From positions 33,542,001 to 33,606,000 of the forward strand of contig JANJGN010000026.1 in assembly GCA_026770705.1 (NCBI GenBank): 64,000 nt of DNA, written 5' to 3'. Positions 1-64,000 of the stretch are shown here, piece by piece. Under the pieces are notes generated by a model. The model was not told where the DNA came from, did no database searches, and saw only the letters and a program-made list of their open reading frames with translations. Both the position numbers and the translations under genes were made by a program. The stretch comes from Isurus oxyrinchus (lineage: Eukaryota). The stretch's first letter is position 1. Each line of letters starts with the position of its first letter.

Positions 1-754
1 TGTTTTTATTTTTTGTTTTGATCTACTTGGCTCAGAGACACATGGTTTTGAACACTCGATCAGATCTACCCTGAACCTTCCATTCTCTATGGAGAACAAA
101 CCCAGTTTCCCCAATCTATCTAATTAACTGAAGTTCTGCATCCCTGGGACGATTCTGGTCAACTTCCCTGCCACTTTTCTAAACCCTTCACATCCTTCCT
201 AAAGTGCGATTCCCGGAAGTGGACACAATGCTCCAGTTGAGGGGGAACCAGTGCTTTCCTAAGAGGATCAGTAGCATTTCCTTTCCTTTGGACTCCATGC
301 CGCTGAAACCGATGATCCCGGATGTTTAAGCGCCACTTTCTCAGGCTGTCAGGCCACCTTCAACCATTTATGCCCAAATAGAGCATATCGTTTGTTGAAG
401 AATGGATAATTGAATGAATTATTTTAGCAGGAGTATTGTAGGCGACTCGATTTATAAAAATACTTAAGGCTCTAAGGAGCCAGAAGGAATGCGCGAACTT
501 GATGGGTTTAATGGTTTTTTGCTGTGCTAGAACATTATAAACTCAATTGTAAATACATTCGTGGAGATTAGGTGATTCCCTCCACCCCACCCTCCCCCCA
601 CCCCCTTCTATGTGTGTGCCTGTGTGTATATATGTGTTTGTGTATATGTATTTGTGTGTATACCTGTGTTTGTGTGTATGTGTGTGCTCCTTTCAACTTA
701 ATCCCGAAAATGGACAACAATTTGGACTCTTTCCGTGCGTTGTATCACGGTGTG

Positions 755-934
755 TCTGTAATCCCATTATGTTCAAGTTTTTGTACGGCTCTCTCCGTGC
801 TCTGTATCACTGTGTCTGTATTCCCACCATGTTCAGGTTTTTGTATAGCTCTCTCCGTGTTCTGTATCACTGTGTCTGTAATCCCACCATGTTCAGGTTT
901 TTGTATAGCTCTCTCCGTGTTCTGTATCACTGTG
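755..934 (-). repeat. Tandem 60-bp repeat, three copies, each carrying a full 23-RSS (plus a decayed fourth copy at ~715-754)
   Basis: Heptamers CACAGTG at 934-928, 874-868, 814-808; nonamers ACAAAAACC/ACAAAAACC/ACAAAAACT at 904-896, 844-836, 784-776. Confidence 0.95.
896..934 (-). other. 23-spacer RSS of the supporting V (proximal copy)
   Basis: CACAGTG (934-928), 23 nt, ACAAAAACC (904-896); perfect consensus. Confidence 0.97.
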
Positions 935-1240
935 CTGTGCGCCGACTCAGTTGGCAGTAATACACAGCGGAGTCGCTCAGTTGGAGTTTGGAGATATCTA
1001 ACTGGCTGATTTTCTCGGCAGAATCGATAGAAGCAGAAATTCTTCCCCCGGCAGCGTTTTCTTTATTCTCCTCTCCTGAAGTGTGCCTCTGAAGCAGATA
1101 TTCCGGAGCCTGTCCGGGGGACTGACGGTACCAGTGCACTGTGTACTGACAGAATCCTGAGTATTCACAGTTTAAAGTAACGGTGTCACCGGCAGGAGCG
1201 GTTTGTAGAGGCGGATCCCGGGAAATTACGGAACTGGAAT
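935..1240 (-). CDS. TRDV: Leaderless 'supporting' TCR-delta V segment of a NAR-TCR cassette
   Basis: Acceptor ttttctatcctccag| then (D)SSSVISRDPPLQTAPAGDTVTLNCEYSGFCQYTVHWYRQSPGQAPEYLL...LQLSDSAVYYCQLSRRT. Canonical C/W/YYC, extra Cys in CDR1, no leader exon seen upstream, phase-1 compatible with the J donor at 4164, followed by a 23-RSS. Confidence 0.92.
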
Positions 1241-2699
1241 CTGGAGGATAGAAAAATGAACATTTTATTTTTGTTAAGCCTCTGTTTGTCCAGCTGAATT
1301 CAATCGCGTGAATAGCTCTGCTTTTTGCAGTAATTTTATTTGCTAGAAGCCTGTTTGAACCGTGTTCACTGTTATTGAAATATGATCAAATAGGGAATGA
1401 GGTGATATTTTAGTTTACATGTCGAAATCTTGCGAAGGGGACTGCACTGTCTGAATTGGTGGTGGGAACAGCTTCCATAGTAACTTTCAAACGGGTAATG
1501 GGTCTGTGCTGGAAATGTAAATACAAATATAGAGCGATGGAGAAAATTCATGGACAGTGGGAAAAATTGGATTGCACTTTTAAAGGGTCAGCACCTACAC
1601 AAGGGGCCGAATGTCAGCATTCCGTAGATAATTCTATGAATTATATTACATTCCCGTTTCTATTTTCCTTGGTGAGACACAAACACGAGGGAGCATTTTA
1701 TGCTCAGCGAGGCAACCAGTTTCCAAAAAAAACACGTTTGTTGCAGAGAAACACAGCTGTGTGGCATCACTGAGCACAGCAAGATCCAACACAAACTGAT
1801 GGGCATCATCAGCACCGATTGGGCAAAACAAAGAGTGAGAACCAGTGGTCAAAGGTCAATCATTTACTGCGCTTTTAACTACTCCGGGATTTCTCTCTGC
1901 CTTTTGCTGTATTTCTCTGTTCTATCAATAGGGTCGTATTTTCTCCAGTTCAGCTTAATTTCAAATATGTGCAATTAATTTAATCTTATTTCTTTAATTT
2001 CACATTCCCTTTATTTCACATTTTCTTTGTGCTGTTTGCGCTTATTGCAATCGTGGGAACTTGCCCCAAAGTCTCTGAGTTGTCGGTTGGGTTCAGTCTG
2101 TTCAGTTTCCGCAGTGGTTTTACTGTTAGTCACTGGGAACTGCCGCTTCCGGCTCTCTGACAATTTCAATTCTTTCCGCCCATTAACTGATTCTCTCCCG
2201 GGTTCACTGGGCGGAGTTTTCTCTCAATTTTACATTATCGGGGAAGAAGAATGCGGAAGAGGAATGGGCCATTCAGCCTGTGAACATAATCAATTCCAGC
2301 CGCACCCCACCAGAAATCTAATTGGCCATTTACATCCAGTTCCCTGTGCTGGTCTATTCCGTTCTCCCTCCTGTGTTTTCAAGTGTTCCAATAAATATAT
2401 CAATACTTTCCCCATACACTCCCTGAGGCAGCAAGTTCCACATTCTGATCTGCCTTTGTTTAAATTCATTTGTCTTAAAATGTTTTATTTGTTCTGTTAG
2501 TTACTGTCATATGTTGACGGCTATTGCTTTGGGCTCAACCACAAATGACCAATTTATCCACATTAAAACCGTTCAGTATTGAAAGAATTTCTATGGATTC
2601 TCTTTGTGGTTCTTTTTTCCAGAAAAAAGAGACCCAGCCCGTTCAATCTTCCCAGAGAGATGTGGATTGTTGCTGATTTCTTGTTTCATCAAATAGAGA

Positions 2700-3250
2700 A
2701 TGGAATCAACAGAAGAAGGAGCCGCCAGATCACCTTTCAAACCTGCTCAGCCATTCAGTAATATCCTGGCTGATTTACAACTTCAACGTCACATTCCTGC
2801 ACTGCCCCCATATCCCCTGTTCCGTTTAGTGTCTGAAAACCTATCGAATATTGTCTTGAATGCACACGGATTATGAACACACACCACTCTCTGAGTTACA
2901 GCCACAGATTCACAACAATGGTTCTACTGAAGATATTTTTTTCCTTCTCAGTTCCAATGGAAGACTCTTTATTCTGAAGCTGTGACCCCGAGTTCTATAC
3001 TCCTCAGTCTGGGGAAACTCCGACCCAGAATCTGCCCTGTCAAAGCCCTTCAGTATATTATATGTTTTAATGAGATCACCTCTCATTCTCCTAAACTCGA
3101 GGAAATATATACCAAGACGACTAAATCTCTTCCCATTGGACAATCTCTTCATCTCGGGAATCAGTCTGATTAACATTTGCTGCACTCCTTCCAATGCAGA
3201 TTGATCTCAATTCAGTAAGGAGACGAAAACTTTACACAGCATTCCAGACT
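2700..3250 (-). mobile_element. CR1-type LINE 3' fragment
   Basis: ORF EGVQ...RLG.Y.LEFRRMRGDLIKTYNILKGFDR. Confidence 0.88.
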
Positions 3251-4163
3251 GGAGTCCATTTCAGTCCTTCCCTCCAGAAACCTCACGCATCCCGGGGTCG
3301 GATTGTACTTTGAAAGGCGCCCAGAAATCATGCAATACTTCTCTCCCTTTCGATTAATTTTTTTCTTGCTGGTTCTAAATGAGCATTCTCCTAGTTTATA
3401 ATTGTTTCCTTTTGTTCCTATTCTCCTTATAAGATTAATGCATCATCCTCACTGTCTCACTGCACTGTGTTGCTTACTTCACAGCAATCAGATATACAGA
3501 TAAATTACAGCAATCCCATCCCTCAAACATTTACATTCAATATAGAGAAGTGTCTGCAGTTCCAAACTTTCACATTTCGGTCTGAGGGCGGGAAACGAGG
3601 AAAGTGATTGGTTGAAGACAATTGAAAGAAATTGGGGGGGGGGGGGGGGGGGTGACAATGTCACTAATTTCAGTCACTGATTGTCCAATAATAAAATTCT
3701 ATCTGGACCCACATCAGGATCTCTTCTGTCTGGAGTCCGTTGTGTCACTCCCCCGTTTTTCTCCCGGGTCAGGTCTGGAACAAGCCGCTGCAGGTATCCG
3801 AACTGGCCGCACTTGTGTTGAGTTTATTCACCCGGTACCCCATTCAAATTGCGCGGCTCGGACTGCAATCTGCTGCCCAGGAGAGAGCTCTGTGACCCCG
3901 CTTCCGGGTTCTAAGGGACAGACAGATCTCCTTCGATCACAGTTAACACCGGGAGTGGAGTCCAGATTGTGGACAACCTGCGCTCATTAAAAGCGATTCA
4001 GAGTGTGAGAGTCCGTGATGTTGATGTTGTCCCCATTGAACAAACAATGGTCCACATTCCTTCAACTCCCACATCCCACCCAAACTCCACTAATATCAAT
4101 AATAAACTGACGATGAACATTACCCGCGACAGGCTTAACCCGGCGGGATTTGGTGTTACTTAC

Positions 4164-4221
4164 CGGCTGTGACAGCCACCACTGTCCCGGATCCATCCGC
4201 ATGATCATATTTATAAACCAC
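4164..4221 (-). CDS. NAR-TCR J segment
   Basis: Encodes ...YDHADGSGTVVAVTA then G|GTAAGT donor; preceded by nonamer AGTTGTTGT, 23 nt, CACTGTG (4260-4222). DGSG in place of F/WGXG is VNAR-J-like. Confidence 0.92.
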
Positions 4222-4603
4222 CACAGTGGCACCGCTCTCAGTCTCCCAGGTACAACAACTACCGACACCTCAGCCTGCCGGGAAATCATCATCAGACAGT
4301 AGAAACTGTCCAATTATTCAGCGGATTTATATAAGCAAACAATATTCAATCTTTCAAAGTCTCTGTCAATTCAAACTGTTCTTTGTGAGGCCCTGAGCTC
4401 TGAGTAAATAGTCCCGGAAACGAGATGCTCGCTTTATATAAACCGGGAAAAATATGAAAGAAAGATAACTGAATGTTGGAAATTGCAATTAAATGTCACC
4501 AGATTACAGCAATAATAACATCAGCCCGATAATTCACTATCCGGACCAGGAGTATTTATATTGTGATCGTACAGAGGTATTTGCTCAGGTCTCTGCCACT
4601 GTG

Positions 4604-4621
4604 ACTTCCCCTTACCCCATG
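4604..4621 (-). other. NAR-TCR D segment with 12/12 RSS
   Basis: D = CATGGGGTAAGGGGAAGT. 5' RSS 4622-4649 (outward CACTGTG-12-ATAAGATCC); 3' RSS 4576-4603 (CACAGTG-12-GCAAATACC). Confidence 0.9.
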
Positions 4622-4971
4622 CACTGTGCTACAATTCAGTATAAGATCCTCCGGGCGTTTGTTGAGATTTGGGGACATCAGTTAAACAGCGGGTGCTGCG
4701 GTTCCCGGTTCCAGGTGTTGGACCAGGATCACATCTGGTGTTAGGGGTTTGTAACTGGGATCAAACATTCCCAATCCCCATTCACTGACACCAGTCCCAG
4801 GAAAGACATCATCCGCTCACACTCGGCATTTATAAAAGTCAAGATGCTAACAGCAATAATCCAATCGCCTTATAAACTAGACTGTGAGGCAGACGGTGTG
4901 AGGCGGAACTTTGGGGGTTAAACTGCAGATTAACTCCGCTATTTCATTTGTTTCTGTGATAATCTGCAGTG

Positions 4972-5009
4972 AGTTTTTGTATCGCGGGATGCCGAGGCCC
5001 ATCGCTGTG
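4972..5009 (-). other. RSS of the NAR-TCR V (22-nt spacer)
   Basis: CACAGCG (5009-5003), 22 nt, ACAAAAACT (4980-4972). Confidence 0.9.
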
Positions 5010-5297
5010 TGTCGTACTGGTACTGAGCTTTACAGTAATAGGTGGCGGTGTCTTCAACTCTCACATCCCGAATTTCCAGCGAAAATGTCTTTTCTGCTTT
5101 ATTCACCGACACAATAAACCTCCCCCCGCTGGAGATCCGCTCCCACTCTGTCCCGGTCTGGGTTTGTCTGAAGAAATCCCCGCCGGTCAAAGGACGAGCG
5201 AAAAAACCACCATAGAAAACACAGTTGATGGTGAGAGACTGACACTCCTTCCTGGTCACCGCTGCCGGGGTCTGTACCACTGACTGACTGAAAGAGT
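5010..5297 (-). CDS. NAR-TCR V exon (VNAR-like domain)
   Basis: ttccag|..SFSQSVVQTPAAVTRKECQSLTINCVF...FFRQTQTGTEWERISSGGRFIVSVNKAEKTFSLEIRDVRVEDTATYYCKAQY. VNAR hallmarks (ERIS.GGR..SVNK..K.FSL.I.D.RVED, deleted CDR2) and a non-canonical FR1 Cys. Confidence 0.95.
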
Positions 5298-5444
5298 CTG
5301 GAAATTAAACAGAGATAGTTTAATGGACCATCAGAGCCGAACCACAGAACGGGGTTAAACCCCAGACAGTGTCTGTAATCGGGATGGACTCGGGCAGCTT
5401 TATATTAAATCCACACAATGTCGGTTTGTTTGATCGGTACTCAC

Positions 5445-5487
5445 GAGGTAAACAGACACACAGGGTGAAAATAAGGAGGATTCCCAT
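5445..5487 (-). CDS. Leader exon of the NAR-TCR V
   Basis: ATG...MGILLIFTLCVCLP + C|GTGAGT; phase-1 splice in frame with the V exon at 5297. Confidence 0.92.
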
Positions 5488-5504
5488 CGTTCTGCTACCT
5501 GGAG

Positions 5505-5610
5505 CTGAGGGTTTATATGGAGCTGGAGACTGCAAACCTGGACTGCACTGGGAGAGCGGACCTCAGAGCTGGACTGAAGTACTTTAGGGGGATCGAGTTG
5601 ATTTGCACAG
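5505..5610 (-). promoter_or_regulatory. Putative NAR-TCR V promoter
   Basis: CATATAAACC about 25-30 nt upstream of the ATG; octamer-like ATTTGCAC at 5601-5608. Confidence 0.5.
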
Positions 5611-7379
5611 GGCAGTTCCGCTGAAATCATTGATTTGCCGCACGATTCCCGGGTCGCTGGCTAAGTGTTGTTTGTATAAGCGTCAGGTTTATAAAAGGAG
5701 GCTGCAATTTTCTGACTCCACATTTGAATTGTGATCCGGATGTGAAAGCCCCTCCCACAATACTCTGGTGTACAGGGGTGGGGGAGGGGCGCTGTTCTTA
5801 CTGCCAGTTGTGCTGCCGCCTTCCTTTCCCCGCAGTGATGAGCTGGGCGGTCGGTGCATGTGTTTGTATTGGGTGATGTTTGTTTAAGGTGGAATGTGGG
5901 CCCAGGACACCTAGAATCCCCCGGCCCCGCTCTTTTCCCAATATTTCGGAGATTGTTTAACATCGCTCTGAACGGGCTGGCGGGACCCCAGTTAGACTTC
6001 TGACCTGAAGGTCGGCGCCTCAGGTTCGGCACCTACCCCGGAGCAGCAACTGGGGACAAGTTATAATATGAAGTAGCCCAGTGGCATTACCAATATCCTG
6101 GCAGGTCTGCACAACATGCACATAAACGAGTTAAGGCTGATTAGTTCAATTCGCTGGATTGCGAGCTCGTGGTTCGGAATAATACCAACAGTACGGGTTC
6201 TATTCGCATTGTGGCTGAGATAGGCTGGTGACCTGCCTGCGCCTGCGAGTGGAAGGCGATGGTAAAGCACCACAAACAAAGCTACCAAGAAAACAGCTCA
6301 GGTCGAAGCAACTGCAGAAAATCGGCCATCGGCAGGTCACACCTGAATAAATACAAGAAACAAACTCCCTTCTTCATTTAACAAATGATTCCCGCACCAG
6401 TCCTGCTTTGGGGTACATATAAAATGATGTTCCATTTCAGCCATGTTTGATTTCCAGGCTGGGAATATTCAGAATTTCCGTTTGAACGGACACAGATTGA
6501 AGCGACACTCGGACGGACAATGGACTTTGAGGAAACATTGTGCTTGGAGCTTGCTTTAAAATTCACAGTCACCGCTTTCTGTTCTGAAAAATGTTTTTTT
6601 TTTCATTCGTTCACGGGATGTGGGCTTTGTTGGCTGGGCCAGCATTTATTGCCCATCCCTAGTTGCCCTTGAGAAGGTGGTGGTGAGCTGCCTTCTTGAA
6701 CCGCTGCAGTCCATGTGGTGTAGGTACGCCCACGGTGCTGTTAGGGAGGGAGTTCCAAGATATTGATCCAGCGACAGTGAAGGAACGACGATATATTTCC
6801 AAGTCACGACAGTGAGTGACTTGGAGGTGTTCAGAATTATCTCTTACCCAGCAACGTCCAAATGAACCCTGTGACAAGGAGGAGGTCAAAGTTTTCACAA
6901 ACCTGACAACAGAGTTAGGGGAAAAACTGCGCAGCATTGCGGGCAGGGACGAAAAGACCATTAAAAGGCGTAAGGGACGTTGAAACAGCAGCACATCACA
7001 GAAATATGGCCTACAGCACGTCACATAGACATGGTGATGATTTGGCCCACAGTGGAGAAAAGCACATTTTTTCTGCATGATCGTCCAATTCCTGACAGTA
7101 TTTTTAATGTAAATCAAAAATGCAGCTTTGAGGCTACTACAGAATTTAAAATAAACATATACATGTGTAGTGCAGTGTAAGTTTATTTAATATAAATACG
7201 GATATGGCCTGGAATAGTAGTAACAAAAACATGGCCTAGTGTGATATAAATAGAGACAGGGGATAATTCAGTAATCACTGAGGCAAGGCCTGGTTTAAAG
7301 CAACTAGAGATGGCGTTGAGTGCAAAAAGGACCTGGTTTAGAGTAGTTAGAACAAAGACAGGATCTATTGAAATCTAAA

Positions 7380-8760
7380 CAAACTCAAGAGTGACGTTTT
7401 AAGTTCCTCCTTCCAGTTCACCTCTTGATTTTCAACTATCTTTGGAAAGTTTTCTAAGTGTTCCACAGTGAAGATAGACACAAAATACCTGTTTAACGCC
7501 TCTGCCACTTCCTTGTCTTCTCTTATCAATTCCCCAAGTACACTACCCAGAAGACCAACACTAGCTTTAATCACTATTTTATCCTTTAAATACTAGTAGA
7601 AACTCTTGCCATCTCTTTTTAATATTACTATCTAGCTTTCTCTCATGACTTTTTCTCTTTTTTAGTAATTCTTTTCTAGTTCTTAAGATTTGTCCAATCT
7701 CCTGACCTACCACTAATCTTTGTATATTTGTACAGTGTTTCTTTAATTTGATACTGTCCTTAAATTTCCTACTCAGTCACGGATGATGCATCCATCTCAA
7801 AGGGTCCTTCTTTCTCACTGAGATAAATATTCGCTGAGAGTTATTAAATTTCTCCTTAAAAGCCTGTCACTGAAACTCAACTGTCCTAACTTTTAACTTA
7901 GTTTCCAAATTCACTTCCTCTACATCTGCTTTCATACCCTTATAATTACTTTTATCCAGGTTTACAACTTTAGTCTTCGATCCACTTATCTACCCTTTAA
8001 ACTGACCATGAAATTCTATTGTGCTGTGATCGCTATCACTTAGAGTCTCCTTTACAATGAGGTTATTGATTAATCCTGTCTTATTGCTCATTACCAGGTC
8101 CAAAATAGCCTTCTTCCTGATTGGATCTGGAATGTACTGCATTAAGATATTGCCCTGAATACACTCTATGAGCTAATGCTCCAGGCTTCCTCTGCTAATC
8201 TGGTTCACCCAAACTGCGTGCAGATTAAAGTCACCCATGAGCATTGCTGTACCTTTCTTGCATGTCCCATTCTTCATTCCTCTATTTTTAGTCATTTTTT
8301 CCTGGTTCTTAAAATTTGAATATTCTTCTGACCTAACACTAATCTTTCCAGATTTGTACAGTATTTCTTTCAAATTGATGCTATCCTTAACTCCCTTATT
8401 CAGCCATAGATGATGCATCCATCTCAAAGAGTCCTTCTTTCTAACTGTGATAATAATTCTGATTCCTGATTCTACGTGTTGCTTTTTTTTTGAGCCCAGG
8501 TCATCCTTCACCACTGTACCAAGGAGACCTTGAATTAACCGAGCTACTCTACCACCTGTTCCCAGCTTCCTGTCTTTTCCAAATGGCAAAAACCCTTCAA
8601 TGTTTAGGTCCCAGCCTTGGTCACCCTGCAACAATGTCTCTGTAGTGGCTCTCGGGTCGTTCATAGTTATTTCTATCCATTTTGTTAGGAATGCTGCGCG
8701 CATTCAGATACTCAAACTCTCTCTTTTTACTCTTTCTGGCCTTACCTGCTGGTGCAGCCT
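7380..8760 (-). mobile_element. CR1-type LINE fragment (endonuclease/linker region)
   Basis: MGDFNLH motif, YLNARSI, AEALNRYFVSIFT; internal duplicate segment ~7690-7830 vs ~8320-8455. Confidence 0.82.
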
Positions 8761-10799
8761 TAAATGTGTACTCTCTGACCCTTCCTGCCACAAGCTGGTT
8801 TTCATTACTCAAATAGTTATTCTGCCCTATTATCTCTTTGTTGCCTTTTGATTTGCTACATCTCTCCTCACATGACCCCTTTCCCCCGGTATTTATTGTA
8901 AATTCCTCTCTATCACCCTGGTTATATGACTCTCCAAGACATTGGATATAGTCACAAGTGAGGCAAGCTCTAGTTTAATATAAATCGAGGAATTTACACA
9001 ATGCAGCAATAAATCAGTATTGCTTAATTCTTGAATCACTGGGTACAGCCAGGCACAGGGTTGATGCACCGAGGGGGGCGTCACTCACCTGTACAGTAAA
9101 GTTGCTCAGATTATCTTCTCATTCAATCACATCCATTTTCCTGCACCATAAGTGTATTTGCTTTATTTTGACCTGCTGTTTGTTTTTATGTTATCACACT
9201 GTTCATTTTACCTGTTTCCCATTATTTTCCCCAGCGTTCATCATCCTTTTCCTCATTAAAATCCACAGGATTCGCCAATTCACATGTTCACTGGTGACAC
9301 CGAGCAGTCCACAGTCTGTATGTGCGCCCCTCAACTTCACTCAGTGTTCGTCTGTTTTCTGCATTCTTTTTACACAAAGCAGTACTGATCCCTTTACCGC
9401 ACTTCACGCACCAAGGATCATTCAAATGGGAGAATAGCCAAGATCAACCGTTCACTTCCTGTGTCTTTATATTTATAGATACATATCCGCATCAATAGCC
9501 TTTTGCTGTTCTCCCTCTGTATCACTAGCTATCCTCAGTCTCAGATTTATCTATTTCACTCTTTATGCCTTTCTCGACACTCAGTGTATTCAATATTACC
9601 TTTATCTATGTCCGTCTGTTAGTGCCTCTCTGCCTACTGAGTACTGAGTACCGAATCTCATCTTTATCAAACTCCCTATGTTGGTGTCTCTCTGTCTCGC
9701 ACTTATTCTCAACTTTATCTACATTCTACATTGCGTAGTTGTCTCAAAGTGTCCAGACAGAAACTGAGACAATACATGGACGAGATACTAATTCACATAC
9801 CACAGCTCCTTTGATCAAATCCATAATTGTGAGAGCAGATGGCAATGAATGTATTCACCGTGAGGGCCTCATTCGCCCATCTTCACAAATTACTTGGGTC
9901 TTAAATCATTGAGACCAGACAGGAAAATGACTGATTCACTGAGGAGAGTCTCACTCTTCCATACAGGCAAGGATCTCAGATCTTTAACTATTGAGACCAG
10001 ATAGGCACTAAGCTGCTGTATCGACGTCAGTGATTCTGGAGCCGGCGGCGGTGGCGTAAGGAAACAGCTCACTCACTACCATAGGAATATTGTTGAGGTT
10101 TTAATCATTGAGTACATACAGGGGTAGGACTGATCCGCCGTAAGGAAGAAATCACTCGCTTGCAAAAGTACATTATTCAGGTCTTCCTTACAATAACCGC
10201 TTTGCAGAATTCAATAATTTAAACTCAGTGTTCCCTTTTTTGCTTCCTGCCTGGGTGTTTTAAATTTATATTTATCTACTTCTTTTCTGCTTTTATTTCT
10301 GCTTCTTTTTTCTCCGTCTCCACTATCCCCTTTACAATCTAGAGCTCCCCTATTGCCATTGTGTGGGAAATTCTGCATGCATTCACGAACATGGCTGGAC
10401 TTCATGAGGAGCCGGATATGGGCGGTTGGGAATTATTATATAGAACAGGAGTAAATGAGGCCGGAAGACCTAAATGTATACATTTATGTGTTAATATTGG
10501 GGACAGGGGGGTGAGAAGGGACAAAGGTGCACAGAAAAGGCATCAAAGTAAAAGCGGAAGTTAAGGCGCCAGAGTTGAACTTGGGACTTTTTTTATTGTT
10601 AGTGCGAATTCAAATCATCCACAAATATAATTACGCAAGTTAAACTCAAGAGTTGTCTTGAATTTTTGCTCCTTTAAGCATGCTCCCTCTGAATCTTGCA
10701 TAGGAGGGTGATAACTTGTCTCTTTTTTTGGCTGAGAATTAACTGAACATCACAATGTGGAATATTGTCTGGGATTCACTGCATCTCTGCCGCAGGGTG

Positions 10800-11080
10800 G
10801 GATTCATGTCACAGAAATACTCGGCAGTGCGGCAGATCAGGGCCTCAGCTCCAATGTACTGATGGTTTCTATCAAATGTAGAAAAGAATCAGACAATGAT
10901 GTCGGTCTCCTTGTTTATATTTATACGAATAAGGGTGAATCAGCAGTTATGGATGTTGTCCGGGTTTCTGAATATACCAGAACATATAATGGTTCAGAAG
11001 ATTTGTTTTCAAGATGCAGGTCATTGTGATGGCTTTTCACTCTTTGACCAAAGTTTCAGTTCCCGACTCGGCCTCTGTGC
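10800..11080 (-). pseudogene. TCR alpha/delta-type V pseudogene
   Basis: GTEAESGTETLVKE*KAITMTCILKTNLLNHYMFWYIQKPGQHP*LLI ... AEYFCDMNP with in-frame stops; degenerate RSS CACCCTG, ~23 nt, (G)ACAATATT at 10761-10799. Confidence 0.8.
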
Positions 11081-11967
11081 CTTGTCGCACATAAATATAA
11101 CGTAAAGTAGCTGGGATAGATGTCACTATTATCGGGATCGTCATCACCATCATCTCAAGCAACATAATCATCAACAGCAGCACTTCACAGTTAATAACAT
11201 CTGGGTTACAGCAGTCAGGGGGAGAACGGACAGTTTTCTGGGAAGGAAATACTAAGAAATGATATAATGGAGACGAACGGTATGATGCAATTCCTCTTGA
11301 GGATGTCTGAGTCTGTAACTCTGCAGTCCGTCAAATCTTCTGTCGGAACTGAAATGTAGATTCCAGCCCCTGTGCTTCTGATTCAATCAACGCCAAACGG
11401 AACAGCGGCAACCATCTCTCCAATAAAACAGGAAATGAAAGAAAGGTCAGAGCGAGAGAAACAAACGGAATTTGTGGGCAAGGCAATGATAATTCGCCCA
11501 GCAGAAATTATTTACCTTTGCCTCTCTGTACGGACTGCGTTACATTCACATTTATTTCAAATCTATGGCAAACAGACTAACGACATGAATTAGATATACG
11601 GATTAATTTATAGTTACCAATAACTTCATAGTTTAAGTCGCTCAATGCAGGAAGCTGAACCTCTCAGTGGGGAACACAAAACTGGGCAACCCATCCCAAT
11701 GTACTGGAGCCAAACTGTTCATTAACACTGAACTAACCTTCTCAATGATGGGTCTGTTAGGAAGAGTTACAGTAATGAGCATGTGAGATCAAAAGCATTT
11801 CACCTGAAGTAACATTCAAAAAATTGTCTATCAGTATTGAAATGTAACAGGCGCTGGGAATCCACTGCCTGATGAGCTACCTGGTAGTTAGTTTAATGAC
11901 TCTCATTTTAACTGATTTCAGAGAATACGGTCATGGTACAAGTTATGCAGACGCCATTCTCACTAGG

Positions 11968-12101
11968 ACTCAGCACACAGTTATACATGGCGCTGTCAGG
12001 GAGCTGCAGCACAGTCAAGGCGAAATCAGCTATATTATTGGGTGTTTCGAGAATTTTCCAGTTAACCGTGGAAACAGAATGAACAACAGGAAACAAAATG
12101 A
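11968..12101 (-). pseudogene. 3' part of a TCR-type V pseudogene (5' part lost in the N gap)
   Basis: ...ADFALTVLQLPDSAMYNCVLS followed by CCTAGTG, 23 nt, ACCATGACC (11967-11929), a damaged 23-RSS. Confidence 0.7.
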
Positions 12102-12310
12102 NNNNNNNNNNNNNNNNNNNNNNNNNNNNNNNNNNNNNNNNNNNNNNNNNNNNNNNNNNNNNNNNNNNNNNNNNNNNNNNNNNNNNNNNNNNNNNNNNNN
12201 NNNNNNNNNNNNNNNNNNNNNNNNNNNNNNNNNNNNNNNNNNNNNNNNNNNNNNNNNNNNNNNNNNNNNNNNNNNNNNNNNNNNNNNNNNNNNNNNNNNN
12301 NNNNNNNNNN
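12102..12310. other. Assembly gap (N run)
   Basis: Run of n characters. Confidence 0.99.
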
Positions 12311-13489
12311 TAGATCGATAAATTGATAGGTAGATATTCATGTTTACTTGGATAGAGCAATGATAGAATGAATGGATAGTTGGATAAATTAATGTTCTTT
12401 CTAAGGACCAGTGATTGGATAGATGGATGGATGGATGGATGGACAGATCGACGGACTGATGGATGGACCGATCTGAAAAATGCTGTTCCACATTTTCAGC
12501 TTTACGATTGATTACCTCATAACTTGCAAGAGGCCCTTTATTCAATTTGTATCGGTCTGGCACTTTCAGCCCTTCCTGATTTCCTGGATCATTTCAATCC
12601 CTTGGCTGTCGAGAACTGGTGAGCTGAAGGTCACCAAGTGCAATCTGGAGGTATCCCTGTGGTACTCATGATCCTTCTCCAGAGATGGTGAATCTTGATC
12701 TGAAATATAAAACACGTTTTCATGACTGGGATGAGAAAGGAGGATTGTAATATTTGCAACGTGCAATTGTTTCAGGTGCAACAAACCACAAGACGGATCC
12801 TCGGCCAAATTACTTCAATCACAACAGAAACATAGCAGATCATTGGATAGTATTTCCCCCCTTTGTATGGTAATTCATTGTCACTGTGACACTGGTGAAG
12901 TCGCGCCATTCTAAACAGCACGGGGTGGGGGTGGGGTGGTGGGGTGGGGGTAGTGGGTGTGCATGAAATGTGACATTTTTCCGGCAATATATTCATTGAA
13001 AATCATTGGCACAATGGACTATATCCGATGGATATTGCACATTGTTGTCTCAAGTTCAAAAGCTTTTAACTCCTTCAGACACACTCCCCAGAAGCTTTCC
13101 TTTCAGTGCATTCATGCAGAGAATCGAATCTTCACATGTTGGATGAGTAAGGTCAGTGCTTCAATGAGATGTGCTCAGGGTCACCGTGCTGGAGATTTCT
13201 GGTTACAGTGGACATCAGCCAGACAGAACTGAGCCGTTGAAGTAGCTTAAGTGATTTGAATCACAGTTTCCAACATCAATACCTGGTCAATGCTCTTTGG
13301 AATAATACTAATCCAAACATCTCCTTTTCACACGGTTGCACTTGTGTTATGAGACTTGTTTAGGGAGGGGGAGATCTGATGTGATGATGTAAAGTCTCCA
13401 ACAAGAAGTCAATGTGGGAATATTCAATAAATACCTTTCCACACAAATTTCTGCTCTGAATTTATACCTCGAACCCACTTCCGAATGTT

Positions 13490-13975
13490 TGAAGGGTTTT
13501 TGCAGCCATTCCTGGGATGTGGGCGTCGCTGGATAGGCCAGAATTTATTGTGCACCCCTAGTTGCTCTTCGAAGGCAGTGGTGAGCTGTCTTCTTGAACT
13601 GCTGCGTTCCATGTCATGTAGTTACATCCACAGCGTTGTTAGAGATGGAGTACCAGGATTTTGACCCTGCAACATTGAAGGAGCGGCGACATATTTCCAA
13701 GTCAGGATGGTGAGTGGCTTGGAGGGGAACATCCAGCTGGTGGTGTTCCCATCTATCTGCGGTCCCTGTCCTTCTAGATGGCAGTCATCGTAGGTTTGGA
13801 AGGTGCTGTCTGAGGTGACCTGGTGAATCCCTGCAGTATATCTTGTGCACACTGCTGTTGCTGTGTATCGGTGGTGGAGGGAGTGAATGTTTGTGGATGG
13901 GTGCCAGTCAGGCGGACTGCTTTGTCCTGGATGGTAGAAAGCTTCTTGAGTGTTGTTGGAGCTGCACCAACAATT
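13490..13975 (-). mobile_element. LINE 3' fragment of a second family (related copies ~6600-6830 and ~56320-56810)
   Basis: PTTLKKL.TIQDKA.RL.GT...NIHSLHHR.T..AVCT motif shared between copies. Confidence 0.8.
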
Positions 13976-14834
13976 GCAGCAAAATGAATTATTAATATTG
14001 TCATTAATATAACTATTAACATTATATTGGTGAAACATTTTTCGGTAAACGGCGCTAAGTTACTGGGTACATGATTGATCTTTCTTTATTGTGCATTAGG
14101 ATCTCTCCCACTATTCACGACTATTAAGCTGGTCGCTGCATGCTGCCATTCATGTTCAATGCATCACTATCAGGAGTAATCCTCTGTGCTATAGCTAACT
14201 GAAACGGTGGCAGATGAATGGAGAGACAGTTACAGATACATAGGTATTCCCAGGCTGTCATATTGCAAAACAAATGATATTTATCAACATTTTCTGCCTT
14301 TGATCGTTTTTAAGAAACTTTAGATGTGTCTCATTGCAATAATGATTTGATATATCGATAGTTCCATACCTTCAACTTTCCCATACAACCAATTGTTTGC
14401 AACCGAATGATGTCTCCTACCCTATGAAAGACTCTCAGCCGATTCACCACTCCTAAGCGATTGATGTTTCACAATCTGTCAATGATCGCCTATTGTATAA
14501 CGATTCAAAGTCCAATGAGTATTCTTCTGTTTAAGGAAATGACCTAATTTGTCCAGAAATCCTCTCAATGACTGTGAAGTTCAGGCTAACCTTGGTTCTT
14601 AGAGTACAATTCACACAATAGCTGAGCTATTCTGTTGTCAGGTTCAAGGTCACACCCACCGTCAGTGCCTCTGCTCCCGGCGGGACTCTACAATAGGTTT
14701 TGGGGTACAGGAGAGGCCCGGATTCACTCTGGTTTAACAATGTATCTATATTGAAGGCTGAGCCATTGAATGTCTGGATTTCTATATATTGGTGTCCTCT
14801 TGATCTATATATTCATTCATTCACAATGAACCCT

Positions 14835-15175
14835 GGCTGTCAGCTTTGGTTCAGTTGGTAGCACTTCCCCCTTTTACATTAAATTGAGGCTGTCTGCCCT
14901 CTCAAGTCGATGTAAAAGATCCCATAGTACTATCCTGGCTGGAAGTGCAGGGGAGTTGTCCCAGGTTTCTTAGCAAATATTTAGCAACCAATAAACATGA
15001 CAAAATACTAACTGGTCATTATCGCACTGCTGCTTTTGGGAGCTTGCTGTGCGCAAATTGGCTGCCGCCCTTCCGACAAGACAACAGTGAATACATTTCA
15101 GAAGTGCGTTTTTGGCTGTAAAACACTCAGAGATGTCCGGTGATGGTGAAAAGCGCTATAATACATTTTTCCTTT
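14835..15175 (+). mobile_element. tRNA-headed SINE (related fragment ~40225-40400)
   Basis: A-box-like TGGTTCAGTTGGTAGC and core GATGTAAAAGATCCCAT...TTGCTGTGCGCAAATTGGCTGCC. Confidence 0.65.
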
Positions 15176-16464
15176 TTCTCCTTTTTTGAACTCTAGGTGT
15201 AAAATGAAAAGTGTTGGATTGAGGCAGGGAATCATAGCCTTCTAGGATGCGTTTACACACCAGGCTGGGAAGAAGGTCATTCAGCCACTCAGGACTGTAC
15301 CAGCATTAAAAGAAACTATCGAATTTATCTCATGCACTCTGACCCCCACCCCCCACCCACCCCATGCTGTTCCTCCATAGCCCTGCATTTTATTTCATTA
15401 GGGACCATGTCTCTGCTGATAATGGATTACATCCTGTCCAGTTGCCCCACTTACATTACTCTAGAGCATGACACCGTTTAAATTATGTAAAACTGTTTTT
15501 CAACTACTACTTCAAAAGGTGATACCCGAGGATCTGAAAGAGGTTAGGACGGAAATGATGAACGTAAGAGGGTAAAAAGGAATAACGTGGCAACATAAAT
15601 AGGGGGAAACTTGCTGGAGATCAGCAAGTGTTTCATTCCTTTCCAAGCAAGGGGAATAATACATCAGGATTTTAAGACGAAGTAAGTTCAGGTCAGATAT
15701 AGGTAGATTTATTTTTTGCAATCAGTTGCCCGAATTATCACACTCTTGACGTTTATATCAGGAGTTTCTGTTTAATGCTGAGCTGATCACATAACAACGA
15801 AACGCAAAGAATAATTGGAATAATTTAGCCCCAGTTCAAACTGAATATTGGGGACATGGGTGCTTTCTTCTGATGGAATGCTCAATGTCTTCTCAATCAA
15901 TGTTAATGATATTAAATGAACAGCAATTACGTTTCGCATAAAATAAAATCTTGAACATAATGTGTGAAAATAATTATTTATCTTGGTGGATATAATTTGT
16001 AAACAGCATGATTTGTTGATACACATGTACACACGCCAATACGCAGACACACACAGACACGCACACACAGACACGTAGACACATGCACATACAAACACAC
16101 ATTTCAACTTGAGACCCTACCTTGGCTCCCTCGGAGGCTCTGTAGCATCTGAAGAAACTGCAAAAATCACCAACATCATATTTCAGGTGGTACAATGATC
16201 CAATAATATCTATCCACGTCGCATATGTTGAGTTGGACATTAAAACGCCCATGGCCCCAACACTGTGCCCTGGTCCACATTGCTCGCTTCCACCAAGACC
16301 ATCAAGAATTAATTAATAGGATTGAGACACTTTGCTCTTTTCCTGACCTAAGAGTGCGTAAATCAGCCACGTTAATCAACAATAGTTGCACCTTAAATAT
16401 TGGAACTTTCCACAGGAGTTAATGAGCTGATACATCAGTAGAAGTGGTTTCTTGACACATTAAG

Positions 16465-17740
16465 CCAGCATGGACTGGTAAAGGTCAAATCATGTTTAAC
16501 TAACTTGCTTGAGTTTTTTTCTTGACACAGCAGGTGTCACACAGGTGGATGAGTCCAATGCTGTTGACATGGTTTATATGGACTTCCAAATGTAATTTGA
16601 TGAAGTGCCGCACAACAGGCTTGTGAGTAAAACTGGGGCTCACTGGAATAAAATGGACAGTAGCATCATGGATAGGGAATTATCTGAGTGCCAGGGAACA
16701 ACGAGTAGTTTTGAACGGTTGATATTCAGACTCGGGGAAGGATTACAATGAAGTACCCCAGGGATCAGTGCTAGGATGCCTGCTTTTCATGATATTTATT
16801 AATGAACTGGGCATTGGTGTACAGGACACAATTTCAAAATATACAGATGATGCGAAATGTGGAAGCATTGCGGGCGATGAGGAGGATAGTGGAGGATCTC
16901 AAAAAGACATAGAGAGGTTGGTGAAGAGGGCGGACAAGTGACAAATGAAATTTAAGGCAGAGAATATGAGAAGTGGTTCATTTTGGTGGGAAAAACGCAG
17001 AGAGACAATATAAAAGAAAGAGTACGAATCCAAAGAGGCTGCAGGAGCAGAGGCTGTTTATATGTATAAATCATTGAAGGTGGCAGGACAAGTAGAAAGA
17101 GGGGTTAATAAAGCATACATCATCCTGGATTTTATCAATAGGGGAAAAGAGGGTAAAAGCACGGAGGTTATGTTAAACTTGTGTGGCACACTGGTTAGGC
17201 GTCAACTGGAGAATTACATCCAATTGTGAGCTTTAGGAAGAATTTGAAGGCATGAGAGAGGGCACAGATTTATGGAAAATGTTCCAGGGATAAGGAGCTC
17301 CAGTTATGTATAAAGAGTGGAGAAGTTGGCTTTAATCTCCTTGGTGAAGAGAAAGTGTAGAGGAGATTTGCTATGGGGTACTAAAAACCATGAGTGGTCT
17401 GGACAGGCTAGATAGGAGGGATTGTTCCCATTGGTGAAAGGATCAAAAACCAGTGGGCACAGGTTTACAGTAACCTGGAGAAGAAGCAGTGGAGAAGCAA
17501 GGGAAAAAACCGTCTTCACACAGTGAGTGGTAAGGATCTGGAATGCATTGCTTGACAGTGTGGTGTAGTGAGGGACATTTGATGTTTTCAAATGGAAATT
17601 GTATCATTACCTGAAAAGGGGGAAAAAACGCTGGAGTACGGGAAAATCAGTGCCACTAGGACAATTGCTGCTTCAGAGTTCAGCACGGACAGGACCAGCA
17701 GAAAGGTATCCTTCTGTGCTGTAAGAATTCAACGATTCTA
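16465..17740 (+). mobile_element. CR1-type LINE RT/3' fragment
   Basis: Decayed YMDF, VPQGSVLG, (F)ADD motifs and CR1 3' end. Confidence 0.88.
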
Positions 17741-17869
17741 TCATTAATATCAGAAGCAGCAATTGAAATCCACATTTTCACAGCATCAACAGTAGCAGAG
17801 TCTGTCCAGTGGATGGCAGTGAAACAGTGAAGACTGACACGATATGAGCCACGCACACTGTCTCAGTCA

Positions 17870-20180
17870 TTTCTGTTAAACCTGACCCTCTGTCTGTATA
17901 TATTACACAAAGTCATGTCTCTGATCATTTTACAACAGGTTGTGTCTCAGTTGTTTCTGTAATAGGCCCAATCTCAGTTGTTAATGTACTGGACAAAGGC
18001 CATATTACACTAGACATTAGAGTCATAGAGGTCTACAGTACAGAAAAAGGCCCTTCGGCCCAAGAAGTCTGCACCGGTCAGACAAGTACCTAACTATTCT
18101 AATCCCATATTCCAGCACTAGGCCCAGAGACATGTATGCCACGGCATCGCAAGCGCACATCCAAATGCTTCTTAAATGTTATGAGGGTTTCTGCCTCTAC
18201 CACCCTTTCAGGCAGTGAGTTCCAGATTCCCACCACCCTCTGGGCAAAAGAAATATTCCTCGCATCTCCTCTAAGCCTCCTGCCCCTTAACTTAAATCTA
18301 TGCCCCCAGGTTATTGATTCCTCCACCAAAGGGAAAAGTTCCTTCCTGCTGACCCTATCTATGCCCCTCATAATTTTATACACCGCAGTCTTGTCCCCCC
18401 TCAATCTCCTCTGCCTCAGGGAAAATAACCCCAGTTTATCCAGCCCTTCCTCACAACTAAAACTCTCCAGCCCAGGCAACACCCTGGTAAATCTCCTCTG
18501 CACTGTCTCTTGTGCAATCACACCCTTCCTATCATTCGGATTCCAGAACTGCACGCAATATTCTAACTGTGAACTAACTAACGTTTCATACAGTTCCAGC
18601 ATAAGCTCCCTGCTCTCACATTCTATGCCTTGGCTAATAAAGGCAAGTGTCCCATGTGCCTTTTTATAAATATACATTCTCTCAGTTATTATGTTCATTA
18701 AAGCATGCCTTGGCTACTATAGTAATAGTCTATGTTTCAGTTGTTACTGCGCTAGTATTTGACTCTGCTTAATAGAAACCAGAACATTTTCTTGTTTGCA
18801 CGGCATGAGGCTCTTTCTCAGTTATTACACTACTAAACCCTGCCACGTTTATACTAAGCTAGGGGATGTCTCGGCCAATGCTGCACCAGTCCATGTCTCT
18901 GTTTAGATCATACGATGCCCTGTCACTGTTATTATTGCACAATACTGTGTGTCTCTCTATTATTGCTGCACTTGCCCATATCTCTGTTTATATTAATCCA
19001 GGCCCTCTGTTTGTAATTACTGTGACAGGCTCTTTCTCCGTTTATATTGGACAAGGTCCTGTATCAGATAAAACTGCAGTAGACCCCGTGACAGTTTCCT
19101 TTCACTAGATCCTGCCTCAGTTATTACTGAACTAGATCAAGTCACAGTTCATACTACACAAAGTCCTATTTCAATTATTAGTGCACTCGGCACTGCCCCA
19201 ATTTCTATTCCATTAGATTATGTCCCTGTTTATATGGCACTAAATCGCATCTTTGCTGATATTCTGTTCGACCCTATCTCAGTTTATATTATACTGGACG
19301 CTGTCTCAGTTTTATATTGCGTTAGATCTGGTCTCAGTTTATATTACACTGCAGCCCGTCTCTGTTAATATTACACTAGACCCTGTCTCAGTTTATATTA
19401 CATTAGACCTTGTCTCAGTGTATATTACACTATACCCTGTCTCAGTTTATGTTACACTAGACATTATCTCTGCTGATGTTAAAATAGACACTGTCTTTGT
19501 TATTTCTGTGTAGACCATGTCTCTGCTTATATTACACAAGACAAAGTCTGTTATTACTGCACTAAAGGCTGGCTCAGTAACTGCTGATACTAGGCCCAGT
19601 CTTGGTTTATATTACTGTAGGTGCTGCATCAATAATTGGTGCACACGGCCCTGTCTCAGTATTACTGCATCAGACTCTGACTTTGTTTCTATTGAAATAG
19701 ATTCTGTCTGTGATAATATTACACCAGTTCCTGCCTCAGTTATTTCAGTGCTCGGTATTGTCTCAGCTGTTTTCGAATTCGGCCGTGGCTCTGGTTGTAT
19801 TACATACAGTAAAGTCTCAGTTATTACTGCTCTGAACCCAGTGTCCGCATATGCAACGTTAAATCCTGTATTAGTTGTTGTTGCACCAGTCCATACATCT
19901 TATATTACACTCGCCTTGTCTCTGTTTTTACTTCAACTAGATCATGTCTTTTGTTTATCTTACATTGGAGGCAACCTCAGTTATAATTGCACCAGACCCT
20001 GTCTAGGGTATTATCAATCCATGTGCCAGATCAATCATTACTGTTCTAGCCCCGAGAGAGGATTGATATTAATTGATATTAACCCAGGTCCTTATTCAAT
20101 GATCACTGCACTAACCCTGCCTCAGTTATTACCACACTAGGCAATGCCTCTATTATTGCTGCAAGGGTCTATGTCTCTGT
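17870..20180 (-). repeat. Degenerate 27-bp satellite, reverse orientation (interrupted by a CR1)
   Basis: Repeats of CTAGACCCTGTCTCAGTTTATATTACA. Confidence 0.85.
18020..18665 (-). mobile_element. CR1-type LINE 3' fragment
   Basis: ORF LEYCVQFW...VQRRFTR...LFSL..RRLRGD...RVVGIWNSLP. Confidence 0.92.
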
Positions 20181-21514
20181 GAGTTGGAGACATAATGTTA
20201 CACACAAAGATGTTGAGGTGGGAATTTTTCTCTGGCATTGTCCAAAAACGGGAGGTATTTGATGGCCCGTTCCTTGCAACACCTGACAGTTAGTTTCATT
20301 TAGTTTCTGTCAAATAAATTATATATCCGATATTGTCAGTTATGTGTGTTGTGTGCAAAAAAAACATGCCTCTTGCCTATGCCGCCATTTCTCAAAGATG
20401 AATAATGATCTTCACCAGAATGTTTCAGTATTTATTTTGATTTTACTCAAACTGTAACTGCGGATGATTTAATACTGCAAATATTTATTGATAACATCTT
20501 TCGTTGTGTACTTGTGTTTAGAACGTGATGTCATATTCACCATTTCGTTATCAAGACAAACATGTCTATCAGCAAAATCATTGAATGTCTCTTATCTCTT
20601 TGTCTGAGGCAGAGCCTAACTCACTGAACGTCTTCCCTTTATCTCTCTCTCTCTCCACCCACCATCTTAACTCCGTCCCTCACACCCTCTCTCTTTCTCT
20701 CTCTCTCTCTCTCTGTCTCTGAGAGTTCCTTATTTATTATGAATCTCCTATTATATAATAACACTATTTGGAGAAAATATATTTTTAGTAATTCCCCTTC
20801 ATTTCTCCCAATGATAACCTTCAACCCATTCACGCCTTCAGTGATTACGTTCAAATCCAAAACTATGCATTTACTTTAATTGTAAATTGTTTAACAACGT
20901 AACTATTTATTGATAACCAATTTTTTGTATGTATTTGTTTATAAAATGATGTCAGACTGACTATTTCGTTCCTAAGGTGGCTTATCTAAGGTGATGATCA
21001 GCTGGAAAGCGAATGATCTCACATTGAGAATAACCTGCAGTTTATTAACAAATGAGCATCTCAACATCTCACAGAAGCTCATGATAATCTAGAATGTGTG
21101 ATGATTTGTGCAAGTGATGGCAAAAAATAAAACTTGACCAATACCTGCACATGTAATTCTCCGATGTGTTACCCCTGTTGATGGGAAGGATTGAAACTCC
21201 TGCTGCTCTGCAGAGAACTTTCACTATTTCTGTTTCCCCTTTTTTAACTTTTACCTTCACAAACTCCACCACAGCCATTCGAATTAATTTTGGACTGACT
21301 GGTTTATCTGTAGGTTGTATATTCAATGTAATCTTATCGAAAATAAACCAGGATCTAGTGGACCATAAGCAGACACCGGACCTGGTAATAGAAGCAGATA
21401 TATTGGTTGATGCAGTAATAACAGAGAGAAGATCTGGTGTTATATGGTGGGGTATGGGCAGGTGCCATAACAACAGTTACATGGTCTGGTGTAATAAAAT
21501 CAGAGAAAGAAGCA

Positions 21515-23205
21515 TAGAAACAGAGAAACATAGAAACTAGGAGCAGGAGTAGGCCATTCGACCCTTCGAGCCTGCTCCGCCATTCATTATGATCATGGCT
21601 CATCATTCAACTCAATAGCCTGCTCCCACTTTCTCCCCATACCCTTTCATCCCTTTCGCCCAAGAGCTTTATCTAACTCCATCTTGAAAACATGCAATGC
21701 TTTGGTCTCAACTACTTTCTGTGATAACGAATTCCACTGGCTCACCACTCTCTGGGTGAAGAAATTTCTCCTCATCTGAGTCCTAAATGGTCTACCCCAT
21801 ATCCCCGGACTGTGACACCTGGTTCTGGACTCCCCCACCATCAGGGTCTTCCTTCCTGCATCTACCCTGTCTAGTCCTGTTAGAATTTTATAGGTTTCTA
21901 ACAGATCCCCCCCTCATTCTTCTGAACTCCAGCGAATATAATCCTAATCGACTCAACCTCTCCTCATATGTCAGTCCTGCCATCCCAGGAATTAGTCGGG
22001 TAAACATTCGCTGCACTCCCTCGATAGCAAGAATATCTTTCCTCAGATAAGGAGACCAAAAACTGCACACAATATTCCAGGTGTGGTCTCACCAAGGCCC
22101 TGTACAATTGCAGCACGACATCCACATTCCTTTACACGAATCCTCTGGCTATGAAGGTAAACATACCATTTGCCTTCTTAACCACCTGCTGCATCTGCAT
22201 GCTTACCTTCAGCGACTGGTGTACAAGGACACCCAGGTCTCGTTGCACATTCCCCTCTCTCAATTTATAGCCATTCAGATAATAATCTGCCTTCTTGTTT
22301 TTGCTACCAAAATGGATAACCTCACATTTACCGACATTATACTACATCTGCCATGCATTTGCCCACTCACTCAGCTTGTCCAAATCACACTGAAGCATCT
22401 CTGCATCCTCCTCACAGCTGACCCTCCCAAACAGCTTTGTGTCATCTGCAAAGTTGGAGATGTTACATTTAATTCCCTCACCTAAATCATTAGTATATAT
22501 TGTGAATAACTGGGGTCCTAGCACCGATCACTGCGGTACCCCAGTAGTCACTGCTCGCCATTCGGGATAAGACCCGTTTATTCCTACAATTTGTTTCCTG
22601 TCTGCCAACCAGTTTTCTATCCATCTCAATACACTACCCCCAATCCAATGCGCTTTCATTTTACATGCTTACTCTGATGTGGGACTTCGTCGAAAGCCTG
22701 CTAAAAGTCCAAATAAACCACATCCACTGGCTCTGCCTCATCAACTCTACTAGTTACATCCTCGAAAAATTCCAGTAGATTCGTCAAGCATTGTTTCCCT
22801 TTCATAAATCCATGCTGACTCTGTCCGATTCGTCCACTGTTTTCCACGTGCTCAGCTACTAAATCTTTTATAATGGACTCTAGAATTTTCCCCACTACCG
22901 ACGTCAGGCTAACTGGTCCATAATTCGCTGTTTTCTCCCTGCCTCCTTTTTTAAATAGTGGGGTTACATTAGCTAAGCTCCAATCTGTAGGAACTGTTCC
23001 AGAGTCGATAGAATCTTGGAAGCTGAACACCAATACATCCACTATTTCTGGGGCCACTTCCTTAAGTACTCTGGGATATAGATTATCAGGCACCGGGGAT
23101 TTATCGGCCTTCAATTTCTCCAACACCATTTCCCTACCAATATTGATTTCTTTCAGTTCCTCCCGCTCACTAAACCCCGTGTTCCCCAATATTTCTGGCA
23201 TGATA
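21515..23205 (-). mobile_element. CR1-type LINE RT fragment
   Basis: ORFs with ANVTPLFKKG, QHGFMKG, VVYLDF, LGPQLF, FADDTKL. Confidence 0.95.
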
Positions 23206-23919
23206 TGGGCTAGTGTAGTGATAACAGGCACAATACCTAGTCCAATACAAACAGGGATATGCGCTACTGCAGTGATAACACAAATTGACCCAAGGAGTAA
23301 TATAAGCAGAGAAATGCGTTATTTCTCGAATAAAAGAGAGGGAGGACTCGCTATAACATTGAATGAACTGGCATTTGTGTGATCATAATAACAAAACTGC
23401 TTTGTATAAAATAACAACTGAAAAAGGTCAAAGTGAAACACTAACAGAAACAGGGTCACCGTTAACAATATCAGAAATATTGATTCAATAGATTCCTATT
23501 GAAAACTGATAGGCACGAGGCTTTCAGAAATAATGAGAGAGGTTTGCATTAGAATTTGAATGACAGACAAGCTCTGAGCGCAACTGTTACAGAGGCAGCA
23601 TTTTATACAACGAGTTTGGAGACACAGGTCAGGTTAAAAACCGGAAAGTTGTGTGTAAAAAATACAATGTTTGATGAAAGCAAGGGTCAGCATGTTGCAG
23701 CGCATCACTGAATACTCACTGGATCCAGTGTGATGACGGCACAGTCAGGATCTAGTCCACCCAAATCGAAGTTGGGTCTGATATAATAGTGTGTGTGAGA
23801 CAGCGCCAATTGATACAATAGCAAATGCTTTACCTAATGTCTAATAATAGAGTCAAGCACCACTGCAATATGAATGGGATGGAGTTGGTGTAATAACACT
23901 GACACGGTATAGTGTTATA

Positions 23920-24335
23920 GCAAATAAAACATAACATTCTGGAATTACTCTGCAGGTCGGCAGAATCTGTGGTGATAAACAGAGTGAACGTTTCATGGCG
24001 ATGACCCTTCAGCGGAACCGGGGCCATCGATTTAACTCTGCTTCTCTCCACAGCCACTGCACTCCCGAGTGCTACAGTTGGTCGCACTTCTGCTTTTGAG
24101 CTGCAAGACTTGGTTTTAAATTCCACCCCAGGCTCCGTTGACCACGGGAAGAGTGCTCGTCTGACAGGGCGCCGGTTTTTAATCAGCCTCCAAAATCCTC
24201 CCGCCTCTCCACACTTTTCCCAAGGCTGCAAAGTATATGACGATCCGGAAAACAGACTCGACACCTGCTGTCTGACCTGTGGTGGATTTCCAGCACATTC
24301 GGTTTCTGGTTTCGATTTCTAGCATCTGTAACATG
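23920..24335. mobile_element. Older Penelope-like termini in inverted arrangement
   Basis: TTCTGGAA...GCAGGTC...TTTC...GACCCTTCAG at ~23930-24015, and GACCTG...TTTCCAGCA...TAGCATCTG at ~24270-24330. Confidence 0.6.
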
Positions 24336-26979
24336 TTGCCGTTGTAGTAATGTAATGGGAACTGGGAATATATCATGTCAGCATTGACGAATTAACGGCA
24401 CTCTCATCCCTCAAGGTTTTGGGTTTAAGCCTCAGTCCGGACAGTTGACCACTTAATATCGGCCAAGGCTCACGGTGATAGTTCATATGGACGTTTTTCT
24501 GTTCTTTTATCCATTAGTTTCTTAGACTCAGCAAGAGTGAGAGAGAAACTGCGCAGTTCCTCCATGCAGCGAAGGGCGGGTTCCTAGAACATTGTTGCTG
24601 ATTTGACTTTCCCGCCTTCTCATACGAAACAAACAACTTCTCTATTCTTGGATTTGCGAAGGGAGTTCTGACTGCGGGGCACGGGCCAGACTGGGGCTGG
24701 TCTAATAATCACAGAGGCCGGTTCCAGTTTTTCAGTAACAGAGGCTGCTGGTAATCTTACATAAAGGGGGGCAGGGGGCGAATGAACATCTGATTGTAAT
24801 GTAATGGAGTGAACGTGTAAGGAAGTAATGATGTTTAAGGGCCTTAGCGCAGGCTGTGTTATGGTGAGTGACACAGGGATTTGTGTGGTAAAAACGGAGT
24901 CTAAACATCATGACAGAGGCCCGTGTGACTGACTCCACCTGACTAAGAGCCGTTATACCCGAGGGGACGACAATCATGGCGGGCTCCAGAGATTTCTGAT
25001 ACCTGCATCTCTCAGAGAAACAGAAAATAACCTGCTCCTTCTCATTCTTACCGACAGTTCTCTATTTACACAGACACACAAGGGCCGGACCCGGCAGCTT
25101 GTAGAAACCAATGTTTAAATCCTCAGCTTGAGGCCGATGATGGCTGAAAATATTAAACACCAAAACTTCCCCAGACTCAATGCCACAACTGTTAAGGGTA
25201 ATCGTGCTTTTTACTAAACAAGTTCCATCCAGTGTAATTTTGCTCAATATAATGATTTGTAAATAGTAATGAACTTCTGAGGGATGCCTCGTAATTATCG
25301 ACACACACTGTGGCGCTGTCAAAACACAGGATTAGCACAAGACGAAAGCTGCATAATTAATGCATTTTATTCGGTCTCATGCAAGGACAGAGGAAGATAC
25401 AGAAAAGGTGCTGGGGCAATTATATCGACGAATGATCCAGTTGATCTCTTCAAGTATTTATCTGATTCACTTTACAAACTTACTATTAATTCGATTCCAT
25501 CACGCTTTCAAGCTGTGCATTCCAGTTCATAACAACTCGCCGTATAAAAAAATAAACAATTATCCTCCTGCCTTCCTGTTCAATAAAGTAAATCTGTCGC
25601 CTCCTGCCAGTTGAAATATTTTCTCTTTATTTACTCTATTAATGCATTTCAATACTTTTATTTAATAGACTCACAGGGAGGTGGATAGAGATACACAGAG
25701 AGATAAACAGAGATAAAACTGAGCGAAGAAGACTTCAAATGGAAAAGGGAGACGGAGTGTTGCAGAGAAACAGGGGAAACAAGCTTCGAGAGAGAGTGCA
25801 TGCCCAGGGAGTGTGTGTGTGAGTGGCGGGTAAGAGTGGGGGTGTGGGGGTGTGTGGAGGGGGGCTTTAGAGTGGGTAGCGGGTGATGGAGCATGATAAC
25901 GAAAAATGAAAGGTAGCAAGCTCTCATTTCCCCGCTTCAGGGACCCGGGGAACCTCAGTGATTGATCCATTGACCACTTAGTTATCTCCTGGAAGCTCGA
26001 AACAGATCAGGAGAGGCTCATTTGTAAATGTCACCGCAATGTGATCTGTGTGACTCTACCTGACTCTGTGGCCAGATATAAGCCGCTTTGACAGATGTTC
26101 TCACCAGATTGTGGCCCCTGGATTTATTTTCTGCTCAGAAGTGAGATGTGCGGTTTGGAACCGGCAGCAGAGAAACAGGAAGTTGTGCTACCTGAGAATG
26201 AAACAGCAGGAGTCAGTTTCACGTTATCACCGTGAACAGTCTTCCTGCCTGTGAGGGTGAACTCACTCTGACAGCATCAAGAACAACCACACAGACTGCT
26301 GCCAGTCTCAGCATTACATTCAGCTCCATTCCCAATTTAAAGAATTAAATAAATGAGATTGTTTTGGTTATAGCATAATAACTGAAGGGGAGATGGACTA
26401 AACGTAATCACTGGGAGAAAAGAGCAGAAATTCAAACAATAATTTCCCTCACAGAGGGTTATTCTAAAATAGAAAGTTTTAAGAGGGTTTGGTGTTTTCT
26501 GAGAGAAAGAGAGGAAAGAGGTGAAGTGGGTGAGCTGGTGTCTTTCTGGCGCTGAATTTTCCTTTGATGAGGTTTTGGCCCTTTTCGTTTCAGTGATAAT
26601 GCGCCTCAAGCAAAAGATTTAAACGTTGGTTCCTCGTAGCTGCCAGATCTGGCCCTTGTGAGTCTGTGTAAGTGAGTTAAGTGAAGTCTGAGAGAGAGGA
26701 GATGTTAACTGATTTAGCTGTAGTCTGAGACAGAGGAAGAGAGGGAAGAAGTTCAGTGAGTCATTTCAAAAAGGTATTTGCCGTGACAATGGAATTTCCA
26801 GCTTGACACTACTTTATGGAGCACGCATGACAATGCATTGCCGATAAATATTAACGGTAGCATAGGATCTGTAAGTATATTCTCAATAAGCTATCATAAC
26901 ATGCTGAAAAATAATTGTAATGTATTTTGCAAACAATGGAAAATTATGTGTGCCGGATGTACCCGCCTCCACAGCCATA

Positions 26980-27021
26980 CATACAGCTGCAAACACCCAT
27001 ATACACACCCACACACCAACA

Positions 27022-27088
<67 letters not shown>

Positions 27089-27215
27089 TCACATACACAG
27101 GCACACACACCGACACACACCGACAGACACACACGCAGCTACACACACACACAGAGACCGACACACACACATACACACACACACGCCGACACACACACAC
27201 ACAGACCCTGACACA
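26980..27215 (+). repeat. (CA)n microsatellite
   Basis: Pure CA run ~27023-27086 with degenerate flanks. Confidence 0.97.
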
Positions 27216-27834
27216 CAGGAACATGGGTCATTAGAAAGCTCTGGCCGCCCATTCGCCTGATGATACGGTTTCAGACTCTGCCTCTTACAATCGGTGGCCA
27301 CGCCAAAAGCAAACAGAAAGTCCTATTGCAAAAGTGGGAAAAAAAACCTAAAATGAAAGATAACTGTAAGAATTACCACAGATCAACTCAAGCATCAATT
27401 AATCATCTGGAACACAATGCAGTGTGTGACTAAGTTGTGCAATGTGCAGTCCAATGTTGTTCACCTTTATTTCTGTTCCTCAATCTCACTGATGAAGGGA
27501 ATGTTACAAGATTCATCCCAACCTTTCAATACAAACATTACACACATTACACCAGAGCAATTAGAAATTGCACCCAACGCCTAATGGTTATTAACAAGTC
27601 TAAACGTATTCTTTCAACCACTTATCACCAACAGGGTATTATAACATTCTTAAAGTTAATACCTACCTATCCATGTGGCACGCTCTCTCCATCTCTAGTC
27701 AGCAGAAACCTTTTATAATGCAGTAAGAACTGAGACTTGGTCCAGTTTATCAATAAATGAGATAGGACCTCTACAATATAAGGTGAGACATAGGAGAGCA
27801 CAGTAATGAATGAAGCTGTCTAATACAGTAATAT

Positions 27835-28990
27835 CACAGAATCAACAAATCTTAATGGCACAGATGGGGGCCATTCGGCCCATCGTGCATGCACCGGCTC
27901 TCCAAATGAGCTTTATGACCTAGCGCCATTGCCCTGTCATTTCCCCATATCCTTGCACGTTGGTTGTATTCAAATACTCATTTAATTCCATCTTGAATGC
28001 TTCAGTTGAACGTCCCTCCACCGCATTTCCAAGCAGTGTATTCCAGACTCGAACCACTCGTTGTGTGAAAAAGCTTTTTCTCACGTCACATTTGTTTCTT
28101 TAGCAAATCACTTCAAATCTGTGCCCTCTTGCTTTTGATCCTTTTACGAATGAGAACAGTTTCTCCTTATCTGCTTTGTCCAGCCCGCTCATGATTTTGA
28201 AAACTTCAGCAAGTCTCCTCTCAGCCTTCTCCTCTCCATGGAAATAGTCACAACTTTTCCAATCTATCCTCATAGCTGAGGTTCCTCATCCCTGAGAGCA
28301 TTCTTGTAAACCTCTTCTGCACTCTCTCCAATATCTTCAAACCCTTCCTATAATATGGTACCCAGGGCGGTACACAATATTCCAGTTGAGATCGAAGGAG
28401 GGTCCTATATAAATTCAGCATAACCTCCCTGCTCTTGCACTCTATGCCCTTATTAACAGAGCCCAGGATACTATATGCATTATTAACTGCCATCTCCATC
28501 TGTCCGACCACCTTCATTGGTCTATGCACAAATACATCCAAGTATTTCTGCTCCTGCACACCTTCAAAATTCCAGCCCTTATTTTATATTGTCTGTCCAT
28601 GTTCTCCCTTCCAAAATGCATCACCTCACATTTCTCTGCGTTGAACTTCATCTGCCATCTAACTGCCCACTCCACTAACTTGTCTGTGTCCTCTTAAAGT
28701 TCCACACCGTTCTCATGTCAGTTCACAACACTCCCAAGCTTCGTATCAATCGCAAACTTCGAAATTGTCCCCTGCACACCAAGATCTACATCGTTAATAT
28801 ATATCAGGAAAAGCAAGGGCCCCAATGCCGACCCCTGGGGAACTCCACTACAAATCTTCCTCCAGCCCAAAAAGCATCGATTGACCATTACTCCCTGCTT
28901 CCTATTTTTCAGCCAGTTTTGTATCCATACTGCTACTGTCCCTTTTATTCCATGAGCAATAACTTTTTTCACAAGTTGGTTGTGAGATAA
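27835..28990 (-). mobile_element. CR1-type LINE fragment
   Basis: SGVPQGSALGPLLFLIYIND, LEYCV, LERVQKRFTRM. Confidence 0.92.
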
Positions 28991-29229
28991 ATCCTAATAT
29001 AATACCAAAAGAGATTTTGTGCAATGCAACAGCAGCTCAGGAATTGTCACTTGCAGTATATCTGGAGGCACGGCTATGTGCATTAATAAATGAAGCGGTA
29101 TATAATGTAACATAAACAGAGTCATAGTCCTGTGCAGTAATAACTGAGAAAGGGTCAATTGTAGTGTATACTGAGGCAGGGTCCAGTGCATTAATAAATT
29201 AAACTGCAGATAGCGTTATATAGACAGAT

Positions 29230-29915
29230 GCATTGCTGAGAGGAAGATAAAAGGAGAAATGGTAAGCAATTGGGAAAGCTAATCGAATGTTCTCTTTTCT
29301 TGTGAGGGGAACAGTAGGGAAGTTCTGCTTCAGTTATACCAGGCACTAGTGAGATCACGTTTGGAGTACTGTGTGCATCATTGGTCACCTTATTTAAGGA
29401 AGGACATGAATGTGTGAGAAGCAGTTCAGAGAAGGATTACTAGACTAATACCTGGAATGGTTGGGTTGCTTAATGAGATTGGACAGGCTAGACTTGTATC
29501 TGCTGGAGTTTAGAAGAGTAAGAGGCGACTTGACTGAAACATTTACGATCATGAGGGGCCTTGACAGGGTGGATGTGGAGAGGATGCCTTCACTTGTGGG
29601 AGAATCTAGAACTAGGGGTTACTGTTTAAAATAAGGGGTCGCCCATGTAAAACAGAGATGAGGCGAATTTTTTCACTCTCAGGGTCGTGAGTCTTTGGGA
29701 CAATCTTCCTAAAAAGGCAGTGGAAGCAGAGCCTTTGGATATTTTTAAGGCAGAGGTGGATAGATTCTTGGTAAACAAGGGGGTGATAGGTTATTGGTGG
29801 TAGGTGGGGTCCAAGATTTCAGGTTACTATCAGATCAACTATGATTTTATTAAAAGGCGGAACAGCTCCGGGGGGCTGAAAGGCCTACTCCTGCTCTTTG
29901 TTCGTATGCTCGTAT
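29230..29915 (+). mobile_element. CR1-type LINE 3' fragment
   Basis: Nucleotide similarity to the other CR1 3' ends (TTTAGAAGAGTAAGAGGCGACTTGA). Confidence 0.85.
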
Positions 29916-30469
29916 GTCCGTCTGGTCTAGTACAGTTATAACTGAGACAAGGTCATCAGGCCAAGTGTAGTGATAACTGAAGCATGGTGCAGTGTAAAAT
30001 AATGAAACACAAGGTGCAGCGAAATATAAGTTCAGACATGGTTGTACTACAGTACAAACTGAAAAAGGGTAATTGAAGTGTCCGCAGAAGCATGGCATAA
30101 TATAGTAACAAATGACACAAGATCTAATAATATAAACTTCGGCAGGGTCAGATGCAGTGATAACTGGGAAAGGACCAGTTACAGCACAAGTAGAAATATG
30201 GACGACTGCAGTAATAGATAAGATAGGACCCAGTGGACTATTGTTCAACAACAATAACTAAAGCAGAGTGTAGTATAGCATTTACAGCTGCAGGTGAGGT
30301 GCGAAATAAATTGAACCAGGGATGTATGGGGATTACTAAAACGGAGCCTTGATTGACATAAACTGAGACAAGACTTAGTGCAGTGATTACTGATACAGGG
30401 CCTGGATTATTATCAACCGAGACAGGGTCTAATGCAATGTTTACTGATACAGGGTCTAGATTAATATAA

Positions 30470-31835
30470 AAACAGAAAATTCTGGAAAAACGCCATCCCA
30501 TCCTCTCAGTTGCTTTGTCACCCTCACATCTGGTCCGATGATGCCACTTTCCAAAACACTGCTTCTGACATGTCTTCCTTCTTCCTAAACTGAGGTTTCC
30601 CCTCCACCACCCCCCACCCCCACCGCCCCCCACCCCCCCCCCAACCTGTGGATGACAGGGCCGTTAATTGTGTGTGACCCATCTTCCGAGCCTCTGTTCA
30701 CACTTTCCCCTCCCACCCAGAGCCATGATAGGATCCTCCTTGTCCTCACATTTCACCCCACAGCGTCCACATTCAAATGGTCATCCTCCGCCATTTCTAC
30801 TAACTCCAGCATGATGCCACCACCAAACAAATCTTGTCCTCACCACCCCAACCCCTTCGACTACTATCAGTGTTCTGTAGTGGCCATTCCCTTCAGGACA
30901 CCCTGGCCTACTCCTCCATCAACCCCAATACCTCATTCACTTCCCATGGCACCTTCCTATGCAATCACAGAAGATGCCACATCTGCCTCTTTACCTCCTC
31001 CTTCTTCACCATCCAAGGGCCCAAACATTCCTTTCAGGTGAAGCACTGCTTCATTGCACCTCCTTAAATTTGGCCCACTGCATTCGCTGCTCCCAATGCT
31101 GTCTCCTCTAGACTGGGGACACCAATCACAGACTGGGTGAGTGTTTTGTGGAACACCTTTGGTTTGTCTGCAAGCATGATCAAGGCCTTCTTGTCGCTTG
31201 CTATTTCAACACACCATCCTGCTCTCATGCCCACATGTCCATCATTGGCCTGCTGTAATGTTCCAGTGAAGCCCAACACAAACTGGAAGAACAGCACCTC
31301 ATCTTCTGATAATGCACTTTAAAGCCTTATTCATTTATTAATTGTTTCAGCCCCATTTTACCCTCTTTTCTTGTTCCTTTTCATATAGTTTTTCCCCAAC
31401 CACCGCCCCCTCCACCAACCACACCTCCCAAAAGGCCCATCTGTTACTTGTTCCATGTTGTTCTTTCACAGTGTGTTGACTCTGGTTCTGCTATTAACAC
31501 ATTCTGCTTTCTTACCTTTATGCCACTATCAGCACCTTGTTTAGCCTTACCACTACCATTAACTCTCCCTTAGCCTTTTTGCCCATGATATGTTTGTCAG
31601 CATCACCTTACCCCCAACTATCGCCTGCCTTCTATCCAGCCTCACCTGATCCACCCCGCTTAAATAGTATTAATGTTGTCATATTTCCATTGTTCTTTAG
31701 CTCTGAGGAAGAGTCATAGGGTCTTTAAATGTTAACTCTGCTTCTCTCCCCACAGGTGCTGTCAGACGTGCTGAGTTTTGCCATCATTTTGTGTTTTCCT
31801 TTCAGACTTCCAGCATCTGCAGTATTTTGCTTTTA
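30470..31835 (+). mobile_element. Decayed Penelope-like retroelement (GIY-YIG region and 3' pseudo-LTR)
   Basis: Frameshifted GTFLCNHRRCHIC...FQVK..F....N L.HCIRCSQCCLL*TGDT..RLGECFVEH motif; 3' end CTGCTGAGTTTT...CCAGCATCTGCAGT with a degenerate hammerhead at ~31702. Confidence 0.85.
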
Positions 31836-34800
31836 TCCCTTTTGATATAAATTAAGAAAATGCCTTTTGCAGTGATTACTGATACAGGGTCTAGGGTAAT
31901 ATAAACTAAGACAGGGGCAAGTGCAGTGATTACTCATACAGGTCTAGATTGATATAAACTGAGGCAGGGCGAAGTGCAGTGTTTACTGATATAGGGTCTA
32001 GATTGATACAAACTGAGGCAGGGCATAGTGCAGTGATCGCTGATACAGGACTGAGATGAATATAACTCAGGACAAGTGATGAGGCAGTGATTCCTGAAAC
32101 AAGATGTAGAGCATATAAGCTGAGACAGTGTCCATTGCTGTGAAAACTGTTACAGGGTCTATATCAATATGAGCTGAGATAGTGTCTAGTGTAGTGATTG
32201 CTGATACAAGGTCTGGATTAAGATAAACTGAGACAAGGTCTAATACAGTGATTACTGATACAATGTCTAGATTAAAATAAACTGAGACAGGGTCAAGTGC
32301 AGTGATAACTGATAGAGGGTATAGGTTGATATAATCTGAGGCAGGCCATAGTACAGTGATTACTGATACAGGGTGTCAATCAATAAAAACTGAGACAGTG
32401 TCCATTGCAGTGATTACTGATGCAGCATCTAGACCAATTTAACCTGAGGCAAGGTATAGTGCAGTGTTTACTGGTACACGATTAGCAATAATATAAACTG
32501 AGACAACGTCTAGTGCAGTGATTACTGATACAGGGCCTATATCAATTTACACTGAGATGGAGTCTAATGCACTGATTATTGATACAGGGTCAAAATTAAT
32601 ATAATTGAGACAGGGTCTTGTGCAGTGATTACTGATACAGGATCTAGATCAATATAAACAGAGAGAGTCAAGTGCAGAAATTATTAATATAGGGTCTCAA
32701 TTGATATAAACTGACACAGAGCATTTAGCATTAATTACTGATACAGGGCCTAGATTAATATAAACTGAGAGAGAGTCTAGTGCAGTGATTACTGATACAG
32801 AGTCTTTAATAATATAAACTGAGTCAGTCTCTCCTGGAACAGGGTCTGGACTAATAAAAGCTGAGACGGGGCCCAGCGCAGTGATTACTGTTGAAGGGTC
32901 GAGGCTAATATGAACGGAGGCAGAGCCAACTGCAGTGATTACTGATAAAGAGTTTAGATTAATATAAATTGATTCAGCACCTAGTGAAGTGATTTCTGAC
33001 ACAGGCTCTAGATTAGTATGAAGTGAGACAGGCTCTTCTGCAGCGATTATCGCTACCAGCTCTAGATTGATAAAAATTGAGGCAGGGCCAAGTGCAGTGA
33101 TTACTGGTACAGGCTCTAGATTAATACAACTGATACAAGGTCTAGTGCAGTGATAACACATACAGGAGAGAGACCAATATAAACCAAGTTAAGGTGTAGT
33201 GCAGTGATTACTGATACAGTGGCTAAATCAATATAAACTGAGACAGGGCCACGTACAGTGATTACTGATGCAGTGTCTAGGTTGATATAATCTGAGGCAG
33301 TCCATACTGCAGTAATTACTGATACAGGATCTATATCAAAATAAGCTGAGTTAGGTCTAAAGCAGTTTACTGATACAGGGTCTTGATAAATATAAAAGGA
33401 TAGAGGGTCTACCTCATTGATTACTGATACAGGGCCCAGACAAATATAAAATAAGACAGGGGCTAATGCAGTGATGACTGATACATGATTGAACTTAACA
33501 TAAAATGAGACAGGGTCCATTGCAGTGATTATTGAAACCCGGTCTAAATTAATACAAAATTAAATAGGGTCTATTGCTATGGTTAATGATACAGGGTCTA
33601 GATCAATTTAAACTGAGACAGGGTCTAGTGCACTGATTACTGATACAGGGTCAAAATTAACATAAGTGAGATAGGGTCTAGTGTGGTGATTACTGATAGA
33701 TTAACATAAACTGAGGCAGGTTCTAGTGCAGTAATTAGTGATACAAGGACTAGATTAATATAAACTGAGACAGGCTCTGGTACAGAGATAAATGATACAG
33801 GGTCATGATCAACATTAACCGAGACAGGGTCTAGTGCACTGATTACTGATACAGGGTCTAGATTGATTTAAAAACAATAACTGAGGCAGGGTCTAGTGCA
33901 GTGATTACTGATACAGGATCTAGATCAATGCAAACTGATACAGTGTCTATTGCAGTGATTACTGATACATGGTCTAGGTTGATATAAATGAGGCAGGGCC
34001 TACTGCCATGATTACTGATACAAGATCTAGACTAATATAAACTGAGACAGGCTTGAGTGAAGAGATAACTAATACAGGACCTAGATCAATATTAACTGAG
34101 ATAGGGTCTCGTGGACTGAATACTCATGCAGGGTTTAAGCTAATATGAACTGAGACAGGGCATTGTACAGTGATTACTGATAGTGGGCCTGTATAAATAT
34201 AAACTAGAACAGGGTTAGTGCAGTGATTACTGATACAGGGTCTGGACTAATATAAACTGAGATGGGGCCCAAAGCAATGATTACTGATACAGGCTCTAAA
34301 TTAATATAAACTGAGGCAGGGCCTAGTGCAGTGATTACTAATACAGGGGCTAGATCAATATAAACTGAGATAGTGTCTTGTGCAGTTCTTACTTATACAG
34401 GGCCCAGATAAATATAAGCCAGGACAGGGGCTAGTGCAGTGATTACTGATACAGGGGCTAAATCAATATAAACTGAGACAGGGCCTAGATCAATGATTAT
34501 TATACAGGGTCTTGATTAATATAAAATGAAAGACGGTCTTCTGCAGTGATTACTGATACAGGGTCTAGATTGAAATAAACTAAGGCAGGCAATAGTGAAG
34601 TGGTTACTGATTCAGGGCCCAGATAAATATACACTAGGACATGGGCTAGCGTGGTAATTACTGATACAGGGCCTAGATCAATGCAAACTGATACAGTGTC
34701 TATTGCAGTGATTACTGATACAGGGTCTAGATTAATATAAACTGAGACAGGCCCTAGTGCCGTATTTAATGATACAGGATCTAGACGAATATAAACTAAG

Positions 34801-36871
34801 ACAGGCTCAAGTGAAGAGATAACTGATATAGAGCCTAGATCAATATTAACTGAGACAGGGCCTAATGCACCAATTACTGATATAAGGTCTAGATTAACAT
34901 AAACTGAGAGAGGGCCTGGTGCAGTGATTGCTAACATAGGGCCTAGATTGATATAAACTGATATAGAGCATAGAGCAGTGATTACTGATAAAGGCTCTAG
35001 ATTAATAGAAACTGAGACAGGGCCTGGTGTAGTGATTACTAAGACAGTGTGTTCATTAATATAAACTGAGACAGGCTCTATTTCAATGATTACTGATACA
35101 GGTCATGTCCAGTGCAGTGCTTACTGACACAGGGTCTAGATCAAAATAAACTGAGACAGTATCCAGTGAAATGATTCCTGATGCAGGATGTAGATGATAA
35201 AAACTGAGGCAGGGCATAGTGCAATGATTACTGATACAGGGTCTAGTTTAATATAGCCGAGACAGGGTCCAGTGCAATGATTACTGACACAAGATCTTGA
35301 TTAATATAAACTGATACAGGGCAAAGCACAGTGATTAACGATACAGGGTCTCGATTTATATAAACTGAGACAGGGCATAGTGCAGCGATTACCAATACAG
35401 GGCCTAGATTAATAGAGACTGAGACAGGGTAAAGTGCAATGATTACTGATACAGGGTCCAGATTTCTATAGACTGGGGCAGGTCATAGCGCAGTGAATAC
35501 TGATTCATACAAACTGGGACAGGATCTGGGGCAGTGATTACTGATACAGGGACTAGATAAAAATAAACTGACACTGTGTCCAGGGCGGTGATTACTGATA
35601 CACGACCTGAACTAATATAAACTAAGACAGGGCCAAGTGCAGTGATTATTGATACATGGTCTTGACTAATACAAACTGAGATGGGGCCTAGTGCAGTGAT
35701 TACTGATGTAGGGTGTAGGTTAATATGAACTGAGAACTGAGACAGAGTATATTGCAGAGCTTACTGATGCATGGTGTGGACTACTATAAACTGAGTCTGG
35801 GTCTAGTGCGGAGAAATATGATGCAGCTGATGTCAATATTAACTGAAACAGGGTCCAGTGCAATGGTTACTGATAATGCACTTTGATTAATATAAACTGA
35901 AACTGTGTCCAGTGCAGTGATTAGTGACACAGGTTCTAGGTTAATGTAAACTGAGTCAGGGCCTAGTGCAGTGATTACCGATACAGGGTCTGGATTAATA
36001 TAAACTGAGACAGGGTCTAGTGCAGTGTTTACTGATACAGGGTCTAGATTAATAGAAAATGAGACAGGGCCAAGTTCAGTGATTACTGATACAGGGTCTA
36101 GGTTAAGATAACCAGGGACAGGGCCTCAGGCAGTGATTACTGATACAGGGCCTTCAGTAATATAAACTGAGACAGGTTCTATTGCAGAGATAACTGATAC
36201 AGGGTCTAGAACAACATTAACTGAGACAGGGTCTAGTGCAGTGATTACTGATACAGTCTAGATTAAGGTAATCTGAGACAAGACCTAGAGCAGTGATTAC
36301 TTATACAGGGTCTTGATTAATGTAAAACGAAAGAGGGTCTCCTGCAGTGATTAATGATACAGGGTCTAGTTTGAAATAAACTGAGGCAGGCCATTGTGCA
36401 GTAATTACTGACACAGGATCTCGATTAATATAAACTGAGGTCGGGCCAAGCGCAGCGATTATCAATCCAGGGTCTAGATTAATAGAAACTGAGGCAAATG
36501 CAGTGACTACTGATAAAGGGTCTAGATTTATATAAACTGGGGCAGGGCATAGCACAGTGAATACTGATACAGGGATGAGATTAATACAAACTGAGACAGG
36601 ATCTGGGGTAATGATTACTGATACAGGGACCAGATCACAATAAACTGACACCATGTCAAGGGCGGTGATTACTAATAAATGGCCTGAACTAGTGTAAACT
36701 GAGACAGGGCCAAGTGCAGTGACTACTGATACAGGGTCTTGTCTAATACAAACTGAGACAGGTCCTCGTGCAGTGATTACCGATTCAGGGCCTAGATTAA
36801 TATGAACTGAGAACTGAGACAAAGTATATTGCAGAGATTACTGATGCATGATGTGGACTACTATAAACTGA

Positions 36872-37121
36872 TAAAAACAAAGAGAACTGCGGATGCTGGA
36901 AATCCAAAACAAAAACAGAATTACCTGGAAAAACTCAGCAGGTCTGGCAGCATCGGCGGAGAAGAAAAGAGTTGACGTTTCGAGTCTTCATGACCCTTCG
37001 ACAGAACTTGACAGTTCGACAGTTCTGTCGAAGGGTCATGAAGACTCGAAACGTCAACTCTTTTCTTCTCCGCCGATGCTGCCAGACCTGCTGAGTTTTT
37101 CCAGGTAATTCTGTTTTTGTT
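36872..37121. mobile_element. Short Penelope-like insertion forming a perfect foldback, with 13-bp TSD
   Basis: Arms 36908-37008 and 37021-37121 are reverse complements; TACTATAAACTGA at 36859-36871 and 37121-37133. Confidence 0.9.
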
Positions 37122-37414
37122 ACTATAAACTGAATCTGGGTCTAGTGCAGAGAAATATGATGCAGGGCCGACGTCAACATTAACTGAGACAGGGTCCAGT
37201 GCAGATGTTACTGATACAGGGCCTTGATCAATATACACTGAGACAGTGTCCAGTGCAGTGATTAGAGACTTAGGACCTAGATTAATATAAACGGAGTCAG
37301 GGCCTCATGCAGTCATTACTGATATAGGGTCTAGATTGATATAAACTGCAGGAGGGCATTGTGCAGTGATTACGGAGACAGGGCCTGGATTAATATAAAC
37401 TGAGACAGGGTCTA

Positions 37415-38025
37415 GGCACCTTACAGCCTTCCGGTCTGAATATTGAATTCAATAACTTTAGGTCGTGAGCTCCCTACCTATCCCCACCCCCTTTCTGCTT
37501 CCCCCTTTTTTTCCCCTTTTTTTCCCTATAAATTTTATAGATTTTTCTTTTCCCACCTATTTCCATTATTTTTAAATATTTTAAAATCTTTTATGCTCCC
37601 CCCCACCCCCACTAGAGCTGTACCTTGAGTGCCCTACCATCCATTCTTAATTAGCACATTCGTTTAGATAATATCACCAACTTTAACTTTAACACCTATG
37701 TGTTCTTTTGTCCCATTGTCACTGACATCTTTTGATGATCTGCTTCTATCACTGCTTGTTTGTCTACACAAGCACCTCTGTCTCTCTCTCTCTCTCCACC
37801 CCCCCCCCCCCCCACCCCCCCCCCCCCCCCCCGCCCCACACACCTTAAACCAGCTTATATTTCAACTCTTTCCTGGACTCGAAATCAAGTTCTGTCGAAG
37901 GGTCATGAAGACTCGAAACGTCAACTCTTTTCTTCTCCGCCGATGCTGCCAGACCTGCTGAGTTTTTCCAGGTAATTCTGTTTTTGTTTTGGATTTCCAG
38001 CATCCGCAGTTTTGTTTTGTCTTTA
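37415..38025 (+). mobile_element. Penelope-like 3' fragment inserted in the satellite
   Basis: Same terminal sequence as the 36.9-kb copy, preceded by a pyrimidine-rich UTR shared with the 44.8-45.3 kb copy. Confidence 0.88.
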
Positions 38026-41000
38026 TCTCTAGTGCAGTGATGACTGATACAGTCTCGAGATTGATATAAACTGAGGTAGTGCATTCTGCAGTGATTACTG
38101 ACACTGGCTTTAGATTAAGATAGATATAAATCAATATAAATGGAGACAGTCTCTACTGCAGTGATTACTGATACAGAGTCTAGATTGATATAACGGTAAC
38201 AAGGTGTAGTATAGTGATTACTGATTCAGGGCCAAGATTAATATAAGCTGAGACAGGATCTAGTGAGTTATTACTGATAAAGGGACTATATTATTTTTTA
38301 ATGAGAAAGGGTCTAGTCTCTGATTACTAATGCAGCATCTAGATTTTTATAAGCTGAGACAGGATCCAGTGCAGTGATTATTGACATAGGGCTTAGATTG
38401 ATATAAACTGAGGCAGTGCATATTGCAGTGCTTACTGATACAAGGTTGAGATTAATAGAAACTGAGAAAGGGCCAAGTGCAATGATTACTGATACAGGCT
38501 CTAGGTTAAGATAAACAGAGACAGGGCCTAAGGCAGTGATTACTGATACAGGGCCTTCACTAATATAAACTGAGACAAGTTCTATCGCAGAGATAACTGA
38601 TACAGTGTCTAGATCAACATTAACTGATATGGGGCCTAGTGCAGTGATTACTGATACCAGCCTAGATTAATATAAACTGAGACAGGGCCTAGAGCAGTGG
38701 TTAATTACACAGGGTCTTGATTAATATAAAATGAAAGAGGGTCTTCTGCAGTGATTAATGATACAGGGTCTAGGTTGAAATAAACTGAGGCAAGCCATTG
38801 TGCAGTGGTTACTGATGCAAGACCCATATAAATGTATACTAGAACATGGGCTAGTGCAGTGATTACTGACACAGGATCTAGATCAATATAAACTGACACA
38901 GTGTCCATTGCAGTGATTATTGATACAGGGTCTCAATCAATGCAAACTGATACATTGTCTATTACAGTGATTACTGATACATAGCCTTGATTAATGGAAA
39001 CTGAGACAGGTTCCAGTGCCGTATTTAGTGATAGAGGATCTAGACTAATATAAACTGAGACAGGCTCAAGTTCAGAGATAACTGATGCAGGGCCTAGATA
39101 AATATTACCGGAGACAGGACCTACTACACTGATTATTTATCCAGAGCCTGGGTTAATATTAACTGAGACAGGGCCTAGTGCAGTGATTACTAATACAGAG
39201 TCTAGATTGATAAATATTGAGACAGAGCATAGTACAATGATTACTGATACAGCATCTAGATTAATAAAAACTGAAAGAGGACCAGGTCCATTGATTACTG
39301 ATACAGGGTCTCGAGATATTAACTGAGACAAGGTCTAGTGCAGTGATTACTGACACAGGATCTAGATTAATATAATCTGATATAGGGCCAAGTGCAGCAA
39401 TTACCGAAACAGGATCTGGATTAATAGAAACTGCAGCAGGGCATTGTACAATGATTACTGATACAGAGTCTAGATTAATAGAACCTGAGACAAAGTTCAG
39501 TGCTGTGTTTACTGATATATGGTCCTGATCAATACAAACTCAGACAATGACCAGTGGAGCGATGACTGATACAGGGTCTAAATTGATATAAACTGAGGCA
39601 GTACATAGTGCAGTGATTACTGATACAGGTCTAGGTTAGTATAACCTGGACAGGCTCTACTGCAGTGATTACTGATATAGGGCCAAAATTAATATAAACT
39701 AACAGGATCTAGTGAGTTATTACTGATGAAGGGACTATATTAATTTTTAATGAGAAAGGATCTAGTGCACTCATTACTAATGCAACATCTAGATTTTTAT
39801 CAGCTGAGACAGGATCCAATGCAGTGATTACTGATATAGTGTTTAGATTAATAGAAACTAATAAAAATAGAAAAGGGCCAAGTGCATTGATTACTGATAC
39901 AGGCTCTAGGTTAAGATAAGCTGAGACAGGGTGTGGTGCAGTGATTACTGATCAATTATCTGGACTAATATAAAGTGAGACAGGGCCAAGTGCAAGAATT
40001 ATTTCATCAGTGGCGCCCATATCCCAAGAATGAATTAAAGTGATGCAAAATACTGTAGATTCTGGAAATCTAAAGCAAAACAAAACAAAAAACACACTTA
40101 GCAGGCCTGTGAGCATCAGTTCGGAGAGAAACAGATCAAATTTTCAGGTCGATGGCAGGTGCAAAATCTCCTTTGGTACCATCCTTGAGCGCAGAACTGT
40201 TCGCCCCACTATCCCAGACCAATATTCATTCTTCAATTAAAATCAAATATTATCTGGTCATTTTTCACAGCTCTATTCGTGGGATCTTGCTGTGTACAGA
40301 TCACCCAATGCGTTTCCAACATTACAGCTGTGTATAAACTACTATAAAACTACGTTGACAAGTTTTAAGGGTCGTGAGAATCATTCTATAAATGCACATT
40401 ATTTCTAAATGTTAACATTTTAAAATGATAGCTGCAATATGTTGAAAACCCAGAGATTAATATGATTGTAGGTCAGTCCTCTGGCTGCCGTTTTAACTTG
40501 TCCAATTTAAAGGGGTTAAATCTTCAATCAAATTGACATTCAATGGAATCCCAACCTGTTCAAAGATTGTGATAGTAGATCTTTTGGAATTAAATCCTTA
40601 ATTTAAATGTATTTTTATTTATTTGAAATAAATAACATGTGTTCTTATGAATGTTAAAGAAGTTTCCATTCATTTTGTACCAACTGTCAATATTCTTAAA
40701 ATAAAACCTTGTTTTGAGTTAAAACCAATCAATAAGTGTCTGTGTTTATCTGGTTTTGCTGCAATGAACACTTCATTGAAACCAGTGAGGCGTTTATGTA
40801 AATAAACACAGAAATAGAAGTCCCAGATTAGATTCTGGAGAGACAAAAACACAACAAATATTTCCCCACCAACACAGAAATAGAGCCAAACATGCAAATA
40901 CATCAACCGATTGCAGTAGCAATTTTTTTGGGCAATTTTTAAAATTAGTTATATGAGCATTATGTCACGATGATATCTATGTTCAGAATTAAGATAGACT

Positions 41001-41159
41001 CCCACTTATCATGAAATATAATGGCATGGCAAATGTGTTTGTAGAGATTTCCTGTATCCTCTCCCTCTCTGTCTCTTTCTCTTATTTGGTTCTTTGTTTT
41101 GTCTCTCCACCATGGGTCACCAGTAGCGAGGATTTGATGCCGCAATGAAATGCCGAAGG

Positions 41160-41510
41160 ATCTTTCCCTGTATCTAACCTGTGCTGTCTCGGCCTTTGGA
41201 GTATTTGATGGGACAGTGTAGACTGGGACAATTTCACTCTGAATCTAACCTGTGCTATACCTGCCTTACGAGTTTTCCATGTGGCAATGTAGAGGGAGCT
41301 TTATATTATTAATGTAGTCCCATGCTACACCTGACCTGGGAGTGTTTGATGGAGCCGCAGGCCCTGTCTCTGCATTACACTAGACCGTTTCTAACCGCAT
41401 ATAATCAGTGCTGGGAGTTTTTAATGCGGCAATGTAGAGGGAGCTTTAAATTCTGTGCCTCGCCCCATGCTGCACCTGCCCTGGGAGTGTTTGATGGGAC
41501 TGTAGGCCCG
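41160..41510 (+). repeat. ~65-bp tandem repeat (CTAACC-GTGCT-TACCTGCCCTGGGAGTGTTTGATGGGAC); related copy at ~56830-56930
   Basis: About five degenerate copies of GGGAGTGTTTGATGG. Confidence 0.7.
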
Positions 41511-41519
41511 GTGTCAATA

Positions 41520-41950
41520 TTGCACTCGACCGTGACCCTGCCCGTGTTAATATTACACTAGACCCCGTCTGTGTTTGCATTACACTAGACCCTGCCTCAG
41601 TTTATATCAAACTCATATGTTTCTGTTTATATTATACTCGACATATCTCTGTTTATATTATACTCGACATGTCTCTGTTTATATTGCACTCGATGCTGTC
41701 TCTGTTTATAATACACTAGACGCTGCCTCTGTTTATATTACATTGGACCCTGCTTCTGTTTATATTACTCTAGATCCTGTTTTTGCTTCTATTAAACAAG
41801 GCCTTGTCTCTTTATATTACACTTGACATGTCTCTGTATATATTCATCTAGACCTGTCTCTGTATTGAAATATGCATTGTCTCAGTTCTGCGCTAGATCA
41901 TGTTTGCAGTAATTCTGTTAGAACCGGCCTCAGTTATTACTGCACTGCAC
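41520..41950 (-). repeat. Degenerate 27-bp satellite, reverse orientation
   Basis: Same monomer as above. Confidence 0.85.
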
Positions 41951-42094
41951 AAGTCCAATAATGTGGACATTGGTTGGGATGGAAATGGTGATGATCAGAC
42001 ATCAAGATGGTGGGAACGTTAATGATGCAAAAAAATCTTTCGAAAACAATTATCATGGGTGCCTATTTAGACGTCGTGACTTGCACTTTGTTGG

Positions 42095-42865
42095 AAGAAT
42101 AGAGGCAAAGAGTATTTTCTAAATGGGAAGATAATTCAGAAATCTGGAGTGCAAAGGGACTTTGGAGTCCTAGTCCAGGATTCTCTTAAGGTTAACTTGC
42201 AGGTTGAGTCGGTAGTTAGGAAGGCAAATGCAATGTTGGAATTTATTTCGAGAGGACTAGAATATAAAAGCAGGGATGTGCTGCTGAGGCTTTATAAGCT
42301 CTGGTCAGACCACATTTAGAATATTGTGAGCAATTTTGGGCCCCGTATCTCAGGAAGGATGTGTTGGCCCTGGAGAGGGTCCAGAGGAGGTTCACGAGAA
42401 TGATCCCAGGAATGAAAGGCTTAACATATGAGGAATGTTTGAGGACTCCAGGTCTATACTCGATGGAGTTTAGAAGGATGAGGGGGGATCTGATTGAAAC
42501 TTACAGAATATTGAAAGACCTGGATAGAGTGGACGTGGGGAAGATGTTTCCTTTCATAGGAGAGACTAGGCACAGCCTCGGAGTAAAAGGAAGGCCTTTT
42601 AGAACAGAGTTGAGGAGAAACTTTTTTAGCCACAGAGTGATGAATCTATGGAATTCATTGCCACAGAAGGCTGTGGAGGCCAGGTGATTGAGTGTTTTTG
42701 CGGCTGAGATAGATAGGTTTTTGATTGGTAAGGGGATCAAAGGTTACAGGGAAAAGGCGGGAGAATGGGGTTGAGAAACTTATCAGCCATGATTGAATGG
42801 TGGAGCAGATTCGATGGGCCGAATGGTCTAATTTCTGCTCCTATGTCTTATGGTCTTATGGTCTT
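42095..42865 (+). mobile_element. CR1-type LINE 3' fragment
   Basis: ORF ALERVQRRFTRMIPGM...EFRRMRGDLIETY; (TCTTATGG)n tail. Confidence 0.93.
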
Positions 42866-43269
42866 GTTCTCCCGCATCCCAGATTTGTGTTCATAAGCCA
42901 CAGATCTCTCTTATCTTGCAGCTGTTTAAATTAAAGCATTTAATGCCTATTTCCAGGGTCTACAGCAATAAAGCAAGGGGATGCACTAATATAACATAAA
43001 TAGAGGACAATAACATAAATAACAGACAGGGTCTAGTGTTACAGAAACATGGACCAAAGCAGGAATAATGAGACAGGCACAGTGTAATATGAACAGAGAC
43101 ATGGTGGGGTGCAGCAATATTGACTCCAGATGACCTGAAGCCGCACAGCACCAGATAAGATAGGAGTGGAGATATCTCCTGGTCATTAACACCTATTGCC
43201 CTCCTTCAGCTGATAATTGCATTCAATCACAACCTGTAATCTCATGGACTAGAATATATCCCTCACTGA

Positions 43270-43700
43270 CTCCTTGGTGTGCACATCCACGGAGCCTGAA
43301 AGCAGCAGGACAAGTAGATGACATGGTTAAGAAGGCATATTGGACACATAAAATGCAGGAGCAAGGAGGTTATGCTGGAACTGTATAAAACGTTGGTTAG
43401 GCCAGAACTGGAGCACTGCATGCAGTTCTGGTCACCACATTATAAGAAGGATGTGAATACAGTGAAGAGAGTGCAAAGGAGATATACCAGAATGCTGCCG
43501 GGCTGGAGGGCCTGAGCCATGATGAAAGATTGGATAGGCTGGGGCTGTTTTCCTTGGAGCAACGAAGGCTGAGAGGGGACGTGATAGAGGCGTAAAAGAT
43601 TATGAGGGGCATAGATAGAGTGGATAGGAAGGCACTTTTTGACCGGCGCGGAAACGGTGGGCCGAATGGCCTCCTTCTGTGTTGTAAACGTCCATGAGTC
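43270..43700 (+). mobile_element. CR1-type LINE 3' fragment
   Basis: LYKTLVRPELEHCMQFWSP...RVQRRYTRM. Confidence 0.88.
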
Positions 43701-44185
43701 CAACATTCAGCCCGGGGACAATGAGGAATGTAGAACAGCAGGTCAAAAACAACGCCTTCCATACCTGTGACCTCCACCTCCCAGAATAACAAGGGCTACA
43801 AGCACATGGGAACACAATGCCCTGCATCCTCCGACACATACAATTCTATAGGGGAGAAATTGGCCTTGGACGCTTGCAAAGAAGAAGCGATATCTGAAAT
43901 CTAATTCTGCTGACTGCGCTGAAGGTGAATATCAAGTGCTGCGTAGCACGTACGGCCGTTACTATACCGCCTGTTTCAGGCTACTGTCAGATGCCGATGT
44001 CCAGGCCAAGATCTTTATTTTTAATATTATCTCTGCTTCTCATAGACACATGGGGTAATGCAGCTATAATTTAAATGCAGGCATAGATTAAAGCAAAGCA
44101 CAGCTGATGCTGGAAATCTCAATTAAAAACAAAAAATGCTGGAAATACGCAGCAGGTCTGACAGCATCTGTGGGGAGAAAAACCG

Positions 44186-44222
44186 AGCTAATGTTTCGAG
44201 TCCGTATGACTCTTCTTCAGAG
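44186..44222 (-). ncRNA. Minimal type-I hammerhead ribozyme motif in a Penelope-like fragment (44090-44222)
   Basis: CTGAAGA-A-GAGTC-ATACG-GACTC-GAAAC: canonical CUGANGA and GAAA boxes with a 5-bp stem II. Confidence 0.7.
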
Positions 44223-44699
44223 GCATAGTCTAGTGCTATAGTTACAATGACCAGGTCTGGTATAAAATAGACATAGTCAAAATCGAATATAATATAAACA
44301 GAGACAGGGTCTATTTTAATATAAACAGTGACAGGGCCTAATGTAACATAAATGGAGACAGGGTCCAGTGCAATGCAAACTGAGATGGCTTCCATTGGAA
44401 CATTAAGGAGATAGGGTCTATTTTAATACAAACAGAGGCCTGATCCAGCATAATAGAAATAAAGCAGTTCCCAGGATATTAATAATCGAACCAGGATCCT
44501 GTATAACATGGGAGGGACGATCGTGCAGTGGGAACGTCACTTGGTTAGTAAGCAGAGATCCAGGCCTTTTCCCTGGGAATAGAGATTTGAATCCCATTAT
44601 GGCAGCATGAAGAATCGAAATTCAATTAATAAATCTGGAATTGAAAGCTCATCTCAATAATGGTGACCATGAAACTATAATCGATTATCATAAGCATCC

Positions 44700-45335
44700 G
44701 GTCTGTCAGCATCGGCGGAGAAGAAAAGAGTTGACGTTTCGAGTCCTCATGACCCTTCAGCAGAACTGGGTAAATCCAAGGGGAAAGATGCAAAACTTTA
44801 GATCTTGATCTCCCTCCTCCATTCCCACCCTCTTTCTGTTTCTTCCCCCTTCCTTTTGTTTTTTCCAATAATTTATATAGATTTTTCTTTTCCCACCTAT
44901 TTCCATTATTTTTCCATCTTTTATGCCCCCCACTCCCACTAGAGCTGTACCTTGAGTGCCCTACCATCCATTCTTAATTAGCACATTCGTTTAGATAATA
45001 TCACCAACTTTAACACCTATGTGTTCTTTTGTTCTTTTGTCTGTGACATCTTTTGATTATCTGCTCCTTTCACTGCTTGCTTGTCCCTACAACCGCACCA
45101 CCTCCCTCCACTTCTCTCCCCCCACTCCCACCCGCCCCCCACCCCTCCCCACCCCACCTTAAACCAGCTTATATTTCACCCCTCTCCTTGGATTCACCCA
45201 GTTCTGCTGAACGGTCATGAGGACTCGAAACATCAACTCTTTTCATCTCCGCCAATGCTGCCAGACCTGCTGAGTTTTTCCAGATAATTCTGTTTTTGTT
45301 TTGGATTTCCATCATCCACAGTGTTTTGTTTTTAT
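44700..45335 (+). mobile_element. Penelope-like element with inverted 5' terminal copy, inserted in a tRNA-derived SINE (44520-45410)
   Basis: 44700-44780 is an inverted copy of ~45180-45265; flanked by TTATCATAA(G/A)CATCC at ~44685 and ~45332. Confidence 0.82.
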
Positions 45336-46559
45336 CATAAACATCCATCTGGTTCACCGATGCCCTTTAGAGAAGGAAATCTGCTGTCCTTACCAAGTCT
45401 GGCCTACATTTATTTTCTTCATTCATGGAAATGTGAGTGGCACTGGCTTGGCCAGCATTTATTGCCCATCCCTAATTGCCCTTGAGAACAGTGTGGCTTA
45501 TTAGGCTATTTATTGCTGTGGGTCTGCAGTCACATGCAGTCCAGACCAGGTGGCATTAGTGTGAACCACATGGTTTTTACGACAATGGTTTCATGGTCAT
45601 TAGATTTTTGAATTCAAATTTCATCATCTGCCGTGGGGGGATTCAAACACAGATCCCAAGCGAATTACGAGCCAGGTGAGAATACCATTACACCACCTCC
45701 TCTCATACATATAGCTCCAGACCCACAATTTTGTGCAGCCCCATTCTCTGGCTATTTGATTAATTGCCCACCACCATTAATGACTGGATGTGACAGGACT
45801 TCAGAGGTAAAATCCAATCCGTTTGATGTGGGATCTTCCAGACTATGTGACTATGTGATATAAATATTGGTATTGACTGGTGCAGTATTAATTAAAACAG
45901 GGTACAGTGACATATAAACAGAAACAGTGTTTGGTCTAACATAATAATAGATGAAGTCCAACTTAAAAAGTCAGAGACAGGGACAAGTGCAGCGTTAATT
46001 TAGACAATGCGTGCTTCGTAGAATGGATCCTTCAAGACTTCAAATCCATCTGCTGGCCAAACTTCGCAATTGCAGCTCCTGTGAAAATGTCGCTGTTCGG
46101 TTCGATCTTTGACATTATTGTGTCAAGAGTCCACTTCCTCAGATGTGATAACACATCACCTTCTGCGGGAGGTGTCAAAATTTAACACAATTCAACTAAT
46201 TGCAGATGAACGTGGTTGATTAGCGCACGTTAAAGTCAGCACCAGAGTAAAGCGGCCCAATTCCTGGTAATGTAACTTTGTTCATCTTGATTATAGGGAG
46301 GGATGTTGACCAGGGAGCTCTATTGAGATCATGGGAACTTTAATGTCCACCTCAACAAACATAGTGTTGGGGAGAGTTATTGGTTCATGATACCACCTGA
46401 TAGGGTAATTTTCTTCAATAGCTACGTGCTCCGGAGCCTCCCAGGAAGTCAAGGTGCTATCTTAATTTGAAGCAGAAGATGCCATTTTGGTTTGCGTGTG
46501 AGGGAGAGAGGCGGAGACGCACATCAAATTGTTTGCAACTGAATTTCACGAAGATCGTG

Positions 46560-48000
46560 GACAACCTTCCATCGATGAAAGGTCACAGACACACAATGGA
46601 AACAAACCCATTTCAGATGTGCTGATGGCTGAGGAGGCCAATTGTGAGGCAGGTTCTGCTGGAAGTGCTGCACATGAAGCTACAAATGTCGTTGTGGGGT
46701 TTTTTTTCCGGTGATGACCTCGATTGCCAAGCTGCTGTAGCCGCTGGTCATTGTGCTGGTTCACGCCAACTCACAGGAGGTGTCGCCATTTTCCTCATTC
46801 ATCAGTTTGTTACACTCAGTTGTGATAATCGATATTTAGGGCCTTCACTTCAAGCATCCTTGAAGTGGAGCTTTGGGTGTCCCACTGGTTGTCTGCCTCC
46901 GGCTACCTCACCATACGGAAAGTCCTTGTGCATGTGACCATCTTCCATCCTATGTACGTTGCCAAGCCACCAGCACCATCTCTGTTGCATGAGCTCTACC
47001 ATCTTAGGAGCTCCGCCTTTGAGAGTACTACTGCATTTGTGATTTTATCCTGCCAGTACATAACCATAATGCGCATCAGGCAGTGAATATGGAAATTGTA
47101 GAGCTTCTTTTCTTGATAACTGTGAGTGGTCCATGTTTCACAGCCATAAAGCAAGGTGCTGAGAGCACAGGCCTTATAAACCATCAGCTTGGCCCTAAGG
47201 GTCAGTTTGATGTTATTCCAGGGGCATTTCAGAGTCAGCCATGAATAGCAGCTGCTTTCCCCATGCGGGTATCAAGTTCTGCAGCAAGAAACAGGCTTCC
47301 TGTCACCGTGGAACCCAGTGAGCAGAATTTACTTCCATCTGAGTGGTAATTAGTGTGATCAATGGCGTAAATGCAAAACCTTGTCCCATGACCAGGGTTT
47401 CCTTCATGCTTACAGTCAGGGAGAACAAGTTACAGACATGGGAGAGTCAGTTCATCAGACTTTGTGGATGAGTTTCCTTTTTGATGACCAAGTTATCAGC
47501 TTCGAGCAATTCTTTGATCAGGATTCAATGTGTTTTTGTCTTCGCTTTCAGTCTTCTAGATTGTGGGGCTTGCAGTCTGACTGGGTGTGTGAGTAGACTC
47601 CTTGTATATCTACAAGGAAGGCAAAGATCAGCAGCGTGGAGAAGAAGATGCTAAACAGAATGGGGGCTAGGACACAGGCCTGTTTCATTCCATTCTTCAC
47701 TCCGAATCTGTCAGAAGTGGAATCCTTAATCTGCACAGTGCAATGCATGTTGTCATGGAAGGAGTGAATGAGACTGAGGAGCTTTGGATGGCAGCCAATT
47801 TTCCACAAAATCTTGTAGGGTCCTGTTCTGCTGGTGGTGTCGAGCGTATGGAGCAGATCATTTCCAGGGTATACCTTCCGACACAAACACTACACTGTGC
47901 TTCGGCCTACACGTAGATGAAGTCTTTAAAGTCTGATCCAAGCAAAGGCCTTCCCCGTGACTCAATGAGTGAGATATTCCTGTAGTTGTTGCAGTCTCAC
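46560..48000 (-). mobile_element. RTE-clade LINE fragment
   Basis: VYKACALSTLLYGCETWT...WQDKITN..VLSKA; GVKNGMKQACVLAPILFSIFFS. Confidence 0.85.
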
Positions 48001-48120
48001 CTGTTGGTTTTGTTTTCAGATAGTGCAATGATTATGATGTTCTTCACCTCCTTCAGAACGGATCTTAACTTTCAGCAGAGGAGGAGAAGGTCGTAAAGGC
48101 TGAGAAACATACATAATTAT

Positions 48121-48452
48121 ATATACCAATTATTATCAATTCACGAAGGTAAATAATTATATTGACGAATTACCATCAATTCACAAAGATAAATAATTAT
48201 ATTCACCAACTGGCATCAATTCACAAAGATAAATAATTATATTCACCAATTATTATCCATGCACAAAAATAAATAATTATATTCAACAACTATCATCAAT
48301 TCACAAAGATAAATAGTTACATTCACCAATTATCATCAACTCACAAAGATAAATAGTTACATTCACCAATTATCATCAACTCACAAAGATAAATAATTAT
48401 ATTCATCAATTATCATCCATTCACAAAAATAAATAATTGCATTAACCAATTA
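48121..48452 (+). repeat. 40-bp AT-rich minisatellite, about 8 copies
   Basis: Unit ATTCACCAATTATCATCAATTCACAAAGATAAATAATTAT in register at 48201, 48241, 48281, 48321, 48361, 48401. Confidence 0.93.
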
Positions 48453-49324
48453 TTTTCAGTATTTTATTTCATATAAAATGTAATTGCAGTTCATGTAATA
48501 TCATTGACATTGATTGAGATCACATTGACCATTCTGTCAGCATGGAATCACATCTCTCCCAGAATTCAGTGAGAAATGAAATTAAATCAGACTGAGGATA
48601 ATGAGCAGCTACTCAGCAGCCTCTGCGCTTTATTGACAAGTAATCACCTCATCATCACACAGAAACTCCTGATATATAACTGGAGTGTGTGAGCATTTGG
48701 AAAGTGATGGTATGAAAAAGGCTACCTGGTCCTGACGTTAGTTGATAAATATTTAAATCCAGATTTGTCATTTCCCTCGTCTGGAAGGTAAGGAAACATT
48801 TGCGGCACTCCATTGCGTTTCACACTATTTCTCTTTCCACAGTAATAGTGTTTAGTTTGTTACATTCATTAATTTGGGTGAGGATATGTTGAATGTTTTG
48901 TTGTACATGAAAGGACCACATGTTGCAAATATTACAATCCTCCACTCTAATCCATATCATGTACCCACTTTCTGTGTTAAAGATGATGATTGCCCAACAG
49001 CAGGGAAGAATCACCAGTGCCACAGGGACGTCTCCAGCCTTTTGTTGGTGACGTTCAGCTCGTTAGTTCCCGATAGGCAGGGGATGGAATTCATCCAGAA
49101 AATCTGAAAGGACTGAAGATATTAGACTGACACAAATTAAATACAAGACCAGCTTCAAGATATGAAGTGGTCAAGCACAAAGATGAGAAAGTAGGACAAC
49201 ATCTTTCAGGTGCATCTATGGATACATCGATCAATTCACTCACTGATTCCTTCATGAAAATATTCAGGCATCCAACCACCATTCATTCCTGCACACTGCA
49301 GTCATCCCTCTATTTTTGGTAGAC

Positions 49325-49700
49325 GGTTGTGTTGCATTAACGTCACTGGACTCGTAACCCAGACCCAAGCTATTCACGAATTCAAATCCCATTATGGCAG
49401 CTGGTGGAATTTAAATTCAGTTAGAAATCTGGGATTGAAAACTGGTCCCAGAGAAGGGCACCATGAAACTATCATCGATTGTGGAAAAAAGTCATCTGAT
49501 TCACTAATGTCCTTTAGGAAAGGAAATCTGCCACTGTACCTAATCTGGCCTAAATGCGAGTCCAGATCCACAGCAATATGGTAGACTCTAGCTGCCCTCT
49601 GAAATGGTTTCGCAAGACACTAGGCTCAAGAGCAATTAGGGAAAGGCAACAAATGCTGGCCTTGCTAGTGACTCTCCCATCCCGTGAAAGGGTAAAAGGG
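49325..49700 (+). mobile_element. tRNA-derived SINE (same family as 44520-45410)
   Basis: TTCAAATCCCATTATGGCAGC...ACCATGAAACTATCATCGATT...CCTTTAGGAAAGGAAATCTGCC. Confidence 0.7.
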
Positions 49701-51439
49701 CAAAAAAATCACACAATCACACCTAATTTTCTATTTCCAAATTTTCATCTTTCTGAGTCCTATCTGATAGTCCGCCTGTAATTCTTTCTATCTATCCATC
49801 CATCCATCACAATATTATGATGTGTTGGAGAGGTCCTCCAATAAGCTTTTAATGCTAACAGGGTGTCAGAGAAGCTGGATAAGTTTTCTTTCCTAGGAGA
49901 TGGAATAGTTCACATAGGTTCACAACTTAAAAAAATAAAACTGACTTCAGTGCTGTTGCTGGGTAGATTTGTTATAAATAGGCCTTATTGACAATGTTAA
50001 GTGCTTGCAGTTGGCTTGCAACCAAGCGGTCAGTACTGAGGAAACAGATCTTTCATTGACTGCACAAACCCCCCAGATGCTTCCTGTAAATAACATTGGA
50101 CATTCGAGCCTCCCTGACTGCAGCCGACTGGCTTGCTGCCAAATACTCTGTGGGGCAGATTAGCCTGGATATGAATCAACAAAATGGGATTTAGCAATTC
50201 AAATAATATTGCTTTCAGTCACACACGGAATACACATTTTAACTGGCATTTCATCCAAGGAAATATTTTAATGAATGCCGTGTTCACTGAGATTAAACGC
50301 AATCAAAAAATATTAAATTGACCATATACTAATTAATTTATATTATTTCGAAGTAAAGGGCATTCCAGTTATTAAAGCATGTTCATTAAGAACTTCGTGA
50401 AGTGCGAGAGGGCGATGTTGATGGTCACAATGTCCCAGTCCAATGAGACGAGTGCAATAGCAAAAATTAAAAAGAAAGTAAATTAAAATAAACTTGCTGA
50501 ATTGCCTTAAAGCCGCAGGAATTCGTGAATATTCTCAGAGTTGTGCGCCTCATTTTATCTGAGGCGCCTCTTATTCCTGATTAGCACCGTGTACTGTACA
50601 GTTTAATTTGTGCTGATTTCTATTATTTAACAGTGCCTCTCATAGCTGCCAATGAATGGAGAAATGACCAGTTCATGACCCGCTTCAGTGGAAGATAAAA
50701 CATTTATTCTTGTGATATTGTGTAATATGCCGCAAAGTCCTAATATCCTGTGTTCCCCATACCAGGGAATGATAGACAGCCGGTGGCCAATAGAATTACC
50801 TATAATGATTTGGATGCTGATCGGATTTGCTGATCTCCGTGTCCATTCTATTCATTAGCTTCTCTGTCAAAAGTTGATGTAAATTTTATGTTTCTCTGTA
50901 AACGTACTGTTTAAATATCAGGGTGGCGGTCTTCTTTTTCCGCTAATTTTCACAGGGCTATCTTAGGTCAGGGGTTATTCGAGGAATGTAAGGAGAGACA
51001 TTGCGTAATATGAGCAGATTCGTCTTATCTCTGGACCCAAACTGTATGGCGATAGCCACCCATTTTGAAAATAATATCACTTTGTTCATCCCCCGCATTT
51101 AGCTACATAAATCAATAATAATTCCTCTGACTAATGATACTTTATTACTGTAATGAGACAGAGACCCGGAGTTGCTGCAAAACAGACTGACAGCCCTGAT
51201 AATATAACTTATTTTTTTAGATTCAACCCGCTGTGAAGTAGTGTAGAAATAAATGGGCTTATTTTACATTTGAATTAGTCATTTTTATGAACTGATTCTA
51301 AGCTACAATTCCACCATTAGAGCCAATGGAGACATTACAATAAATCCATTCAGTCAAATATCCCGATACAGATAAAATGTCCACTTTTAACAATAATCTA
51401 TTGTAAATATCTGAGTCCATTCTGTTGGGGATGTGGAAG

Positions 51440-51530
51440 GTGGGGCGTGGATCCAGTCGCCGCCTCCACCAGGGAATCAACAGGCGGCGCCTGGAAACCC
51501 GCCCCCTTCTGCCGGGTATTTAAATGCCGC
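51440..51530 (+). promoter_or_regulatory. Putative VH promoter
   Basis: GC boxes (GGGGCGTGG ~51442, CCCGCCCCC ~51498) and TATTTAAA at 51517-51524 upstream of the leader; no octamer seen. Confidence 0.5.
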
Positions 51531-51615
51531 TCACTGGGGCCAGAATTCAACAATCCGGGAGTTGGTTTGTTCACTGAGTTCTGGACAGAACCATTTTCAC
51601 CAAATGACCAGAAGG

Positions 51616-51661
51616 ATGAGGTCGGCGATTTCTCTCAGTTTGTTGCTGACTTTCTTATCCG
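51616..51661 (+). CDS. IGHV: IgH V leader exon
   Basis: MRSAISLSLLLTFLS + G|GTGAGT (alternative in-frame ATG at 51604); typical shark IgM VH leader. Confidence 0.95.
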
Positions 51662-51789
51662 GTGAGTAGTTTTTATTGTCCAAGTCTCTCACTGTTACTG
51701 TCTCAGTGTTAGTCTCTCTCTGGAATGTTACAGAGTCAAGAATTATTTCACCAGAATTAACCCTCGGGGTTTTTGATATATTTTTACAG

Positions 51790-52094
51790 GTGTCCAGTCG
51801 GAGATTGTGTTGACTCAGCCAGAGGCAGAGACCGGGCGTCCCGGAGGCACCCTGACACTGACCTGTAAAACCAGCGGCTTCAATCTTGGCAGCTATTGGA
51901 TGAACTGGGTCCGACAGGTTCCTGGACAGGGGCTGGAATGGCTCCTTAACTACTATAGTTCATCCAACAACAACTACGCCCCAGGAATTAAGAATCGATT
52001 TACTGCGTCCAAAGACACTTCAAGGAGCATCTTCTCCTTGGACATGACGAGCCTGAAGACTGAAGACACCGCCATCTATTACTGTGCAAGAAAC
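51790..52094 (+). CDS. IGHV: IgM-type VH exon
   Basis: ttacag|[52 protein letters not shown]...[31 protein letters not shown]; open frame; RSS CACAGCG-23-ACAAAAACA at 52095-52133. Confidence 0.97.
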
Positions 52095-52529
52095 CACAGC
52101 GAGAGGAACCAGGGCTGGACCCGAACAAAAACAGATCGAGAGGGATTCAACAACTTCCATCGTAACCTGACGGTCAGTACTTGTTTTAAATGTAATATTA
52201 ACTGTAATGATCAGAACCAGACAACAAGCCGCTTCTGACAAAAATAAAACAGCAAATTTAACAGTAAAACATAACAAACCAATTGATATAATGGGCTGAG
52301 CTTTTGCTGTGTTTATATTTACTGTTAACAGTTTCCACAATTACAGTCCTGGATATAATGTTCATTTTAATATGTCTGATACTTGGAGGAGGGTCTCTGT
52401 TCATTGAGTTTTGTAAATTGCTGCATGAATTCTAAAGAAGATCAGAAGTAAACGTCTATTTGAAGTGAATATTAAGAAGCAGCATTGAACAGAGTGGGTG
52501 CAGTTTTTGTGCGGGTGTATTTCACTGTG

Positions 52530-52543
52530 ATACTACAGCGGGT
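52530..52543 (+). other. IGHD: IgH D1 (12/22 RSS)
   Basis: AGTTTTTGT-12-CACTGTG [ATACTACAGCGGGT] CACAGTG-22-ACAAAAACC (52502-52581). Confidence 0.95.
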
Positions 52544-52902
52544 CACAGTGCTGTGCATAGCGACATCCTCATACAAAAACCTCAGAGAAGGAGTTTGTTT
52601 AAATTCGTGATCTCTAACACAGCAGGAACGACAAAGAAAATGATAGTTAAATAACATAATGGGTCGAGGTTTGCAAAAAGGTATTCCACTTTGTTCGTAG
52701 TGACGGACATGCCAAATCTGCAGAGATTTTGAAAGTATTCCAATCACATTTATAAATATAATGACCAGCACAGGCTGGAATATCTCACTGATTCATTCTT
52801 AAGCGAGTCGGAATCGGGTTTTTGAGAAGGCAGTGAACTTAAATCTCTATATTTTACAGTGAACAGTCTGCCGCAGTATTTGACATGGTGTGTCTCACTG
52901 TG

Positions 52903-52915
52903 ATATACTGGATGG
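52903..52915 (+). other. IGHD: IgH D2 (12/12 RSS)
   Basis: AGTATTTGA-12-CACTGTG [ATATACTGGATGG] CACAGCA-12-ACAAAAACA (52875-52943). Confidence 0.93.
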
Positions 52916-53312
52916 CACAGCAGTTACTGTCAATACAAAAACACCTCAGCACTAATTGAGTCTGCCTGGATCAGTGCTCGCTTTTACAATCCAACCATAT
53001 TTACAATGAAGTATTATTTTTGTTCAGCATTGACCAAAGCAACGTGATTTAAGATGGAAAAGTTGTGATAATTATCCATTCATCAGTTGGTGATTTCAAT
53101 AACATCTTCATGTGCTACTCTGTGAATTATAAAAAATGAGGGTCATTGATGAATAGCGAAAGATATCCACAAACGCAAATATAATTTTGTGAGGATTCAT
53201 CGTGATCTTCCTTTGCATCTGACTTATGAATATTTAGAATAATGGTGGATTTCTGTCTTTTTCGTGCAGGGACGGTTATTGTATGTCACAGCCCAGGGAA
53301 TGTAACACTGTG

Positions 53313-53360
53313 ACGCTATGGACTACTGGGGACAAGGGACCATGGTGACGGTGACTGCAG
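53313..53360 (+). CDS. IGHJ: IgH J segment
   Basis: GGTTATTGT-23-CACTGTG (53274-53312), then AMDYWGQGTMVTVTA and G|GTAAGA donor. Confidence 0.97.
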
Positions 53361-56300
53361 GTAAGAACCATGCACTTTTTAAAAACTGTACTATTTAAGT
53401 CTTTGCTTTACATTTTTGTCTATTTTAATAATTCACTCGTTGACTGAAATGTGGGTTTGGTGGATTCTGTGTGCAGATTTTTTTACAATGCTTCATGCGA
53501 TTCTGCTGAAATTGAGTTATATAATTCCGCTGTGTCTTGACAAAAAAGTGTTACTGAGGGATTGAGTCCCTGGTTGTTGTGATTTGGTGTTTATCTGCTG
53601 AGGATACTGTGTGACCGGGCTACTTGAAATGTCTAACGTTTGTTAAAACAGTTTGACGTTTCTGCAATGTTTAATCTCGGTGACATCTAATGGCTGCGGG
53701 TTTTACCATCTGTTACACAGGGTTTAAATATGTCTGAAATCAAGCCTAATTTAAACAAAATGTGCTTAAGTTTCAATGTTAATTTATTGAACATGTTCCG
53801 CCTACTCACAATGCTGGTGCCATTATTCCATATTTCTGTTTAGTTTAATTATTCATTCATTTGGTGACGATCGAGTTGTCTGGATTCGTTGTTGAGTTTT
53901 TCTTGCAATGTGACATTGAATTCTGTTGGAAGTATTTGTTCAATTGAGCTGCTTCTCCATGAAACAGGTTTCAGCCCCTCAGTGATGTGATTCTGGTGTA
54001 TTTTCTGCTGAGGAGATTGTGTGTCTGGGTGACTTTGAATTAGTAGAATTTGTGAAACGGTTTGGCGGTTCTGCATTGTTTCTGCTTTGTTTAAACTCGG
54101 TGACATTGAGCGGTTACACGTTTTGTGGTTGAATGGAAACAGTCTACGCGTTTGTATCTGCTTGAAGCGCGATTGTAGGCAGAAAACAGGTTTCAGAAAT
54201 GGGGAAAAAGCGTTTAACGATGCCTTAGAACATTTTGTTTTTATTTTAAGTGATAATTGCAAATTAAACTAAATCATGGATAATGACGCTCATTCAGAAC
54301 ATAACTCGGTACTGCAATCAGAAACTATATAATTAACAAGTTTTCAAATTGTAAAGTAAAATGAATATAATTCAAACAATTATAATATGGTAATATTTCT
54401 CCATATTGACGGAACAACTTTCATATTAACATAATTGCTCATTAATCGTCTTTCACAATTCTGCTGTGCACTGCGCACTATTAAGATGATAGGAAAAGTT
54501 TTTAGGCTGGAAACATTTTGTGATTATGTATTAAAAAAATCAATAAGAATATACTGACTCTACAGAATTGTTCAGATTCACAAGAGATTTTGAATTATTT
54601 TTTTAGATCCCTGATAACCTTTATCTTAAAATCTTAAAACCTTATCTTAAAGACTTAAAGAGGAGTTTGACATTGCAGTTTGGCAATATGTGTATCCGTT
54701 TATTACAACCTTTCTGTGCAACCAGAGCCGCATTATTCCTTCAATGTCATTGGGATTTGGATAGCGAGATAATTGTCACTAGTTTAATCTTAAACAGTTT
54801 TTTGGGGGTAGAATTTGCTGGCAGTAAATGAATTGTTCTTACATTTTCTTGAAATGTAGGAAGGTGCAGACTGCATATGAATAGAGATTGACAAGTAAAA
54901 GCTTGAAATTCGAACAGATTAATTTAATTGCAAACATTAATATTAGTTTTGAGCTTAATAACAATACCTCCCATAGTTGTGCTGGACACAGAATAGAATT
55001 ATAGGGGAAGAACAGATTATATCTGAGATTCATGCTTAATTCTTATTAAATGTTAAATTGAAGAACAAAATCTCGAATCCTTTTGCTGGTTATATTTCAG
55101 TGGCGCAGATGATCTGAATGAATTGTTCTCATCAAGTTTTATACTGATCAATTTGGATCTTCTTTCAATGAACAACATAGTTAACCATTAAATTATAGGG
55201 ATTGTTATCTAGGAAGCACTTTTATTGTTAAGTAACTGCTAGGAACATTTTTTACATATAGCTTGGAATTAAGACAAGTTTGCTTTAACCAACAGATGGT
55301 GTTACAGCCCATCGACAGTTAATGTGATGTGACCCCCGGCCATATTTGAAAATATTTAAAATATTCCACTCATAAAGTCATCGTGTGAATTACTCGATGA
55401 GAATAGATGGAATTTATGATTTCTCAATGCGTTCAGAAACACGCATAGTTTACAATTTTGTACGTTAAAACAGAGCAGTGGAAGTAAAAGTAAAATAGTA
55501 AATAATGATTAGATTTAAGTAAAATTGATATACTTCTCTGAATGTTACCATCTGGTAATTTCAAGTTTATTGTTCAACATTGTTTCAGTGTCAGGTTGAT
55601 TTAAATAAACCCCAATTATTTCACAAAGTACCAGGGAGAAACAAGTTTTCAATTATTGAAAACCATTTTTAATATTATAGAGTAGAAATCAGCTAACAAG
55701 AAAATGAATTGACAATAACAAGATAATTAACTTACAAGATAATATTAGTGAAAATTAATTCAACATAAATAAACTCCAACAATTAAGTAGTCATTATAAT
55801 GAATGCAAAATCTCAAAGGGTGGAGAGAATTTTTAATTGTATCCAAAATGAATTTAGAAAAGAATACTTCCTTACTCAGTTGTGCTCAGCTCGATAAGGT
55901 GTTTCGCCTTGATGATTTTCTTGATTATATTTATATCTACAATCACATCAAATCAGTGGGTAATCGATTTTCAATGTGACTATTTCCTGATTTGTTTAAT
56001 TCTTACCTTGTCATTGAGTTTCTGTTACGGACATGAAATTACCCTGAATCTGTCATATTTAATGTGCTCATTTTCAGGGTAACTTAAATCTTACATTGTT
56101 TGGAGATTTGAGGCAGACAGGGAGAATTAAATGGAGTTCAAAGGGAGTTTTAAAATGAAAATCAGATTAATTTCAAAGAAGTTATAGAATAATTGTAGTA
56201 AATTGACCATTGATCAATTAGAATCAAACAGCTTGAATAAAATGGACAGATTGAACAGATCTATCTGCTGGGAACTCACTTGTTGCATCATTTATGTCTG

Positions 56301-57559
56301 TTCTGTGCCTGTGCGCGTGGTCACTATGCTGGGACCAGGATTCTGACATATTGACAGTGAAGGAACGGCGATATAATTCCAAGTCAGAATAGTGGGTGCC
56401 TTGGAGGGGAACGTACAGGTGACAGTGTTTCCAAGCACCTGCTGCCCTTGTCCTTCTAGTTAGCAGAGATTGTGGGTTTTAAGGGTGCTCCTGAAGGAGC
56501 CTTGGCGAGTTGCTGCAGTGCATCTTGTATATGGTACACACTGCTGTCACTGTGCATCGGTGGGGGAGGGAGTAAATGTTTAAGGTGGTGGATGGGGTAC
56601 CAATTCTGTGGGCTGCTTTGTCCCGGATAGTATCGAGTTTCTTGGGGTTTTTTGAAGTTTCACTCATTGAGGCAAGTGGAAACTATTCAATCCCAGTCCT
56701 GACTTGTGCCTTGTAGATGGTCAGTTGTCTTTGGGCAATAGGAGTTGAATTGCTCGCCACAGAATTCCCAGCCTCTGACCGGCTCTTGCAGCCACAGCAT
56801 TTATATCAAAACTGGATTGAACCCTCTCGTGGGCATATTTGATGGAACAATGTAGAGAGAGTTTTATTTTATGTCAAACCAGTGCTGTACCTGACCCGGA
56901 GTGTTTGACAGTTCAGTGGAGAATTGGCTTTCTGTTGAATCCCATCCTTGCAGCTGATGACAGGAGTGTAGCGGAGGAGGAGTGGGGGCTTTAATCCATG
57001 TCTTAACTTGTCCTGTTCCTGACTTGAGAGCCTTTTCCCTGCAGAGGTCAAACAAACTGAATCAGCATCGAACTAACTGGCTGTGAGTCCTAGACCAGAT
57101 CTGTGAAAATAAATAGTTCCATTGCTCAGTTGAAATGACGCACATTAATTGTTTTTAACAATATTTCTGGAGAGAACATGTATGCATTTTAAATGAATTA
57201 ATTATGTTTAAGCATTTTGAGTATCAGAAAATCATTGAATGTGAGTGACCTGAACTTGAGCACAATTTCAGAACAAACAGAATCAGGGAGTAACAGTGAG
57301 GCTCCAGAGAGCAGCACCTGTTCTGATCTGATCAGAGGCTGCAAGTTATTTAAATGATTGAAATGGACAATGACCAGACTCCCACTCCAAATAACCAGTC
57401 GTGGGGAATTTGGGGAAAAGAAGCCGCCATCAAATACTGAGTTATTGAATTGCCGCCTGCAGGAGGAGGAATGAATGACAGAAATAAGAGCATGAGGAGG
57501 ACATTCGGCCCTTCGATCCTGCCCTCCATTCAGTAAGATCATGGTTCATCTACCTCGAC

Positions 57560-58040
57560 ACTCAGTCTCTTTACCACACACCCCCACTCGCTCACTCTCT
57601 GCATCACACACGCTCTCTCTCTCACACACACGTTCACTCTCTCTCTCTCACGCATTTTCTCTGACAGACACACACTGTCTCTTTCTCTCTCTGGCTCACA
57701 CACACACACACAAACATACTCTCACATTCTCTCTTTCACACACACAACCTCTCTTTAACACGCCCACACTCTGTCTCACACATTGCCTCTCTTTCACACA
57801 CACTCTCACACATACTGTCTCAACTACACACACTCTCATGCACGTGCACACTGTCTCTCCAACACACACATGCACTATTTCTCACACATGCACTCTCACA
57901 CACTCATTCTCTCTCACACACACACACACACACTTTCTGTCTCTGTCTCTCTCTCTCTTTCCCTCTCAAAAACACACATACACTTGCATGCACTCTCTCT
58001 CTCTCTTTCTCACGCACACACACACATTCTCACATACATA
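57560..58040 (+). repeat. Mixed (CA)/(CT) low-complexity tract
   Basis: Visible dinucleotide runs. Confidence 0.9.
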
Positions 58041-58609
58041 TGTGGGCTGAAAATATTAATTTCAGAATGAAAATCCGTTAAACTGCATGCATGTTCATTG
58101 TTCCATTTCTGAAGTCCTTTTGTGTAAAATGCAATTACACACGTGACATCACTATATATGTGGAGAATTTCCAAGTGTTGAACTAAACACAAAGAAACAA
58201 GAAAATGGGAGGGATGTGATGGAGACCACGGTCGCCTGGATCCCCAATACTGGTGCACACTTGGTGCAAGATGCCTGCACGGCCCATCCTGGTTTTGCTG
58301 TAACCTTCCCCTCCAGTCCCTCAGTCTGCCTATTCATGCACTGACATGGGTTTCTCAAAGAAAGGAATTGGCATTATAGCAGCTGGCCAGTGCTCTACAC
58401 TGCTGCCTGACTTTACACAGCCGGTGTTCCTGAAAGCTGATCAATCTGGAGAATCGGGACAGGTTCAATGGAGAGGAAGAGGAGGAGGTGGAGGTGGTGG
58501 AGCCGAATGGAGGAGCCCCCAGCTCGTCTGTGGACAACAGGCAATGGAAAGCTGAGCCAGAGCAGAAAATCATCTGGAGAAACATCACCTTGATGAGCCT
58601 GCAGACCTG

Positions 58610-59410
58610 GGCACCCTCACTACCCACAATCACTCACCCTCATTCTCTCACTCACCCTCACTACCCATAATCACTCATCCTCACTCAATCTCACTCACTC
58701 ACCCTCACTCACTCGCCATCACTCATCCTCACTCCCTCACCCACCCTCACTCACTCACCCTCACTCACTCGCCCTCACTCCCTCCATCACTCATCCGCCC
58801 TCCCTCACCCACCCATGCTCACTCACCCTCACTCACTCACACTCACTCACCCATCACTCACGCACCCTCACTCACTCTCTCTCACTCACCCTCACTCACC
58901 CTGTCTCATTCTCACTCACTTACTCACCCTAACTCACTCACTCTCACTCACCCTCACTCACCTTTCCCTTCCGAGCCTCATTCTCACTCAATTACCCACC
59001 CTAACTCACTCACACTCACTCACTCTCACTCACCCACAGTCACTCACCCAGCCTCATTCACAGTCATTCACCCACCCTCACTTATCCACCCTTACTCATC
59101 CACGCTCACTCATCCTTACTCAAACTCACTCATTCACCCATCCTTATTCACCTACCTGCACTCACAGTCAATAACTCATCCTCCCCACCCTCACACACCC
59201 AATCACCCTCACTTACATACCCACCCTCACACACCCAGCAACTCTCACTCACCCACTCATCCACCCTCAGTCAATCACCCACCCTCACTCACTCATCCAT
59301 TCTTACTCACCCACATTCAGGCACCCACCCACGCTCACTCATCACTCACCCACGCACCCTCACTCACTCAGCCACCCGCCCTCGCTCTGTCACTCAGCCA
59401 CCCTCACTTT
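58610..59410 (+). repeat. C-rich low-complexity (CACT/CACCCT)n tract
   Basis: Repeats of ctcactcaccctcact. Confidence 0.9.
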
Positions 59411-59559
59411 GTCAACCATGCACAGGCTCACTCACTCGATCACTTTTCCTAAATCGGCGTGTGGGAGGGCGGGAACGAGAGACCTGGAAGAGAGGCCTGA
59501 GGCCTAGCAGTGCCAGAAAGTGGAGGATGGCCGAAGGGAGCGATGAGCGTCGGTCGAAA

Positions 59560-61540
59560 GGGCAGAGAGGCGAGGAGAAAGTGCAGAGAGCCTGGGGGAA
59601 AAGGCAGAGAGCCAAGGGGGTTGGGGTGGAAGGGCAAAGAGCCGGGGGGTTTGGGGGGAAGGGAAGAGAGTCGGGAAAAAGGGCAGGGATCCAGCAAAAA
59701 GTGCATAGAGATTGGGCAAGGGTCATCGAGCCCGGGAACGGTCAGCGATCCAGTGGAAAAGGTCAGAGAGCCGAGCGAAAGCGCAGAGACCCGTGGAGTA
59801 AGTGCAGAGAGCTGGGGTAGAAAGCACAGGGAGGCGGGGGGGGTGGGGTGCAGTGCAGAGAGGCATGAGGGGGAAAGGGCAAAGAGGCGGCAGGGGGAAA
59901 GGGAAACGGCAGAGAGGCGGGGTGGAGGGCTGAGAGGCGGGGGGGCAGTGCGGAAAGGGCAGTAAAGCGGGGGGCAAAGGGCAGAGAAGCGGGAGGGGGA
60001 AAGGGCAGAGAGGCAGGAGGGGGAAAGGGCAGAGAGGCAGGAGGGGGAAAGGGCAGAGAGGCAGGAGGGAAAAAGGACAGAGAGGAGAGGAGGAAAGGGC
60101 AGGGAGGCCGGAGGAGGAAAGGGCAGAGAGGCCGGAGGGAAAAAGGGCAGAGAGGCGGGAGGGGGAAAAGGGCAGAGAGGCGGGAGGGGAAATGGGCAGA
60201 GAGGCGGGAGGGGAAATGGGCAGAGAGGCCGGAGGGAAAAAGGGCAGAGAGGCGGGAGGGGGAAAAGGGCAGAGAGGCCGGAGGGAAAAAGGGCAGAGAG
60301 GCGGGAGGGGGAAAAGGGCAGAGAGGCGGGAGGGGAAATGGGCAGAAAGGCGGGAGGGGAAATGGGCAGAGAGGTGGGAGGGGAAATGGGCAGAGAGGTG
60401 GGAGGGGAAATGGGCAGAGAGGTGGGAGGGGAAATGGGCAGAGATGCGGGAGGGGAAATGGGCAGAGAGGTGGGAGGGGGAAAGGGCAGAGAGGCAGGAG
60501 GGGAAATGGGCAGAGAGGTGGGAGGGGAAATGGGCAGAGAGGTGGGAGGGGAAATGGGCAGAGAGGCGGGGAGAAAGTGCTGAGAGGCGGGAGGGGGAAA
60601 GGGCAGAGAGGAGAGGAGGAAAGGGCAGAGAGGCGGGAGGGGGCAAAGGGCAGAGAGGTGGGAGGGCGAAGGGCAGAGAGGCGGGAGGGGGAAAGGGCAG
60701 GGAGGCGGGAGGGGAAAAGGGCAGAGAGGCCAGAGGGAAAAAGGGCAGAGAGGCAGAAGGGTGAAAGGGCAGAGAGGCTGGCGAGAAAGGGAAGAGAGGC
60801 GAGGGGTAAAGGGCAATGAGGCAGGAGGGGCAAAGGGCAGAGAGGCGGGTGGGGCAAAGGGCAGAGAGGCGGGTGGGGGGAAAGGGCAGAGAGGCGGGAG
60901 GGCAAAGGGTAGAAGGGCCAGAGGGGGAAAGTGCAGAGAGACGGGAGGGGGAAAGGGCAGAGAGACGGGAGGGGGAAAGGGCAGAGAGACGGGAGGGGGA
61001 AAGAGCAGAGAGGTGGGAGGAGGAAAGGGCAGAGAGGCGGAGGGAGGAAAGGGCAGAGAGGCAGGAGGGGGAAAGGGCAGAGAGGCGGGAGGGGGCAAGT
61101 GCAGAGAGGAGGGTGGGGGTAAAGGGCAGAGAGGTGGAGGGAGGAAAGGGCAGAGAGGCAGGAGGGGGAAAGGGCAGAGAGGCGGGAGGGGGAAAGGGCA
61201 GAGAGGCAGAGGGAGGAAGGGGCAGAGAGGCAGGAGGGGGGAAGTGCAGACAGGAGGGTGGGGGTAAAGGGCAGAGAGGCAGAGGGAGGAAAGGGCAGAG
61301 AGGCAGGAGGGGGGAAGTGCAGACAGGAGGGTGGGGGTAAAGGGCAGAGAGGCTGCAAGGGAAAGGGCAGAGAGGCAGGAGCAGGCAAGAGCAGAGAGGT
61401 GGGGGGGGAAGGGCATAGAGGTGGAGGGAGGAAAGGGCAAAGAGGCGGAGGGAAAGGGCAGCGAAGCGGGCAGGGGGAAGGGCTGAGAGGTGGCGGAATG
61501 GGGAAGGGCAGCGAGGTGGGCAAAAGTGCAGAGAGCCGGA
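59560..61540 (+). repeat. G/A-rich ~24-bp minisatellite
   Basis: Unit GGGCAGAGAGGCGGGAGGGGGAAA; explains the long Pro- and Gly/Arg-rich spurious ORFs. Confidence 0.95.
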
Positions 61541-62009
61541 ATACAGTGGGGACATCCGAGCGAAAGCATTTGTGAGCCGAGGCTCCAGGCGCCCTGGGCC
61601 CCATTCTCTCTCTCTCTCTCTCTCTCCCTCATTGCATCTCCTCCTCCTGAAATCCTTTCCTTTCCTGGGGAAAGGCGATAAGTGCCTAGGAGAGAAAGGA
61701 GACAATGTCTCAGTGCGCTCCCCCCCCTCACCCCGGCCCCACCGGCTTCCTACACCTTCCTCCAGCGGGTGTTCACTGCCCCTCCAATCACAACCTGTTT
61801 GTCTCCCACTTTTCCTGCTGATAGGCCCACTAGTCAGGCTATCAGCAGCTAACGGGTCGAAGGCTCGCCTGAGATTGGGGGAGCATCTCCTTACAGATAT
61901 CTTCAACTCCACTTACCTGCCTTACTAGCATTTTGAACAACGGCTCCGGGGGCCAGACAGAGGGGCTTCGGGGGCCACAATCCAGTGAAGGGACATGGAT
62001 TGGACAAGC

Positions 62010-63590
62010 CCATAATAAAGGAAAATAAGGAAATGGGCAGAGAAGTTGGCCAAATACTTTGGCCTTAACGAGGTGGTTACTAAAATGGCAGAGGCATTGG
62101 TTTTAATTTTCCAAACCTCCCGAGATTCTGGAACAGTCTAATCAGGTTGGAAAATAGAGAATGAGGCTTTCTCTTAAAGAAAGGAGGGAAAGGGAAAGCA
62201 AGAAACTACAGGCCAGTTAGCTTAACATCTGTCAGAGCGAAAATGTTTTAATCTTTTCTTAAAGAGTATATCACGGGTCACCAAGAAAATCCAAATGCAA
62301 ATATGGAGATCCATCATAGTTTTGTGAAAGGGAAATCAATCACGTTTGGCTGATTTATTTGAGGCCTTTGAAGTAAGAAGGAACATGAATAAAGGAGAAC
62401 CTGTGGGTGTGCTATACTTGGACTTCAAGAAGGCATTTGACAAAGTGGCACGTCAAGGTTATTACACAAAATAGTGGTGTCAGCAGTAACATTTCAGCAT
62501 GGATAGAAGTTTGGTTAGCTAAAAGGGATAAATTGGTTATTTTAGATTGGCAAGATGTGACAAGTGGAGTGCCACAGGGATCAATGCTGCGGCCTCAACT
62601 ATTTACAATTTATAACAATGACTTGAATTAAAGGACTGAATGAATTTGCTAAATTTGCTGATAACACAAAATAGATAGCAAAGTAAATGGTGAAGAGAGG
62701 TTAAAGATCAGCAAAGGGATATCGATAGGTTAAGTGAGTGGGCAAAGAAAATGACAGATGGAGTATAATGTGGGAAAATATAAACTTGTCCACTTTGGCA
62801 GGAAGAATACAAAAGCAGCGTATTATTGAAAGGGAGAGAGATGGCAGAACCCTGAGGTACAGAGGGATGTGGATCCCTTGGTGCATGAATCACAAAAAGT
62901 TATAATGCAGGAACAGCAAGTGATGAGGAAGGCAAAGGGAATGTTGGCATTTATCACAAGGGGAACAGAATATAATGGAAGGATATTTTGCTACAGTTTA
63001 ACGGGGTGGCGATGAGACCTCGTCTGAATTACTGTGTACAGATTTGGTCTCGTTTAAGAAAGGATATAAAAGCATTAGAAGCTGTTCAGAGAATGTTCAT
63101 TCAAATGATACTGGGAGGTGTCGTCGGTTATCTTATGAGGAAAGTTTGGATAGGCTGGGCCTGTATCCATCGGAGTTTAGAAGAATAAGAGCTCATTTTA
63201 TTCAAACATATAATATCCTGAGGGGAATTAACAGGGTGGATGCTGAAAGGATGTTTCCCCTTGTGAGAGAGACTAACGATAGGGAACACGGTTTAAAAAT
63301 AAGAGGTCTCCCATTTCAGACAGAAATGGGGGGATTTTATTTTTTCTTTCAATGACTCGTGAAACTTTGGAACTCTCTTCCCCAGAGAGCGATGGAGGAG
63401 GAGTCATTAATATTTCAAGGCAGAGGTAGAGAGATTCTTCATTGACAAGGGAGTCAAAGGTTAGCGGAGATTAGGCGGGAATGTGGAGTTCACGCCACAA
63501 TCGGATCAGCTATGATCGGTAGTGAATGGTGGAGGAGGCCCCAGAGGCCGAATGGCCTACTCCTGCTACTGATCCGCACGTTCACATGTA
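62010..63590 (+). mobile_element. CR1-type LINE RT/3' fragment
   Basis: YLDFKKAFD at nucleotide level, SGVPQGSMLRPQLFTIY, EFRRIRAH. Confidence 0.9.
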
Positions 63591-64000
63591 CATACGATTG
63601 GAAAATATCGTACTAACAGTCACTGGTATTCAGTTTAGGGTTCTATGGTCATTATATAGGTACCATTACAAAGGTACTTTCGAAGGGTTATTGCTGTTCT
63701 TTGTTTTGGGGGGGATGTGGAGAGGGGAGGGGGCATCAGGAAATTTGAACAGAGCCAATTTTCAAAGCTGCAATGATATAAATGATGAGACAAATTCTCT
63801 ATCACCACGTGCTGTTGATTGAGAAATAAATGGTGCCAAAATAATGGGGAAGATGCTCTGCTCTTCCATTTTAATCCACTGAAAGGTACGTCATTCAGAT
63901 GACATCAAAATGTTCTCTTTTAGTAATGGGATAGAGGCGGAAAAAGAGGTGTGGGTTTCTAAAGAGGGAACCGACAAGTGAGGGTCACCAAATGATGGGA

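Follow-up and report, generated by a model that had tools for sequence, protein, structure and literature searches.

Studies have shown that IgH miniclusters show linkage with TCR alpha/delta in elasmobranchs (PMC12227049), and approximately 15 IgM miniloci have been described in the nurse shark (PMC2435157). In the NAR-TCR cassette, a leader-V-D-J precedes a supporting V-delta that lacks a leader and has matching extra cysteines (PMC1845163). Our literature search found nothing on the IgM upstream flank treated here, and Deiss 2019 and Ott 2021 may cover the layout of the locus.

In this study, a stretch of 64,000 nucleotides of Isurus oxyrinchus DNA (the window) was analysed, in which TCR V genes and an IgM cluster stand head-to-head with mirrored, diverged blocks between them. 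We believe, with a probability of roughly 0.72, that the two arms are mirrored copies of a module in an IgM upstream region common to two IgM families, and that both probably persist as neutral remnants of an inverted duplication that was old and local. Ancient segmental duplications and low-copy repeats flank multigene families; they are locus-confined, collinear and neutrally decaying, are broken by lineage-specific LINE inserts and are re-amplified with their genes. Compared with such flank duplications, the present arms are unusually old (approximately 30% diverged) yet alignable, and there is a mirrored pair in each unit.

Results

The cluster of the window belongs to family 1. Family 2 is the other IgM family, strongly diverged from the first and located on different contigs (C-mu approximately 70% at the amino acid level, VH approximately 52%). 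The features of the window are as follows; the first two were assigned by sequence.

927..1240, minus strand: leaderless supporting TCR-delta V of the NAR-TCR cassette, with Cys in CDR1, splice acceptor and 23-RSS
4180..5490, minus strand: NAR-TCR leader, V (5014-5290), D (~4600-4626) and J (~4180-4230)
11930..12100, minus strand: decayed TCR alpha/delta-type V, leader remnant and 3' part
12311..12472, no strand: (ATCC/GGAT)n microsatellite where the left arm meets the TCR V pseudogene
12473..12812, minus strand: left arm block E
15553..15990, minus strand: left arm block D
16091..16463, minus strand: left arm block C
16464..17718, plus strand: CR1-type LINE fragment at the left B/C junction
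17719..17896, minus strand: left arm block B
17855..20130, minus strand: remains of the 27-bp satellite separating B from A, including a CR1 piece (18018-18666)
20137..20403, minus strand: left arm block A
20437..21257, plus strand: D3, an older, third copy of block D that family 2 carries as well
31860..40005, plus strand: main 27/54-bp satellite array, between the arms
40597..41081, plus strand: unique tile common to family-2 upstream regions, 71-76%
43843..44086, plus strand: right arm block A
45972..46500, plus strand: right arm blocks B and C, abutting
46550..48070, minus strand: RTE-type LINE fragment
48105..48453, no strand: tandem array of 40-bp units where right block D begins
48419..49237, plus strand: right arm blocks D and E, abutting, which stop ~2.4 kb short of the IgM leader
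51604..53361, plus strand: IgM-type leader, VH (51790-52095), D1, D2 and JH

At the left end, the NAR-like V has a leader and the extra Cys, lacks the WYRK Trp, and has its own D and J; its top PDB matches were VNAR domains (E 5e-20). The leaderless V-delta with its CDR1 Cys was recognised by the traits given in PMC1845163. Paralogues of the decayed TCR V hold a longer, broken V exon. At the right end, leader-VH-D-D-JH with RSS is followed by C-mu-type exons just beyond the window, and the leader-V splice 51661-51790 (GT..AG) was found in a related organism, in two contig sets presumed to be RNA and taken from one sample. We take the isotype to be IgM from this layout and from its motifs. The D3 copy had been missed in the preliminary description.

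The preliminary description had proposed five inverted, collinear and diverged block pairs, and these were borne out far above chance, at 58-70% identity. Three pairs were found by blastn self-comparison of the window, namely E (12473-12812 and 49209-48870, 70% identity, E 1e-38), D (15558-15991 and 48869-48419, 68%, E 3e-33) and C (16103-16463 and 46471-46115, 68%, E 5e-23). The other two were missed by blastn. The A pair (20137-20403 and 44086-43843, 58%) had a Smith-Waterman score of 300, against 96±19 and a maximum of 167 in 200 shuffles, and the B pair (17719-17896 and 46142-45972, 61%) had a score of 232, against 71±11 and a maximum of 110 in 200 shuffles. The block order is collinear in both arms, and in the right arm B adjoins C and D adjoins E. 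The two arms are copies of a single module of ~1.6 kb, A-satellite-B-C-D-E.

Each arm also has its own insert, as had been said: a CR1-type fragment at the left B/C junction and an RTE-type fragment between right C and D, family labels that we assume from RT motifs. The satellite had been described as mirrored, and the satellite between A and B is indeed on the minus strand in the left arm and on the plus strand in the right arm; a single mirror axis does not hold, with a minus patch at 41534-41863 and plus patches at 7.2, 23.2 and 29-30.5 kb. The parallel open reading frames noted in block E arise because the DNA is ~70% identical without indels; codon bias is absent, and we regard them as a by-product.

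A search upstream of other IgH clusters had been proposed, and the module was present in both families. Block E lies on the same strand 1.5-5 kb upstream in 61 of the 64 family-1 VH, and an opposite-strand E, the end of the left arm in head-to-head position, lies at 31.9-49.3 kb in 33 of the 64, among which some unplaced contigs may be haplotype copies of contig C26. On C26 alone, a left E was found for 19 of 39 VH. For the family-1 counts, 102 of the 105 E rows were taken (omitting the C12 row and two second pieces belonging to a single copy), and the 64 VH rows had an identity of 74% or more, plus one frameshifted copy. All three checked clusters without a left E keep a shortened inverted arm beside other TCR V genes. 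The same mirrored layout recurs ahead of dozens of related IgM genes. The CR1-type fragment was present in 20/20 family-1 left-arm loci, and the RTE-type fragment, whole or in part, in 20/20 right-arm loci.

In family 2, the proximal B-C-D lies ~4.2 kb upstream in six of seven clusters, and at least 40 proximal flanks were found. The distal inverted B and A occur in four of the seven, with B alone in a fifth, and no TCR V was found upstream in any of the seven. The main satellite array occupies the same position, and the CR1-B junction is common to both families, the CR1-type fragment being continuous with B in the family-2 loci C20 and C38. B-C-D can be aligned between the families and the 1.2 kb next to the leader cannot; block E was not found in family 2, nor block A at the family-2 proximal position.

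These results bear on two earlier claims. The duplication had been proposed to have created the head-to-head TCR V/IgM layout, and to link TCR V flanks with IgM flanks. Neither was supported, as family-2 clusters carry the inverted left arm and have no TCR V there, and as the family-1 left arm breaks off at varying points, where it meets one TCR V gene or another. Because family-2 clusters carry the inverted distal B and A without TCR V, the left arm appears not to be a TCR V flank; it is, judging from the layout, the far end of an ancestral IgM upstream region of ~35-40 kb. Family-1 units meet TCR V/NAR-TCR arrays at varying breakpoints. A further reading puts weight on the composite: a back-to-back unit, in which an IgM cluster and its 40 kb mirrored upstream region are fused to a NAR-TCR/TCR V array, would have been amplified in this shark lineage to dozens of copies over 17 Mb and kept for shared regulation of IgM V and TCR V and for trans-rearrangement reach. 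We consider this improbable, and the module itself is probably junk.

Across copies, left-right identity is 62-71%, below the 83-90% of left-left and right-right comparisons, so the left/right pair is older than the amplification of the units. For C and D, the best trees pair the left with the right arm as mutually closest lineages, with L+R support of 85/84 (C) and 97/93 (D), and R+F2p, the right arm with the family-2 proximal copy, was not rejected (p-AU 0.08, 0.18 and 0.09). The right arm occupies the family-2 proximal B-C-D position, yet the best trees join it with the left arm; the data would equally suit a family-2 flank of chimeric origin, or conversion between the arms long ago. The module lineages D3, C3, C4, F2p, F2u and F2i stand at ~50-62% identity. 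The distance matrices of the two arms are in partial agreement only (Mantel r 0.42, p 0.06, 8 units). Homogenisation of left and right within one unit was not seen (0.330 vs 0.329), nor was any sign of ongoing conversion between a unit's arms.

Another explanation, which we also hold to be unlikely, is that an ancestral IgM cluster was duplicated head-to-head, the left arm being the flank of a sister whose V-D-J-C was deleted. It would account for a left arm that mirrors the right arm through to E and its microsatellite, and for left and right as sisters in the best C and D trees. However, profiles of the 1.9 kb E-to-leader stretch and of the D-J region found no inverted remnant beyond the left arm in the examined units, and beyond the family-2 left arm there are partial flank repeats, satellite, the previous cluster or nothing recognised. 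The preliminary description had suggested a sister either lost or hidden in the sequence gap. The lost version is kept here as a rival, although no remnant was found; the hidden version is ruled out, because the N run of 209 nt is too short to hide a cluster, and the spacing of 413 nt is matched in five near-identical paralogues (407-437 nt).

The reading of the arms as low-copy, locus-confined, old inverted duplicates was supported by the genome-wide block search that had been proposed. Of 105 six-frame matches to the E frame, 104 lay on C26 at 23-40 Mb or on nine unplaced contigs, and the remaining one, outside the locus, had E 0.36; all 121 candidates were scored, in a search that scores best candidates only and skips common words, and very old dispersed relatives could escape it. 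In two organisms, contig depth over the blocks was 10^1-10^3, like that of unique flanks, compared with up to 10^5-10^6 over the repeat inserts. A high-copy dispersed transposable element is rejected by these matches and depths. The satellite 22-mer had 371 exact matches; among the 100 matches listed, all were on C26 at 23-33 Mb. In the 10 kb upstream of each of two IgW-like V genes and four other V loci, the module was absent, and two IgNAR-like loci hold only a weak piece of block A, downstream of V.

A low-copy origin from a transposon is quite unlikely: the module would be what is left of an ancient non-autonomous transposon, or of an element bearing satellite, that entered this region several times, and left and right would be separate insertions. 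The size of 1.6 kb is typical for such an element, and the copies fall into at least four lineages for C, five for D and four for B, in both orientations, several of which adjoin the 27-bp satellite. Against this, the searches turned up no copy outside IgM, TCR V or IgNAR-like surroundings, contig depth over the blocks is low, and no terminal repeats were seen in the self-comparison. Pfam (best E 0.021, below the cut-off, 38 stop-free pieces), the ORFs of local LINEs (best E 0.065) and the protein collection gave no match either. Block C's likeness to a LINE endonuclease motif found no support.

A coding origin was rejected. Codon-position differences are flat (20/27/28 in E), none of the 38 pieces matched Pfam, and one 90-aa frame had no match at E<=1 in a protein collection of longer proteins only. 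A GPR139-like GPCR pseudogene was likewise rejected, as the profile reached a best E of 0.25 over 296 block sequences; the same profile finds GPCR genes or pieces in 12 loci.

Copy divergence was 0.09-0.14 for left blocks vs 0.115 for CR1, and 0.10-0.16 for right blocks vs 0.14 for RTE, with gamma alpha of 4.7-11 for the blocks. Within this one genome, no conserved run in C or D exceeded shuffles, and neither slower-than-neutral divergence nor conserved motifs were found. Since the blocks diverge at the rate of the neighbouring transposon inserts and hold no conserved motif, they are likely neutral. Given one window in block B with p 0.043 and the B-C-D alignment kept between the families, weak constraint on the blocks may exist. 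The two small presumed-RNA contig sets (one sample) lack coverage of right D/E, and one of them lacks coverage of the left blocks, which weighs neither way on expression.

It is very improbable that the module is a cis-regulatory element of IgM (enhancer or matrix-attachment region) whose mirrored copy could act on NAR-TCR cassettes. In favour of it, its position ~4 kb upstream of VH is fixed in both families, 36 of 41 left-E copies point toward a NAR-TCR V 4-11 kb away (134 of 151 NAR-TCR V rows used; partial second pieces and one unlisted row omitted), and words that we take to be ETS-like and E-box-like lie, by sequence, at the right B/C junction, but divergence equals that of transposon inserts, the words are not kept across lineages and the arm is often shortened or interrupted.

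Discussion

For the inverted duplication, we propose the following history. A satellite-B-C-D module would first have been copied several times near IgM and TCR V genes, and a single inverted duplication would then have yielded the left and right arms (62-71%). CR1 would have inserted into the left arm before IgM families 1 and 2 split, both keeping that arm. In family 1, RTE would have entered the right arm, and the left arm, at its outer end, would have become fused to TCR V/NAR-TCR arrays. The 40-45 kb unit would finally have been amplified more than 60-fold by segmental duplication, probably through unequal crossover, which would also have shuffled left and right halves. The positions of the copies, the inserts in common and the divergences were observed; the order of the duplication and the family split, the donor arm and the crossover mechanism are the inferred parts of this scheme.

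The module serves as a marker of descent. The duplicated unit of the shark IgM minicluster takes in 35-45 kb of upstream DNA that predates the separation of the two families, and one IgM family expanded inside a TCR V array together with NAR-TCR cassettes. The shared CR1/RTE inserts and the variable left breakpoints allow IgM cluster duplications and Ig/TCR fusions to be placed in relative order across shark and ray genomes.

In the elasmobranch antigen-receptor complex, likewise, TCR-type V exons lie between IgM miniclusters, and NAR-TCR V is close by (PMC12227049). The sections of that source drawn on here are at the level of gene models and hold nothing on upstream non-coding DNA, whereas in this study a 40-45 kb upstream unit was traced across two families; in this comparison, the internal inverted duplicate in the upstream unit is a feature of the present locus. 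Compared with the ~15 loci given for the nurse shark (PMC2435157), there are 64 family-1 VH matches (39 on C26) and the numerous family-2 proximal flanks counted above, with a long upstream region in common. Compared with the cassette of PMC1845163, the NAR-TCR cassettes here stand back-to-back with IgM units in many amplified copies, and the cassette lies next to the duplication without belonging to it.

Results

The window (C26:33542001-33606000) carries the genes expected of an antigen-receptor region in a cartilaginous fish, and C-mu-type exons lie directly past the window end, after the IgM-type segment. The main features are as follows.

Features of the window
927-1240, minus strand, leaderless supporting V-delta of the NAR-TCR cassette
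4180-5490, minus strand, NAR-TCR cassette, leader-V-D-J
12473-20403, minus strand, left arm (blocks A-E)
43843-49237, plus strand, right arm (blocks A-E)
51604-53361, plus strand, IgM-type leader-VH-D-D-JH

The cassette features match the NAR-TCR description in PMC1845163. The supporting V-delta 23-RSS region (727-938) is a tandem repeat (60-bp period, 3.5 copies), from which several heptamer-like sites result.

Self-blastn recovered the inverted blocks E, D and C with identities of 70%, 68% and 68% (E-values 1e-38, 3e-33 and 5e-23, respectively), while blocks A and B required Smith-Waterman alignment, in which they scored 300 (shuffle maximum 167) and 232 (shuffle maximum 110), respectively. 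The inverted duplication proposed in the preliminary description is thus borne out. Block order is collinear between the arms, and the module common to both is about 1.6 kb without inserts, plus a satellite between A and B. Other short, old inverted duplicates lie between the arms (20440-20881 vs 26345-26909; 25035-25176 vs 26544-26703).

A coding origin of the blocks was rejected, because left-right differences were spread evenly over codon positions (E 20/27/28, D 20/20/26), the synonymous fraction was 0.17-0.29 in all six frames, and no match was found to Pfam (38 pieces), a protein collection (one query), a local GPR139-like profile or local LINE, V and C proteins. The parallel ORF translations noticed earlier simply follow from 70% DNA identity with few indels. 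GPCR genes, several with open frames of more than 300 aa and which we take to be GPR139-like, lie among TCR V and IgM units (loci L071, L083, L086, L092, L099, L101 and L165).

A genome-wide search confined the blocks to 23-40 Mb of the window's contig (C26) and unplaced contigs, with 40/40 scored DNA matches for left E (84 candidates), 58/58 for right D-E (40 of 178 candidates scored) and 104/105 six-frame matches (all 121 candidates scored). Most unplaced contigs with block matches also carry VH matches of family 1, the IgM family of the window's cluster. In public contigs from two organisms, contig depth, a rough measure of copy number, was 10^1-10^3 for the blocks, as in unique flanks, and reached 10^5-10^6 for the repeat inserts. 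Judged by the candidates scored and by contig depth, the blocks are not a dispersed repeat. Arm-block copies 98-100% identical to the window occur in the same assembly at 33.17, 36.39 and 39.25 Mb of C26 and 0.75 Mb of C210, which points to very recent duplication or to haplotype copies. Downstream of two IgNAR-like V genes there are weak block-A pieces of 14-24 bits (L124:6710-6801, L126:9398-9580).

Three more units are collinear with the window at about 67-88% identity. Among 20 left-arm and 20 right-arm loci, picked through E or VH matches, block order is preserved, with a CR1 insert at the B/C junction in 20/20 left arms and an RTE insert between C and D in 20/20 right arms. Same-strand E lies 1.5-5 kb upstream of 61/64 family-1 VH, and opposite-strand E 31.9-49.3 kb from 33/64 (19/39 on C26 alone). 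Left-right identity (62-71%) was lower than within-arm identity (83-90%), and the arms of one unit were no closer than those of different units (divergence 0.330 vs 0.329), so the mirrored pair is older than the family-1 amplification. Left and right distances agreed only partially (Mantel r 0.42, p 0.06), suggesting that the halves were shuffled.

At 23-40.3 Mb of C26 and on contigs C140, C151, C152, C210, C242 and C301, IgM clusters are interleaved with NAR-TCR cassettes, TCR V genes and IgW-like V genes and co-amplified with them; the 39 family-1 VH of C26 occupy both strands. At 370-549 kb of C242 in this assembly, NAR-TCR V matches (more than 20) form a tandem array in which almost all share one strand; a divergent VH-like gene comes after it, at 584.7 kb.

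Discussion

The left arm had been read as a TCR V flank. In the window its end is marked by a microsatellite, with a decayed TCR V a few hundred bases away; a NAR-TCR V lies 4-11 kb past left E in 36/41 copies, and where left E is missing, a shorter inverted arm remains, joined to other TCR Vs (3/3 clusters checked). The second, diverged IgM family (family 2) bears on this point. Its clusters, on C20, C38, C42, C49, C100 and at 5.9 Mb of C26, among others, have C-mu about 70% and VH about 52% identical in amino acids to family 1. The family-2 V appears IgW-like, about 52% to either, possibly through an old V exchange.

The upstream architecture is common to both families, in the same order. 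In family 2 it runs from inverted B and A through D3 (a third, older copy of block D), several unique tiles (segments of the inter-arm region), a satellite array and the tile at 40.6 kb of the window to B-C-D, about 4.2 kb before VH. The proximal B-C-D is present in 6/7 clusters, the distal inverted B and A in 4/7 (B alone in one more), and a TCR V was found in none of the seven. The left arm's CR1-B junction runs on uninterrupted in family 2, at 67-69%, and is missing from the right arm. Because family 2 shares this arm and junction without a TCR V, we infer that the left arm is ancestral IgM upstream DNA and the TCR V contact a family-1-specific junction. The evidence speaks against the proposed link between TCR and IgM flanks, since the inverted arms of family 2 lack a TCR V and those of family 1 are joined to different ones, while the tie to IgH clusters stands (proximal E in family 1, B-C-D in family 2). 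A search of the 10 kb upstream of two IgW-like V genes and of four other V genes did not find the module. Both families carry a 27/54-bp satellite upstream of their IgM clusters (window 31860-40005; C49:483400-515114, more than 30 kb long).

The blocks have further copies. D recurs at 20437-21257, its third copy, and is represented by additional lineages in family 2; C has two additional lineages among TCR Vs, and family 2 holds a second copy of B. The best trees place the left and right copies of C (85/84) and of D (97/93) as sisters, and left A groups with its family-2 counterpart (100/100); AU tests did not reject a grouping of right with family-2-proximal copies (p 0.08-0.18). With one aligner, tiles were 64-84% identical between families and the arms 66-75%. 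On these comparisons, the arm duplication and the family split would be of similar age. Tile 25903-26421 is 81-84% identical between families, vs 65-76% for other tiles; candidate causes are a constrained element, later transfer or an unrecognised repeat.

A sister cluster hidden in the gap had also been suggested. The single N run of the window (209 nt) lies in an interval of 413 nt, the run included, and the same interval measures 407-437 nt in five near-identical paralogues, leaving no room for such a cluster. Profiles found no inverted remnant of the proximal 1.9 kb or the D-J region in the units examined; a sister cluster lost very early is an unlikely alternative.

Block divergence (0.09-0.16) is comparable with that of the inserted LINEs (0.115 and 0.14) in family-1 copies, rates are nearly uniform across lineages, and no motif stands out except one B window (p 0.043). 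Our best reading is that the blocks are a neutral relic. Against this counts that B-C-D is alignable between families, whereas the 1.2 kb adjoining the leader is not, and the blocks may be under weak constraint.

We conclude that the upstream region of IgM contains a real and old inverted duplicate, which is probably without function. No literature on this flank was found within the published work searched. IgM miniloci are described in PMC2435157, and PMC12227049 reports a linkage of IgH miniclusters with TCR alpha/delta in which TCR-type V exons separate the clusters. The inverted duplicate is useful as a marker of IgM cluster history.
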